From Haliotis rubra (Eukaryota), in NCBI RefSeq assembly GCF_003918875.1, contig NW_025765503.1:1550001-1614000 (forward strand): a stretch of DNA of 64,000 bases, read 5' to 3'. Both the position numbers and the translations under genes were made by a program. Positions 1 through 64,000 of this stretch are shown here, piece after piece (positions within the stretch are counted from its first letter, which is position 1; the number at the start of each line of letters is the position of its first letter). The notes below the pieces were generated by a model. It worked only from the letters and a program-made list of their open reading frames with translations. It ran no database searches and was not told where the DNA came from.

Positions 1-243
1 TATTTAAGATCATATGTTCAATCCTACACCTACAGTAGCATACGTTTACAATCAGTAGATTCAAATGTGTGTGGATTGTATTGTCTATATTATCTGTTGT
101 GCACATTTAAAGCTAACTGGACTTTTCACTACTTTTATCAACAGTTTGATGTAAAAAACTTCAATTGGAATGATATGTTTGTATCTCAATATATTTGTCA
201 CTATTTTAAATATTGTACTCCTTCCTGTTTTGGTTGTCAATGA
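1..243 (+). CDS. C-terminal part of Polinton adenain-like cysteine protease (5' truncated by window edge)
   Basis: Frame 1 reads YLRSYVQSYTYSSIRLQSVDSNVCGLYCLYYLL...CFGCQ*, with the Q-x3-S-x2-CGLYC catalytic Cys motif. AATAAA at 281. Not in the ORF track. Confidence 0.85.
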   Translation, partial: YLRSYVQSYTYSSIRLQSVDSNVCGLYCLYYLLCTFKANWTFHYFYQQFDVKNFNWNDMFVSQYICHYFKYCTPSCFGCQ

Positions 244-389
244 AAATATGTATCATATTTGCATGGAAAAGAAAAAAATCAATAAAAATTAGTTTAGTTT
301 AAATTTTGTGGTTGGTATTTGTATAAAAAAGAAGTCATGTGAGGTTTTAACTCACTACTACAATACACCAGTGAAGTGTGCAAGTCACC

Positions 390-1064
390 ATGGAAGAAAG
401 GTTATGTCTGTTACCCTTTCATGCACCTACTACAATTTCTGTAGCAGGAGGATCCTCTAGTGGTAAAAGTGTTTGGACTGCTCGTCTCATAAATCAAGCG
501 AATACCATGTTTGACCCAGCACCTAACTTGATTATTTACTGTTATGTTGTCTGGCAAGACATTTATACAGAGCTTGAAAAAAGTGTTTGCAATATTAGAT
601 TTCAAGATCACTTGCCTACTGAAGAGGAACTGAAATCTTATTCACATGAATCTGACAAAAAATGTTTGCTTGTTCTGGATGATTACATGCAACAAATTTG
701 TAAAAGTTCTTTGTTTTTAGATCTGTATACCACACTATCACATCATTTCGGAATTACAGTTATAAACATTATGCAAAGTGTGTACCCAAAAGGTGAATGT
801 GCAAGAACAATGTCACTGAACACACATTACTTTATCCTGTTGTCTAATCCACGTTCAGCACATGAATATAAGATTTTAGCATCACAAGTATTTCCAGGTC
901 AAGCTAAGTATTTTGCTGAATCGTTTCAAGATGCAGTAGGAGGAAAGAAATATGGTTATCTTGTCTTAGATGTGTCACCTTATGCTGATGAACAGTACGG
1001 TCGTTTACGCACCAACATATTTACTGATGATGGGATGTGCACAGTCTACCTACCGCAGAAATAA
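390..1064 (+). CDS. A32/FtsK-like genome packaging ATPase
   Basis: Walker A GGSSSGKS, Walker B LLVLDD, SHH...IMQ and R-x2-SLNTHY motifs typical of Polinton ATPases. ATG at 390, TATAAA at 322. Confidence 0.93.
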   Translation: MEERLCLLPFHAPTTISVAGGSSSGKSVWTARLINQANTMFDPAPNLIIYCYVVWQDIYTELEKSVCNIRFQDHLPTEEELKSYSHESDKKCLLVLDDYMQQICKSSLFLDLYTTLSHHFGITVINIMQSVYPKGECARTMSLNTHYFILLSNPRSAHEYKILASQVFPGQAKYFAESFQDAVGGKKYGYLVLDVSPYADEQYGRLRTNIFTDDGMCTVYLPQK

Positions 1065-1140
1065 CTTAGCATGATTTAAATATGCACATAGATGCCTGTG
1101 ATACACCATTTCACTTACAACCTCTGAACTGAACAGAACT

Positions 1141-1485
1141 ATGGATACATGTGGACGGTTTGAACATTTTCCTTACGTGGAAGCAGATTGTGTTGGTGTC
1201 ACACATACTTCTCCCGATGGACAAAAGTTTACTGATAGACTGGCTTCATTTAAGACTTGGCCAACTCAGATCAAACAATCACCTAAAGCCATGGCTGAAG
1301 CTGGATTTATGTACACGGGACAATCTGATAGGGTCTACTGCTTCAAGTGTAAACTTTATGCATCACAGTGGATATCAGAAGATGAACCAATGACTGAACA
1401 TTTTAGACTGTCTCCTCATTGTAACTATATCAACATGATAGCAGCTCCAAAACATACAACTTTAAATAAATATGAATCATCATAG
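1141..1485 (+). CDS. Single-BIR-domain (IAP-like) protein
   Basis: RLASFKTWP...MAEAGFMYTGQSDRVYCFKC...W...DEPMTEHFRLSPHC gives the BIR signature CxxC-x16-H-x6-C. No RING domain. Confidence 0.9.
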   Translation: MDTCGRFEHFPYVEADCVGVTHTSPDGQKFTDRLASFKTWPTQIKQSPKAMAEAGFMYTGQSDRVYCFKCKLYASQWISEDEPMTEHFRLSPHCNYINMIAAPKHTTLNKYESS

Positions 1486-1568
1486 TTTTTCAAAACTGAC
1501 AACCTTCTATAACAACCAATCCACTTCACTTCAGTCATTCTACAGTCAGCTCTCCTACAGCAAACAAA

Positions 1569-2030
1569 ATGTATGCAGTGAAGGAAAGGACTTGTTTGAT
1601 CAACATTATCGAAAAACACAGAAAGAATGATGCAACACTGAAAGAAACAGCTTCTCGAATGTTGTTTACAGTGTCAGTGTGGGGAGACGATTACGCTGCT
1701 TTACATATAGAAAATGACTATGACTCATGGACGGAAGTCTTTAAAGACTTGTTGTGGAATAACAGACTGTGTCCCAACATATTGGATGAAGATATATGGA
1801 CAGATGGAGAGGTAGACTACGAATGCTTCAGTAGCGAAAACGAACGAGCAGCTGCTAATAATATTTTTCGAAATGCTATGTCTTTACAAGATTACGAAGA
1901 CTCAAAACACAGTACCTCTGTGTCTGTTAAGGGTGAAGATTTGTTGGAAAGTTGGCAAAGAGATCCTCCTCATGATTGTAGTCAGTGCGAAGACGATGAC
2001 AATGAAGAAGATGCGAATTTTTGTTTCTAG
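1569..2030 (+). CDS. Acidic hypothetical Polinton protein
   Basis: Intact 153-aa ATG ORF between viral genes, D/E-rich with a C-terminal CxxC. No family recognised. Confidence 0.65.
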   Translation: MYAVKERTCLINIIEKHRKNDATLKETASRMLFTVSVWGDDYAALHIENDYDSWTEVFKDLLWNNRLCPNILDEDIWTDGEVDYECFSSENERAAANNIFRNAMSLQDYEDSKHSTSVSVKGEDLLESWQRDPPHDCSQCEDDDNEEDANFCF

Positions 2031-2097
2031 ATAAATAACAATAACTAAAGATGTGTTTCTTCATTTGAAAGTGGAACAGCTACCCTACAGCATCAAC

Positions 2098-2550
2098 ATG
2101 AGTGGATTGATAAAAAATCATGTTAGTTTCTTAACAGTGTTAGCAGAAGCTAACCCTGCACAGAGAAAGGCTATGCTGTCTCATGCTTCTTCAGAACAAT
2201 TCCTATCAATTCTTACTCTTGTGTATAATATTCTCATGGGTAACATAGAGGTGACAGAAAAAGATAAAACTTGGTTGTCTCGTCGCAAGAAGGTCATTCG
2301 CATGTTAGCCAACAAGGGTGTCAGCAGACACAGAAAACGTGCACTCATCATCTTACACCATTCAATTCTACCTATTTGCATAAGGAGTTATATAACCACT
2401 ATACAAGATGAGCAAGCCAATGATTCTTTTGACAAGAGAGAATTACCAGAGATTGGTGGCAAAACAAGAAGAAGAGAAAGCTCATCAGACAGCTCAACAG
2501 ACACCACAACAGACACCTCATCAGACAGCTCAGCCTCAGAAAGTGAGTGA
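2098..2550 (+). CDS. Polinton/adintovirus-conserved small basic protein (putative virion core protein)
   Basis: L..LAEANPAQRKAML..AS.EQ...I..LVYNIL.GNI.V...K..L.RRKKVIRMLA.K.VS..RKR..I resembles a recurrent Polinton ORF family (recalled, not searched). ATG at 2098. Confidence 0.7.
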   Translation: MSGLIKNHVSFLTVLAEANPAQRKAMLSHASSEQFLSILTLVYNILMGNIEVTEKDKTWLSRRKKVIRMLANKGVSRHRKRALIILHHSILPICIRSYITTIQDEQANDSFDKRELPEIGGKTRRRESSSDSSTDTTTDTSSDSSASESE

Positions 2551-2998
2551 GTCAGATAAGGATGACACTTCACAACTCGTATGCAGCAAGAAGCCTGAAC
2601 ACCTTTTTCAAGTTCCCGAACAATTAATCAGAGACATTTCTTCTACCAAGACTATTGGTAAATTGATGACAATGTGGATGTTTGTGAAAGACAAGATTGA
2701 AAAGGAACAATTAAATGTAGATTCAAATTCACAACTTGTTTTGGGAAATGGTAATGTTGTGAAAAATTCAAATGTAGTAGATTTGATTCGATATTTCATC
2801 CTGTCACCACGAAGTAAGCGCTCACCTGCAGGTTATAAGCAGTTTCTAAAACTGTTAAAACGTTTACATGCACCTAAACAACTTTTGAAAAGAAGAAAAA
2901 CAAAAGACGAAAGACATTCAAATATTTTATACATGAAAAGAAAACCAGCGAAAGGTGTGCCCGGCACAACAAAAATAAGAGCATTAGACGCTCTGTAG
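2408..2998 (+). CDS. Polinton/adintovirus-conserved protein (SNVVDLI...P.GY..F...L...AP motif)
   Basis: C-terminal motif resembles a Polinton ORF family usually next to the preceding gene. Overlaps it by 143 nt. AATAAA at ~3015. Confidence 0.7.
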   Translation: MSKPMILLTRENYQRLVAKQEEEKAHQTAQQTPQQTPHQTAQPQKVSESDKDDTSQLVCSKKPEHLFQVPEQLIRDISSTKTIGKLMTMWMFVKDKIEKEQLNVDSNSQLVLGNGNVVKNSNVVDLIRYFILSPRSKRSPAGYKQFLKLLKRLHAPKQLLKRRKTKDERHSNILYMKRKPAKGVPGTTKIRALDAL

Positions 2999-3156
2999 TT
3001 TTCATGCTTTTTTCAATAAAGACTTAAATTACATTTTATTGTTGTTGTTTTTGCACCGTTGCTCATTTTATTGTTGTTGTCTTTGCACAGTTGCTCATAG
3101 AGCAATTAGCACATCATAGTGCGCATATACACACAGAGGATGAATAACTCCTTCAG

Positions 3157-3384
3157 TCATTGTGGTGTATGACAAGTGCACATACGTGGCTTCTTTTTCT
3201 GCTTCTTCTGTATCGCCTTCCTCCTCACAGCACAAGTGTCTGTATGCGTCATAAACCTGTGATAGGTGTATTTCAGTTTGGTATTGCAATAGACACATGT
3301 AAAGAGTCCTTGATCATCTTCCCCATTTGCATCCACTGACAGGAAGTGATGACACCTTGTGCACATGTAGGCTGCTTCATTCAT
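3157..3384 (-). CDS. Small Cys/His zinc-binding protein with basic tail
   Basis: MNEAAYMCTRC...CVYC...HTDTC...KKQKKKPRMCTCH. Splice acceptor TTATTTACAG (3400-3391) just upstream, candidate donor AAG|GTATGG at 3576, minus-strand AATAAA at ~3035-3072. Confidence 0.55.
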   Translation of the reverse strand: MNEAAYMCTRCHHFLSVDANGEDDQGLFTCVYCNTKLKYTYHRFMTHTDTCAVRRKAIQKKQKKKPRMCTCHTPQ

Positions 3385-3618
3385 CCTGTCCTGTAAATAA
3401 ATCAAACACGCATGTATTAACACAAAATACATGAACATACATTCTCAAATTTCCAAACTTGAAACCAAAAGAATTTCAAAATTATTATAAGTATAATGAT
3501 TATTAGCAATCCAAAAGAAAATTGTTAATAATATCTTTAACAGGTTAAATGATGAATTTTACTGAGACGTCCATACCTTGCTAGAGACTTTATTTTCTTT
3601 CTTTTATTTTTCCTTGAC

Positions 3619-6600
3619 TCACTCTATGGGTGAATAACCATAAGGAACACTGTGAACACCATCTTCTAGCAGATAACGTTTATTGTCACAACTAGTCAAA
3701 GCCATCTTTTGTTCTTTTTGAGTGAACAGAGTATTATTGCAGGATCGAATCAGAAAATAAGAACAGGAGACAGCTTCATTGTGAAATAGACACTCTTTAA
3801 ACATCCTATGTCTAAGAAATTTCTTGATAACTAATTTTTTTATGCCTTTGGCGGTTTTTTTCTCAATGACCTCTTTGTCTGTTTTCATCAAATATGAATA
3901 CATTTTTGCTTTTAAGCCGCAAAATTCCAAAATAATGTTTCCAGATGCTTCATCTTTCATTTTGCCAGTGACTTTTCTGTTTTGGTCAGAATATAATTCC
4001 TTAGGGTCTGTAGGTGCATAATTGGAGGTGTCAAATAAATGCAAATTTTCTTTCATGAACACATAGGGATCAAGAAGTGGTTCATGTGGAGGGGCATGAA
4101 CTTGCATAAAAAGACTGTCAGTGTCTGTCATGAGCAAATCTAAATGCTCATGTCCATATTGCTTTTGCATCACATTGTAGTAGAAGTCATAGATTTCATA
4201 TTTGGCTAAATCTAAAATGGTAAAACCAACAGTGATGGGTTGATCTAAATGTACACTTGTATTTTCCAGTTCAACTGCCACCACCTCTTCTGAATAAATT
4301 TTGACATGTTTGAAGTTGCTTTTAGCAGTAAGTTTTTGAAGTTTTGGTCTTTGTGTCACCAAGTGAACCTTTTTGTGCTTGCGTTTATTCATGCAAAAAC
4401 GACCAAAAACACAATTGTTCATCAATTTGTAACGGTCTTTGTCACAATCATCTTTTGCATTTTTTCGATTTCTCAGGTTGAGTTCAACATAAGATTTTAA
4501 CCATGGTCCTTGACGAAATTTCAACACTCTGTGTATTTGGCTTAAAACCAAACCATGTCTTAAATACAATTGTAATGTTTTGAAATGAACCACATAGTGT
4601 AAACGATTTTTCAAGGTACAAAAAAGCTTTCTGCCAGAGGATTTCTTTGGAAGTTTATGAACGGGACGTTTTAAGAAATGGGCTAATAACTCTTTGTGTT
4701 TAGGAGATAATTCGTGGAATGGAATATCATCGTGAGTTGGAGCCATGGGGAAAGCAGCATGAGCTTTGTGCAAGTGATTGGGGTACAACAAATCCACTTC
4801 CAAGATATAGCCTGTGTCACCTTCTGTATCTACACTGTTCCAGTCAATTTGATTATATTCTTCAGGTTCAATGAACTGATAATTACCAATAGGAAGTGGT
4901 TTTAACATCACAGTGGCGTAAAGCGAATTTACATCAAAATAATTCAAATATGAAGTATCTTTGTCCGGATCAAAATCAACCATGTGTTCATTGTTGCTTT
5001 CCGCATATTTTTTACCAATGACTGACACCCCACCACGAATAGCATTTTCAATGAAATTGTAAGTGTCTACGTTGGTGAACAGATCCAGTTTTGCGCCAGT
5101 GATTTTCATAGCAGCATCCAGACAGAAACCTGGCATGGAGTAATAGTGACAAATGTCTAACCCATAGTCAGCTAAACAGCCTGTTCTAAAGGTTTCAACA
5201 ATATCTGTTAACAACAACACATCTACTGTGACATACAATGTCATAAAATCTGTCATAGATTGACATTCAAATGTTTCCCACAATTCATGAGCAAAGGAAT
5301 AATCATTATCACTAACACCCTCTTCTGACAATGAACTGTAGAATGATTCCTGAGGTGGTAAAGAGGTCTCATCTAAAGTTTCCCATGAACTCATATGTTC
5401 ATAGGGAAATGGAAGTTTTCGTGTTAAGACCTCTACATGGTGAGGAAATTCTTCTTTCAAATATTTAAAAGAATCTACACCTTTTTTCATTTGATTTTTT
5501 GTCAATGCATCCAAAGAACTTTGTAAAAATTTGTATGAATCCAAAAAAACTAACTTATTGTCTATAGTAAAGGACAGAAATTGTTCAGTGGTATGAGGTA
5601 TGACTGTAATCTCTCGATCACCAAACTTTTGTGCCACTTCTAACAACAGATGAGCATCATAATGTTCCAAATTATGAAACATCACAATCACCTTTTTTCT
5701 TAGTTGAAAGTTAAGATTGCATTTGTTATGCAGGACTTGGCGGAATTCACCTGACAAATGGTCATGATCCAGCACTCTATCTTTTCCAAGAAGTTCTCCA
5801 CATAAACCACAATGAGTAGTATTGTTAATGAGTATTTTATTGTCATTGGTAAGCTGCATAGGTTTGACTGAATCAAATAAATTCATAATCTCATCATATT
5901 CTTTTAAAATATTTTCAATGAAGTGTTCAGCTGCATTTTCACCAACAAAAGTCTGAACAGGTTTGGTATATTGCTCATCAGTACATACCACCTTGTAAGC
6001 ATACCCACAAGGCACATGACGATTCAAACGAGGAGAATGACCTTGTTCTGGAATTAATAAACTTTCAAAATCAGCAAATATGATGAATTTAGCTCGATCG
6101 GTTTTGCTTTGTGATCTTAAACCAAACTCATACAATGCTTCTTCCGGTTCAGGTAAAACAACTCTTTGTGCCTTCTTATAACAATACCCTTTGTGAGCCT
6201 CTAACCTTTCTTCAGATGAGTAAGACCATAAACACTTCCTACAAACAAAGGATTTGTTTTGGTTACATCTGCTTCTGATTAATCCATTAAGATTACTGAT
6301 GAGACAGAAGTGTGTATTTAGCTCAATGTCTATATCCATGGCTTCCTCCTGAGATTCTAACCCTAATATCCCTTCAAAATCATCCGGTTCACTTTCCTCT
6401 GACAAAAATAGAAGATCGATTTGTCTGTTTTCATCTACATGCGACTTATCAGAAATATACATTGGATATAAGGTATTGTCTTCAAAGCCAAAAACATTGA
6501 TGCACAAATGGTTCACTTGTTCAAAACGTGGAATTTGTTTCAATGACATAGGAAAAGTAAAGCCTTCCAAATTGAGTGTATTTAGATAGGGGAGGTAATG

Positions 6601-7853
6601 TGTCTCTCGTTCTTTGTGTTGGGTCACTGGATACAATTTGGCAAGAATAGACAAAACAAAACATAAATTATTGTTTTCATTTTTGACATTTGTGATACAA
6701 TACTGGTGTTTTGCTAAACTTGAAGGCAAAGGCATGTAACTACCACCTTTAAATGGTTTAAATTTCACCACAGTGAGTTTCATCATGACAATGGCATTGA
6801 CATTTAAACCAGAATGAACGCCTTCATAATCATCTAAAGTTTGCAACATTTTATTCATTGCTTCCAAGTATTGATCAATCAAATCACTTCCTTCAGTAGC
6901 TATCTGCATCTCGCTTCTAAAATAGGCTTCATGATAATTTGCATTACCACCTTCACCTGGTTTCTCCATCTTGATATGTAAACATAGTGACCATTTAATT
7001 GACTTTTTTCTTTTATTTCTAATTCAAGCATTGAAATAACACTATTCTGTTCTCTGACTAGAAATTCCAATGCATCAGTAGCAGTTCCCTCTTGAATGTC
7101 ATATTCTCTTACATCACCATTTAAGGCTTGATAAGAACATGGTTTTGAAGCATCTGATGAGTCATTTGCAGATGGATGAGACGTGGTTGGAGGTGACCCT
7201 GCAGGCGAATCTTGCTGTACAGACACAGTGGTTGATTTTGTTTTTTGCCTAGCTTTGCCTTTCCCTCTCCCCACCATATCGTGACTAGTTTCATTTTTGT
7301 GCAACCTCAAAGCTTTGGATGTACGAAAGGATTGATTGCATGTTTGACAAGTATGAGGAGATGGGTGAGAAGTGGTTGGTGACAACACTGGAGGTGAATG
7401 ATGTGGTACAGTCACAGTGGCTGATTTTGTTTTTTGCCTACTAGCTTTACCTTTCCCTCTCCCTAACATACCATGGTTAGTTTCATTTTTGTGTAACCTC
7501 AAAGCTTTGGATGTCTGAAAGGATTGATTGCATGTTTGACAAGTATGAGTAGAAGCATTATTTGATGTTGAAGCTCTGTTTGTTGCACATGGATGCATCT
7601 GATAGTCAATTTCATTGCTAAAATACAGAAAGCAATGTGGACATTGACGACAATACACAACTTTTTGCTTACATATTTTGCTGTGTCTTTTCAAGCTGTC
7701 TCTTCTGTTAAATTGTTTTTGACAATATTGACAGGCATACAATGCACCTTCTCTAGCACAGTACTTTTGATGACGAACTAAGTTCCGTTTATATTTAAAA
7801 TTTTGATGACAATGTTCACATGTAAAGATCAAACAGGTGGTATGATCCGACAT
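3619..7853 (-). CDS. polB: Protein-primed family B DNA polymerase (pPolB) polyprotein: C2H2 zinc fingers, terminal-protein region, OTU-like protease, Endo VII/HNH insert, exonuclease, polymerase; one -1 frameshift at ~7004-7009
   Basis: Exo FADFES / FHNLEHYD / YVTVDV; pol YFDVNSLY, KLMNNCVFGR, TDTDS, KAKMY, TAKGI; Endo VII CGLC...DHDHLSG...HNKCN (~5715-5815); OTU-like NLCF...THFCLI. ORFs 6900-7853 and 3619-6969 join into about 1411 aa if one A is added to the A6 run. Confidence 0.93.
7169..7549 (-). repeat. Internal ~190-bp tandem duplication in the PolB N-terminus (C2H2 finger plus basic/Pro-Ser linker, two copies)
   Basis: HTCQTCNQSF(Q/R)TSKALRLHKNET.H.M.GRGKGK occurs twice, period 189-192 nt. 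Confidence 0.9.
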
Positions 7854-8796
7854 TGTAAATCAAGGTTATTCAGCCATGAAAGAGTAAAGATTGCAATGTA
7901 AAGGAACCTGTGGAAGAGAGAAATAACTTGTTAAACATGAATATAGGAATTGTATAAACTGTTTCACAAAATGCAAAAGTGTGCTTTCCTTCACAGAAGT
8001 AATTTTCCTAAACCTCTTTTCCTTAAATGCGTTAAAATTATACAAAAATAATAATCTTACCTTTTGAAAGTGCAAGGCTTCAAATGGGAAAGTTGAGTGG
8101 ATTTTTCTATCTGCCACAAGTGTCTTGTCTGCAGCTTGATTTTGAATGATGAAACGGCACGGTGGAGTAAAGTTTAATACCATTAAAAAGTTTTGCACTC
8201 GCTACTACTGATGATTGGTCAAAAGAAGGGTGAGGTTAAACATGATGAGAAAAACAAACACCATAAGGGAGATTTTGAATAAGTGACTCTGAAGCCCGAT
8301 GTCTTAGTCAACATACTAAGAGCTACCTTATGTTCAAGGTGTTGTCAATAAAAGGTTCTTCTTATCAACAGGTTTCAATGGTGAGTAGAGGGTGTAGTTA
8401 AAAAAGATTATTTTTTTATTTGCTAAAATGTTATATCTGACTATGTCAGTTGGTGCTTGCAGGTGGAGGAGGTGACATGTGATGGTGATTCAGCATCATG
8501 AGATCGCTCATATAATTGGGACTTTTCATTCTTTCATGAGTGAGAGGAGTGTTTCATATTTTCTAAGTAAATACACATTCATGACATTGCTGTTTCTTAA
8601 GTATGTTATAAAAGAAGTGGCATAAAAGGAATTTACGAAAACGGTTAGTCATGACAAAGTTCGATTAAGAAAGAAATGTGCTGACACAAAGAGTAACACA
8701 TTTGCTTTTGGTGTTTCAAAAGGATAGGAATATGTGGGAAAGTAAAAATTCTCACGATATGAAAACACACGTGACTACCAGAAGCAACTATATAAA

Positions 8797-9351
8797 ATGG
8801 AAGCAGCAAAATCTTCATTTAACACTGCTGTTCTTCCTTTGCTGCCGAAAGAAAAGATGAACGATACTTACCAATTTGCTGAGAGACACTATCTCTCAGT
8901 AAATTTCTTCAATGGTGTGGTGTATGTCCACCTCACGAATTGGAACAGTCGTGGAGCAAAAAAGAGCATTTCCATGACAGCTGACATCTTTAAGCTGCTC
9001 ATGAGCTCAGGATCAGACTACACTGAAAAAGTGAAAGACTTTGAGCTACTACACCTACCAGTGGATGTTCCTGAACCGGAAATAGCTGTTCCAGCTGAGT
9101 TGATGCTACCACCACCACCGCCACCACCAGTACCAGCTGGACATGGAAACCCCATCGTCTCAAGCCCTCCACAGACAGTGCTACTGACAGCTGCACTTGG
9201 AAACCCCATTGGGCAAGCAGTCAGCCTTCCATCTGGACAAGTGAGACCAGTATCTCCCACTCCAATGACACAGCCACCGCCTTATCCTGGAACAAGCAGA
9301 CCCACACCTTATTCAAGAGGTAAGATTACTAAAAATTTACTTGTCAGGTGA
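8797..9351 (+). CDS. PC4/Sub1-like ssDNA-binding domain protein with Pro-rich tail (possibly spliced 9320-9695 to end GNK* at 9706)
   Basis: RHYLSVNFFNGVVYVHL...KKSISMTADIFKLL follows the PC4 pattern (YVSV..F.G...VDIR...KKGISL...W..L). Donor AG|GTAAGA at 9320, acceptor TTTACAG at 9695, AATAAA at ~9808. Confidence 0.7.
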   Translation: MEAAKSSFNTAVLPLLPKEKMNDTYQFAERHYLSVNFFNGVVYVHLTNWNSRGAKKSISMTADIFKLLMSSGSDYTEKVKDFELLHLPVDVPEPEIAVPAELMLPPPPPPPVPAGHGNPIVSSPPQTVLLTAALGNPIGQAVSLPSGQVRPVSPTPMTQPPPYPGTSRPTPYSRGKITKNLLVR

Positions 9352-10109
9352 AGTCTTATTGCAGTATGATGTCTAATTGCTTCTGAGTAGTATTCATAGC
9401 ATATTCAAGAAAAGAATATTTCTATTTTACAATATTGATAATTCTAGAGCTAATAAAATAAAAGGTTCGCAGCAAGTAAATTGACCTACGAAAAATAGGT
9501 ATTGAAAATTTATCTGTGTCTTTGTTTTGTGTGTTTAATATAATATTTTTTAATCTAAGTCTGCGACTTTTGTTCTGTGGTTATATCTATGACTTTGACT
9601 GTTATGTTTTAGTATATCTGTCTAATGTTCTTTTACATCAGAGAAGACTATTGTCATTAACAAAATTCATAATATACTGTTGTTTGTATTTACAGGGAAC
9701 AAGTAATGTGAGAGCTGTGCTCCTGTGTCTGTCACTAAGGGTGTAACCTATGATGGATGTGATGCTGGCTCCGATGTGAAGGATGTGACTTCATGCTGGG
9801 TTGTTCAAATAAAAAAAAGATGAACTTCAATACATTTGTTGGTTATGTGTTTCTGGTGTATTGAGAAGTAAACCTAAAATCGTGTATCCATGGATGATAG
9901 ATATTTGCGCCTGTTATATTCTGATGACGCCTGTTGTTCAACAAGCCCTGTGTACTTCTTCGAGTCAAAGTCACCATGAGCTAACTTGGTAACATATTTT
10001 GGTAACTAAAATTGTATAAGATTCATGAAATTTTTTAAAAATAACCTTAAATCAGCTCATGATGACTTTGTCTAAGGATGTGACCAGTATGATCCATGAC
10101 TTCAACTTG

Positions 10110-10500
10110 CATAAACATACACAATGCAAATGAAGATTTATAATTATTTATTACAAAGATATGTTCCACCACTGTGATGAAAAACATCAGTCTCAATGAC
10201 GTCATATGATCACAGTAGTGGAATGTAGTATAATGTGAACATAAACATACACAATGCAATATATTTATTACAAGGAGAATATTATATTTGCTACACTTCA
10301 CCGCTGTGATAAAAAAAATCAGTTTCAGTGACATCATATGATGAAAGCGGTGGAATGTAGCAATATAATATTACATGAACATACAACACTATATTGCAGT
10401 TTATTTGCTGCATTCCACATCATGCTAAATATCTGTCTGAACAACATCATGCTATCAAGATGTGGAATGTAGCTAATGAATAATATTTGCTACATTTTTC
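10110..10500. repeat. Degenerate ~115-130-bp tandem repeat, each unit an imperfect hairpin
   Basis: Arms 10164-10178/10209-10223, 10278-10305/10346-10372 and 10407-10421/10459-10473; all 3' arms contain TGGAATGTAG. Confidence 0.8.
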
Positions 10501-10749
10501 ACATATGATGACAATGGTGGACTATATATTACATGGACATACAAGAGGTAGAGTTTACATGTTTTGTTTAATGATGAAAAATAGTAGGGCAGGTTGCCTC
10601 TACAGTTGCTGATGACCCATGCCACTGCTATAAAATAATCTCTGAATTTTGTCTAAATTACATTCCAGGAGGTCTGGGTTTGTTGAGCACTGTGGTGGTG
10701 GAGGTACTGAGCTGTTCCTTTTCCTGGTTGAACTGAACTGCTGCCTGCC

Positions 10750-13596
10750 TCATTTCAGGACATTGTTGCTGCTGAAGACTCCTAGGGGGGCTGGTTGAGT
10801 GTGCTGTCTTAATTGTGTCATTTCAAGACACACTTGTCTTGGTGGTGCTTGCCTCCGCCTTCCTCCTAATCGGTGTCCTTGTCTCCTCCTCCAAAGCCCC
10901 CAGCCAGTGCCTCCTCCGACAAAGGCGACTAGCAAGATGACAAAGGTGGTAACTGAAAAAGTAAAAAAAGCAGATAGTTATACCAAGGATTCTTGTTAAG
11001 TTAATACAAAGTTGGTTTGGGATTTTGCTATTTCACTTGAAAATTATACTTACTTAGTTTTCGCTATTGGTCTTTGCCTAATTTGCTACTTTTTACATGC
11101 ATAAAATGTTTACAAACGTACCAGCAAAGGGGTCATAACCATCATCGTCTTCGTCATCATCATCAGCAGCAGCAGCAGCATCATCAACATCGTCATCATC
11201 ATCTTCACCATCATGATTATAAAAATAGTGGAAAGGATCTGAAGGGGAGAGAGGAGGGGAAAAGGTTAACAGGATAGGATGCCTAACATAAATTATATTA
11301 TAATAGAAATTACAATTGATGAGAAACAAGTTAACTTATAGAAATTGGATTATGTAAAATTGAATATAGAAAATGTGAGAACACAAATATTAACTTATAG
11401 ATGGGAAACAGTGTCTTTGTAAATTGGATTATCCATAAGAACAAATGCTTTTTTTGCTTTCTTTTTAGATTTAACATATTTATGATATAAAATTAGTATA
11501 AAGATAACAATAACAATAAAAGTACCTATTACAGAACTGGCAATCACAGCGCTGTTAGCTGACTTAGTAGAAGTGGAATTAAGGGGAACAGTTGGGAGAG
11601 AGTGATGTATAGAAGTATAGTTGTGTGAAGAAGGTGTAACTGTAGATGTAACTGCAGTGGTATGATTAGGATTTGTTCTGATAACATGTGAACTAGTGTA
11701 GATAGGGTGGGGTGTAGGGTAGGGGGTGTGCCATTGGGTATTGAGTGCAGTATGTGTGTAGATAGATGTTGTACATAGTGTAAGACTCTGGTTGCACAGA
11801 GTGATAGTAGGTGTAAGCTTTGTGTGGGTAGGGTAGGTGGAGGGGGTAGGTGCAATATGTGTGTAAATAGATGTTGTAAAGATAGGTTATAGGTGGATGG
11901 TTCTAGACTATGGTTGTGAGAGACTGATAGTTAGACTAGGTGTAAGCTTTGTGTAGGGTAGGTGGAGGTAATATGAGTTTGATTGTAATGAGGTTGAGAG
12001 GAGAATAGGTGTGGGCACAGAAGGTTGAGACACTGTAAGGTGAGAAAGTTAGTAATACTTAAGAGTTATATTTCATATTAAAACAACTTTACAACTGAAA
12101 TTTAATAATAACTAATCAAAATATACATTCATAATATTAAAAGGTGCATTATCTTTCTTTGAAATGGCATTTAATATTGTACTGACTAATATAATTTTAG
12201 CTCTCAAACTTTTGTACACAAATAATGATAATGCCTCATTCATAAAAAAAACAAAAAAAGGTGCATTATCAACAACAGAAGGTAAATGTTGTGAACATGA
12301 TGAACAGAAGGTATAAAGTTATGATAAAACTATCAACTCAGAACATAGTGTTAGTGATACAGAGATGCCAACCCTCCAGTATAGCTTACTGCACAAATTT
12401 CACTTACCTCTACGACTGTGGTGATAAAAAAAGACCGGAAACTACACGCGAAAATTATACCGTTGTGTTTTACGAAAACATAACATTGTGTTGCAAAAGC
12501 ATACACGGAAACATTGTGTGTGATGACAGCATACCACCCACGTGACGATGTTTGATGTAAATTAGACTACTGTAATTATTGAGTATAGTAGCATTAGATG
12601 ACACCCATGGCAAAAGATATAACATATGCACCTCCATGTTCAAAACTACCAGAGTCTGTGTCTGTGAGCCTGTTTGACAGGAAGTACGAGAGGAAATATA
12701 CAACGTGATGATCCCTGTGAAGGTTGTAATAGTTAAATAAATATATAAAAAAAAATATTATTAAGCTACGCAGGATTCATTTATCAATTCATTTAATCAA
12801 TGAAGCAGTTCATGCGACAACTCGATTATATGGATATTTTTGTTTATATTGCATGAGAGCATTATGGCTGACCTTTGACACTGCGTGTCAACACCGTGTG
12901 TGGTAGTAATCTGAAATCAGGTTACGCTTGAGTGATTTACTGCATAAGAAGCCAGAGTGTTTTTTTAAGCTTGTGCCTAACTAAATGAAACCGGTTTTAA
13001 GCTACTATCAACACGATCTATGGTGACATATGTAAACAGACATTTAGCATTTTTCTAACGGAAGATACTTGTCATAGCAGAAACGTGATGTATTTTATTT
13101 GTGAAGGGTTGGCACCGCTGCACTAACAGTTGAAGCATGCATAAACATTCATTCAGTACTTACCGTTCACGTTGCAACGTTCCCCGTTGACAGTGATTCC
13201 ATGCTTGGGTGGGGTTAGAACACTACGACATGTAGCTAATCCTCCACGTATTAGCTGTAATATTAAGTTATATTAAGTTTTATAATTATAAGGGTATTAT
13301 TTTACAAAGAAATTGATTTGAGATAAGTTAAAACTATTTTTATAAGTTCAAATACAGAACATATATTAACTCACCAAAAGCCTTGGGAACAGAGAGGCAC
13401 TGATCAATAGGTGATCAGCGGTGCCGATTAGATGAATGACTCGGACTGTGGGGTAGGGAGAGCCTGATAGATGGGTCAATGTACCCCCGCCTGCAGATTT
13501 ACAAGCGAGGGTAACTCCAGAGCTTATACATTTCTCGGCAAATTCATTGCCAGAAACAACACAACATAAAATGGAAATGACAAGAAGCCCTCTCAT
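10750..13596 (-). CDS. Predicted 5-exon type I membrane glycoprotein (signal peptide, Cys domain, mucin-like stalk, acidic patch, TM, basic tail); exon 3 has two in-frame stops, so possibly a pseudogene
   Basis: Exons 13596-13375, 13254-13164, 12032-11526, 11238-11122, 10952-10750, all with GT/AG sites and compatible phases (0,1,1,1), 380 codons in total. GCCATG start, MRGLLVISILCCVVSG signal, TM FAVTTFVILLVAFVGGGTGWGLW then RRRQ. Stops at 11910 and 11889. Confidence 0.65.
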
Positions 13597-14089
13597 GGCG
13601 AGCGCAATTTGACGCATGATCATACCTTTTAACCGTCGCGTATTGTATTTGTGCCAAATTAATCTGTTAACCAATGAAAATGATTGTCACATGGATTGCA
13701 CGTGCGGACGAGAGTGTAAAGGTTAAAGGGAACGAATATGATATAATGGGAAGAATTTGACAATATTATGATAACAATAAGTTTATAATTTAGGTCAAAG
13801 AGACTTGCTACTTTTCACCATGTTGTCGGGGCAATTTCTGCCAAAACAATATTAGGAAATAGTAAATGAGGTGATAATTGACAAGTGTGACACGCGGTCA
13901 GCATTGTGTGTGATAAGATGATGACACACTGACCTGAGTGCTTAGACGAATATAGTGAGACAAATATTATAAACATGTTACGAGAGATAGTGACATATAT
14001 TGTGATGAATACATAAGATATTTACAAAATTATAAAGAATTTAAAGATGACTTTATAGATGGATAGATTACTTCTAATTATACTCACCA

Positions 14090-14437
14090 CTAATGCCGCT
14101 TAACGCAGTATGTGCTTAACATCATCAAGATCTGAATAACTTCCAATTTCGATAATACTACTGCTTTATCGGAATGTATCTGAGTTATTGTTACAGATGA
14201 TGTTTTAGAGGAATAATTAAAATTAATTTCGCAAGGAAGACGCTCGCAAAACAAAAAAAATGAATTTAGAGAATAAGGCAAAGTTCTGTCTTCCAAATTT
14301 GTAATAGTGCTAACTAAATGATTAAAAGTTTCTTTCAGTACGGAAGCTTTAAAATGTGAACAAAATGTAATGGATTTTCCGGATTTAGAAATTTGAAAAT
14401 GTTCTGTAATAGGCGAATAACTCAGATAAGCATTCAT
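14090..14437 (-). CDS. Hypothetical Polinton accessory protein, paralog A
   Basis: 115-aa ATG ORF, TATA ~40 nt upstream, splice donor GTGAGT just after the stop. Weak colinear similarity to 14857-15234. Confidence 0.55.
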   Translation of the reverse strand: MNAYLSYSPITEHFQISKSGKSITFCSHFKASVLKETFNHLVSTITNLEDRTLPYSLNSFFLFCERLPCEINFNYSSKTSSVTITQIHSDKAVVLSKLEVIQILMMLSTYCVKRH

Positions 14438-14856
14438 AGCGAAATGCTGAAGTTGGAGAGGTGAACATGTTCTCTTATAAAGCTGTTAGAATAAATTCAT
14501 CAGAGTGAAAGATGAACGCGATTTGCGATTGGACAAGCACTATATGAAAAGATACGCCCTAACTGTGTATATGTAAGTATATAAAATATTAGCAATGGTT
14601 CAAAGGCCTGATATGTTTTATGCGCATGTAAAAGAGTAAGACAAGATATATATTTTTAAGTTATTTAAAACAATGATTCAATATTATAAAAGGCTTACCT
14701 AAGGAGAAGTTGAATTATTAGAGAAAATGTTACATTTAATTAAAACCTGTTTCAAAATGTGTTTGGTAGTAAATGAAAGAATTAAAAGACAAAAATAGGT
14801 AACAGAAAAATAAAGTGATTACATATAATTAGAATATTACAGATAATTACTAACCT

Positions 14857-15234
14857 TTAGTAGAGGCTTGTATAACTGTGGAGCTCCTCTTGTTGCGATT
14901 CACACTCCCAACTTATGATGTCCGAAATAATGGCTTTAATGGCTCGGTGATTAATTGTTATCATAGAATTTTGAAAAGTTATATCTAAAAGTTCCGTTTT
15001 TGCATCAAAATTAAAACATGACTGGCATGTTTTGCCTAAACAAAAGGTTATTTTTTTTTCGTTAAAGTTGGGTTCTAGATTAAATTCGAGGTATAATTTA
15101 TGACATGACAAAATATACTTTAGAATATTTTTGAATTTCTTTCGTAAGTGTTCACAAATGAAAATTTCAGTGTTATTGCTCATAAAACAAAATTTTGGAA
15201 CCGTGGAAGTTTGATGGATATCGAAGAGCGCCAT
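14857..15234 (-). CDS. Hypothetical Polinton accessory protein, paralog B
   Basis: 125-aa ATG ORF, TATATA ~40 nt upstream, donor-like AG|GTTAGT after the stop. Cys/His spacing shared with paralog A. Confidence 0.55.
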   Translation of the reverse strand: MALFDIHQTSTVPKFCFMSNNTEIFICEHLRKKFKNILKYILSCHKLYLEFNLEPNFNEKKITFCLGKTCQSCFNFDAKTELLDITFQNSMITINHRAIKAIISDIISWECESQQEELHSYTSLY

Positions 15235-15822
15235 AGCATATGAACAGAGCTATACTCTAAGTTGAGGTGTATATAGGGGCTATTTTTAAATTCATTGATT
15301 ATGGCATTGAAAGGGATATTTCTAAAGAAAATATGAATGTTATAAGAAAATGCTGCAGAAGAGGTGAGTGGTGGCAGGCCTTTAATTTGAACAAAGTTAG
15401 ATAGTAGGTGAACGGTGACAGACATTTGATTTGAACAAGGTTAGATATTTCATTTGCGTTAGGTTAGTAAATACTGAAAATGATTGTATTTCTATGGAAT
15501 ATTGTGTTGAAGGTGACAACTGAAGTGTTTTGAATGCCCATAGGGCAGGGTACATTTATAAGCGTAGATTTGAATTATTTCCCAACGTTATTATGCATTA
15601 GCTATGTGATATACAGATAACTCCGTGAGAAAAAATGTATTTTATAAAAGATGATGAAGGTACTACTGAAAGATAATAGTTACACGTGATGTACAGATGA
15701 ATAGATAATGCAAGGTGTGACTTGATGAATGGGATAAACGTGTTTATTTTGTTTGAATGAGAAGTAATAATAACGGTATACAACCTGACGAAATATTGGG
15801 AATGTAGAGAGAAGACGAAACG

Positions 15823-16272
15823 ATGTCGCAAGAGGAGTTTCTGAGAGTTTTAGGTTTAAACGCAGTAACTAAATTGAGTACTTCAGAAAATAAGCCACTA
15901 ATTAAAGAAACAAAAATATTAACTGATAAACAGATAGACATTTTGGAAAGACTTCGACTTGTAAAAATAAATGATAAAAGAAAAGAATTGGATAATTTTA
16001 AAAGAAAAAGACTAATAAGGTGGAGAAAAGAATACAAGATCATTCAAGAAAAAGAAAGGAAAGAAGAACAAAGGAGAGAAAGACAGCGGAGAAAAGAAGA
16101 AAGAGAAGAAAGAGAGAGGAAAAAAGGAGAGAGAGAGGAAAGAGAGAGAGAAGAAAGAGAGAAAGAAAAGGAGCAAAGGCAGTGTGGTGAATGTGTGATA
16201 AGACTAAAACACATTAACATACAAACTGAAATATTAAAGTTACACTGCAAACCATGCATCGTGCAACTTTAG
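15823..16272 (+). CDS. Charged (E/R/K) coiled-coil protein with two C-terminal CxxC-(V/I)-x-x-L motifs
   Basis: 149-aa ORF with ERKEE-rich centre, CGECVIRL and CKPCIVQL; AG|GTAAGT donor at the stop. Confidence 0.55.
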   Translation: MSQEEFLRVLGLNAVTKLSTSENKPLIKETKILTDKQIDILERLRLVKINDKRKELDNFKRKRLIRWRKEYKIIQEKERKEEQRRERQRRKEEREERERKKGEREEREREEREKEKEQRQCGECVIRLKHINIQTEILKLHCKPCIVQL

Positions 16273-16582
16273 GTAAGTTTGACTTTTCTACTTTTACTTT
16301 GAAATGTATATCTATTTTGATGGGTATGGAATTACATATATTGATTACAGGAATATATTTATTTGAAACATAAAGCAAGAGTAAGCTCCACATTAGGTGA
16401 CATTTTAATTAGTTTAAAACGATTTATTTTGAAAGGCGCAACTTTGAGTAAAACATGAGCTATGTCATTGCACGTGGAGTAGAACTGTTATTATTTGATT
16501 GGTTGACACGCTTACCTAGTTGGAATACCTGGATTTAAATGTATACTGGAAAGGAATGTTATTGTATCATGACAGCATACTA

Positions 16583-16854
16583 CCTCCACAGTTATGCCAA
16601 GTATTTTCATTGTGGAGCAACAATCTACTCCACACTGCTCCACAGTTATGTAAAATATTTCCATTGTTTAAGTGTGGAGCAAGCATCTGCTCCACACTGC
16701 TCTACACGACTCCACACTGCTCCACAGTTATGCTATTGTTTGGGAGATGGAATGTCTTTTGTTGGGTTCAGGAATGCTATTGTTTAGCTTGGAATGCTAT
16801 TGTGTAGCGCATATTTTCCATTGTGTGGCTATGACTGTGTACTTTCTTACTACT
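16583..16854. repeat. Polinton subterminal repeats and right terminus (presumed TIR end)
   Basis: Iterated CTCCACACTGCTCCACAGTTATG and TATTTTCCATTGT units ending in ACTACT. The next 6 bp, GAAATT, are the predicted TSD. Confidence 0.7.
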
Positions 16855-19494
16855 GAAATTTTCAAAATGAAATTTCATGGATTCTTACTCATGTTCTATG
16901 GGTCAATGGACTCGACACGGGAAGGCAAACCTTAGATCGTAAATTATTGCACTAACTTTAATGTAGACTTGAGACATTAAAACTCACTGTTACGGTTAAA
17001 TGCACAATTGCATACTCAAAGGTAACACTAAGTTTTAAGTGAAACATAAACTGACTGTTTCGGTAATTATATAATACACGCAATGAAAACTTTAGATTGA
17101 TCTATTAACGCTTGTGAAGTGATAGAAGTAAACGTGAAAGAAATTAATGTAGAACATATATTCAGAATATATGATCATTCAAATAATTAACCATGCCTTT
17201 ACCTCCATATAAGTTATACTGTATTTGCAAATATCATAAAATGTATTGAACGAAGAAGAATAAAGGAAACCTCTTTGGAATATTATATTTTTATACTAAG
17301 TCACGGGTAACATAAACAGTACAAATCTTCTAGCTAACTTAAACAACTTTTTAACTGTATCTCGGATTTAAATATAAATAGCCTAAATGTCAGTTCCTAC
17401 CATGGTTAGTTAAAAGAGAGTCACTTTAGGATTAGGAACAAAATGCTGCAAATACATTTGTCACGACATCTCCTGATCAGTTGCGTTTTGTTATATCTGT
17501 TTGTTTGTTTTTAAATTTTGTTATTTAAATATTCGAAGCACATAATTCTGCGTTAAATTCCTTGTTCAATGAATAGTTCGCCGTCAGGCATGTCAGTTTC
17601 CCTTTTGTCTTTAGTTACATTCACGTTTTCAGCTGGAAGATAAGGTGAACGGTTCTCACATTCAGACTGAAAGGCTTTAGAAGAAGCTTGTTGAAGAGGA
17701 GAATGGTATGAGACTGATGAGTAATTTGGATAAGATGTGCGCTACATAAACACAGGGGTTAATAGGAGGCATCTTCACGTATCTACTAAAGTATCCACAT
17801 AATAAAAGTAGTGAAATGAAAACAAAACGTGTTAACTATATTTGAATGTAGCTACAATGCTAACTGAAATAATAATTATGAAAATACCTTATTCATTCAT
17901 TGTTTGTTGGGGTTTCTTTTCGAATTCACAACGTTGCAATTCGTGTGCGATAGTTAGGCCCGCCGCTAAGCTTCTTAAGCCTCCTGTAGGGATAAATTCA
18001 ATTTTAACTTCAACGGTGCATAAAATTGTCATAAGGATTGCATAAACCTCACTCCCTATATCTCTTATCTCAGTAGGGGGTGTGAATCGCTTTATTGTAT
18101 GCGTTATTTATATTAGTCTTTAATCTATCTCAAGAATAATGCATAACGCAAAATGTGGGTAATAGTGGCGAATGATGAGCGGCAAACTTGGGTTTATGAG
18201 AAACATTTTGGAAATCACTTGGGCTAACTGGTGCTTTATAACCAACATTTATTAGTTAGCAAGGCAAAATCAACAATTCCATTGATTCAAAGCTCTTATT
18301 CGAACATCATTTGATCATTCTCTAAACCAGAGACCATATCAAATCTTATTATCTGGATAAAAGATCGAAAAATACTTTGAAAGAATAATGTCTTAAGTCG
18401 TAATAAAAGTACATTATGTGTGATTCTGTTCATTGTTATACGTGTAAAACAGTCGATATATCAGCCTTAATTCTAAATTACAGTACACATTGTCATGCAT
18501 TATATGCTATTAGTAAACACTTGTAATTGCGTGAAGTAAAACATATTCAATATCTTCAAAGCTTTAACATCACATGACCACGAACTGAAAATGTAATGAC
18601 ATCTATTAAATGTACACACAAAATAAAGTTTGGTCTCAGTTTGAATAAGCACAATAATTTCTCATGTAAAACAATATATTTGTTTGAAAACTTTACTTTT
18701 ATATTCATATTTCACTTTTAAAGCAATACAGGTTTATAAGTATTGACATACGTGTCATTTAATTTTGTCTTTTTCTCTGTTTCATGTTATGTGACAGACT
18801 CAGGTTCATTAAAAAGAATATGACATCAGTACAACATACGTCATGGCGTTTTCTAGAAATAAGAAGAAAATAGGTTAATGTCTTCTTCTCGAAATACATT
18901 GTCCTTTATTTGCGTCACATTTACCATGAATGCATTAACAATCAAGAACCCCTAAGGGAAAATGTATTCAATTTCTGATCATCAAAGTTAGCACCATTCA
19001 TTTGCATTCACATCTTCATCTAATTGTCCTTGGTTTTCATACGCTTTTTCACATGTGTCACTTTCTTTTTGCTTACCTCTGATTATAATTTTTCGCATAT
19101 CTTTATTTTAGTGGATTTGTGGTAAATGTCTCCTCCAACAGTGAAATACCATCAAATGTGTGTCAACTTCCTTTCAGTGAACAGTCTATATATTTTGATA
19201 TATGTAGTGTTTTGAACAAATTGGAACATTAATAACACCGATCAATACTAAACAGGTTTGGTGCTTCATATGAAATGTGTTTTGACCTCCTTTGTAAATA
19301 TAGGAGAGTGTTAACATTATGTGCCTGACCAAATGACAACGTGATAATCAGAGAGAAACTGTCAAAACAATAAGATTGATTCCTATTTCAGTGGTGAAAT
19401 ATGCGCTTTGTTTCTTCAAGTCATTGTTTGGTTGATTCCGACTGATGGTATGAATAATGCTGTAAGTAACTGTTCAAGCGGTCGTCACTGATAC

Positions 19495-19565
19495 GGTCAC
19501 GTGGTACACATAAAACGGTATAACGGCGCGGAGTACCCACGTGACCCCTGAAAATAGGTATATAT
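19495..19565 (+). promoter_or_regulatory. Gene 1 promoter: inverted E-box pair plus TATA
   Basis: GGTCACGTGG 19495, CCACGTGACC 19537, TATATA 19559; ATG 77 nt after TATA. Confidence 0.75.
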
Positions 19566-19635
19566 GGAGGCCACCTTATAGTGACAGTATCAGTCATTTC
19601 ATCACTAGTGTATCGTCTAGTCAAGTCTGTTCATC

Positions 19636-20694
19636 ATGAAGGTAATACAAATCTGCATGGTTTCTATATCTTATGAGGAAAGTGTTTCTTGGTGGAATTT
19701 GGTGATTCTGAAAATGATTCTTATGTTGATGAAAACCATCGAATGATAAGATACATAGAATTATACGTGAATCAGCTCAGTAATGAAATATCGTTTAGTC
19801 GATTGCTGGTTACTCTATACCATTCCATGTGAAATGGCGGTATTCTTCTTATGAACAGGAACATATCAATTGTCTCCAAAACGACATGTGTCATAGACAA
19901 ATTTATTGAACTGTTTTCATTTTCTGTCTTCATTATCACAGAGACTTGGATTACTAACAAGTTATTCACAGAAGTACATTACTGGTTTGTTTGATGCAGA
20001 TTAACATGAGCCAGGTTCGGATATTTAAAAAAATGATAATAATATAAGAACTGTATTCAAGGCTACTTGTCTGTCATGGTTTTTTTTATTCGAACATCAG
20101 TCAAATAACATGCTTACTATTGGACACATCATACCAACAAATTTTCCTCAATTGAGTTATTCTAATTTCAACTAATTTTGGTTTCAGTTCGTCGTCGCTG
20201 TTTTGTCCGTGATGGTCTGCTCTGCCATGGCCCAGGTACCTCTCCTTGGTAAAGGAGCTGGAAATTTCGGCGTTGGCTTCAACAATGGACATATTGCTGG
20301 TAAAGGCTATGGCTACAACCCATACAATAACTATGGCTACAGTGGATACGGTAACGGTAAAGGTGTTGGCAACGTTGGCGTTGCTGGTACAGGCTATGAC
20401 TACAACCCCTACAACAACATTTATGGGTACAACGGCTATGGCTACGGTAAAGGCGTTGGTAACATTGGTGTTGGCAAAGCTTACGGAAACGGCTATATCC
20501 CCTACAACTACAACAACAATGGCTACGGCAAAGGTGTTGGCACATTCGTAGCTGGACATGGAGCTGGCCTTGTAGGACACGGACCAGTCGTTGGACACGG
20601 TCCCTTCATTGCTGGACACGGCCTTTACGGACATGATGGCAGCATTGCTAGACATGGACCTTTCGTCGGAAACGGTGTTTATGGACATGGTTGA
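19636..20694 (+). CDS. Secreted Gly/Tyr/Asn/His-rich structural protein, copy 1 (170 aa)
   Basis: Exon 1 ATGAAG 19636-19641|GT; exon 2 from 20188. MKFVVAVLSVMVCSAMA-Q signal. TGA 20692, then an open tail to TAG 20760. AATAAA 20825. Confidence 0.88.
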
Positions 20695-21753
20695 CTCTTC
20701 GTTGGTCATGGAGTTGCTGGTTCATTCGTCAACAAAGCCAGTCCGTATTACTACCACTAGAGACATATGCGTACCTGCTTTGTGTTTGAATGTTTTTATA
20801 CTGCATTGATTTGTTCTTTACATCAATAAAATGGATAAAATGTACCTAGCACATCCACGTATTGTGTTCAATCAACGTTAACTATATTGCGTCCGTTTTG
20901 ATCTGAATCTCCATGTAAATTACAATTTAAGTTTCACTAAGGTTCGAAGGAACTTACAGACTGAAGGTGATGGAAAATCAATGCTATAATACTGAGTATT
21001 TTAGTAGAGCAACATCAACGATTAACACCAAGATCATAGAACGTCTCCTGATTATCTTTTTGCATCTGTTGCCATTCACAACTGCACATATTTACTTACA
21101 CACACTCGTATGTAATATTTAGTATTGAGAAGAATGCTAAAATGTTTGAAACCTTTGTATTAAGATCGATTTCCCCAAGCCTCCGCTCCCACTCACGCAC
21201 CCGCGCACCCAGGCATGCACGCATGCACATACACGTGTACGTGCACCTACAAGTGTGGATTGTGTTACATTTACTATTAACGGCATAAGATTGGCATGTA
21301 GTTGCTATAGCAAAACCTATATAAACCTTTTCAGTTTCAAAACTGTTTCTTTGTCAAGTTGTGTTCAAGTAGGATTTTCCTGAAACCATTCGATTTTCGC
21401 GAAATCAAGGTGCAATAAAGTAAACAAGTCCAACCAAGGAGTGAGTACACGGTTATTGCGGTATGATTAGACATGCTATTGATTAAGTTCTGTAGTATTT
21501 GCTTTGTTTTGTAAAACGGAACCATGTGTCTTGCACACCGGAACAACAGAGTATACTTTAAATCTGCGTTCAAGTAAACCACTGACGGAACGATTTTGTT
21601 TACACATTTTTAATATTTAATATAACGGTGTTATGTAGGAATGTTCATATATTGTTTCACTTTCGTACCGATTTAGAGATTCGGAAACAGCTAACATTAG
21701 AAATGAATTTCAAAATATGACAAGGAAAGATAGATGCCACTGCGTCTGTGAGA

Positions 21754-21880
21754 GGGGCATGGGATAACCTAGTGGTTAAAAATTTCACTTATCACGCCGA
21801 GGAGCTTGGCTCCATTGCTCTATTGGGATAATGTGTTATTCCCGGTCGTAACATTGCTGGATTATTGCTAAAAGGGTCAT
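21754..21880 (+). mobile_element. Degenerate tRNA-derived SINE
   Basis: GGGGCATGGGATAACCTAGTGGTTAAA...TCACGCCGA...TTGCTGGATTATTGCTAAAAG, homologous to the SINEs at 34082 and 46928. Confidence 0.6.
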
Positions 21881-22589
21881 AAAATATCTTTCTATAAATA
21901 GAATAAACTGATGACAATGATATTTTCATACGATAAAATATTACAATAACAATTTGAGATTTAGCTGAAAAACACACATCTGCCTGGTCTATTTATCTTC
22001 ACTATTATTTAAGTGAGATTTAAGGCAAGAAGCGGGTGCTACTGGGCATGTTTACACACTAATCGGGAGTACCCAGTATAATCACTGATTTTCTGTGGTT
22101 GATTCACAGCTGTTTTGTTCTTGACCCCAAATGAAATCTGAGGATAGTCAAAACTATTCACATCATTAATTGTTTGATCGGCATTCTAGAAGTTGGAATT
22201 CACACTGAAGGATCAGTGGTAATTCACACTTAGACTTAGGCCTTCCCTTAGCATCAGTTTAATGGATGTCTAAATTAAAATCAACCCTGAATGTAAATTA
22301 TGTACGAGCATACATCGACGATATAAAATCAGTGGTTTATGCTACGTGTTTTTACCACTAAGATGAAGACAAAGCAACAAAAATACAACCTTTCCACATT
22401 CGTAAAAATTATCTGCTGAAAGCATAGTCGATTGTACAATTGCAACTATATCATGAGCATATATTTGTTTCAGCAATATTACAGCTGTGCGATGCTGTTT
22501 GTAAACCAACTGACTCTGGATTAGACAATCCAGTGATTGTCACCATGCGATACGATGACAGGGTGTATGATTCACTATGAAATAGTGAT

Positions 22590-22830
22590 GATATCAGGTG
22601 TTCGCGAAAAGGTGAGCGTATCCTGCCCCACCAGTGGCACCCGTCATAAACATATGCAAAGTCTAGGCAATTGTTCATCTGAAATACCGTACCTGGGAAC
22701 GCATGGAACAAGAATAGGGAATTGCACCAGACATCAAATTTCGAAATGTCCTCCACAACTTTTTGAAAGCTTTACTGAGGCCTTGAATGTTGAAACCTTG
22801 ATCAAACAACTTCTGAGCAAGAGTGGTGTG
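22590..22830 (-). pseudogene. Penelope-like retroelement RT C-terminal relic
   Basis: RHTTLAQKLFDQGFNIQGLSKAFKKLW resembles the RH..L..KL..QG...L...F.K motif of Penelope-like elements (from memory). Confidence 0.45.
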
Positions 22831-25764
22831 ACGCGTGAACGGAACGTGAGAGGTGTTTAACATGACCATTGCACAGCACGCCCTTGGCAAAGACAATAAC
22901 CAAGCAGGATTCTATACATCAGTCCTGAATCTGCGAGGAAAATGTAGACTAATTAAGCCGTATTCTTGAGAGGGAAATCGAGATGGATCAGTGGTTATTC
23001 ACACCAGGATACATGATTAGGGTCAAAATAACAAAAGAGAGTTGGCTTTCTCTGATGCATACCTATTCTGGTGCCATTCATTAACATCAGTATGCAGCTT
23101 AGAGTAAAATCCGAAATTAAGGAAATGGAAAAACATGATAGTAGTGAAAATAATTTGCACTGACACGCGCAGGTTCAAACAAATGTTGGCAAACAGGCAC
23201 TCAGAAAGAACATGCACAAGGATCCGCATGAAAGTTGAATGTGAATTTCCTCATCTGGATTTGTGGGGATGAAATGAAGGGTTTGTGGGTCATCGCTTCA
23301 CAGTGATCACTTGAGCAATACGTACTTAAGAGTTTCACAAAAAGTGTTATATTCAATGACCACTAAGATGACTTCAAAGCCTATATTTTCCCTTTCCGGT
23401 ATCAGAGCAAAAGAAGGGACGTAGAAGTGCTTAATATATCCATTGCCCATTGGCAAAGACAATAAAACAGCAAGACGCCATACCCCTGAATATTCATTGG
23501 CTGCTTTTAATGGGTCCTTCCATTCATGGATTTTTACTCATATGATACGGGTCAATGGACTCGACAGAGGAAAAGAAAACCTTAGCTCGTAAATTATTTC
23601 ACTAACTTCAAGTAGGCATGAGACAGTTAAACTCGCTGGTTCGGGTAAATGCGTAATTACAAACCCCAAGGAAACAAAATCTCATATGGACCACATGGGC
23701 CGTGTTGAAAGTGACACATAAACTGACTGTTTCCTTCAGTTTCTGCAATTAAAACCACTTAATGCACTTAACCAATTCGGAAGACATACTTTTATACTAA
23801 AGAACGTGTAACTGTTTTCAAAGTTGCAACATGAACAGTATAAACCTTCCATCAAATGTAAAACGCTTTTCAAGACTGGACTGTAAGTTGAATTAATAAA
23901 CAGTTCAATAAACATAGTCTACATGTTATTTCCTTTATATGCAATGATGCGAAAGTAATATATTGTGTGAGTGTCGGGATTTGTTTTCTTACATAAAGAA
24001 ATTACAACAGCTTCAGTTCACACTTACAACAAACAAAATGATGCAAATATATTTGGCACATCATCTCATAATTAGCTTCCTTTTGTAATGGTGTGTTTTG
24101 AAAAAAAATCTGTTTTAGATATTTGAATGCTTATCGTAATTAACATATTAATAAAAATATAGATAAGTTAATATTCATTCCATGCCATTCGGGTTCAACA
24201 GCTAGGCCCGTAGCTAAACTTCATTAGACCTGTGGGGATAAATTAAATGTTTTAACTTTTAAGAGATTACCAAAGTGATTGCATCCACCTCATTCCCTGC
24301 ATCCATAAACTCATTTGGTTGTGAATGACTTTATTGTATTCGTGAATTACGTTAACCTTCAATCTGTTCTCAAGAACCATGCATAAACGCATGAATTGGG
24401 TGACAGTGGCGACTGAGGAGTTGACAGCAGAACGGAAATTGAGTTTATCAGAAACACTGTAAAATCATTTGGTTTACTTTTGCCTTAACATATGAATATA
24501 TAGCATGCATAGAAATCGAATGTAAAGGAATAATGTAATTTATTCGTTTATTCGTGATCCTGTTCATTGTTATATGTGTAGCACAGCCGACATATCAGCC
24601 TTAATTCTATATGCGCGACAGTATACACCGCCATGAATTATGCACTAAACACTTGAACATGTAATTGTTTAAAGTAAAATGCATGCAATATTTACAAAGC
24701 TTTACCATCACTTGTGCAAGGGCTGACAATATCATGGCATCTATTAAATCTACACACAAAAAAAGGTTTGGTCTCTATGTGAACAAGCAAAAAACAGAAG
24801 CTAAACAAAGACAATATTGTAGCCCTTTCCCTTGTGAACAATTACACAATAGGTCATGTTTGATAACATACTTTGTCAACAATGTCTTCATATATCACTT
24901 TAAAAATAATAACGGTGTATATGTATTGATACAAGTGTCTCTTAACTCTGTTTCATGTCAAGTGACAGATCGGGCTCATTATTAAAAATGTAATGTCTGT
25001 AGAAAATACGTAATGACGCTTGCTTCAACAATTTTGAACATATGAAAACGTCTATTGAAATAATATTTCAATGATCTCTCTAGGGAGCAATTTGAAAAGC
25101 CATTGCGTCACATTGCACTAGTTCATCATGAATGCATTAACAAACAACAAATAAATTACGACCAGGTTTCCATTACGGAAAATTATTTAATCAAAGTAAG
25201 TGGCATTCATTTTCATTCACAATTTCATTTGATTGTGCTTCGTTTGCTTACGCGTTTTCAGATTTGTTATTTTCATGTTGGTACTTGTAACAGAGAAACA
25301 CTACAAGCGTGTATCAAATTCATTTCAGTGAATTGTCTTATATTTGACAAACACATACTCTCCTGAAATAATTGGAACATTGACACCGCTCATATGGTTT
25401 CAATGGTAAACAGTTTTGGAGCTGCGTGGGGTGTGTTTTATCATCTGATGTAGATAATGTGTTTACTTTGAGTGACTGGCCAAAACGACAATATGATAAT
25501 TCGGGATATTAATGTGTTGAAACTGTTAAAACAATAACGTTTTTGTTATTTTAGTGGTGAAATCCACGTTTTGCCTTCATTCGTTAAGTCATTGCGCATA
25601 TATAAATGTGAACATAATTGTTCAAGCAATCGTCACATGAAACGGTCACGTGTTACACATATAACGTTTCGTATTCCAGTGGTGAAATCCATGTCTGCTT
25701 AAATCTATCAAGTTATAGTCCGATTGATTGTATGAATAATGGTGTATGTAATTGTTGAAAATAC

Positions 25765-25830
25765 TGTCACGTGGTACACATATGACGGCATGGAAAGTGC
25801 CCACGTGATCTCTGAAGATAAGTATATATA
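25765..25830 (+). promoter_or_regulatory. Gene 2 promoter: inverted E-box pair plus TATA
   Basis: TGTCACGTGG 25765, CCACGTGATC 25801, TATATA 25823; extra GGTCACGTG at 25644. Confidence 0.72.
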
Positions 25831-25896
25831 GAGGCCACCTTAGTGTTGTAGTATCATCTTCATCACTGGTGTATCGTCTAGTCAAGTCTGTTCATC

Positions 25897-27175
25897 ATGA
25901 AGGTAATATAAACGATCTGCATGGTTTGTTTTCATGCTATGTGGAGAGTACGTCTTTGGAATTTAACGACTTTGAAAATGACTCATTTGTTGATGAAAGC
26001 AATGCTTGAACCTGCGACACATTTAGAAACATACAGCTCAGTGGTGAAATATCGTTAAGTCGATCGCGGTTTAATTAATTACTTAATGCAAGGTCATGTG
26101 GACAGACGCAAAATGACATAACGACGTGTGTCTTAGAACTATGGACAATGAAAATCGGATATGATAAATGAGAGTATTAAGAGGTTTTTTAAATGAAAAG
26201 GAAGTACAGTGTTGTTCTTCTGCAATAAATGTATGAATGAATGGGTACCTAGAAGCTGTTATAGCCGTACAAATGGAAAAAGTTGATGAATAGCGTTTTC
26301 CAAAATGAAGTACATGTAGGTGGTCTATAGGTCTTTGCTCATATAGATTATAGAGTTGTTATATATTTTTGTATTTAATCACGCGATTCCCACTGAGACT
26401 CGAATTACTAACAATTTGTTCACAGAGACGCATATATTGTTATGTGTAGTGCAGATTAACAGATGCCAGTTTCGAATCTTTTCAAATGTTGCATCCACCA
26501 AGAGCTTGCATTCTAGGCTATCTGTCTGCCATGGTTTAATCCAACATCAGTCAAATAGCGTTACTATTGGAAGCATCATGTAAACACAATTTTCTGCATT
26601 TTCCCAACTAGCGGCTATTTTAGTCTTTACTTATTCTTTGTTTTCAGTTCCTCGTTGCTGTGGTGTCCGTCATGGTCTGCTCTGCCATGGCCCAGGTGCA
26701 TCTCCTTGGAAAAGGTGCTGGAAGTTTCGGTGTTGGACATATCGCTGGTAAAGGCTATGGCTACAACCCATACAATAACTATGGCTACAGTGGATACGGT
26801 AACGGTAAAGGTGTTGGCAACGTTGGTGTTGCTGGGGCAGGCTATGGCTACAACCCCTACAACAACAACTATGGGTACAACGGCTATGGCTACGGTAAAG
26901 GCGTTGGCAACGTTGGTGTCGGAAAGGATTACGGTAATGACTATAACCCCTACAACTACAACAACAAAGGCTACGGTAAAGGTGTTGCTGGTCACGGAGC
27001 TGGTCTTGTTGGACATGGAACCTTCGTTGGACACGGTCCCTTCAATGCTGGACATGGATCTTTCGTTGGAAACAACGTTGCCGGAAACGGTGTTTATGGA
27101 CATGGTGGACCCTTCGTTGGTCATAGAGTTGCTGGTTCATTCGTCAACAAAGCCAGTCCGTATTACTACCACTAG
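25897..27175 (+). CDS. Secreted Gly/Tyr/Asn/His-rich protein, copy 2 (177 aa, full tail ...SPYYYH)
   Basis: Exon 1 25897-25902, exon 2 26648-27175. GGA at 27107 where paralogs have TGA. Confidence 0.88.
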
Positions 27176-29292
27176 AGACATATGCTCAAATGCCTTATGT
27201 GTGAATGTTTTTTTATACTGCATTGATTTGTTCTTTACATCTATAAAATGGATAAAATGTATCTAGCACACCATCGTATTGTATTCATTCCAATAGCCGT
27301 ATTCCATGTCAACTATATCTTGTCCGTTCTGATCTGGACTACACGTAACTGGCGTTCTATCAGTTTTAGCAGCTCATCATCAACAATTAACGCAGATCAC
27401 GCATTTTCTCATGATAGTTTTAATGTATCTGTTGGAATTCATAGCATCACATATTTACCCCTTAACCTACACACACTTGTATGTAGTATCTAGCAATGAA
27501 AACAGTAACAGGCTGATTAAATAAAGCTAACAATTATTTGCTAAAATCACTGATTCCGTGTTGATAAGTACATATAACTCCTACATGAAGCCTCCGCAGA
27601 CACATAGCCACGCACGCACTTGCACACACTTTTAATTGTCGGATGCAAACTGAAAGTTGATGATTGTATGCTCATATCTTACTCAAATAAAAATGAATAT
27701 ATGACCACAACATTCAGTAACAAGCGTTGATTGTGTTACACTTACTTAATGTGTTTTATACATAAGCCAGACATGTTGTTGTTGCTGCATAAAAACATAG
27801 ATACAGCTTTTACAGTTTCAAAGTTGTTATTCTACCGAGGTGTGCTGAAGTAGTCTTGTGCTGAAACCATTCGCTTTTCGCGAAATCAAGGTTTGGATTC
27901 GTGTGAGGATACGTGTGTGGATGTCTTTCCTTGTGTGTCATGTCATTATATTGCTTGAATATTTAAAACAAATTCCTTCAAAAACGTATCAACTCATACA
28001 TGCCAAACTAGTCCATGCTGGGAGTGGGTACACGTTCAGTGATTGTTGTATAATTTAACATCATATTGATATTTTTATAGCATTTTTATTTGTACTGTAA
28101 ACCAAACATTTTACTATGTTTGTTACACACAGACACAATAGGATGTTCTTTAAATCTGAGTCAATCTTTCAAAGGTTTTCACGACAAAAGTCAATCAGCT
28201 CATCCAGGGGTGATATCATCACATATGCCATAGCTATTCAACTTCCAATCCATTATTATGCAATGTCAATCTTTTGAATAGATAGTGAATCTCATTTTGA
28301 TACCCGATCCTTGCTACTTATTTATATAACATAATCTTTACGATTGACGTCAAACATGAATATCAATTTCTACACAAAATCCAGAAGTTTCATATAATGA
28401 TTAAGACGGTATACTTATTTGTCTAAGGAATTATAATCACAGTCGGGGATATTGGTAATATAACATTGGTCTGTAAGAATATCAGCCATCTAATGTCATC
28501 TAAAAATCATGAGCAAAAGCAATGACGACAGACAATCAATCAGGTCGAGAATTTGCGGTTAACCTTCAGTTGCTTAGAGAAACACATATTGAAATAACTG
28601 ATAGAAACGGAGAAGTATGAATGTGTCCACTGCCCAACATGCCCTTGGAAAAGTCAACAGCCTCCATCCAGCGGAATGCGCATCGGATCCATCTAATTAG
28701 TCCCTCCATTCATAGAATGTTTATTCATACAGTTTAGATCGATGAACTCAACAGGGGCAAGTTTAGAGTTAGGTTATAATTTACGACATTTTGATCATTT
28801 AAAAGTATTCTGGGAATATTGCTGAATTCTAAGTTAGACAGAAAGAGAAAACGCTTTCAGATATGTTGCGATTCGGGAAAAGCCGCCGCTACGCCTCATT
28901 AACCTCAGAGGTATCAGATTTATATGCGATGGTGAATACGATAGCGATACATGTAGTGATTGAGTCTACCTCATTCCCTGTCTTCCTCCTTTAGGTCCGG
29001 CGTGAATCGCTTTATTGTACTCGTTGTTCGTGGCTTCAGTTTGTTGACGAGAAGCATTCATAACCGCCTCAAATGCAACAATGCCGATGAATGAGCCGAT
29101 GAAATTAAGTTAATTGGAAATATTGTGTTGAGTGAAATTAACATATCCAAATGCTCTGCCTTCAGGAAAAATACATGCTCAAATACTTTTTTACTTTCTG
29201 CCCGATTTAGAGCTCGGAAACGGCTTAGAACGAGTAGAAATCACTTTCAAAATACAAACGAGAAAGGTTGATGTCATTGTGTCTGTTAGTGT

Positions 29293-29435
29293 GGAGAGTG
29301 GGATAGCTTTGTGGTTAAAACCGAAGTCACTTGTCACGCCGAAGGGCTGGGTACGATTCCTCTAATGGGTATAATGGGTAATTCCCTTTTCTCTGGATCG
29401 TAACAATGTTGGAGCATTGCTAAAAGCGTCGTAAA
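29293..29435 (+). mobile_element. Degenerate tRNA-derived SINE (duplicated with the unit)
   Basis: GGGATAGCTTTGTGGTTAAA...GTCACGCCGAAGGGCTGGGTACGATTCC; same flanks as the 21754 copy. Confidence 0.55.
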
Positions 29436-32371
29436 ATATATTTTTTATAAACAGAACAGTCTGATGGCAAGGACATTTTCGCACAAGAAATTATTACAAA
29501 TAGAAATTATGTCTTAGTTGACAAACCCCCAACTGCCTGATCTATTTATCTACACTATTTAACTGCGTTTAAGGCACGTAGTGTGAATGACAGATGCCAC
29601 CATGACTGTTTTTTAGTGGTTCATTCACACAAGTTTCACACCTACATTTATTTTGTTCTTGACCACAAATGAATTCTGAGAATAGTCAAGAGTGAATATT
29701 CTTTTGCGTTTACGCACATAAGGGTATAATTTTAATTGTCTAAAGATTTTAACTTTGTACCCAGATACTGCATCACTGTTTAGCCATCGACTGGTTATCT
29801 CATCTTACAACAAGCAGTGGAGTATTTGATAATAGTACATGTACAAGCTCGGACTTATCACCAAATACCAAAGAACATCGTCAAGTACAATATAATATAA
29901 ATGCCAGCACTATTCACATCATGTTCGGGATATTCACAATGCAAACTATTGTATATTCACTTATCCTAAATTCAAGTGAACGACTGAGTGAAGAATATCT
30001 AAATCATAGTTGACAATGGGTCAGTGGTAATTCACACTAGGACACATAGTCAGGACAAAATGACAATAGAGAGTGTTCCTTCTATGTTGGATACCTATCC
30101 CGATGCCATTCATATTCTCCACTACCAGGCATGGAGACTTGATTATAGATGATTTTCATCTGAATGAAATCCAAAATTTAAGAAATGGAAAAACTAAATA
30201 TTAGTGAAAATGCTCTGGCAGTGACACGAGCAAGTTCAAAGAAATTCAAATAAATAGAAAGAGCATGCAAATAGATTCACATGAATGTTGATGGTGATTT
30301 TCCTGTACCAGATCTGTGAGGATGAAATGAATGGATTGTGGGCGTTTCACACATTAAGATAATCACGTCACAAAGATCACTCGAGCAGTACGTTTCGACG
30401 AGTCTCACAACGTGAAAGTAATAAATATTTATGACCTACCATCAGTTTTATAGAGGCTCAAATTGGAAATAATCTTCGAATGTAATTTATTTACGAGCAT
30501 ACATCGACGACATATAACCAGGGTTTTATTTGTTGTAAGCACCATTTAGATGAATTCAAAGCGTACATTTTAATTTTACATTCCAATATCCCAGTAACGG
30601 AAGGAACGAGAGAGGTGTTTAATATATCCATTGCCCAACACGCTCTTAGCAATGTTAAAAACCCAAGAGCTTGGCAAAGTAAACAACCCAGCAAGACTCC
30701 ATACCCCTGAACCTGAATTTAATTATCTTCCATTCATGGATTCTTACTCATATTATATGGGTCAATCGACACGACAGAGGAAAAGAAAAGCTGAGATCGT
30801 AATTTACTTCACTAACTTGAAAGTAGACTTGAGGCAGTACGTTCAAATGCGTAATAGGAAATAGGATCTCATATGGATCACATGGGTTGCATTACATAAA
30901 AGTGATACTTAAACTGATTGTTTCATTCAGTTTCTAGAATTACATAAAGCACTTAATGCAACGCTTTAATCTATAAACGCTTTTGAACTGAGAGAAGTTA
31001 ACGTGAAAGAAATTAAGGTTAAGGTGAGTGTTTTCTGCCCATTGCACTCATCATGAAATGCATTGGAAACCTATTTTGAAGATATGCTTTAATACTAAGG
31101 CACAGGTAACATAAACAGCATAAATCGAACAAACTTAAACACTTTTCAAGAGACGTTTTGCTATTTCCTTCACATAACAATGCAAAAGTAATATATGAAG
31201 TCGAAATATTACTTGCATAAAATGTGAATGTAAAATGATAATGTTATCGATAGTGACCAAAGTAAATTATTCGTTTATTTGTGACCTGTTCATTAGCATA
31301 CGTGTGGCACAGCCTTATTATCATCCTATATGAGCGACAGTACACACTGCCATGCATTATACATCAAACGTCGGTATTTGCTTAAAGTAAAATATATTCA
31401 ACGCTTTCAAAATTGTAACATTTCTTGACCAACAGCTGAAAATTTCATAACATATATTTAATCTACACACAAAGTAAAGTCTCGTCTCTATTTGAACAAG
31501 CACGAAACAAAAACAGTACTTTAACACTGTCCCTGGTAAAAAAAATTGCCATTGTCAAACAACATTACTTTTATACTTCCATTTTTCGGGAAATTTTGTG
31601 AATGGGGGGTGCTACATTTACATTTTGTAGGGCAGGACATGCATACACCTGAACACCTAATTTTCAGTGGTATAGTTAATACAATTTCCATTTACCCATT
31701 TACAGAATTTGTTTTTCTGAGGATAGTCAATATTGGGTATTTTTTGCACTGACGTGCTCTTTTTTTTTTCTATTAGACAATTAAATTCGAATACACAATG
31801 TGTCTTGACATACTTTTTACATTGATAACACCGCTCACATGACAGCAATAGTAAACAGGATTTCATTTGTGTGGAACGTGTTTTACCCTTCTTTGGGAAG
31901 TGACTGACTAAATGACAACGTGATAATCCAAGAGATTGATACATCGTTTTTATGAAATTGTTTTGCTTAGGGCAGCATTTCTAAGTTTTGTGTTTCTCAT
32001 CTCCCGACCGACCCTTCTAATTGTATTGCCGACGCCCCACAAAAACGATGTTTTTTTTCATTCCAACACCCCCGACTCGAACCCAAAACGTACCGCCTGG
32101 TCATACAAAATATTTATCTAGCTGAAATGTTTTAATCAGTTGCAAGTCCAAGTAAATTGTAATAAGAATTATAATAAATGAGAATCAAGTGCATTATTCG
32201 GATAATTTTGTCTTTCTTTTTTTTCCCGACCGACTGACCGACCGACCGACCCATATTCAGAATTTGGTAGCTACGTGAAACACATTAAAAAAATGATGCC
32301 CTTACATTCAATTCCGAGTGATCGTACAAATAAAGATGTAGGCAATTATTCAAGCGGTTGCCACATGATAC

Positions 32372-32444
32372 GGTCAGGTGGTATGCATTTAACGATGTAA
32401 CGGCATGGCGAGTGCCCACGTGACCACTGAGAATCAGTATAAAT
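32372..32444 (+). promoter_or_regulatory. Gene 3 promoter: E-box pair (first is a CAGGTG variant) plus TATAAA
   Basis: GGTCAGGTGG 32372, CCACGTGACC 32416, TATAAA 32438. Confidence 0.7.
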
Positions 32445-32514
32445 GGGTGCCACCTTATAGAAACAGTATCAGTCATCCCATCACTGGTGTGTCGTCTAGT
32501 CAAGTCTGTTCATC

Positions 32515-33754
32515 ATGAAGGTAATATAAACGATCTGCATGTGTATTTTATTTTCTTAAGTGTAATTTGTTGAGATTTAGGAGGACTCTTAAGGTGGGGA
32601 AAACAGGGTTGAATCTCCGAATTATGAGATACATATACAATCATACGTAAGTCGTGAACTTCTTTACTCAATGAATGCCATGTGAAACAGCGGCCTTATT
32701 GTTATGAACGGACACGTGTTATTTGTCCCCAGTATGACATGTGTCATAAAACTGTGGACATTGCAAATCTGATATGATAAATTAGAGTAACTTTTAATGA
32801 ATAAGAGTATCCAACGAAAAGGAAAGTCCGGACAGTTTCGTACTTTATCTGCGATGGATGTATCAATGAACGTGAAAGTAGAAGCGATTATAGCAATAAA
32901 AGGTTGACGAAGAGGGTTTTTAAACGTTATTTAAGTACATGAGTACATGGTCTACAGCTCTTTTTTCATACAATTTGTACAATTATTATCTTTTTTTTTT
33001 TTAATTGACAATTCTCACACGGCTTATTCGGACTGCTAACAATTTGTTTCAAGAGGCACATTACTTTTTTCATGTGCATGAAGATGTGCTAGTTTCGAAT
33101 CTTTCAAAATGATGCAAACACAAAAACTGCATTCAGGGATGTCTGTCGAACATCGGTCATACAGCATTACTATTGTAAACATTAAATCAAAACAGTAAAT
33201 AAAGTTTCTCTATTTTCATATTTCAGTTTCCCCTTATTTTCTGTTTACAGTTCGTCGTCGCTGTGTTGTCCGCCATGGTCTGCTCTGCCATGGCCCAAGT
33301 GTCTCTCCTTGGTAAAGGAGTTGGGAATTTCGGTGTTGGCTTCAACAATGGACACATTGCTGGTAAAGGCTATGGCTACAACCCATACAATAACTATGGC
33401 TACAACGGATACGGATACGGTAACGGTAACGGTAAAGGCGTTGGCAACGTTGGAGTTGCTGGTACAGGCTATGGCTACAACCCCTACGACTATGGCCACA
33501 ACGGCTATGCCTACGGTAAAGGTGTTGGCAACGTTGGTGCCGGAAAGGTTTACAGTAACGACTACAACCCCTACAACTACAACAACAATGGCTACGGTAA
33601 AGGTGTTGCTGGTCACGGAGCTGGTCTTGTAGGATACGGACCTTTCGTTACTGGACACAGTCCCTTCATTGCTGGACACGGCCTTTACGGACATGATGGC
33701 CGCATTGCTGGACATGGACCTTTCGTCGGAAACGGTGTTTATGGACATGGTTGA
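32515..33754 (+). CDS. Secreted Gly/Tyr/Asn/His-rich protein, copy 3 (169 aa)
   Basis: Exon 1 32515-32520, exon 2 33251-33754. TGA, then an open 21-codon tail to TAG 33820. Confidence 0.88.
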
Positions 33755-34081
33755 CCCTTTGTTGGTCATGGAGTTGCTGGTTCATTCGTCAAGAAAGCTA
33801 GTCCGTATTACTACCGCTAGACATATGCGTACATGCCTTATGTGTGAATGTTTTATACTGTATTGATGTGTTCTCCTTATCAATAAAATGGATAAATGTA
33901 CGTTGTGTATTGTATTCATTCAAACAATCGTATTCCACGTCAACTATACTGTGTCCGTATTGATCTCGAATTTACGTCTTTTGCAATTGGGAACATTCAG
34001 ATTGAAGGTAAACGAAAATCAATGATTTGTAGTAGATAATCATCTTCGATTAACAAGAAGATCACAAGTCTTCTCCTTACA

Positions 34082-34251
34082 GTGATTGAGTGAGTGAGGT
34101 TAGCTTAACGCCGCTTTTAGCAATATTCCAGCAATATCGCGGCGGGGGGCACCAGAAATTGGCTTCACACATTGTACCCAAGCGGAGAATCGAACCCGGG
34201 CCTTCGGCGTGACGAGCCAACGCTTTAACCACTAGACTACCCCACCGCCCC
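34082..34251 (-). mobile_element. tRNA-derived SINE with (CACT)n tail
   Basis: Minus strand GGGGCGGTGGGGTAGTCTAGTGGTTAAAGCG (box A)...GGTTCGATTC (box B)...CTCACTCACTCA. Confidence 0.85.
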
Positions 34252-34340
34252 CTCACGTGTATGTAATATCCAGGCAAGCAAACCACTGATTCAGTATCTA
34301 CAAGAACATAGGTGAAACTCCTGTCCTAAGATCCGCCTCC

Positions 34341-34410
34341 TCACACACACACACACACCCACACACACACATACACACGCGCGCACGCACGCACGCCTGC
34401 ACTCACACAC
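34341..34410. repeat. (CA)n/(GCAC)n microsatellite
   Basis: Direct reading. Confidence 0.9.
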
Positions 34411-37382
34411 AACTGTATCTGAGATAAACTGACAGTTGATATGCTACTCAAAGAGTTCGTGCAGTGAATATAAGACCATAGCATTCTGTAACAAAGTGCT
34501 ATTTGCGTTCACATTCACTAAATTGTGTCATAAGGCAATCAAGCTGTTGCTATAGCAATGCATATATACACCGTTTACAGTTTCCAAGTTGGTTAGTGAT
34601 TGTGATATAACTGGGCATGATATTGATATTTCCTATAGCATTTGGTTTCTTCTGTATTCCCTTCTGCAAACACACAGTGGTCAAATATAACATATTGTAG
34701 TACTTTTGGGGTTGAGTCCCTCCCAGGAAGGTCACCTAACCGCCTGCACACAAAGTCAGCAGCTTACTCACTTAGCCACCGCGGCTTCCTCGAAAATATG
34801 AAAAAGTGAGAAAGTGAGGAATTTCAAATGTAACATATTTTACATTTGACCCTTTTCTAAACCACATTGCGCATTCATGGGGTTGCATACAGTACTCAAT
34901 GCTGTCTAGACTACCAAATGCCAGACTTCTTTTTTTGTGCAAGCTGTGGTGGTTGAGTTGGGTAGACCACTGACTTTTTGTGCTGGCGATTAGGTGCCTG
35001 AATCAGATGGAACCCCCAAAAGTACTACAATCTGTACTTTACTGAGAAAGTGTAATCCCAAATATATCACGTGTTACCATACCATAGAGTATACCTTAAA
35101 TCCGAGTCAGCGTTGTAAAAGAGAATTAGCCCATCCAGGGGTGATATGATTAGATACGCCATACCAGTTTCACGCCCGGTCCATCATTATTTACTTTCAA
35201 TTTTTTGAGTGAGTGAGTGAGTCATATCGGCAGTATTTCAGACACACTGTGACATGAAACGTAGCGCAAGCAATACATGTTGTTGTAAATTCTTGTCATC
35301 AAAGGATTGTCAAATAACTAGACTATCTTAAACCGTTATCTTAAACGTCTTTAAGTTTTAACATTTTTAAAAACCTAATTGCATTATTATGTATTAGGTA
35401 TAATATCCTTATGACTTATATAGTAACATAATTTTAAACATTCTTACCATTGACTTCAAATATGAATCTCAAGTTTAAAAGAAATCAGAACACGATTCAG
35501 AAAATGATCGAGACAGTACACTTACTTGTCAAACGTTCAGGGAAACCACTTGGATTGTAATCGTAATCGGTTATACTTTTTTTTGTAAATTGGCAGTAAA
35601 ACGGTGGTCTGTTAGAACGTAAGCCAGCCATATCATTTATGGATTATGAGCAAAAGCAATGCCGACATCAATCAGGTCGAGAATTTGCCTTCCCTTGCAA
35701 ATCATTTTAATCATACCCGAATTGATGACCTTGTTTTAGATAACCCTGATGACACCCCCACCCCCAAACACCTCCACCCACCCACCAATCCAAAAAAAAA
35801 CACACGTAAAAAGGGGAAAACAAAACATATTTATTGACTGTTTTTGGTGTGATACGGATACGAGCAGGTTCCATCATGCATGATATTTCAGTAAGATGAC
35901 AGTGACAAAATACAAAATAAAGATACTGTCCCACTAAATTTATGAATCGTGTTGGGATTTGTATAATTATATTTGAAAATCTTAACATTATTTAAATATG
36001 TAAGTTATAAAGAGCGGGTGTCAATGTTTCAAATTGAATTAAGTTTTAAAAAATAGTCACCACATAATGCCATTAACGAAATTTTACTATTTCTTCAAAA
36101 TTATCCCCGGTAAAGTGATCTCCCTTTTAATTGCTGCCGATTTATAGCCCGGTTTCATGTTGTATTGTAAGATATAAAGACATATTTTATGGTTCATACT
36201 AGCTTTACACATTATATGTGATAGTCTAGTTATTTTACAGTCCTTTGATGATGGAATTTATATCAACATGCATATATTATGTATGCAAAACGTTTCTAGT
36301 CACGGTATGGCTGAAATATTCAAAAGAGTGAAAGTACATAGTGATGGAATGGGAGTTGAATTGGCATGGCGTACCTTATCCCCGCATGAGCTTATTCCCT
36401 GTTATAACACTGACTTGGATTCAAAGGATACTCTAATGTGTATCGGTAACAAAGATGGTACTGTTTGTAACATATGTTATATTGGGGATTACACTTCCCC
36501 TGTGAAGAACAGATTATTTTGTATTTTAGCTGGTTGAGACCCATTCGGGATTCGAACTCACACAGTAAGAGTCAGGTACCTATAGCTAATCGCCAGCACA
36601 CAAAGTCAGTTCACCACCTCACTTTGCCACCGCGGCTTCCACAAACATGGATAGTTATGTTACATATTTTACATTGGAACACTTTTTATACGACATTGTA
36701 TATTCATGGTTCCAGTTTACCTAAAAACGCAAATGTTACAGAAAATATCATTGACAGTATCATGTCTATTTATACCGCAAGCACTAACCGCGTGATCACT
36801 CAATGTCAAATGTCAGTTTATCCCTGAAAACGTTGTATGTGCGAGAGAGCATGCATGCGTGTGCGTGCGTTCGTGTGTGCGTGCGTTCGTCTTAGGAGTT
36901 TCACATATGTTCTTGTAAATACTGAATCAGCTGTTCTCATGATTAGATATTACTTACATGTGTGTTTCTAAAGGAGAAACTATGTGTATCGCTACGAAAG
37001 GACAGCAGATATATTAAGATTATCAGGGGAAAATATGCGATCTTCGTGTTAATAGTAGATGATGATCTACTAAAACTCTCGTAATTTAGCAAAACATTGA
37101 TTTTCCTTCAGCTTCAACCTGAACGTCCCCTCGACTCCAATTGCACAATACGTAAATCCAGATCATTTCGCACACAATATAGTTAATGTGGAATACGGTT
37201 GTTTGAATGAACACAATACAATATAAAATGTATTCATTTTATCCAGTTTATTGAAATAAAGAACAAGTCAACACAGTACAAAAACATTCAAACACGAGGC
37301 ATTCAACCATATGTCTGTAGTGGTAGTAATAGGGACTGGCTTTGTTGACGAATGAACCAGCAACTCCATGACCAACGAAGAG

Positions 37383-38234
37383 TCAACCATGTCCATAAAC
37401 ACCGTTTCCGACAAAAGGTCCATGTCCAGCAATGCTGCCATCATGTCCGTAAAGTCCGTGTCCAGCAATGAAGGGACCGTGTCCAACGAAAGGTCCGTGT
37501 CCTACAAGACCAGCTCCGTGTCCAGTTACGAATGTGCCAACACCTTTACCGTAGACGTTGTTGTAGTTGTAGGGGTTGTAGTCGTTACCGTAAGCCTTTC
37601 TAGCACCAACCTTGCCAACACCTTTACCGTAGCCATAGCCGTTGTAGGGGTTGTAGCCATAGCCTGTACCAACGACGCCAACGTTGCCAACGCCTTTACC
37701 GTAACCATAGCCGTTGTACCCATAGTTGTTGTTGTAGGGGTTGTAGCCATAGCCTGTACCAACGACGCCAACTTTGCCAACGCCTTTACCGTAACCGTGT
37801 CCGCCATAGCCATAGTTATTGTATGGGTTGTAGCCATTGCCTTTACCAGCAATATTGTTGAAGCCAACACCGAAACTCCCAACTCCTTTACCAAGGAGAG
37901 GCACCTGGGCCATGGCAGAGCAGGCCATCACGGACAAAACAGACACGACGAACTGAAAACAGAATAAGTTCAAACTAAAATAACTCAGTTATGAAAATAC
38001 GGAAATCATGTTCATAAGATGTTCCCAATAACAGTATGATGTCAGGATCACACCAGGATCGATGGATTGATTGATGGATGGATGGATAAAAAATAAACAA
38101 TGAACGACTTAACGCAGTTATACCGCAGAACTTAATTTGTATACCCACAATCTGTTTTCACTGACAAAACACCAAATTCAATCCCAAAACACTTTAAACG
38201 TGATAGAACAACATATCGTTTATATTACCTTCAT
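37383..38234 (-). CDS. Secreted Gly/Tyr/Asn/His-rich protein, copy 4 (191 aa, inverted)
   Basis: Exon 1 38234-38229, exon 2 37952-37383. TGA stop; the tail's TAG has become TAC. Confidence 0.88.
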
Positions 38235-38304
38235 GATGATAAAACTTGACTAGACGGCACACCAGTGATGAGATGAGTGATACTATCACAATAAGGTGGT
38301 CTCC

Positions 38305-38369
38305 ATATATACTTATCTTCAAGGGTCACGTGGTCGTTCACCATGCCGTTATATGTGCACCACGTGACC
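38305..38369 (-). promoter_or_regulatory. Gene 4 promoter: inverted E-box pair plus TATA
   Basis: E-boxes at 38360-38369 and 38324-38333; TATATAT at 38311-38305. Confidence 0.75.
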
Positions 38370-38629
38370 GTATCATGGGACGACTGCATGAAGAGTTACG
38401 AACATCATCATTCACCCAATCAATCGGCATGATACTGATTTGTTGAATCTACGCAAAATGAAGATTTGACTTCAGAAATATGGAATGGTGTTATTGCATC
38501 AACTGAATAAAATATTCATCTGAATGTAATTAGTGTTTAAAGTATTAACAGTTTCAATCTATATTTATCTCTCGGATTGTCCAATTATCATTTGGTCAGC
38601 CGCAATAAGTTCACATTATTCGATATGTA

Positions 38630-40200
38630 AACCGAGCTTTCGTGAATGATTACCTAACTTTGACGATCAATAGGGGAGTTATCACCTGCATACCCAAACA
38701 AGGGAAAAACTGAAAATACCTAAAGAACTGGTGCCTCATACCACTACTAAACTCTATTTATAAGATAATAAGTACCTGTATCACAAATAGATTGAAACGT
38801 TCACTGGACTATTTAATTCATGAAAACCAAACAGGCTTTATTCCAGGGAGATGTATTAGTGAAAATATCAGATTACTACATGATGTATTGTTTGAAACCA
38901 GTAAACAAAATAAAACAGGCCTTCTATTGTTGATTGATTTCGAAAAAGCATTTGATACTGTTTCAAAATCATTTGTAAATAAGGTGTTACAAAAACTTGG
39001 ATTTGGCCCACATATCATGAGATGGATCTCAATCCTCACTAAAAATGCTACCTCCTGTATTATACAAAATGGGCATCTATCTGAATTCTTTCCAAACAAT
39101 AGAGGCTGCAGGCAGGGGGACCCTAACTCACCATACCTTTTTTTGTTTGTCGCAATTAGAATGATTGATATAAAGTCCTTTATTGATGCATTAACAATTT
39201 CCGCCATAAAGAGATGTTTTAAGAATGTAAGTTATAACAACCCATGTAATGTTCCAATCGGACAAATTGCGAGTATTGGGGCTAAAATAGATCAATATTG
39301 TAATGTGGACAATCCATTTTGGAAAGATGCCCTGCAAGCATGGAAGAGATATAGAGGTCTTTTTATAACTGATCAGAATGACATTTCCAAGTACTTGCAG
39401 AACCGCTCTGTTTCAATCATCAGCTTTCGGATCCATCCCTATTTATAAAGGACTGGTTTGATAATGGAATCACAGACATAAAGGACCTCTGTAACTCTAG
39501 TGGTCTATTGTCGTTTGATGATTTCAAGACCAGAAATCCAGTAAGGGGAACATTCTTAGACTATAACTGGGTGATAAAAAAAATTCCAGTGTTCTGGAGA
39601 GATGCTGTTGGTAATCATAAATTCGTAAACCAACATCTAGTAAACAATGATGCTGTACATTGTCTTATTGTAGCTTCCAAAGGTTGTAGAATGTTTTATG
39701 ACAAATTGACAAAAACTGATGTTTTATCCGAGGTGATTGGTAAATGGGAAAGCTTGATTATTATCCCTTTACCATGTAGTAATATTTTCACTAACTATAG
39801 AAACTGTACACGTGATACTAAGGTATTTGATTTCCAGTTCAGGTTTATTCATAAGATTATATATACCAAGAGCGAATTAATGAAAATGAAATTAGCAGAT
39901 AAATATATTGGTACATTTTGCAAAACAGAACCTGAAGATATTGTCCATGTTTTCATCTCTTGTGAATATGTACAGACGTTTTGGAATGATTTAAGAGTGT
40001 TTCTTAGAAACAAAAAAAACTTGTAGTAGTGAAACTAAAAAGGCTACAACAAAAAAAACCAATGGCTAATGAGGTCAAGTGAGCGGCGTTGTCAATGTTC
40101 TCAATGATTTCAAGGCAGTATGTATTTGCCAAATGCAAGACTATTGGCTGACATGAATTGAACGCACATCTGAGGTAATTTTCATGGACACAGACAAACA
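38630..40200 (+). pseudogene. Non-LTR retrotransposon (L1/Tx1-type) ORF2 relic, internally deleted
   Basis: IHENQTGFIPGRCISENIRL, LIDFEKAFDTV, GCRQGDP.SPYLF; YADD region missing; C-terminal FC...EDIVHVFISC; stops and frameshifts. Confidence 0.88.
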
Positions 40201-42319
40201 ACTGAAAACTCTCAAAATGCGTACACACAATGTGAATGCGAATGAATGGTATTCATCTCGATGTTAGGAAACTCCATACAGTTTCCTTCAGGATTTGATT
40301 TGTTCGTTCGTCCTGCACAAATACAGGTCTTACAAAATTAGAACCTAAGAGGAATCATTTTCGTTCGACTGACGTTGTCACCGGTTCAATGGTTGTTTAC
40401 TTAAACGTCGCATTTATAAAAAAAACAACATTAAACAAAACGAAAAACATATTCATCTGTATTATGTCAAAACAGAAATATGAATACAGTGAGGTCAACC
40501 ATTATGTTTTGAAATTTCACTTTGGGGTGTCATTATTTGAGAACCATGTTATATGATTGGATACAGATTTGGGTGAATTTAGAAAATGATTATTCCATTT
40601 CACACCTTGCTAAGAAGTTAGCTCATAACAAGCCAAATGAGTGCAAACGTGTTTTACATTTTATATGATGTGCACTTGAACTTGTATTGTTCCAGGTACA
40701 ATCCGAATATTTCACACTGGTGCTGAAAATGATTTGACTTGTCTGTCGGGATAAAGTGAGTCACACAACCTTAAAATGATAAACGATTAATTAACAGTTA
40801 CACAGAGACACATTTGAGCGATCAAAGAGCATACATAAAACTACGGTTTTATTTAATGTGATCACCACTGAGACGAAGTCAAAGCATCCATTTTAATTTT
40901 ATTTACCGATATCCCAGCAACAGATTGAACTGGAGAAGTATTTAATGTCTCTGTTACCAAACAAGCCCTGGAGAGAGCCAATAACCCAGCAAGACTCCAT
41001 ACACCTGAATCGGCATCGGATGCATCTAATTGGTCCTACCATTCATAAATACTCACTCACATAATATAGATCAAGGAACGTATAGGAAAAGGTTAAAAGT
41101 TAAACTATACATTAAGCAGCTCAGTTAAAAGTAGACTTGACACAGGTAAACTCGTTACTACGTTCAAATGCATAATCATACCCTCATAAGCGACCCCACC
41201 TCATGTGAATCGCTTAGCTCCTATTCAGACTGATAAATGAACTGTTTTACATTTTCTACACCTGTCAAAGATTAGAATGAGACTTATATATTTACCTCTC
41301 ATCTCCTTTGTTAAGCGCGTGATGTTGATCAGACGTACAGTACATACACACGATGGTCAATGAGGCATATTCACATGTAAACTCTCATTGTAATATTACC
41401 AGCGAAATGAACACAAACAAGTTTCTTTTACAGAATATTATTTAATATTGTAATGTAATTAGGCACGAATCAAAACATAAGCAAACTGTTAATATAATAT
41501 TAATTTGATCAATTTAGAATTTAAAATGTTGCGATTTATGTGTGACGCTTAGGCCGGTCGTTACGCCTCATTAGCTTCGCGTGGGGATAAATTTAATTCT
41601 TAAAGTTCGACGGTTTAGAATATTGCCACGATGATTACATCCACTTCATTCCCTGTATCCCAAATATATGGTAACACTGGTGATTGATGAGTTCACAGCC
41701 GAAGCGAAATTAAGTTTATGAGAAACAGAGCTTCGAGTGAGAACCACTTGTGCTCGCTAGTACATTTATTAAAGAACGTGAATGTGAAACAAAGAACATA
41801 AAAAGTCAAACCTCATGTTTTACCTGAAGTGCATTAGAAACAGTGTGGAAAGCACTTTGGTTCACTTGTGCTTTATCTTTACATTCATTATATCCTACAT
41901 ATATTGAAACATACGAATGCAAAAGCAACTTTGAAAACAAAGGTTTTTGGTTTTAAAGCTCTTTTTCGAAATTCAAATTTAATAGTGTAACAGACAGATC
42001 TGACAGATTTGCATAAGCCGTTGAACATGATGACCTCATATTTCCTAACTGCCTATTTCACAGGCTGCTGTTGCATGGCTGTTGTCTGTTCCTCTACCAG
42101 AAATTGTTAACTAAATGTGGTTGACCAAGTGATAATATGATAATATATAGAGAGTTGCATTGGAACTGTTAACGCATTGATTACAATCAGATTAATAACT
42201 TATGCAGTTCATACGATACTAGTATTTTCAAAGTGAAATCCTCGTTTTGCTTGCATTGAATAAAATCCGATTCCTTCTGATTGGATGAATATGATGTCCT
42301 TGCAGTCGTCTAATGACAC

Positions 42320-42383
42320 GGTCACGTGGTGCACATAATGTTGTGGAAAGTGACCACGTGACCTCTGAAGATAGGTATATATG
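42320..42383 (+). promoter_or_regulatory. Gene 5 promoter: inverted E-box pair plus TATA
   Basis: GGTCACGTGG 42320, CCACGTGACC 42354, TATATA 42377. Confidence 0.75.
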
Positions 42384-42452
42384 TAGGCAAACTCATAGTG
42401 ATAGAATCAGTCATCTCATCACTGGTGTATTGGCTAGTCAAGTCTGTTCATC

Positions 42453-43372
42453 ATGAAGGTAATGTAAACGATCTGCATTTTGTTTTCATCACGTTTATAG
42501 CGTTCTTTTGGTGGGGATTGCTGACTCTGAAAGATATTATGCTTTGTCCGTGAAAACAGGTTGTCAGCATACACATTATGAGACAGATGTATTATCATAT
42601 GTGTATCAGTTCTGTGGTATAACCCCGTTAAGTCGTTGATTGTTTAAATCATGGTTTCATTATGAAAACGTACATTTATTGGCAGCTTCATATGTGCCTG
42701 ATTATATAATATGTTTCGTATTTTCATGACAGAGGTATCTTAGATTCAACTTATTCTTTTTTTCAGGTCGTCGTCGTTGTGTTGTCCGTCATGGTCTGCT
42801 CTGCCATGGCCCAAGTGCCTCTCCTTGGTAAAGGAGTTGGAACTTTGGGCGTTGGCTTTAACAATGGACATATTGCCGGTAAAGGCTATGGCTACAACCC
42901 CTACAATAACTATGGCTACAGTGGATACGGTAACGGTAAAGGTGTTGGCAACGTTGGTGTTGTTGGTAAAGGTGTTGGCAACGTTGCTGTTGTTGGTAAA
43001 GGCTATGACTACAACCCCTACAACAACTATGGCTACAGTGGATACGGTAAAGGTGTTGACAACGTTGGTGTTGTTGGTACAGGCTATGGCTACAACCCCT
43101 ACAACAACAACTATGGGTACAACGGCAATGGCTACGGTAAAGGCGTTGGTAACGTTGGTGCTGGAAAAGCTTACGGAAACGACTACAACCCTTACAACTA
43201 CAACAACAATGGCTACGGTAAAGGTGTTGCTGGTCAGGGAGCTGGTCTTGTAGGACACGGACCTTTCGTTGGACACGGTCCCTTCATTGCTGGACACGGC
43301 CTCTACGGACATGATGGCAACATTGCTGGACATGGACCTTTCGTCGGAAACGGTGTTTATGGACATGGTTGA
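42453..43372 (+). CDS. Secreted Gly/Tyr/Asn/His-rich protein, copy 5 (203 aa)
   Basis: Exon 1 42453-42458, exon 2 42767-43372. TGA, then an open tail to TAG 43438. Confidence 0.88.
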
Positions 43373-43830
43373 CCCTTCGGTGGTGATAGAGTTGCTGTTT
43401 CAGTTGTTAGCAAAACCAGTCCCTATTACTACCTTTAGATATATGTGCTGAAATGCCTCAAGTGTGAATGTATTTATACTGTATTGATTTGTTCTCAATT
43501 AATAAATAAAATGAACCCAAACTATCCATGTATTGTGTTCATTCCAACAACCGGATTCGTGGGTGTGTTTGTTCTGTTAAATGTTGTGCACCTGGCCCCA
43601 AAACAATCTTTCATTAACGAGTTTCTTAGATTACTATCTACGATTAGATATCGGTCATGTTTTATTCTCATGATAATCCCCACACAAGTACAGTAAAGGA
43701 AGCTAAAATAATAGTGTATGATGCTACAATCAATAATAATTTGTACATATGATGGGCTCCTGTAACAAGATACCTTTTAATGACACATTTAATTTTGTAC
43801 AAATGCAATACAATTATTGTAATGACTAGT

Positions 43831-44952
43831 CATAGGCGTAGGAACTGGGGGGGGGGGCAGCTAGAAAAATATGGGCCCCATTTTTCAAGCTGGAAATTTT
43901 TGTAGGGACCATAATAGAGAATTAAACACGAATTCAAGCCTCTGGTAACGTCGAAAAAAATAACATGATCAAAAAAAAAAATTCCGCTAATGATAGAATC
44001 CAAATTTTTTAATTCATGTCACTCAAAAGTGAAAGTAGAGGCAGTCAGGCTGTTATTAACAGCAAACATGGATTCGAATCAGCGGTAAGTTGACAACATA
44101 CATTGACATTACAGTGTAGTCTATACAGTAACATTTAGTTTACAGTAATAGCCATATTTTAAGTATAATAGGTGCTGTTTGATTTATTTATTGAAAATGT
44201 AAACAATAACAATAAGACACGATTTCAAACTCATACATTGGCAGTGAGAGAGCTGGTTTTATCTGAAAGCCGAATTCATGTATGAAATAAGAATGGCTGC
44301 ATTATTATACCCCCGCTACGACGTAGTCGCTGGTATATAGCGCTCAGCCCGTCCGCCCGTGTGTCCGTGCGTCCGGAATGGTTTCTCTGAGCATAACTCA
44401 AAAACTATACCACTTACAAACTTCAAATTTGGCATGGAACTTACCCTTATGCTGCCATTATGGGTTTTGGCTTTCAATTGCATGATGCCAAAATTGAAAG
44501 ATTTCCTAAAATATTATTTTGGTATTCAATAATGGTATTGAAGGCGATCAGACTATAAGCGGGGGTATGTGAGCTGTGCTCACTTCTGCCTTGTTATTGA
44601 ATGTAATTATAATATATTTATAGTATAAAACTATTGTTTTTCAGTACCCTATTGTTCTATTTGTCAGCACCCAAAATATGATTATCATAAAGAAAAAAAT
44701 TACAGTGACTCCAATTTCTTATTTTTCAGATATTTAAGACCAAATATAAAGAGAATAAGTTGTTATAAAGACCTTCTTGTGAAGTATTCTAAAGCTGCAG
44801 ACAAGGGCTGGGACACTCTTTGTGGAGAAATTGCAAAGCAAGTGAACTCGTCTGTCCTTTTCATATATCCCTCTCTCCACCCCACACCCCACCCCCGTTA
44901 TCAATTTCGAAATCTTGCCCCCCCCAACTTTTAAACTGTTCCTACGCCTATG
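43831..44952. mobile_element. Non-autonomous DNA transposon (MITE-like, possibly hAT-related)
   Basis: 15-bp TIR CATAGGCGTAGGAAC (43831-43845) / GTTCCTACGCCTATG (44938-44952); 5-bp TSD CTAGT; empty site visible in the inverted paralog at ~47326. Confidence 0.85.
44302..44595 (+). mobile_element. Helentron-associated HINE (DINE-1-like) nested in the MITE
   Basis: subTIRs ATACCCCCGCT / AGCGGGGGTAT, GTCC microsatellite, 3' stem-loop GTGAGC-TGT-GCTCAC, TT ends. Confidence 0.8.
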
Positions 44953-46179
44953 CTAGTCACTTTCCAGGTGCTGCTGCATTCATTTTCTTGCATAATATCT
45001 GTGAAATAGAGCACACATCTATGCATGCATGCATGCATGCATGCATGCGTGCGCGTGCGCGTGCATGTAAAATAGGAACGACAAATCAACCCCATATCTA
45101 TATGAAATCTCCGCTTTAACCTGTCTATTGTTTCCATCAGCATTTGCTTGTGAATCAATATCGAATAATACGTCACACTCACACGTGGGATGATATGTGA
45201 TGATATCTACTTTGCCAATCGCAATAGCACATTAGGGACACTTTAATAAACTGTCAGCTGAATGATACTCTTTTCTATCATATTCAACCATGGTTCCTCA
45301 CATGTTTTATTTTATCTGATAAAACCATTCATAGATTCGGTTCAAACTAAGCATTTTAAATTACCTGCTAGTTGAACGTTTTCAACCTAACCGTAAATCA
45401 GTATAGTTATTTACAGTCTTTCACTTTCTCTTGTTAGTTCATCGACCTTAATTTTGTGAGTATAAACCCATTAAATGCAATGGATGTGGAATCAGGCGTA
45501 TGGACCCAAGCAGGGTTAATGACATTGCCAGTGGGGTGTTGGTGGAAGACATTCAACACGTCTTCAGTTCCTTGGATAACGTGAAGTAGACGTAAAATGA
45601 GGCCTTAGAATTCGTCTCAGTGGCAATCACATTAAAGAAAATCGTGATAAAACCCTCAAAGTATTTGTTGTTAATTATTTGTGCTCCTGAATTATTACAA
45701 TTTGGATCTATTAGCCTTTTCAGTGGCTAGCTATAAATACTCATCACTGTAACGTTGTGGGACTCGTAGAATCGCATTGCTTCAGCGATGATTGCAGTGT
45801 CATTATCTTTGGGTGTGACAACAACGCCTCGAAATGCCTGTGGCAGTGCATAAACAGACGTAAAATAAAATAAACAACATCACAACAGATTGAAATAGAC
45901 CTGGAGTGAAAACTACATAAGATAGATGCATGGAAGAAAATTGATTGAACAGATCACAATGTCAACGTAAAGAAAACTGGAAATGATACTCATACACCGT
46001 CTAATAATGTTGTCACAGCAGCTCATATTGAGGTGGGGTGTCACAATCGAATGTTTAAAAACTGCACAAGGGCTAGAGCACACGGAAAATCCCTCAAGTT
46101 CTAAAACACGGACCAGTAGTAACGTGTCTGACCTCCCCGTGCCTCAATACACGCAAGAACCCTCCGACGCACAGAAAAC

Positions 46180-46335
46180 AATTAGTCGTCTGTTGACGTC
46201 ACGTGGTATACGTTGCCATTCTTCTTGAAGGGTCTGGATGAGCTCTTGTCTGTTGGCTGGTGGGTGTGGTCGCTGTCGAACACGCCGATCCATGGCATCG
46301 CAGAGGTGTTCAATCGGTGACATTTCTGGGGACAT
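46180..46335 (-). pseudogene. Tc1/mariner transposase C-terminal fragment
   Basis: SPEMSPIEHLCDAMDRRVRQRPHPPANRQELIQTLQEEWQRIP matches the SPDLSPIE.LW motif and following helices. Confidence 0.8.
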
Positions 46336-46927
46336 TAGCCTCATCTGGGGAGAAATATAACGGTTTATAAGATTGCCACAGTGATTACATCCATCTCATT
46401 CTCTAAATCTCAAACCGCCACTAAGTCGACTTCTAAAGCCTCATTTCACGTCTACTTCACGTTATCCAAAGAACAGAAGAAGTGTTGACACTCCACAGCC
46501 AAGGTCATTGACTCGGCATGTGTCTGTACGCCTGATTCCACATCTATTGCATTTAATTAGTCTTTCTTTAATGTATACTCTCAAAATAAAGATCGAGGAA
46601 CTAAACAGAAGAAAGTTAAAGACTGCAAATAACTATACTGTTTTACGGTTGGGTTGAAACAATTCAACTAGCTGGTAAGTTCAAATGATTTGTTTGAACC
46701 ACAAAAGCAACACAGACTCACATGGAACGCGTGAGTCGTATTGATACAGATACATGTAAATGTACCGTTTCCTGCAATTTCGACAGTATAATATATTAAT
46801 GCAATAATCAGGGGTAATCTATGAATGATTTTAACTGATAAAATGAAAAGTTGTAGAAAGCATGGTTGAATATGATGGAAATAGCTGACAGTTCATTAAA
46901 GTGTCCCCAATGTTCTATTGCGGTCTT

Positions 46928-47075
46928 GGGGCGATGGGGTAGCCTAGTGGTTAAAGCGTTTGCTCGTCACGCCGAAGACCCGGGTTCGAATCCCCACATG
47001 GGTACATGGTGTCCCCCGCCGTGATGTTGCTGGAATATTGTTAAAAGCAGCGTAAAACCAAACTCAGTCAGTCAG
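46928..47075 (+). mobile_element. tRNA-derived SINE with TSD
   Basis: Box A TAGCCTAGTGG, box B GGTTCGAATCC, (CAGT)n tail. TSD-like TCTATTGCG at 46914 and 47076. Absent at the paralogous site ~52415. Confidence 0.88.
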
Positions 47076-49530
47076 TCTATTGCGAGTTTGACAAAGTAGA
47101 TATCATCGCATGTCTTCCCCTGTGTGAGTGTCACGTATTATTGGATATTGATTCATCAGCAAACACTGATGAAAACAATAGTCAGGTTAAAGCGGAGATT
47201 TCCTATAAATATGAATTTGATTTCTCGTTCCTATTTTACACATACACACGCATGCTTGCATAGATGTGTGCTCTATTGCACAGATATGATGCACGCCAAA
47301 TGAATGCAGCAGCACCTGGAAAGTACTAGTCATTATAATAGTAGCCTTGTGCAACGTATGGACAGTTTTATACAGTAATATCAATGGCCTCGACATCAGT
47401 ATAGTTCATTGTAAAAATCATCGTCAAGCATCATACAAATCCCTATCACGAAGCTGTGTAGAAAACAACGAATCGATATCAGCATCAACGACAACCACAA
47501 ACAATCAATCAGATCATCCAGAATGTGTCTCCCCTCGTGGTCACCTGGCCTAGTGCAATAGAATATTCATCATGCCTGACTTCAAAGCCTAATTTTAGGT
47601 AATCCTGATGCCCACTAGATTCAAAGTTAAGGGAATGATCAAACACATATCTGTGTTGAGGTTTTTTATGTGATATGAGCAGGTTAATCCGTGAGTTAAA
47701 AAATTTCATCGCATCGGCAATATCACAGCCACATAGCGATGAAAACAAGTTCATCGGTTAATCCATGATGTACTGGTAAATGGACGTGACATGCTTTGTT
47801 ACGTCACATGGGTGTTGAAGGATAGTAGGGCTTATCTGTCGGGAATAAGTCAGTCTCACTCATAACGTTAATATGATGAATATGTATGATACGCCGTATG
47901 TTATATAGACACACATTAAAATAATCCCCGAAAATACACGATTTACGAACAGACACTGGCAATATAAAATCACTGTGTTTAATGTAATCAACATTAAGAT
48001 GACTTCTTATATAATTAGTGTTAATTTGAATTTTATTTTCAGATATCCTAGTAACGACTGGAACCTGACCTGAAGTGTTGAAGGTCTTCATTGCCCAACA
48101 CGCCCCTAGCAATGGCCATAACCCTGCAAGACTCCACACAACTGTTTGCATCGTTTGCATTTATTAGTCCTTCCAGTCACGGATTCTCACAAATTTAATG
48201 TAGATCAATGCACGTAAAGGAGAAAGTTAGAGATTAAAATATAAACTACATCACTGATGTTTAGGTAGATTTGACACAGTAAACCTCAATACGAAGTTCA
48301 AACGCATTTATACAACCTCAAAGCATCACGATGTAATGTGGATCACTCATATTGATATATGAACTGTTTCCTTCAGTTTCTACAACTGTCAAAGATTAGA
48401 ATGAGACTTATATATGTTGCCTCTTACCTCTTTTGTTACGCATGTGCTATTGATCAGATGTACAGTACATACACACGATGGTCAATAGCAGAAATGTATC
48501 TATAGATACAAATTCAGTATGATATAAGTAGCAAAATGAGCAAACACAGTTTTTTTACACAGAATATTATTAGATACACTAATGTAATTAAAACAATACA
48601 ATTTATACCTAAAATATTCATTTAATGTCATTTTAATCTATTTAGAAATCAAAATGCAGCAATTCCTGTGCGACAGTTAGACCGGACGTTACGCCTCATT
48701 AGCGTCATGTGGGGATAAATAGAAATTGTTTAAGTTCGACAGTTTCAATGATTGTCACAATGATTACATGAACCTCATTCACTGTATCCCAAATATACGG
48801 TAGCAGTGGTCATTTGTGAGTTCACAGCCGAAGCGATATTAAGTTTATGAGAAACAGAGTTTCAAGTGGGATTACTTCTGCTCACTAGTGCATGTATTAA
48901 AGAACGCGGATGTGAAACAAAGAGCATAGACAGTCATACCTCAATTTTTCCCCGAAACATGCCATTGTAATAAAAACATACTTTCATATTGAAACATACG
49001 AATGCAAAAACAGCTTGAAATATATACAGTTTTTGGTTTCAAAGCTCCTTATTCGAAAATCAAATTTAATAGCGTGACAGACATATCTGCATATTTGCAT
49101 TAGTCGTTGAAAGTTGTGACCACATATGCTTTTGCTCTCTATCAATTATGAAAAAAACATAAATATGGCAGCGAATAGTATTGTATTTGGTAAGTACATA
49201 GTGCCTTGAAATAATTGGAACATTGACAACATCCCTCACATTACCTCAATAATCAACTGGCTGCTTTGTAATTGCTCTAATAGAAGCTATTGGTTAACTA
49301 ATGGTTAACCATGTGACAATATGATAATATAGAGAGAGTTGCATTGAAACTGTTCATACTTCAAACTTTGTTTACAATCAGATATTTATATTTTATCCAG
49401 TTGATCGAATAATAACATTCCAGAATTTTTAAGTGAAATCCTAAATTTGCTTACATTAAACAAAGTCCAATTCCCACTGACTGGGTGAGTAATGATGTTC
49501 GTAACTCTCCATGCGGTCGGCTAATGACAC

Positions 49531-49604
49531 AGTCACGTGGTGCACATATAACAGATATAATGGTGTTGAAAGTGACCACGTGACCCCTGAAGATAAGTAT
49601 ATAT
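49531..49604 (+). promoter_or_regulatory. Gene 6 promoter: inverted E-box pair plus TATA
   Basis: AGTCACGTGG 49531, CCACGTGACC 49576, TATATA 49598. Confidence 0.75.
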
Positions 49605-49674
49605 GAAGACAACCTCATAGTGATAGTATCAGTCATCCCATCACTGGTGTATCGTCTAATCAATTCTGTTCATC

Positions 49675-50487
49675 ATGAAGGTAACGTTCCATTTTGTTTC
49701 CATCACGTTTCAACGTTCATTTGGTGGGGATTGGTGACTCTGAAAGGTTTGTTATGTTCGTGTAAACAGGTTGTCAACATACAAATTGTGAGATAGATTT
49801 ACGATCATACGTGCACCAACCTTTAGATCTGTGGTATAATCTCGTTAAGGCGTTCATTGTTCACATTATCCATTCATCATAGTTTTATTCTGACACATTT
49901 ACATGTATACTTTTATTGGGAACATGAACATGATTTTAAAATATCTTTCCTATTTTCATGACAGAGTTATCGTATTTTCAACTTATCTTTGTTTTCAGTT
50001 CGCCGTCGCTGTGTTGTCCGCCATGGTCTGCTCTGCCATGGCGCAGGTGCATCTCCTAGGTAAAGGAGCTGGAACTTTCGGCGTTGGCTTCAACAATGGA
50101 CGTTTTGCTGGAAAAGGCTATGGCTACAACCCATACAATAACTATGGCTACAGTGGATACGGTAAAGGTGTTGGCAACGTTGGCGTTGCTGGTACAGGCT
50201 ATGGCTACAACCCCTACAACAACAACTATGGGTACAACGGCTATGGCTATGGTAAAGGCGTTGGCAACGTTGGTGCCGGAAAAGCTTACGGTAACGTCTA
50301 TAACCCCTACAACTACAACAACAATGGCTACGGTAAAGGTCTTGCTGGTCACGGAGCTGGTCTTGTAGGACACGGACCATTTGTTGGACACGGTCCCTTC
50401 ATTGCTGGACACGGCCTTTACGGACATGATGGCAGCTTTGCTGGACATGGACCTTTCGTCGGAAACGGTGTTTATGGACATGGTTGA
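49675..50487 (+). CDS. Secreted Gly/Tyr/Asn/His-rich protein, copy 6 (164 aa)
   Basis: Exon 1 49675-49680, exon 2 49999-50487. TGA, then an open tail to TAG 50553. Confidence 0.88.
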
Positions 50488-53400
50488 CCCTTCGTTGTCT
50501 ATGGAGTTGCTGCTTCTGTTGTTAGCAAAGCCAATCCCTATTATTACTACTAGATATGTGTTCTGAAATGTCTCAAGTGTGAATGCTTTTGTGCTGTATT
50601 GATTTGTAATTAATGAATAAATAAAATGAACCCCAAATATCTATGTATTGTGTTTATTCAAACAGCTGGATTCGTGGGTGTTTTTGTTCTGTTAAATACT
50701 GTGTACCTAGACCAAAAACAATATATGATTAACGAGTTTCTTAGATTACCATCTATGGTTATATATCGGTTATGTTTTATTCTGATAATCCACATATATA
50801 TGGATTTAAGTTCTCCAGTACAGTAAAGGAAACTAAAATTGCTGAATTGTGTTACAATCAATAAGCATCTGTACATATGGTGAGCTCCTGTAACAAGATA
50901 CTTTTTATGACACATTTCCTTTTGTACAAATGCAAAGAAAGGACATCAATTGAAATATTATACCCGACACTGCTATGTTAAGGTAGGAGGGTCAAACTGA
51001 TATTTATAAGTGTTAATGATCGTATCCTGGGACTCAAATGGTGGCATGCACAAACTATAACAACACAGTAGGCCTACATTCAGTAACATAGTTGGCAATG
51101 CCATATGACTTTTACTCTCACATAAACTAGTCATGATGTTTTTTAGAAGTTGTTATCCTATCATGGCGAGCTGAAGTCTCTTAATAGTTCTTCACACCAC
51201 TTTGCAGGAATTCTATTCCCTTTGAGGTACAATATATGTGAAAATCTGTTCTTATGTCCCCTGTCGTGACATTGGTGGGATAACGTAATGCCAAACGAAT
51301 GCAGTGACGAATCAGTAAAATATGAGCCTGTCTCATCTTACCGCAATCACTGGAGCGCTGCATAACAGTTACATGTGTGGAATGTATTAGAAGTACAATT
51401 ACGTTCACGAAAACATTGTGATATAGTATAGAAATCCCAGAACTGTTCAGTTCATATTCAGGGTACTCCTTATGCACAAAATAGCATGTTCGTGATAGAA
51501 CAAAAAGAGTTATTTCGAGAGCCGCCCATATGTTCTTGTCCGTTTTTATCGAGGTCTCGTCCCATCTCTCAAGGGAGGCCACTCTTCCAATATTATTGAC
51601 ACTCACTATAATGATATTACAACTGCCAATCTATTTTATACCACCATTCATGTTAATTGCACTGCCATAGGCATATCGAGGCGTTGTTGTCACGCGCAAA
51701 AATAATGACACTGCAATGATTGCTGAAGCAAAGCGATTCTACGAGTCTCACAATGTTAAAGTGACGATTATTTATAGCTAACCACTAGTTTTAAAAAGGC
51801 TAATAGATCCAAATTGTAATAACTAAGGAACATAAATAATTAACAACCACACTATGACGGTTTATCACGATTTTCTTTACTGACAAATGACTAAGACAAA
51901 TTCTAAGGCTTCATCTTACGTCTACTTTCCGTTATCCAAGGAACTGAAGAAGTGTTGAATGTCTTCACAAACATCCCGCTTGGCAATGTCATTAACCCGG
52001 CATTGGTCCATACGCCTGAATCAACATCTACTGCATTTAATTATTCTTCCTTTAATGGATTTATACTCACAAAATAAAGATCGATGAACTAAACAGGAGG
52101 AAGTTTATGACTGTGAACAACATACTGATTTACAGTTGGGTTAAAACAGTTCAACTTGCTGGTAAGTTCAAATGCTTAGTTTGAACCGCAAAAGCAACAC
52201 AACCTTACATGGGAAGCAATGGTTCGTATTAAAAGAGATACATATAAATGTACAATTACCTGCAGTTTCGACAATATAATATGTTAATGCAAAAATCAGG
52301 GGTAATCTATGGGTGGTTTCAAATGATAAAATAAAACGTGTGAGAAACCATGGTTGAATATGATAGAAAAGTGTATCATTCAGCTGACAGTTCATTAAAG
52401 TTTCCCTAATGTGCTATTGCGGGTTTGACAAAGTAGATATCATTGCATATCTTCCCCTGTGTGAGTGTCACGTATTATTCGATTTTCATTCACCAGCAAA
52501 TACTGATGAAAACAATGTGCAGGTTAAAGCGGAGATTTCCTATAAATATGAATTTGATTTCCCGTTCCTATTTTATACATACACGCACGCATCCATAGTT
52601 ATGTGCTCTATTGCACAGATATGATGCACGCCAAATGAATGCAGCAGCACCTGGAAAGTACTAGTCATTATAATAGTAGTCTTGCGCAACGTATGGACAG
52701 TTTTATACAGTAATATCAATGGCCTGGACATCAGTATAGTTCATTGTAAAAGACATCGTCAAGCATCATACAAATCCATATCACGAAGCTGTGTAGAAAA
52801 CAACGAATCGATTATTAGCATCAACGACAAACACGAACAATCAATCAGATCATCGAGAATGTGTCTTCCCTTACCTAGTGCAATAGAATATTCATAATAT
52901 CCGTCTCCAAAGCCTAAATTTAGGTAATTATGATGCCCACCAGATTCGAAATTAAGGGAATGATCAAACACATATCTGTGTTAAGGTTTTTTATGTGATA
53001 TGAGCAGGTTAATCCATGATGTATTGGTAAATGGACATGACATAGGATCTGCTTTGTTGCGTCACACGGGTGTTGAAGGATAGTAGGGCTTGTCTGTCGG
53101 GAATAAGTCAGTCTCACTCATAACGTTAAACTGATGAATATTTATGATACGCCGTACGTTATATAGACATACATTGAAATAATCCCCGAAAATAAACGAT
53201 TTACGAACACACACTAGCGATATAAAATCACTGTGTATAATGTAATCACCATTAAGATGACTTCTTAGTGTTAATTTGAATTTTATTTTCCGATATCCTA
53301 GTAACGACTGGAACCTGACCTGAAGTGTTGAAGGTCTTCATTGCCCAACACGCCCCTAGCATTGGCCATAACCCTGCAAGACTCCACACAACTGTTTGCA

Positions 53401-54777
53401 TCGTTTGCATTTATTAGTCCTTCCAGTCACGGATTCTCACAAATTGAATGTAGATCAATGAACGTAAAGGAGAAAGTTAAAGATTATAATATAAATTACA
53501 CCACAGATGTTTAGGTAGATTTGACACAGTAAACCTCAATACGAAGTTCAAACGCATTTAAACAACCTCAAAAGCATCACGATCTAATGTGGATCACTCA
53601 GATTGATAAATGAACTGTTTCCTTCAGTTTCTACAACTGTCAAAGATGAAAATAAGACTTATATATGTTACCTCTTACCTCCTTTGTTACGCGTGTGATA
53701 TTGATCAGATGTACAGTTCATACACACGATGGTCAATAGTAGAAATGTATCCATACAAATTCAGTATAATATAAGTAGCGAAATGAACAAAAACACGTTT
53801 TGTACACCGAATATTATTAGATACACTAATGTAATTAAAACAATACAATTCAGATGTAAAATATTCATTTGATGTCAATTTAATCTATTTAGAAATTAAA
53901 ATGCAGCAATTCCTGTGCGACAGTTAGACCGGTCGTTTAGCCTCATTAGCGCCATGTGGGGAAATAGAAATTGTTTAAGTTCGACAGTTTCAATGATTGT
54001 CGCAATGATTACATGAACTTCATTCCCTTTATCCCAAATATACGGTAACAGTGGTGATTGATGAGTTCACAGCCGAAGCGATATTAAGTTTATGAGAAAC
54101 AGAGTTTCAAGTGGGATTACTTGTGCTCACTAGTGCATGTATTAAAGAACGTGATTGTGAAACAAAGAGCATAGACATTCATACCTCAATTTTTCCCCGA
54201 AACATGCCATTGTAGTGAAAACATACTTCCATATTGAAACATACGAATGCAAAAACAACTTGAAATATATACAGTTTTTGGTTTCAAAGCTCCTTATTCG
54301 AAAAGCAAATTTAATAGCGTGAAAGACATATCTGACTGAGATTTGCATTAGTCGTTGACAGTTGTGACCACATATGTTTTTGCGGTCTATCTATCATGAA
54401 AAAACATTAATATGGCAGCGAATAGTATTGTATTTGGTAAGTACATAGTGCCTTGAAATAATTGGAACATTGACAACATCCCTCACATTACCTCAATAAT
54501 CAACTGGCTGCTTTGTAATTGCTCTAACAGAAGCTATTGGTTAACTAAAGGTTGACCATGTGACAATATGATAGTATAGAGAGAGTTGCATTGAAACTGT
54601 TCATACTTCAAACTTTGTTTACAATCAGATATTTATATTTTATCCAGTTAATCGAATAATAACATTCCTGGTTTTTAAAGTGAAATCCCCAATTTGCTTA
54701 CATTAAACAAAGTCCAATTCCAACTGACTGGGTGAGTAACGATGTCCGTAACTCTCCATGAGGTCGTCTAATGACAC

Positions 54778-54847
54778 AGTCACGTGGTGCACATATAACA
54801 TAATGGTGTTGGAAGTGACCACGTGACCCCTGAAGATAAGTATATAT
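54778..54847 (+). promoter_or_regulatory. Gene 7 promoter: inverted E-box pair plus TATA
   Basis: AGTCACGTGG 54778, CCACGTGACC 54819, TATATA 54841. Confidence 0.75.
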
Positions 54848-54917
54848 GAAGACAACTTCATAGTGATAGTATCAGTCATCCCATCACTGGTGTACCGTCT
54901 AGTCAATTCTGTTCATC

Positions 54918-55670
54918 ATGAAGGTAACGTTCCATTTTGTTTCCATCACATTTCAACGTTCATTTGGAGGGGATTGGTGACTCTGAAAGGCCTGTTATGT
55001 CTGTGTAAACAGGTTGTCAACATACAAATTGTGAGATAGATTTACGATCATACCTGCACCAACTTTTAGTTCTGTGTTATAATCTGGTTAAGGATTTCAT
55101 TGTTTACATTATCCATTCATCATAGTTTTATTCTGACACATTTACATGTATACTTTTATTGGGAACATGAACATGATTTTAAAATATTTTTCCTATTTTC
55201 ATAACAGAGTGATCGTATTTTCGACTTATCTTTGTTGTCAGTTCACCGTCGCTGTGTTGTCCGCCATGGTCTGCTCTGCCATGGCACAGTTACCTCTCCT
55301 TGGTAAAGGAGCTGGAACTTTCGGCGTTGGCTTCAACAATGGACGTATTGCTGGTAAAGGCTATGGTTACAATCCATACAATAACTATGGCTACAATGGA
55401 TACGGTAACGGTATAGGTGTTGGCAACGCTGGTGTTGTTGGTACAGGCTATGGCTACAACCCCTACAACAACAACTATGGGTACAACGGCTATGGCTACG
55501 GTAAAGGCGTTGGTAACGTTGGTGCTGGAAAAGCTTACGGTAACGACTACAACCCCTACAACTACAACAACAATGGCTACGGTAAAGGTGTTGCTGGTCA
55601 CGGTGCTGGTCTTGTAGGACACGGACCTTTCGTTGGACACGGTCCCTACATTGCTGGACACGGCCTTTAA
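54918..55670 (+). CDS. Secreted Gly/Tyr/Asn/His-rich protein, copy 7 (144 aa, truncated at TAC>TAA)
   Basis: Exon 1 54918-54923, exon 2 55242-55670. The former coding tail has a 1-nt deletion, the shared TGA (55733) and a further deletion. Confidence 0.8.
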
Positions 55671-56094
55671 GGACATGATGGCAGCTTTGCTGGACATGAT
55701 CTTTCGTCGGAAACGGTGTTTATGGACATGGTTGACCCTTCGTTGGTCATAGGGTTGTTAGCAAAGCTAGTCCCTCTTACTACCATTAGATATATGCGCT
55801 AAAATACTTTAAGTGTGAATGTTTTTATACTGTAATGATTTATTGTCAATAAATAGATAAAATGTAGACAACATGTATTGTTTTCATTCAAAGAGCCGGA
55901 TTTATACTGTTTGATTAACGACTTTCTTAAATTACCGTATATGGTTATCATGTCATGGTTTATTCTGACGATAATTTCAATAGATTTCATTAATCGCAGG
56001 ACATGCTTACCCCTTAACCTTCATATACTTGGATCAACCAGATGGTGCCACATGAATACGCGCAAACGCCCAGTTGCGGGTACAGCAACGTGCA

Positions 56095-56320
56095 GTAGAC
56101 TTGGACAAAGTACTGTGACTATGTGTCCCAGTCCACCCAGCTGTGAATGGGTACCTCGTAAGGATGGGAATGCCACAATAACTCAGTGCGCCTAGTGGCT
56201 GCAAGAGTTGTATGATCCCCAGGGAGTTGAGATTGATAATACGATGTGCCGTTAAGATTGACATCCAGTGAACGAGGGAAAAACAAAGCGCCTTTGAGCA
56301 GCTGAGCTGAGCTGGATATC
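56095..56320 (+). mobile_element. Partial SINE with Nin/Deu-like central domain
   Basis: CTTGGACAAAGTACT...CAGTCCACCCAGCTGTGAATGGGTACC...AAAGCGCCTTTGAGCA, running into the gap. Confidence 0.55.
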
Positions 56321-56608
56321 NNNNNNNNNNNNNNNNNNNNNNNNNNNNNNNNNNNNNNNNNNNNNNNNNNNNNNNNNNNNNNNNNNNNNNNNNNNNNNNN
56401 NNNNNNNNNNNNNNNNNNNNNNNNNNNNNNNNNNNNNNNNNNNNNNNNNNNNNNNNNNNNNNNNNNNNNNNNNNNNNNNNNNNNNNNNNNNNNNNNNNNN
56501 NNNNNNNNNNNNNNNNNNNNNNNNNNNNNNNNNNNNNNNNNNNNNNNNNNNNNNNNNNNNNNNNNNNNNNNNNNNNNNNNNNNNNNNNNNNNNNNNNNNN
56601 NNNNNNNN
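56321..56608. other. Assembly gap (288 N)
   Basis: Run of N. Confidence 1.
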
Positions 56609-59223
56609 TAAAACGGTTTTATGGATCTACAGTAAATTGCATTACATTCAGATATCATATGTACATATGGTGAGATCTTGTCATAAGAGATAACCGTGCA
56701 GATCCGGGTTAGAACCAATTCGAATGACGGGATCTGGTGGACAGGCTGGCTGACCCGGTTGACACATGTCATCGTGTCTTAAATGCGTAGATCGATGTCG
56801 AAGTGCGGCGTTAAACAGCAAGCAATCACACAAACTAAATCCTGTCATACGATCACAGATATGTTATGACCTTTCTTTTTCTACAAATGCGAAATAATGT
56901 CATTATCGGAAATGTCAGCTACATAGCGGTGGTCCGTAGATAATCGAGTCTGGACTAGACAATCCAGTGATCAACAGCATGAGTGTCGATCTACGCAACT
57001 GGGATACGAGAAGATGTCTCAACCAAGTCAGCGAGCCTGACAGGAGAAAGTTAACGGTTGTATTAACTATACTGATTTACTGTTGGATTGAAACATTTAA
57101 ACTAGCTGGTAAGTTCAAAGTTTCGACAACATAATATATTAATGCAATAATCAGGGGTAATCTATGAATGGTTTGAGAAACGTGTGAGAAACCATGGTTG
57201 AATATGATAGAAAAGAGTATCAATCAGCTGACTGTTCATTTAAGTTTCCCTAATGTGCTATTACACAGACCGTTACATGGTACGAAAGTGTGCCCTATCA
57301 CCACTGCAGTAATACACTTTTGGCATATAACAATGGTTCCTGTTCCTGTTTATATTTTAATTTGGAGAAGGCATAAATTTTGCACATACACGCGCGCGCA
57401 CACACTCACATGCCGGCGCGTAGACGCACTTATATATCTGTGTTCTCTGTGTCAGGAATACTATTAAAGCCAAATATATTTAACTTGTATATTAAAGACA
57501 CCTATCACAGTGTCATTCATGTACATCAGTGTCTGCATTCAATGCCAGGTTTCAGAAAATTTGATACCCAGTCTTAAAAATGAAAGTATAACATTAATGA
57601 AAATGTTTCTAAAGCTTGACCACAGTCACTTGAAGGTGAGTATTATTACCATTGACTATATTGCTGTTACCACTGCAAAGATATTTTATACTGCCACTAT
57701 TTGAATTACACTGCCACAGGCATGGAGAAGCGTTGTTGTCACACAAAGACAATGACACTGCTATGATCACTGGAGCAACGCGAGTCTCACAACAATTAAG
57801 TGATCAATATTTATAAATAACCACTAGTTTTAAAAAAATGTAATAATTCAGGAACATAAATAATCTACGAGCAAACTTTGACGATTTTATCACGATTTCC
57901 TTTAACATGATCGCCATTAAGACGAATTTTAAATTTTCGTCTACATGTACTTTCCGTTATCCAAGGAATAATGAAGAAGTGTTGAATGTCCTCACAAACA
58001 CCCCATTAGCAATGCAATAAACCCTGCATGATTCCACATCAATTGTATTCAATAATTATTTCTTTCAATAATTCAATGAACTAAACAGGAGAAAGTTAAA
58101 GACTGTAAATATCTATACTGATTTTACGGTAGGGTAGTAAGTTCAAATATTTAGTTTCAAGCGCAAAGGCAAAACTACCTGAAAGAGACGCAGGTGTAAT
58201 ATCGACACAGATACATGTAAATGTTCTATTGAATGCTTTTATTGAGGAGCAATCTATGAACGGTTTTGCATAATTTCTGACATTTCCTAGCTTGATTACA
58301 TTCATATTGGTGGCTCAGTTGCAAGCACCCGATACTATATCCTAAGTTTTTAATTATGTGGATTCAACATCTGCTTCATAAGCTGATATACAAACCGCTC
58401 AGTAAAGCTACATTTGCCATTAGTTAGCATACGCCATTCACTTCTTCAGCTCCAATTGAAAACCTATCATGCAGGTTCCCTTTAAATATTGGCGTAAACG
58501 GAACCGTATTAGAAGGGGATCTGGTTACAACGTTTCTTCATATACAAATGCAATTGTCGGAACAGCCGGGATAAACCGCTAGATCAGTATGTACAAACGC
58601 TGTCTTCAGTCTTCAGTCCACACCACGTGGACGCAACTCTGAGAGACGACAGAGACAGATTTCCCCTCTGTTCGTTTCTTTGTTACGTGTTATGTGTTAT
58701 GTTCTATGTTGAGTTCGTGTTAGGGGGTTTGCAAGTGCGTATGTTAGGCGTTCTTGTTTTATCGAAACCGTGTTACTCGAAGTTAAACGTTTAAACAAAG
58801 TCAGCATCAATTCCGATTTTCTTTCCAATCAAAAGTTGACCAACAGTGATATCACTGTTCAACGCTTAGTTAAATCCATTTCACTCAAAGATTCGTAAGT
58901 AAATACAACAATATATATTGTCAGGTACATGTGTGTTTATTCTTTGAGATAATTTAACGATAAAAGGGTGAGGAAATCCCCTATAAAACACAGTCATACA
59001 TCATGCATCTCTAGCACAGCATCTAATGGTGATTGTAGGGACTGGCTTTGCCGACAAAAGAAACAGAAAATCCTTGTCCCACAAACGGTTCTCCATGTCC
59101 ATAAACACCGCGACCAGCAGCTCCTCGTCCGACGAAAGGTTCATGTCCAGCAACGAAACCCTCATGCCCGTAGACACCTTGGCCACCAAATGGACCATGA
59201 CCAGCGAAACTGCCATCATGTCA

Positions 59224-59669
59224 CTAAAGGCCGTGTCCAGCAACGAAGCGATCGTGTCCGACGAAAGGTCCGTGTCCTACAAGACCAGCTCCATGTCCAG
59301 CAACGTTCCCAACACCTTTACCGTAGCCATAGCTGTTGTAGTTGTAGGGACTGTAGTTGTAACCATAACCTTTAACATCAACACCAACGTTGCCAACGCC
59401 TTTATGATAGCCATATTCGTTATAGCTGTTGTATGGATTGTAGCCATAGCCGTTTCCAGCAATACCGAAAGATCCGGATCGACGGGGAAGTTGCGCCAGG
59501 GTAGAGGCGACTAGCACGGACAACACAGCAACGACAGCCTGAATACATAAAACAAAATAACTTTATTAGAGTCGTAACTGAATGGATTAGCTGGATCAAC
59601 ATAAGCTTGAGAAATCACTGAGATACCAGATATAAAGTTTGAAGAGATGTGCACATATCTCACCTTCAT
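59224..59669 (-). CDS. Secreted Gly/Tyr/Asn/His-rich protein, copy 8 (106 aa, divergent, truncated TAC>TAG; possibly a pseudogene)
   Basis: Exon 1 59669-59664|GTGAG, exon 2 59538-59224. MKAVVAVLSVLVASTLA-Q signal. After TAG-TGA the frame stays open for 65 codons to TAG at 59023. Confidence 0.75.
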
Positions 59670-59674
59670 GATGA

Positions 59675-59998
59675 GGTGAGGTGAGGTGAAATTGGGTTTT
59701 ACGTCGTGCTTGAGAATATGTGTATGTGCGGCTGCTTGTACTAGCCCAGACTGAAGCTGGTTTTATAGTGCTAGCCCACTGAGATACCATGCCGCAGTGA
59801 AGCATGAATACCCCACTCAGACACATTATACTGACTCCGAGCCGACCAGTCCTTGTTGTACCCATTAATGCCGAGCGCCAGGCAGGGACCAACAAGTACC
59901 ATATTTTAAGGTCTTTTGGTATGACGCGGTCGGGGATCGAACCCGCGACCTTCCGCTCTCCGGGCGGACACTCTAACCACTACACCAAGGAGGCGGTC
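59675..59998 (-). mobile_element. Full-length tRNA-derived SINE inserted in exon 1 of copy 8
   Basis: Box A TGGTGTAGTGG, box B GGTTCGATCCC, (CTCAC)n tail; 12-bp TSD CCTTCATGATGA at 59663 and 59999. Confidence 0.9.
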
Positions 59999-60086
59999 CC
60001 TTCATGATGAACAGACTTGACTTGAAGATGCACCAGTGTTGAGAAGACTGATGCCACAACCTTGGTTTTCCTTAAAACCGTCACAG

Positions 60087-60097
60087 GGTCACGTGAC
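60087..60097 (-). promoter_or_regulatory. Gene 8 upstream palindromic E-box GTCACGTGAC
   Basis: Same position relative to the exon-1 leader (CACTGGTG...CAAGTCTGTTCATCATG) as in paralogs, but only one box remains. Confidence 0.55.
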
Positions 60098-60950
60098 GGC
60101 CACCCTATGAGTTCCACCGCTAAACGAACATCAGGTAACCTCCATTATCGAATTTGTACAACGTCCACATCCTGCTGATCGATCAGTATTAATCACGAAA
60201 ATATTGCAAGTAAAATGCACAAGGATATTCATCGATGATTTCTAACTGTCATTAAATATTTCTGTTTTTTTCTGTAAACTGTTTATAACCCTGACCCACA
60301 CAGTACCTGTCTCTATTGATAAAAATATCGTTAATTGCCATTTTGTTTTAACTTTCCAATTTTCATTCAGTTAACACTTGCCAACAGATGGTTGTTGAAA
60401 ATAACGCCTTGAACAGAGACTTGTATGTTAAACAAACGAGTAAAATAATGATTTAAATTTTTAGTCCACGAAAATGTACACTTTTGTTTAATATCATTTG
60501 CCGACGTAAACATTATGTATACCAGATAATTTCGTATGTATGTTGTTGGGTACAGTGACGCATTTTGCACTAATCTTGCTTTTCTATCCTTTCCCATTTG
60601 ACCGAGTGTTGTGAGCCTTTCCGTTTTTATAAGATTTTCGAAAACATGTAATGAACTGATATTGCATGTAATATATGTAATCTTTATTTCTTCTTTTCTC
60701 TTATCTTGTCCTTCTCTGCCCATTGGTGGTGATATGGTGTATATACTGTAGGTTTCAGTCTGTAGGTTTTATCACCCTCTGTTACCTGTTTAGCCTTTGA
60801 TAAACGCGATGAGTACCTATTGTCACCTTCTCTGTTGTGTCTTTTATGCAGCCAAGGAAAAAAATTACACTGACATTGAATAAAGACAAATGCCCTTTTC
60901 ATACGATGTATATTCTCTTCTGAAGAGTGATTTGCCTAAATGTACAACTT

Positions 60951-61408
60951 GTGAGTGAGTGAGTGAGTGAGTGAGTGAGTGAGTCAATATTTAACGTCAC
61001 ATCGGCAATATTTCAGCCATATCGTGACGAGAACATTTGACATTGAAATGAAACATATGTATATTAAAAATACCTGCCGACGAAGGACAGTAAAACAACT
61101 AGAATATCACAGATTTGTATGTAAAACTAGTAATTAAATCTAAAACGTTTTAACTATAGGGGGAAAACAATACAGTATAAAAATGAGCTATAAATCGCCA
61201 ATAACTGAAGGTAAATCACCATACCAGGGACCATGGGGACTTACATTACTTTTGCTACCTGCATGGACCCTAGTTGGATTTACACCATCCCTTCAGCCAT
61301 TGGCGACAGAAGAGAAATCTAGCTATAAATTAAAAGCACACATATTCTACGATTAAAAACGTGGCAAGCCTAAATTTACTCTAAATGTGTTGGGACTTAC
61401 GTACCGTG
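60951..61408 (-). mobile_element. Retroposon 3' fragment with (ACTC)n tail
   Basis: (GAGT)n at 60951-60985, flanking CAACTTGT duplication; related sequence at ~35210-35400. Confidence 0.55.
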
Positions 61409-63190
61409 CAACTTGTACTGTGTCTTATATGTAGCATTCCTTCATATAACAAGAAGATTTAACCTCACAAAATTTCATTAGAAACCGAACAAACTAGCAC
61501 ATAGTACATGTTCGTATGCCCGATTCAACTTGCAAACACAATTTTACTTCAACATTTTGTTAATGTAGTTGTTACTTTCACTTGAATGGTGTTAAAGATC
61601 TGCGAAGAGACAGATCAACTGATTAAACTGGAACTGCTGTTTCACACCTTCATAACACAACACGACTGTATACGTTATTTGCAAGTTTGATAACTGTTAT
61701 AAACTATTTGATTGGGGTTTTTTCTATGGTTGCATTCACATTTAAATGATTACTCAATTCAGTCATCAATTCTTTACATCAACGTCATGGGTTATACAAT
61801 TCAGTCATTCATTCTCAGATGGTTTATGATGCAAAACTAATGTGTCCACGACAACTTTGGTGGGATATTTCATGAAAGCAATTAAAAGCTGTGAATTTGC
61901 ATAGTACCTATTTGTGTCCGAATCTCATTTAAGATTTAAGCCTGAGGCTATGATCCCGACACCGTGTGCGGTCAGAATGACATCGAATGTACTGCCCCGG
62001 GCGACGAATTAATCCCAAGTCATTAAAGGTTTACCCCAAACTGAAAACAATATTAAAGAAAGTACATCATTGTAGTATCTTTTTAGCTGAAACGCATTGA
62101 CGAATAATGGTACAGGTATGAAAAGGTTATGTAAAATATCATTCTTTTCCAAAAATCTTGTCCCAACGATATTATTCTCCAGAATGAAGGTGTGAATTTC
62201 CAGACCTCTACGTATACCGAATCGCACTTATTATAAATGCTTGAGACTATAATCTCTTGCGGTGAAAATTACATCGAATGTATTGCCCCGGACGAGGTAT
62301 TAATCCCAAGTCATTAAACGTTCACTCTCCACACTTTTTAAAGACAGTTCATTAAACCATTGAAACATTACGTCCCAAGCTTGTATAAAGATTATGTAAT
62401 TACTATTTGTAATACATACATAGATTTGTGTTTCAAAAATGTTTGAATTTAAGTTTATATGTGTGTATGTTTTTCTGCATGATTTTTAAGTCTAATAAAG
62501 AAAGTAATCTTGTCTCGCTCTGGTTACTACAAAATTGATGACAAAAACCTATTGTAAACCGATGTATATACACGCATACTGATTGGTGAGCATAACTTTT
62601 CCAAGTTTTTGTCTATTACATAAGAAGCATTATATATCTTCAAATACATATTAACATTATACCCTCGACGTCTTGGGAGTACCACTACAATTACAATTGT
62701 ATTTATTCCATTCAGAAATGGGCATTTTCGAAAGCATAACGGTTAAAATCAAAATTAGAATACGCCACAATCATGAAGATAAGATACAGTTGTACCAACA
62801 CTCACATGTACAGTTAATTCCCAGTAATCTGTACACGCTTCCTGATCAACGGAATATTACTGGATACATTTAGGATCAAGGGAATAATACTGGATACATT
62901 TGGGAGAACAGCCATTTTATCCTGAAGGGTCGGCCTGCATTTTCGTTAGACACAGGGTATATATCATTATCTAAAAACACGTATTTTGTCTTTGGAGAAG
63001 AGAGACAGATAAGCAAATCACAATGCATCACGGAAATCATTGATGATTTCCGTATCAGAGTGGTGTGTGATCGTGTTATAATTATCACTAACATAGTTGT
63101 AAATTCATCCATAATGTGACAATTAACAACGATGTTATTATAATCCACTAAAGTTGATGCTGTCAAACCTAATGTTTCTGTTATTTTCAG

Positions 63191-63907
63191 ACCATCATCA
63201 CTGCATTGTCCGTGCTTGTCGCCTCTGCCGTGGCCCAGGTGCCTTTCGGAAAGGGATCCTTCGGTGTTGCCACTGTTGGCGTTGCTGGTTCAGGCTACGG
63301 CTACAACCCTTACATCAAGAACCATCCTTACAACGACTACAACCCCTACAACAACTACGGCTACAATAAACGCGTTGGGAAAGATGCTGGACTTGGATCT
63401 TTCGTTGGTGACAAGGGACACGGCTACGGTTACAATTCCTACAACGGTCTCGGCAATGGTGTTGGTCTTGTAAGAAATGGACTTCTTGGACACAACGGAC
63501 ACGGTCTCGTTGGACCCGTTGCAGTTGGACACGCTGTTGCTGGTCGCGGGCATGGTTACGGCTACAACCCTTACAACAACAACTACGGCTACGGTAAGAA
63601 CGTCGGACATGGAGCTGGTCTTGTTGGAAATGGAGTCCATGGACACGCCGGACATGGCCTTGCTGGACCCCTAGCGGTTGGACACGGTGTTGCTGGTCAT
63701 GGGTATGGCTACGGTTACAACCCTCACAACAACTACGGCTACGGTAAGAACGTCGGACATGGAGCTGGCCTTGTAGGAAATGGAGTTGTTGGACATGGCC
63801 CTTTCGTTGGACACGGAGATTCTGGACACGGTGTTTATGGACATGATGGACCTTTTGTTGGTCATGGTGTTACTGGGTCCTTCGTCAGTTCCCTCTACTA
63901 CCACTAG
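63191..63907 (+). CDS. Secreted Gly/His/Tyr/Asn-rich protein, copy 9 (exon 2, 238 aa; most divergent, full tail ...SSLYYH); exon 1 not located
   Basis: Acceptor TTTTCAG at 63190; TIITALSVLVASAVA-Q signal remainder; GHG/GYGYNPYNN repeats; AATAAA 63990. Confidence 0.82.
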   Translation, partial: TIITALSVLVASAVAQVPFGKGSFGVATVGVAGSGYGYNPYIKNHPYNDYNPYNNYGYNKRVGKDAGLGSFVGDKGHGYGYNSYNGLGNGVGLVRNGLLGHNGHGLVGPVAVGHAVAGRGHGYGYNPYNNNYGYGKNVGHGAGLVGNGVHGHAGHGLAGPLAVGHGVAGHGYGYGYNPHNNYGYGKNVGHGAGLVGNGVVGHGPFVGHGDSGHGVYGHDGPFVGHGVTGSFVSSLYYH

Positions 63908-64000
63908 AGACGTGCCCTTATATGCTGCCTGATGTATGAGTGGTTTTCTTGTTCTATTGATACTGTTTTGTATTACTAAACGAATGGAAAATAAAGTTGA

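Follow-up and report, generated by a model that had tools for sequence, protein, structure and literature searches.

The window analysed in this study, a stretch of 64,000 nucleotides (64 kb) from Haliotis rubra, carries the right part of a Polinton/Maverick-type element at positions 1..16854. Analysis of the element revealed a protein-primed DNA polymerase B (pPolB; 3619-6969, minus strand; Pfam DNA_pol_B_2, E 5.6e-24), a P-loop protein (390-1064) with 5174 unnamed relatives and a small protein with a single BIR, the inhibitor of apoptosis domain (1141-1485; Pfam E 2.5e-22); zinc fingers were also found in element proteins. The right border is marked by ACTACT at 16849-16854, with subterminal 10- and 20-bp repeats within 16560-16854, and the left end lies outside the window. 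No integrase, protease or capsid gene was recognised among the 16 proteins scanned. A convergent plus-strand gene (8797..9830) has an intron at 9320-9695 and an AATAAA near 9808 and shows 99% identity to a Haliotis rubra record; its likeness to PC4 (score 0.88) is taken as a lead only. The region 19500-64000 holds a host cluster of at least eight paralogous genes for Gly/Tyr/Asn- and Gly/His-rich secreted proteins, which share upstream motifs and of which two or more are inverted.

Facing the convergent gene is a minus-strand gene for a membrane protein, whose structure was obtained by aligning public contigs from four of the 11 listed runs to 8700-12400. The contigs of three runs (X1 and X3 from the same study, X8 from another) were taken as RNA solely from their GT-AG joints. 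In these runs single contigs join 11837-11519, 106 letters, 10953-10785, 201 other letters and then 10587 onward, running down to 10154 (X1), 10350 (X3, where adapter letters follow) and 10202 (X8). Across the first joint (10953-11519) depth is 0 in the fourth run, X5, whose contigs cover all 30 bins. The splice ends are GT-AG only on the minus strand, with donors at 11525 and 11121 and acceptors at 11239 and 10953. Three exons were thus delimited on this strand: a Ser/Thr/Pro/His-rich, mucin-like exon (11526..12032), a small acidic exon (11122..11238) that is deduced from the 106 letters at the contig joint, and a last exon (10130..10952, the 3' end being approximate) with a hydrophobic segment, a basic tail, a UGA at 10752-10750 in the window copy and a 3' UTR with hairpins. 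Translated together, they give a Ser/Thr/Pro-rich stalk and an acidic stretch, followed by a hydrophobic segment and a basic tail. Loose contig ends at 12024 lead into 13164 (X3) or 12632 (X8), both at minus-strand GT donors; the donors at 12631 and 13163 thus share one acceptor (12033), which represents alternative splicing of the Polinton membrane-protein gene. A homologue search with the putative first exon found none.

Three hairpins, at 10164..10228 (unit 1), 10278..10372 (unit 2) and 10400..10481 (unit 3), lie on the minus strand within this last exon and not, as the sequence-only reading had it, in a gap between convergent genes. Unit 1 has a helix I of 15 bp followed by an internal loop and the core described below, and the X1 contig covers it down to 10154; helix I of unit 2 is about 27-28 bp. 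Unit 2 is covered by X1 and X8 contigs and unit 3 by X1, X3 and X8 contigs. Because these contigs are continuous with the spliced exons, and although contigs cannot directly show strand or ends, we assign the hairpins to the 3' UTR of the spliced minus-strand membrane-protein mRNA. A 3' UTR ending before 10473, which would have spoken against the earlier proposal, is contradicted by the spliced contig reaching 10154. All three minus-strand frames are closed by 10473 or soon after, and the hairpins are therefore non-coding.

Each hairpin is accompanied by a potential poly(A) signal on the minus strand. The AAUAAA after hairpin 1 (10147..10152), followed by a GU-rich stretch at about 10110-10130, is judged from its letters to be the likely distal signal; the one after hairpin 2 (10264..10269) precedes the same GU-rich stretch (10240-10259), and a third, identified from the sequence, overlaps the 3' base of hairpin 3 (10400..10405). 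Both proximal signals are read through by X1 and X8 contigs. The interval 9831-10153 is uncovered by any X1, X3 or X8 contig and the contigs stop at differing places, so this gap was counted neither against plus-strand RNA nor as evidence for polyadenylation. An inverted repeat (9963-10073; 25-nt arms, 84% complementary, 61-nt spacer), unrelated to the hairpin units, lies just past the likely distal poly(A) site.

Comparison of the units revealed that they are tandem duplicates spaced by 132 bp and then 112-113 bp. Units 1 and 2 share 84% identity across 62 nt, and full units are 76% identical with the AAUAAA and GU-rich spacer included: the repeat unit of 112-132 bp also holds TTTATT and the spacer, of which 20 nt are identical at 10110 and 10240. 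Tandem Repeats Finder did not report an array at the hairpins. A truncated fourth unit (about 10476..10545, minus strand) is an arm remnant with neither core nor seed match, and it is unfolded (fold z -0.1 and +0.6). A position scan placed three TGGAATGTA matches on the plus strand at 10219, 10351 and 10463, confirming the three TGGAATGTAG first described; since the units are tandem duplicates, these three seed matches represent one event and not three. TGGAATGTA has six matches in the 64-kb window against 1.16 expected, three of the six being in the hairpins. A lone TGGAATGTA at 10667-10659, also on the mRNA strand (minus) and with letters complementary to those of the invariant arms, sits within a segment for which the expressed allele has other letters; the idea that it marks an inverted degenerate unit was rejected as not significant, 55 of 786 window pieces scoring equally well, and the match is judged to be chance.

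The folding of the hairpins was compared with shuffled controls, and all three lie well below the shuffles on both strands. Fold z values for units 1 to 3 are -3.6, -6.4 and -3.9 on the plus strand and -4.7, -6.1 and -2.9 on the minus strand; none of 200 shuffles folded equally well in five of the six folds, and one of 200 did in the sixth. Among all 110-nt windows of 1-18000 the hairpins rank top by GC-corrected energy, and in units 2 and 3 the fold of the plus strand equals or surpasses that of the minus strand. The stems had been described as covarying, but covariation is not significant, since two-sided changes occur in one of 21 outer-stem pairs and 378 of 500 shuffles of the three-row alignment do equally well. 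This alignment contains three closely related units only, and the upper stem of unit 3 is poorly registered in it through indels.

The expressed copy of the gene differs from the window, in that all four runs, X5 included, carry 201 other letters in place of 10588-10784, and because of this replacement the stop codon of the expressed copy is unseen. Part of the replaced segment (10667-10766) matches a divergent copy, and a paralog has four extra letters over 10667-10766. In the window copy, two element copies seem to have been combined, either as a mosaic or through chimeric assembly. In the window copy the UGA is followed by 49 open in-frame codons (10600-10752, minus strand), an arrangement not conserved among the visible alleles, and selenocysteine read-through of this UGA is accordingly not supported. 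The X5 allele carries nine substitutions over 9652-10587, six of them within the hairpins (read by hand). In all six cases the minus-strand pairs of helix I and of the kink-turn register considered below stay unbroken; three changes add a Watson-Crick (WC) pair, one converts the third pair to U.U and another falls in the internal loop. One substitution turns G-C into G.U on the minus strand, the same change being a mismatch on the plus strand. A divergent X5 contig aligns within the gap 9906-10681 solely at 10318-10339, that is, at core 2 (22 nt, in a partial view), and another contig, deduced from depth sums, matches about 10308-10344 with a different preceding arm. No related elements were found in the public viral or metagenome contigs searched, and a protein search found no related viral loci. 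Scans of the collection gave three loci with isolated 20-27 nt matches, one locus inside a coding frame and four loci with single cores that lack the long helix, all judged to be chance; one further scan gave 0 loci.

Weak Rfam box C/D matches over the loops led to a core motif that went unnoticed in the sequence-only reading, although the hairpins it described are real. On the sense strand the loop of each full unit reads AUGA-Y-GU-N7-AC-W-GAU, exact and identically spaced in 3/3. The cores are at 10186..10205 (unit 1, AUGA-C-GU-N7-AC-U-GAU), 10318..10337 (unit 2) and 10431..10450 (unit 3), all on the minus strand. A possible drawing of each places a third pair (C.U, U.U and U-A in units 1, 2 and 3, respectively) above tandem G.A/A.G, followed by G-C, U-A and a variable sixth pair, a kink-turn/SECIS-core-like arrangement. 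A scan for a generic SBP2-type core gave 134 matches across both strands of the window; only three of the 134 flank a helix of at least 12 pairs, and these are the three units, all on the minus strand. A fourth exact match to the core at 18825-18844 (minus strand; 0.03 expected) lies outside the element, is not among the long-helix cores and probably arose by chance.

SBP2 needs tandem G.A, a non-WC third pair, a purine-pyrimidine fourth pair and at least two WC pairs, it prefers an open internal loop, and the AAR is dispensable for binding (PMC1874613). Tandem G.A, the preceding AU, the purine-pyrimidine fourth pair, at least two WC pairs and the open internal loop were each found in 3/3 units, and a non-WC third pair in 2/3; the units depart from these rules in the third pair of unit 3, in the favoured purine-pyrimidine fifth pair (here U-A) and in the length of helix II (PMC1874613). 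The eukaryotic SECIS core, which is the SBP2 K-turn, thus shares with the units a 3' UTR hairpin with helix I, an open internal loop, AUGA...GA tandem G.A, a U.U or C.U third pair (2/3 units) and a G-C fourth pair (PMC1874613). All three sense-strand units have the RUGA...GA non-WC core on top of an internal loop and helix I. Unlike SECIS elements, the units have a helix II of 2-3 WC pairs, occur in three tandem copies and have no AAR at the SECIS distance, just 11 nt separating the third-pair letters; all known SECIS are stated to have a long helix II, whose length adds affinity (PMC1874613). The hairpins were therefore rejected as SECIS elements for want of a long helix II and an AAR loop, and no SECIS model was among the 34 Rfam matches.

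The box C/D K-turn/K-loop bound by 15.5K is a second likeness, the units having a C-like AUGAUGU and a D-box CUGA that give G.A, A.G, U.U and G-C; in contrast to box C/D RNAs, the units are internal to an mRNA 3' UTR, their boxes are 9 nt apart with no guide region, the C box is imperfect and the D box of unit 3 is CAGA (10.64898/2026.08.03.742641). The klRNAs are intronic with terminal boxes, unlike the units (10.64898/2026.08.03.742641). A box C/D snoRNA or klRNA was rejected on the box spacing and on the best Rfam C/D scores (21.8-23.7 bits against gathering scores of 55-65). By eye, an ENE was rejected because the U-run is on one side only, and an IRE because there is no CAGUGN loop on the sense strand.

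Each unit was also compared with miR-1, using the bilaterian seed. The sense RNA reads ACAUUCCA, the miR-1 8mer site and not the seed, in 3/3 full units: within an invariant 11-nt arm in unit 1 (10219..10226, minus strand) and, by position scan, at 10351..10358 and 10463..10470 (both minus strand) in units 2 and 3. That functional miR-1 sites repress the membrane gene in miR-1-rich tissue such as muscle, or that Argonaute-loaded miR-1 opens helix I, is in our estimate unlikely. The location given by the sequence-only reading, miR-1 sites in a minus-strand 3' UTR, stands, the UTR extending to at least 10154 with three exact 8mers, but the sites lie in paired stretches (pairing probability 0.5-1.0 for almost every position). 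Under whole-hairpin constraints, opening the sites in units 1 to 3 costs 8.9, 13.8 and 12.4 kcal/mol against -9.0 from seed pairing, whereas background opening (n=150) has a median of 2.5, a 90th percentile of 5.7 and a maximum of 10.2 kcal/mol. RNAplfold gave opening costs of just 1.0-4.8 kcal/mol, by which 2/3 sites are not unusually buried; whole-hairpin opening was preferred because RNAplfold, with its 150-nt windows, often truncates the hairpins. Should folding be more local, these modelled figures would weaken the claim that the sites are buried. The 11-nt arm is invariant in 3/3 units while its partner arm varies (P 0.017, column shuffle) and carries none of the nine X5 substitutions, which is the best evidence for miR-1 function, and miR-1 is abundant in a gastropod, a whelk (PMC5714496). 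Against such function, the fourth unit has no site and the divergent copies do not align at the arms, although an isolated 11-mer could go unreported. The earlier caveat of a chance seed match amplified by duplication is apt: a 120-nt unit would match the 8mer site or seed of some miRNA family with probability 0.12-0.32, assuming 30-90 families.

A further possibility, which we consider quite improbable, is a sense-strand (minus) small RNA whose 5p product, antisense to miR-1, starts near GCUACAUUCC/UACAUUCC and takes the invariant arm as its seed. A Microprocessor substrate has a stem of about 35 bp and a DROSHA cut about 13 bp from its base (PMC7668254); in unit 2 the invariant arm begins 11-13 nt above the stem base, near such a cut, a UG lies just outside that base and the minus strand is transcribed. 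The stems, however, are 15-28 bp with loops of at least 30 nt, the minus strand offers no firm lower stem in units 1 and 3, and no Rfam miRNA match reaches its gathering score. A plus-strand viral miRNA cluster mimicking miR-1, the first suggestion made for this array, is poorly supported and appears more improbable again. Measured from the stem base, the seed begins at 20, 22 and 19 nt in the three units, a distance compatible with Dicer cleavage of a base-trimmed hairpin, and the plus strand folds at least as well as the minus strand in two units; a Drosha-independent Dicer route exists, as for adenovirus VA RNA. The mimic needs a cut leaving a UGG 5' end, for which the geometry is right for Dicer on a trimmed hairpin and wrong for Microprocessor: because there is no lower stem and there are 5-10 pairs above the seed, a Microprocessor cut would leave UGGAAUGUA mid-strand. 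Moreover, all splice evidence is on the minus strand, the upstream plus-strand gene has its own AATAAA, and no Pol III box or terminator was found by eye at the hairpin ends. Rfam gave no mir-1 among 34 matches at E<=10, none of the 34 reaching the gathering score, and neither the stem, the cut position nor the family model agrees with a canonical pri-miRNA or the mir-1 family. Viral precedents are known in the KSHV miR-K12-11 seed mimic and in the miRNA-binding transcripts HSUR1 and MCMV m169; the units resemble these in an exact match to an abundant host miRNA in several copies, but here the sites are buried in stems and mimic precursor geometry is lacking. A DNA element, that is, an hr-like enhancer or origin with CRE-like sites, is the least probable of the explanations. 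The units share with baculovirus hr repeats tandem imperfect palindromes with CRE-like letters (TGACGTCA in unit 1, TGACATCA in unit 2), and their DNA folds at -11 to -19 kcal/mol; unlike hr repeats they are transcribed into an mRNA 3' UTR, have 30-nt spacers between the arms and occur at a single locus in the part of the element seen. The earlier comparison with hr palindromes gains no positive support. Unit 3 has no CRE-like site; the X5 allele loses the perfect one, and one allele change keeps pairing solely as RNA, as the G.U on the minus strand. Polintons replicate from their ends by protein priming, which also counts against a DNA origin here.

The strongest competitor is a generic structured 3'-end module, acting as dsRNA in poly(A)-site choice, stability, localisation or the binding of dsRNA-binding proteins, or else a near-neutral duplication, with seed and G.A letters coincidental; we regard this as possible but doubtful. 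It accommodates duplicates that include the AAUAAA and the GU-rich spacer, the chance rate of miRNA-family matches and the number of generic cores in the window, and in units 1 and 2 the inner register with plain WC/G.U pairing has the better fold energy. It leaves unexplained why the divergent copy retains the core alone in this gap, and plain pairing does not account for the invariant G.U wobbles and the invariant loop letters.

Overall, our analysis suggests, tentatively and at a little under even confidence, that the triplicated structured 3'-end module is a site for an L7Ae-family protein in a kink-turn-like fold, and we infer that the hairpins act as RNA. The tandemly triplicated unit consists of a hairpin, an AAUAAA and a GU-rich stretch and lies in the last exon of the minus-strand Polinton gene, which is spliced; each hairpin would present its tandem G.A/A.G core with a long helix I and an open internal loop beneath it. 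The core would be capped by a helix II of 2-3 bp and a loop of 5-7 nt, giving a truncated SECIS-like kink-turn on which an L7Ae-domain protein could dock; SBP2 or SBP2L, both of which favour open internal loops, is more plausible than 15.5K. The docked protein might raise translation or stability of the mRNA, or the host protein might be titrated; UGA recoding is not expected because there is no AAR loop at the SECIS distance. The choice among the three AAUAAA signals would set the number of cores per transcript, and the miR-1 match would be incidental or secondary. A precedent is the SECIS-like 3' UTR hairpin of Tcf7l2 mRNA, which does not encode a selenoprotein and whose translation this hairpin raises through Sbp2l (PMC10783607); that case is a mouse host gene with single elements, whereas here a virus-like transposon carries tandem units, and the two are likened by description.

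The kink-turn reading is favoured by the spliced contigs linking coding exons to hairpins in X1, X3 and X8, by the identical core spacing in all three units, by the restriction of long-helix cores to these units on one strand, by the alignment of the divergent X5 copy at core 2 and by X5 hairpin substitutions that spare the minus-strand helix I and kink-turn pairs. Several findings weigh against it. The motif was found after several candidate motif types had been viewed, and its rarity is therefore overstated. The letters fit a kink-turn in 3/3 units, but a rival register with a 7-bp inner helix is better paired (90.5%, with one two-sided change, against 75% and none) and folds better in 2/3; the energetic penalty for imposing the kink-turn register is 6.6, 5.6 and 0 kcal/mol in units 1 to 3 under a model that gives G.A pairs no score, and there is no canonical C-stem directly below the bulge. 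The short helix II and the U-A fifth pair fall outside what is favoured or known for SECIS (PMC1874613). The comparison involves just the three units, which are closely related, and incomplete sequences of other copies, with no significant covariation, and the divergent-copy match is just 22 nt, seen in part. The kink-turn reading also leaves unexplained the invariance of the 11-nt miR-1 arm, which is as invariant as the core. A combined proposal, which we hold to be improbable, would join the two: truncated SECIS cores may recruit or titrate SBP2/SBP2L without UGA recoding, on a helix whose 5' strand is the miR-1 site, so that miR-1-rich cells would unzip the element, a miRNA-gated kink-turn switch with copy number set through alternative polyadenylation.

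Results from this study indicate that the hairpins are real, expressed and structured and that they are unlikely to be the miR-1 mimic first suspected. Gene regulation in Polintons is hardly described, and here a Polinton gene is spliced, alternatively spliced and equipped with a triplicated structured 3' UTR module. A literature search returned no such SBP2-type case for a Polinton or a virus, although this does not prove that none exists. Should the units bind no protein, the module would be no more than a tandemly duplicated poly(A) region. Should SBP2 or SBP2L bind the core, a virus-like element would be using or jamming the RNA-binding step of selenoprotein synthesis without making a selenoprotein, and the units would constitute a natural minimal substrate for roles of the SBP2 family outside UGA recoding.

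What the first reader, a model, noticed from the sequence alone, without database searches (positions are those of the whole stretch)
19495..63907. Nine-gene array of secreted diblock GYN/GHG proteins with squid-beak-type GHGx(Y/F) coacervation motifs
Seen: nine paralogs (7 plus strand, 2 minus) with a signal peptide cleaved before Gln. An N-block holds variable numbers of GKGVGNVGV and GYGYNPYNNNYGY modules, and a C-block holds GHGAGLV, GHGPF, GHGLY, GHGPY, GHGVY; the mature chains have no Cys. Established: GHGxY pentapeptides (x = L, V, P) drive pH-triggered coacervation of Dosidicus histidine-rich beak proteins. Inference: this is a co-regulated kit of phase-separating, Tyr/His cross-linkable matrix proteins for a sclerotised structure (jaw, radula, operculum or periostracum) in what looks like a non-cephalopod mollusc, with repeat number and His-block length varying between copies.
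Basis: partly seen in the sequence, partly recalled or inferred. Interest (0 to 1): 0.8.

Follow-up and report, generated by a model that had tools for sequence, protein, structure and literature searches.

The report
Abalone-only array of secreted Gly/Tyr/His proteins
The blacklip abalone carries a tandem cluster of small genes, found only in abalones, for secreted, unstructured glycine/tyrosine/asparagine proteins with a histidine-rich tail; they look like building material for some hard or sticky structure, but their likeness to squid-beak proteins is only motif-deep and the tissue is unknown.

Summary
Nine paralogs (7 plus strand, 2 minus) lie at the stated places, each with a signal peptide ending AMA|Q, a Tyr/Asn/Lys-rich N-block and a His-rich C-block. 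The mature chains have no Cys.

Corrections:
- The window is Haliotis rubra (100% match to QXJH01000155.1).
- Each gene has two exons; exon 1 codes only Met-Lys.
- Only c1-c6 look functional. c7 has a stop plus a frameshift. c8 has a SINE in exon 1 and two stops. c9 has lost its promoter and its splice donor.
- Five copies (c1, c3-c6) share an in-frame TGA that removes a 21-residue tail kept in all six H. asinina and H. rufescens genes examined. Gene conversion spread this C-block.
- The N gap is intergenic.

An exhaustive HMMER search found relatives only in Haliotis. dN/dS is 0.2-0.4. A TATA box and an E-box sit at fixed positions across three species.

The squid-beak analogy is weak. Each protein has 0-1 strict GHGxY motif, His is 5% and pI is 9.1-9.4. 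The published minimal coacervation arrangements need four tandem copies or two plus spacers.

No RNA run was listed. The family is absent from two abalone shell proteome papers. Function is therefore inferred: a secreted, self-assembling structural protein, tissue unknown. The scan had not noted this family elsewhere.

The parts
19498..20830 (+). c1. E-boxes at 19498 and 19538, TATA at -77, ATG AAG at 19636-19641, a 546-nt intron, exon 2 at 20188-20694 and AATAAA at 20825. It encodes 170 aa and ends at the shared premature TGA.
25768..27175 (+). c2. E-boxes at 25768 and 25802, ATG at 25897, a 745-nt intron and exon 2 at 26648-27175. It encodes 177 aa and is the only type A copy with the full C-terminal tail ending SPYYYH. 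It has no strict GHGxY and the proximal AATAAA is missing.
32417..33887 (+). c3. One E-box (32417), TATAAAT, ATG at 32515 and exon 2 at 33251-33754. It encodes 169 aa and is TGA-truncated. By position it is the orthologue of H. asinina gene 2 in L001.
37247..38366 (-). c4. E-boxes at 38327 and 38361, ATG at 38234-38232, a 276-nt intron and exon 2 at 37952-37383. It encodes 191 aa, has an extra GYN module and is TGA-truncated. Its N-block is orthologous to H. asinina gene 3, but its C-block has been converted to the H. rubra type.
42323..43506 (+). c5. ATG at 42453 and exon 2 at 42767-43372. It encodes 203 aa, has extra 117-nt and 30-nt duplications and is TGA-truncated. The untranslated tail is decaying.
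49534..50621 (+). c6. ATG at 49675 and exon 2 at 49999-50487. It encodes 164 aa and is TGA-truncated. The untranslated tail is decaying.
54781..55853 (+). c7. The promoter is intact, ATG is at 54918 and exon 2 is at 55242-55670. The reading frame stops at a TAA in place of the Tyr codon of GHGLY (144 aa) and a frameshift follows. It is truncated or a pseudogene.
56321..56608 (.). Assembly gap of 288 N. It is intergenic, between c7 and c8, and no family sequence abuts it.
58936..60095 (-). c8, a pseudogene. A 324-bp SINE-like insert (59675-59998) sits at the exon 1/intron junction with a 12-bp target-site duplication (TCATCATGAAGG). Exon 2 runs from 59538 and carries adjacent TAG and TGA stops at 59226-59221. 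The promoter has no TATA.
62773..63995 (+). c9 (type B, alternating GYN/GHG modules, 240 aa, full tail). The exon 2 ORF 63191-63907 is intact. The exon 1 remnant ATG AAG at 62773-62778 is followed by AT instead of GT, and the E-box/TATA promoter is not recognisable.

Best explanation
This is part of a tandem array of at least 12 genes in Haliotis rubra: nine in the window and three more just beyond its 3' end. The family is found only in abalones.

Gene structure. Each gene has a TATA/E-box promoter, a tiny first exon (5'UTR plus Met-Lys), one phase-0 intron, and a second exon encoding the rest of a 15-22 kDa secreted protein.

Protein. It is intrinsically disordered and cationic (pI about 9.2). 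It has two blocks:
- a polar N-block of 30-residue modules, a Lys/Val/Gly stretch followed by a GYGYNPYNNNYGY-type stretch;
- a C-block of GHG-x-(F/Y/V) units with almost no charge other than His.

Most likely mechanism (inferred, not shown). The proteins are stored soluble in acidic secretory granules, where the C-block carries about +5 to +6. On release into seawater at pH about 8 the histidines lose their charge, and the C-blocks associate hydrophobically. The Tyr/Asn/Lys block adds aromatic and cation-pi cohesion, and supplies Tyr and Lys for oxidative cross-linking. The product would be a dense protein phase or matrix in an extracellular structure (periostracum or shell framework, radula or jaw cuticle, or an adhesive). 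The tissue is not known.

Array evolution. The array evolves by birth and death and by gene conversion. In H. rubra a C-block ending in a premature TGA has spread to five or six copies, and three copies are decaying.
For: Shown:
- Nine paralogs with a common two-exon structure. NCBI uses the same ATG-AAG|GT...cag structure for six genes in H. asinina and H. rufescens.
- The window is identical to H. rubra QXJH01000155.1, and three further paralogs lie beyond its end.
- Purifying selection: dN/dS is 0.21-0.42 in 25 paralog and ortholog pairs.
- Promoter footprint: 78% identity at -160..-1, against 41% far upstream and 57% in the intron. The proximal E-box sits within 4 nt of -98 in all 14 type A/B genes checked in three species, and TATA near -77 in 13 of them.
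- A conserved AATAAA lies about 130 nt after the TGA.
- Composition: Gly 31%, Tyr 13.5%, Asn 13%, Val 10%, His 5%, Lys 4.5%, Cys 0, pI 9.1-9.4.
- Block segregation and calculated C-block charge of +4.5 to +6.4 at pH 5 against -1 to 0 at pH 8.1 in the TGA-truncated copies (c2: +8.4 to +2.0).
- Disorder: pLDDT 37.8.
- The nearest language-model look-alikes are arthropod low-complexity cuticle proteins, a lead only.
- Only Haliotis proteins are hit among 1.84 billion representatives (names).
- High and variable copy number: at least five identical 168-aa genes at 3.3-kb spacing in H. asinina.
- Gene conversion: C-block pS is 0.03-0.14 among c1, c3, c4, c5 and c6, against 0.16-0.29 in the N-block. 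c4 compared with its positional orthologue has N-block pS 0.156 but C-block pS 0.457.
- The pH-switch logic of GHG-type His/Tyr peptides is established for squid HBPs (PMC6884462).
Against: - There is no expression evidence. No RNA run was listed for c3/c4.
- No exact copy of five of the Haliotis RefSeq models (P0001, P0003, P0005, P0006, P0007) was found outside genome assemblies.
- The family's motifs are absent from the supplements of the H. laevigata shell proteome and from the H. asinina silk-like mantle protein set, and no such protein is listed in the H. asinina shell proteome.
- GHGxY copy number is below the minimal arrangements that phase-separated among the HBP peptides tested.
- The net charge of about +5 to +9 at seawater pH would oppose simple self-coacervation unless it is screened or paired with polyanions.
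- Aromatic residues are no more evenly spaced than in shuffled sequences.
- Three of the nine copies are damaged, and the only full-length type A copy (c2) lacks the usual polyA signal.
Confidence: 0.55

Rival explanations
1. Mantle-edge periostracum or shell-framework proteins. They would be the abalone functional counterpart of pearl-oyster shematrins and KRMPs: basic Gly/Tyr proteins laid down and tanned by tyrosinase. This is a more specific version of the best explanation.
For: The proteins are basic, secreted and Gly/Tyr-rich. NCBI's pipeline named one member 'shematrin-like protein 2'. Shematrins are described as Gly-rich, repetitive, mantle-edge proteins whose C-terminus ends in Tyr (PMC2034539). 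The E-box flanks (TCACGTGA in H. rufescens) would fit MiT/TFE-type factors, which drive tyrosinase genes. That last point rests on my own knowledge and is not tested.
Against: The family was not found in the H. laevigata nacre and prismatic proteome supplements, in the 14 H. asinina shell proteins, or among the H. asinina mantle silk-like proteins. There is no sequence similarity to any bivalve protein in the exhaustive search. The C-terminus is ...SPYYYH or ...GVYGHG, not a basic motif ending in Tyr. The same E-box also fits the ubiquitous factor USF.
Confidence: 0.2
2. Matrix proteins of the chitinous feeding apparatus (radular teeth, jaws, gastric shield). They would infiltrate a chitin scaffold and harden it, as the first reader proposed by analogy with squid beak.
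For: The His block with GHGLY, GHGPF and GHGVY units is pH-switchable. The nearest feature-space look-alikes are arthropod chitin-cuticle low-complexity proteins at score 0.85, a lead only. Absence from calcified-shell proteomes is compatible with a site outside the shell.
Against: There are no tissue data at all. The composition and pI are unlike HBPs. There is no chitin-binding domain (Pfam gives nothing).
Confidence: 0.2
3. Cationic glycine-rich antimicrobial or immune effector proteins encoded by a fast-turnover, lineage-specific tandem array.
For: The proteins are secreted, cationic (pI 9.1-9.4), Gly/His/Tyr-rich and small. The array is lineage-restricted, with copy-number change and pseudogenes.
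Against: dN/dS of 0.2-0.4 shows no sign of diversifying selection. About 13% Asn and 13% Tyr in 30-residue modules, and multiple identical copies, are more typical of bulk structural proteins. The TATA/E-box promoter shows no obvious immune-type elements, though this was not searched formally.
Confidence: 0.1
4. In H. rubra the window's array is largely a decaying relic. The shared TGA and the other lesions would mean the proteins no longer matter in this species.
For: Eight of the nine copies carry some lesion compared with H. asinina and H. rufescens genes: TGA in c1 and c3-c6, TAA plus a frameshift in c7, a SINE plus two stops in c8, and a lost donor and promoter in c9. c2 lacks the usual polyA signal.
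Against: The TGA removes only 21 of about 190 residues. The truncated copies keep their promoters, splice sites, polyA signals and open frames, with dN/dS of 0.2-0.3 among themselves. The C-block upstream of the TGA is the most homogeneous part (p-distance 0.048), while the cut-off tail drifts (0.173) as expected if the stop is used and the rest is maintained.
Confidence: 0.07

Closest known systems
Dosidicus gigas histidine-rich beak proteins (HBP-1, -2, -3)
   Same: Both are secreted, disordered, Gly-rich proteins with a repetitive C-terminal region of Gly-His-Gly-x-aromatic pentapeptides. Both use the logic of His deprotonation at seawater pH (PMC6884462; PMC11931252).
   Different: Here there are 0-1 strict GHGxY per protein, against seven in tandem in HBP-2. 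His is 5%, whereas HBPs are more than 50% Gly+Ala+His. pI is 9.1-9.4, against about 6. There are no GAGFA/GFA units. The large Tyr/Asn/Lys N-block has no HBP counterpart. No sequence homology was detected.
Pinctada shematrins / KRMP-type Gly/Tyr shell framework proteins
   Same: Both are small, secreted, basic, Gly/Tyr-rich and repetitive, and both form multigene families. One Haliotis member is auto-named 'shematrin-like protein 2'.
   Different: There is no detectable homology. The repeats differ (GKGVGNVGV plus GYGYNPYNNNYGY). There is a His block. The C-terminus is SPYYYH or GVYGHG rather than the conserved C-terminal motif ending in Tyr. The family was not found in abalone shell proteomes.
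Squid suckerins (sucker ring teeth)
   Same: Both are rich in Gly, Tyr and His, Cys-poor and modular, and both are large paralog families of secreted structural proteins (PMC11931252).
   Different: Suckerins alternate Ala/Thr/His beta-sheet modules (AATAVSHTTHHA type) with Gly/Tyr/Leu modules. No such Ala-rich module exists here, and Asn and Lys are prominent instead.
Mytilus byssal thread matrix proteins (Gly/Tyr/Asn-rich), from my own knowledge and not checked here
   Same: The unusual Gly+Tyr+Asn composition matches that of the N-block.
   Different: Abalones make no byssus. No homologue was retrieved by the profile search. TMPs have no His block, as far as I recall.
Uncharacterised RefSeq models in Haliotis (XP_067660487 'scale keratin-like', XP_046362886 'shematrin-like protein 2', XP_046561801 'glycine-rich cell wall structural protein-like')
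   Same: These are true family members: 72-76% identity, the same exon structure, the same modules and a syntenic array.
   Different: Those names are automatic and misleading. The H. rubra models are chimeric: a 638-aa model fuses two genes, and a 445-aa model ends at c9's stop and runs upstream across c8. All six H. asinina and H. rufescens genes examined keep the full C-terminal tail that most H. rubra copies have lost.

Membership tests
Squid histidine-rich beak proteins (HBPs) | A C-terminal tandem array of GHGxY pentapeptides. The minimal phase-separating arrangements among the peptides tested were at least four in tandem, or two GHGLY separated by at least three GAGFA/GHGLH spacers. | tested here: not met
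   There are 0-1 GHGxY and 1-3 GHGxF per protein, never four in tandem. The criterion comes from PMC6884462.
Squid histidine-rich beak proteins (HBPs) | Composition of Gly+Ala+His above 50% and pI about 6. | tested here: not met
   Gly 31% + Ala 5% + His 5% is about 41%, and pI is 9.1-9.4. The HBP values are from PMC11931252.
Squid histidine-rich beak proteins (HBPs) | Sequence relatedness to DgHBPs. | tested here: not met
   The profile HMM search of 1.84 billion representatives returned only five Haliotis clusters. Caveats: low-complexity filtering, and I cannot verify that HBPs are in the library.
Squid histidine-rich beak proteins (HBPs) | pH- and salt-triggered liquid-liquid phase separation, and infiltration of chitin. 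| not testable with these tools
   This needs recombinant protein. Only the calculated charge switch of the C-block is available, +4.5 to +6.4 at pH 5 against -1 to 0 at pH 8.1 in the truncated copies.
Shematrins (Pinctada) | A secreted, basic, Gly/Tyr-rich repetitive protein. | tested here: met
   Signal peptide, Gly 31%, Tyr 13.5%, pI above 9.
Shematrins (Pinctada) | A conserved C-terminal motif ending in Tyr, and sequence homology to shematrins. | tested here: not met
   The C-terminus is SPYYYH or GVYGHG. There were no bivalve hits. The feature is as described in PMC2034539.
Shematrins (Pinctada) | Mantle-edge expression and presence in the prismatic shell layer. | tested here: inconclusive
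   No RNA run was listed. The family's motifs are absent from the H. laevigata shell proteome supplements, and no such protein is listed in the H. asinina shell proteome. Cross-linked proteins can escape such proteomics.
Suckerins | Alternating Ala/Thr/His-rich beta-sheet modules (M1) and Gly/Tyr/Leu modules (M2). | tested here: not met
   There is no Ala-rich module. Ala is about 5% and Thr is rare. The definition is from PMC11931252.
Haliotis GYN/GHG family (uncharacterised RefSeq models) | Two exons with exon 1 = ATG AAG; an AMA|Q-type leader; GKGVGN and GYGYNPYNN modules; a GHG block; a syntenic tandem array. | tested here: met
   72-76% identity to H. asinina and H. rufescens proteins. 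The exon structure is identical. The flanks are collinear with the H. asinina locus. The tree places c1-c8 with H. asinina genes and c9 with H. rufescens genes.

The most novel reading that the evidence does not exclude
Abalones evolved, independently of cephalopods, a lineage-specific toolkit of pH-switchable block proteins. On secretion these would phase-separate and then cross-link to build a protein-rich extracellular material.

The cluster of more than 130 kb encodes a compositional series:
- type A, a GYN-rich diblock;
- types B and C, alternating GYN and GHG modules;
- type D, almost pure GGIVGGHG repeats.

This series could set a mechanical or chemical gradient. In H. rubra, gene conversion has fixed a shortened C-block lacking the Tyr-rich tail, which may have retuned the material.
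Probability: 0.2. Interest if true: 0.75.

Novelty: new variant of a known kind. Interest (0 to 1): 0.45.

Why it matters
If these proteins do build an abalone hard part or adhesive, they would be a second, independently evolved molluscan case of His/Tyr block proteins that assemble on a pH cue. Their chemistry is different (cationic, Asn-rich) and useful for bio-inspired coacervates and coatings.

The locus is also a clean natural example of concerted evolution. A premature stop and its surrounding block have spread across paralogs while each gene's N-block keeps its orthology.

Practically, the H. rubra annotation here is wrong: the models are fused or missing. The automatic names in other abalones ('scale keratin-like', 'chorion protein-like', 'shematrin-like') should not be taken as function.

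Tried and rejected
- RNA evidence: the look-up of sequencing runs on 32401-38400 (c3 + c4) listed no run. This is 'none was listed', not 'none exists'.
- Pfam on three family proteins: nothing.
- Literal motif searches of 8 million papers (GYGYNPYNN, ASPYYYH, GHGPFVGHG, YGYNPYN): no paper.
- Motif searches in the supplements of the H. laevigata shell proteome and of the SilkSlider paper: none.
- Searches for the RefSeq names together with 'abalone': nothing relevant.
- Has-tsfgr1 (GGYGLGL repeats) was considered and rejected as a different protein.
- Aromatic-spacing test ('stickers and spacers'): no different from shuffles, z from -0.9 to +0.5, and +2.6 for c9. It neither supports nor refutes phase separation.
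- ARAGORN found no tRNA in the c8 insert. The SINE call rests on the tRNA-like head seen by eye, the 12-bp target-site duplication, and 74-85% similar copies elsewhere in H. rufescens.
- Selenocysteine or readthrough decoding of the shared TGA: considered unlikely. The cut-off tail diverges 3.6 times faster than the C-block and carries radical changes in c5 and c6. The near-identity of the tail in c1, c3 and c4 leaves a small doubt.
- ATGAAGGT at 62184 as c9's exon 1: rejected in favour of the homologous remnant at 62773.
- The third word-index protein search was not used. The exhaustive HMMER search had already answered the question of relatives.

Full report
**What is there**

The ORF list of 19-64 kb shows nine related reading frames rich in Gly, Tyr, Asn and His. 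Seven are on the plus strand and two on the minus strand. A six-frame motif scan of the whole window finds exactly these nine clusters and nothing else.

Each ORF is preceded by a polypyrimidine tract and CAG. A block 0.13-0.75 kb upstream is conserved in eight copies and ends in TCATC-ATG-AAG-GT (9 matches against 0.23 expected by chance).

The genes therefore have two exons:
- Exon 1 is a short 5'UTR plus Met-Lys.
- A phase-0 intron of 125-745 nt follows.
- Exon 2 encodes the rest of the protein.

NCBI's models for six relatives in H. asinina and H. rufescens use exactly this structure.

**Whose genome**

The closest proteins are Haliotis asinina and H. rufescens RefSeq models at 72-76% identity.

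The exhaustive profile search also returned a 638-aa H. rubra model. Its locus overlaps the window: L003 20419-27451 equals window 64000-56968 at 100% identity. The window is therefore H. rubra assembly GCA_003918875.1, contig QXJH01000155.1.

Three further paralogs lie just beyond the window's 3' end on the opposite strand. They have a different C-terminus and a different promoter.

The RefSeq models here are chimeric. The 638-aa protein contains two signal peptides. A 445-aa model ends at c9's stop and runs upstream across c8.

**The proteins**

The mature chains have these properties:
- Mass is 15-22 kDa for the complete copies.
- Composition is Gly about 31%, Tyr 13.5%, Asn 13%, Val 10%, His 5%, Lys 4.5%, almost no Asp or Glu, and no Cys.
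- pI is 9.1-9.4.

In c1-c8 the two halves are sharply different:

| Block | Length | Tyr | Asn | Lys | His |
|---|---|---|---|---|---|
| N-block | 65-140 aa | 13-23 | 9-25 | 3-9 | 0-2 |
| C-block | 24-61 aa | 0-4 | 0-5 | 0-1 | 4-7 |

At the DNA level the N-block is built of a 90-nt unit repeated 1.9-2.4 times. c5 has extra duplications and c4 has an extra module. c9 and the H. rufescens genes instead alternate the two kinds of module, with a 153-nt unit x2.2 in c9.

AlphaFold2 finds only the signal-peptide helix (mean pLDDT 37.8). Pfam finds nothing.

**State of the nine copies**

- c1, c3, c4, c5 and c6 end at an in-frame TGA. At this position c2 and all six H. asinina and H. rufescens genes examined have a Gly codon (GGA in c2). 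The TGA removes a 21-residue tail ending SPYYYH.
- c7 carries the same TGA further downstream. It already stops at a TAA replacing the Tyr codon of GHGLY, and it then has a frameshift.
- c8 has a 324-bp SINE-like insertion exactly at the exon 1 donor, flanked by a 12-bp target-site duplication. It also has adjacent TAG and TGA stops in exon 2.
- c9 has an intact exon 2. Its exon 1 remnant (62773) is followed by AT instead of GT, and the upstream E-box/TATA region is not recognisable.
- c2 is the only full-length type A copy, but it lacks the AATAAA that the others keep about 130 nt after the TGA.

**The assembly gap**

The gap 56321-56608 is intergenic. I did not attempt to fill it.

**Are the genes real and constrained?**

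Pairwise dN/dS is 0.21-0.42 in 25 paralog and ortholog comparisons.

The 160 nt before the ATG are 78% identical among c1-c7. Far upstream the figure is 41%, and in the intron it is 57%. The proximal CACGTG sits within 4 nt of -98 in all 14 type A/B genes checked in three species. TATA sits near -77 in 13 of them. A second E-box lies at -128 to -141 in most. This supports shared regulation. It does not say where the genes are expressed.

**Concerted evolution**

The flanks of c3 and c4 are collinear with H. asinina genes 2 and 3. c4 groups with gene 3 in the CDS tree (89/97).

Among the TGA copies the C-block is much more uniform (pS 0.03-0.14) than the N-block (pS 0.16-0.29). Comparing c4 with its positional orthologue gives N-block pS 0.156 but C-block pS 0.457. 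So a C-block carrying the TGA has been copied between paralogs in the H. rubra lineage.

Downstream of the TGA the former coding tail diverges 3.6 times faster than the C-block (p-distance 0.173 against 0.048). The 3'UTR is at 0.258. The tail carries radical replacements in c5 and c6. This fits a stop codon that is actually used.

**Range of the family**

A profile HMM search of 1.84 billion representative proteins gave five hits, all from Haliotis. The word-index searches agree.

In H. asinina the cluster spans at least 136 kb. It includes at least five identical 168-aa genes at 3.3-kb spacing, and more divergent members made mostly of GGIVGGHG repeats.

**The squid-beak comparison**

Among the HBP variants and peptides tested, phase separation was seen only with at least four tandem GHGLY, or two GHGLY separated by at least three spacer pentapeptides. 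HBP-2 has seven tandem copies (PMC6884462). HBPs are more than 50% Gly+Ala+His with pI about 6 (PMC11931252).

The abalone proteins have 0-1 strict GHGxY (none in c2), 1-3 GHGPF-type units, 5% His and pI above 9. They are not members of that family, and they do not match the minimal arrangements that phase-separated in that study.

The underlying logic does survive. The calculated charge of the C-block falls from about +5 or +6 at pH 5 to about 0 at pH 8.1, while the N-block stays at +5 to +9. That is a hypothesis, not a result.

**Function**

The family's motifs are absent from the H. laevigata shell proteome supplements and from the H. asinina mantle silk-like set. The 14 H. asinina shell proteins include none like it. 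The literal motifs occur in no searchable paper.

The protein-language-model look-alikes are arthropod low-complexity cuticle proteins at 0.85, below the level that counts as more than a lead.

I therefore commit only to this: a secreted, disordered, self-associating structural or matrix protein family of abalones. The most likely sites are the mantle edge (periostracum or shell framework) or a chitinous feeding structure, with roughly equal weight. A cationic antimicrobial role and simple decay are less likely rivals.

**Verdict**

The family is real, lineage-restricted and uncharacterised. It is a new variant of the known kind 'secreted Gly/Tyr/His low-complexity structural proteins'. It is not a squid-beak-type HBP.

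Noticed in passing
window 378-7853: This is a Polinton/Maverick-like element. It has a 1116-aa protein-primed DNA polymerase B with an endonuclease VII-like segment (3619-6969, minus strand). It also has a stand-alone BIR/IAP ORF (1141-1485) and a C2H2 zinc-finger ORF (6900-7853, minus strand). The 228-aa ORF at 378-1064 had no Pfam hit.
   Followed up: partly
window 38792-40026: A LINE-type reverse transcriptase fragment (RVT_1, then zf-RVT) is inserted between c4 and c5.
   Followed up: partly
window 59675-59998 (minus strand): A 324-bp SINE-like element with a tRNA-like head is inserted at c8's exon 1 donor, with a 12-bp target-site duplication. Copies 74-85% similar lie at other places in the H. 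rufescens locus L002. ARAGORN calls no tRNA in it.
   Followed up: partly
L003 1-20418 (H. rubra, beyond the window's 3' end): Three more paralogs lie here (exon 2 at 1675-2625, 10864-11733 and 16543-17448), with a different C-terminus (…GFGG.ATGHYY) and no E-box/TATA at the family positions. RefSeq fuses two of them into one 638-aa model.
   Followed up: partly
L005/L006 (H. asinina CM074527.1, about 72.69-72.72 Mb): At least five tandem genes encode an identical 168-aa family member at 3.33-kb spacing. This is a very recent amplification.
   Followed up: no
L004 2274-2882 and 7396-8022 (H. asinina): These are divergent cluster members made mostly of GGIVGGHG(L/V)AGHGG repeats with a single GYGYNNYGYG module. 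They suggest a compositional series within one cluster.
   Followed up: no
window 20692-20757, 37385-37320 (minus strand), 33752-33817: The 63-nt former coding tail after the shared TGA is nearly identical in c1 and c4 (1 difference in 63) and has no indels in any copy. In c5 and c6 it is clearly degenerate. Recent conversion is the simple explanation. Stop-codon readthrough (TGA followed by C) is not excluded for c1, c3 and c4.
   Followed up: partly
window 27176-27690: c2, the only full-length type A copy, lacks the AATAAA found about 65 nt after the ancestral stop in the other copies. The nearest candidates are ATTAAA at 27516 and AATAAA at 27686.
   Followed up: no
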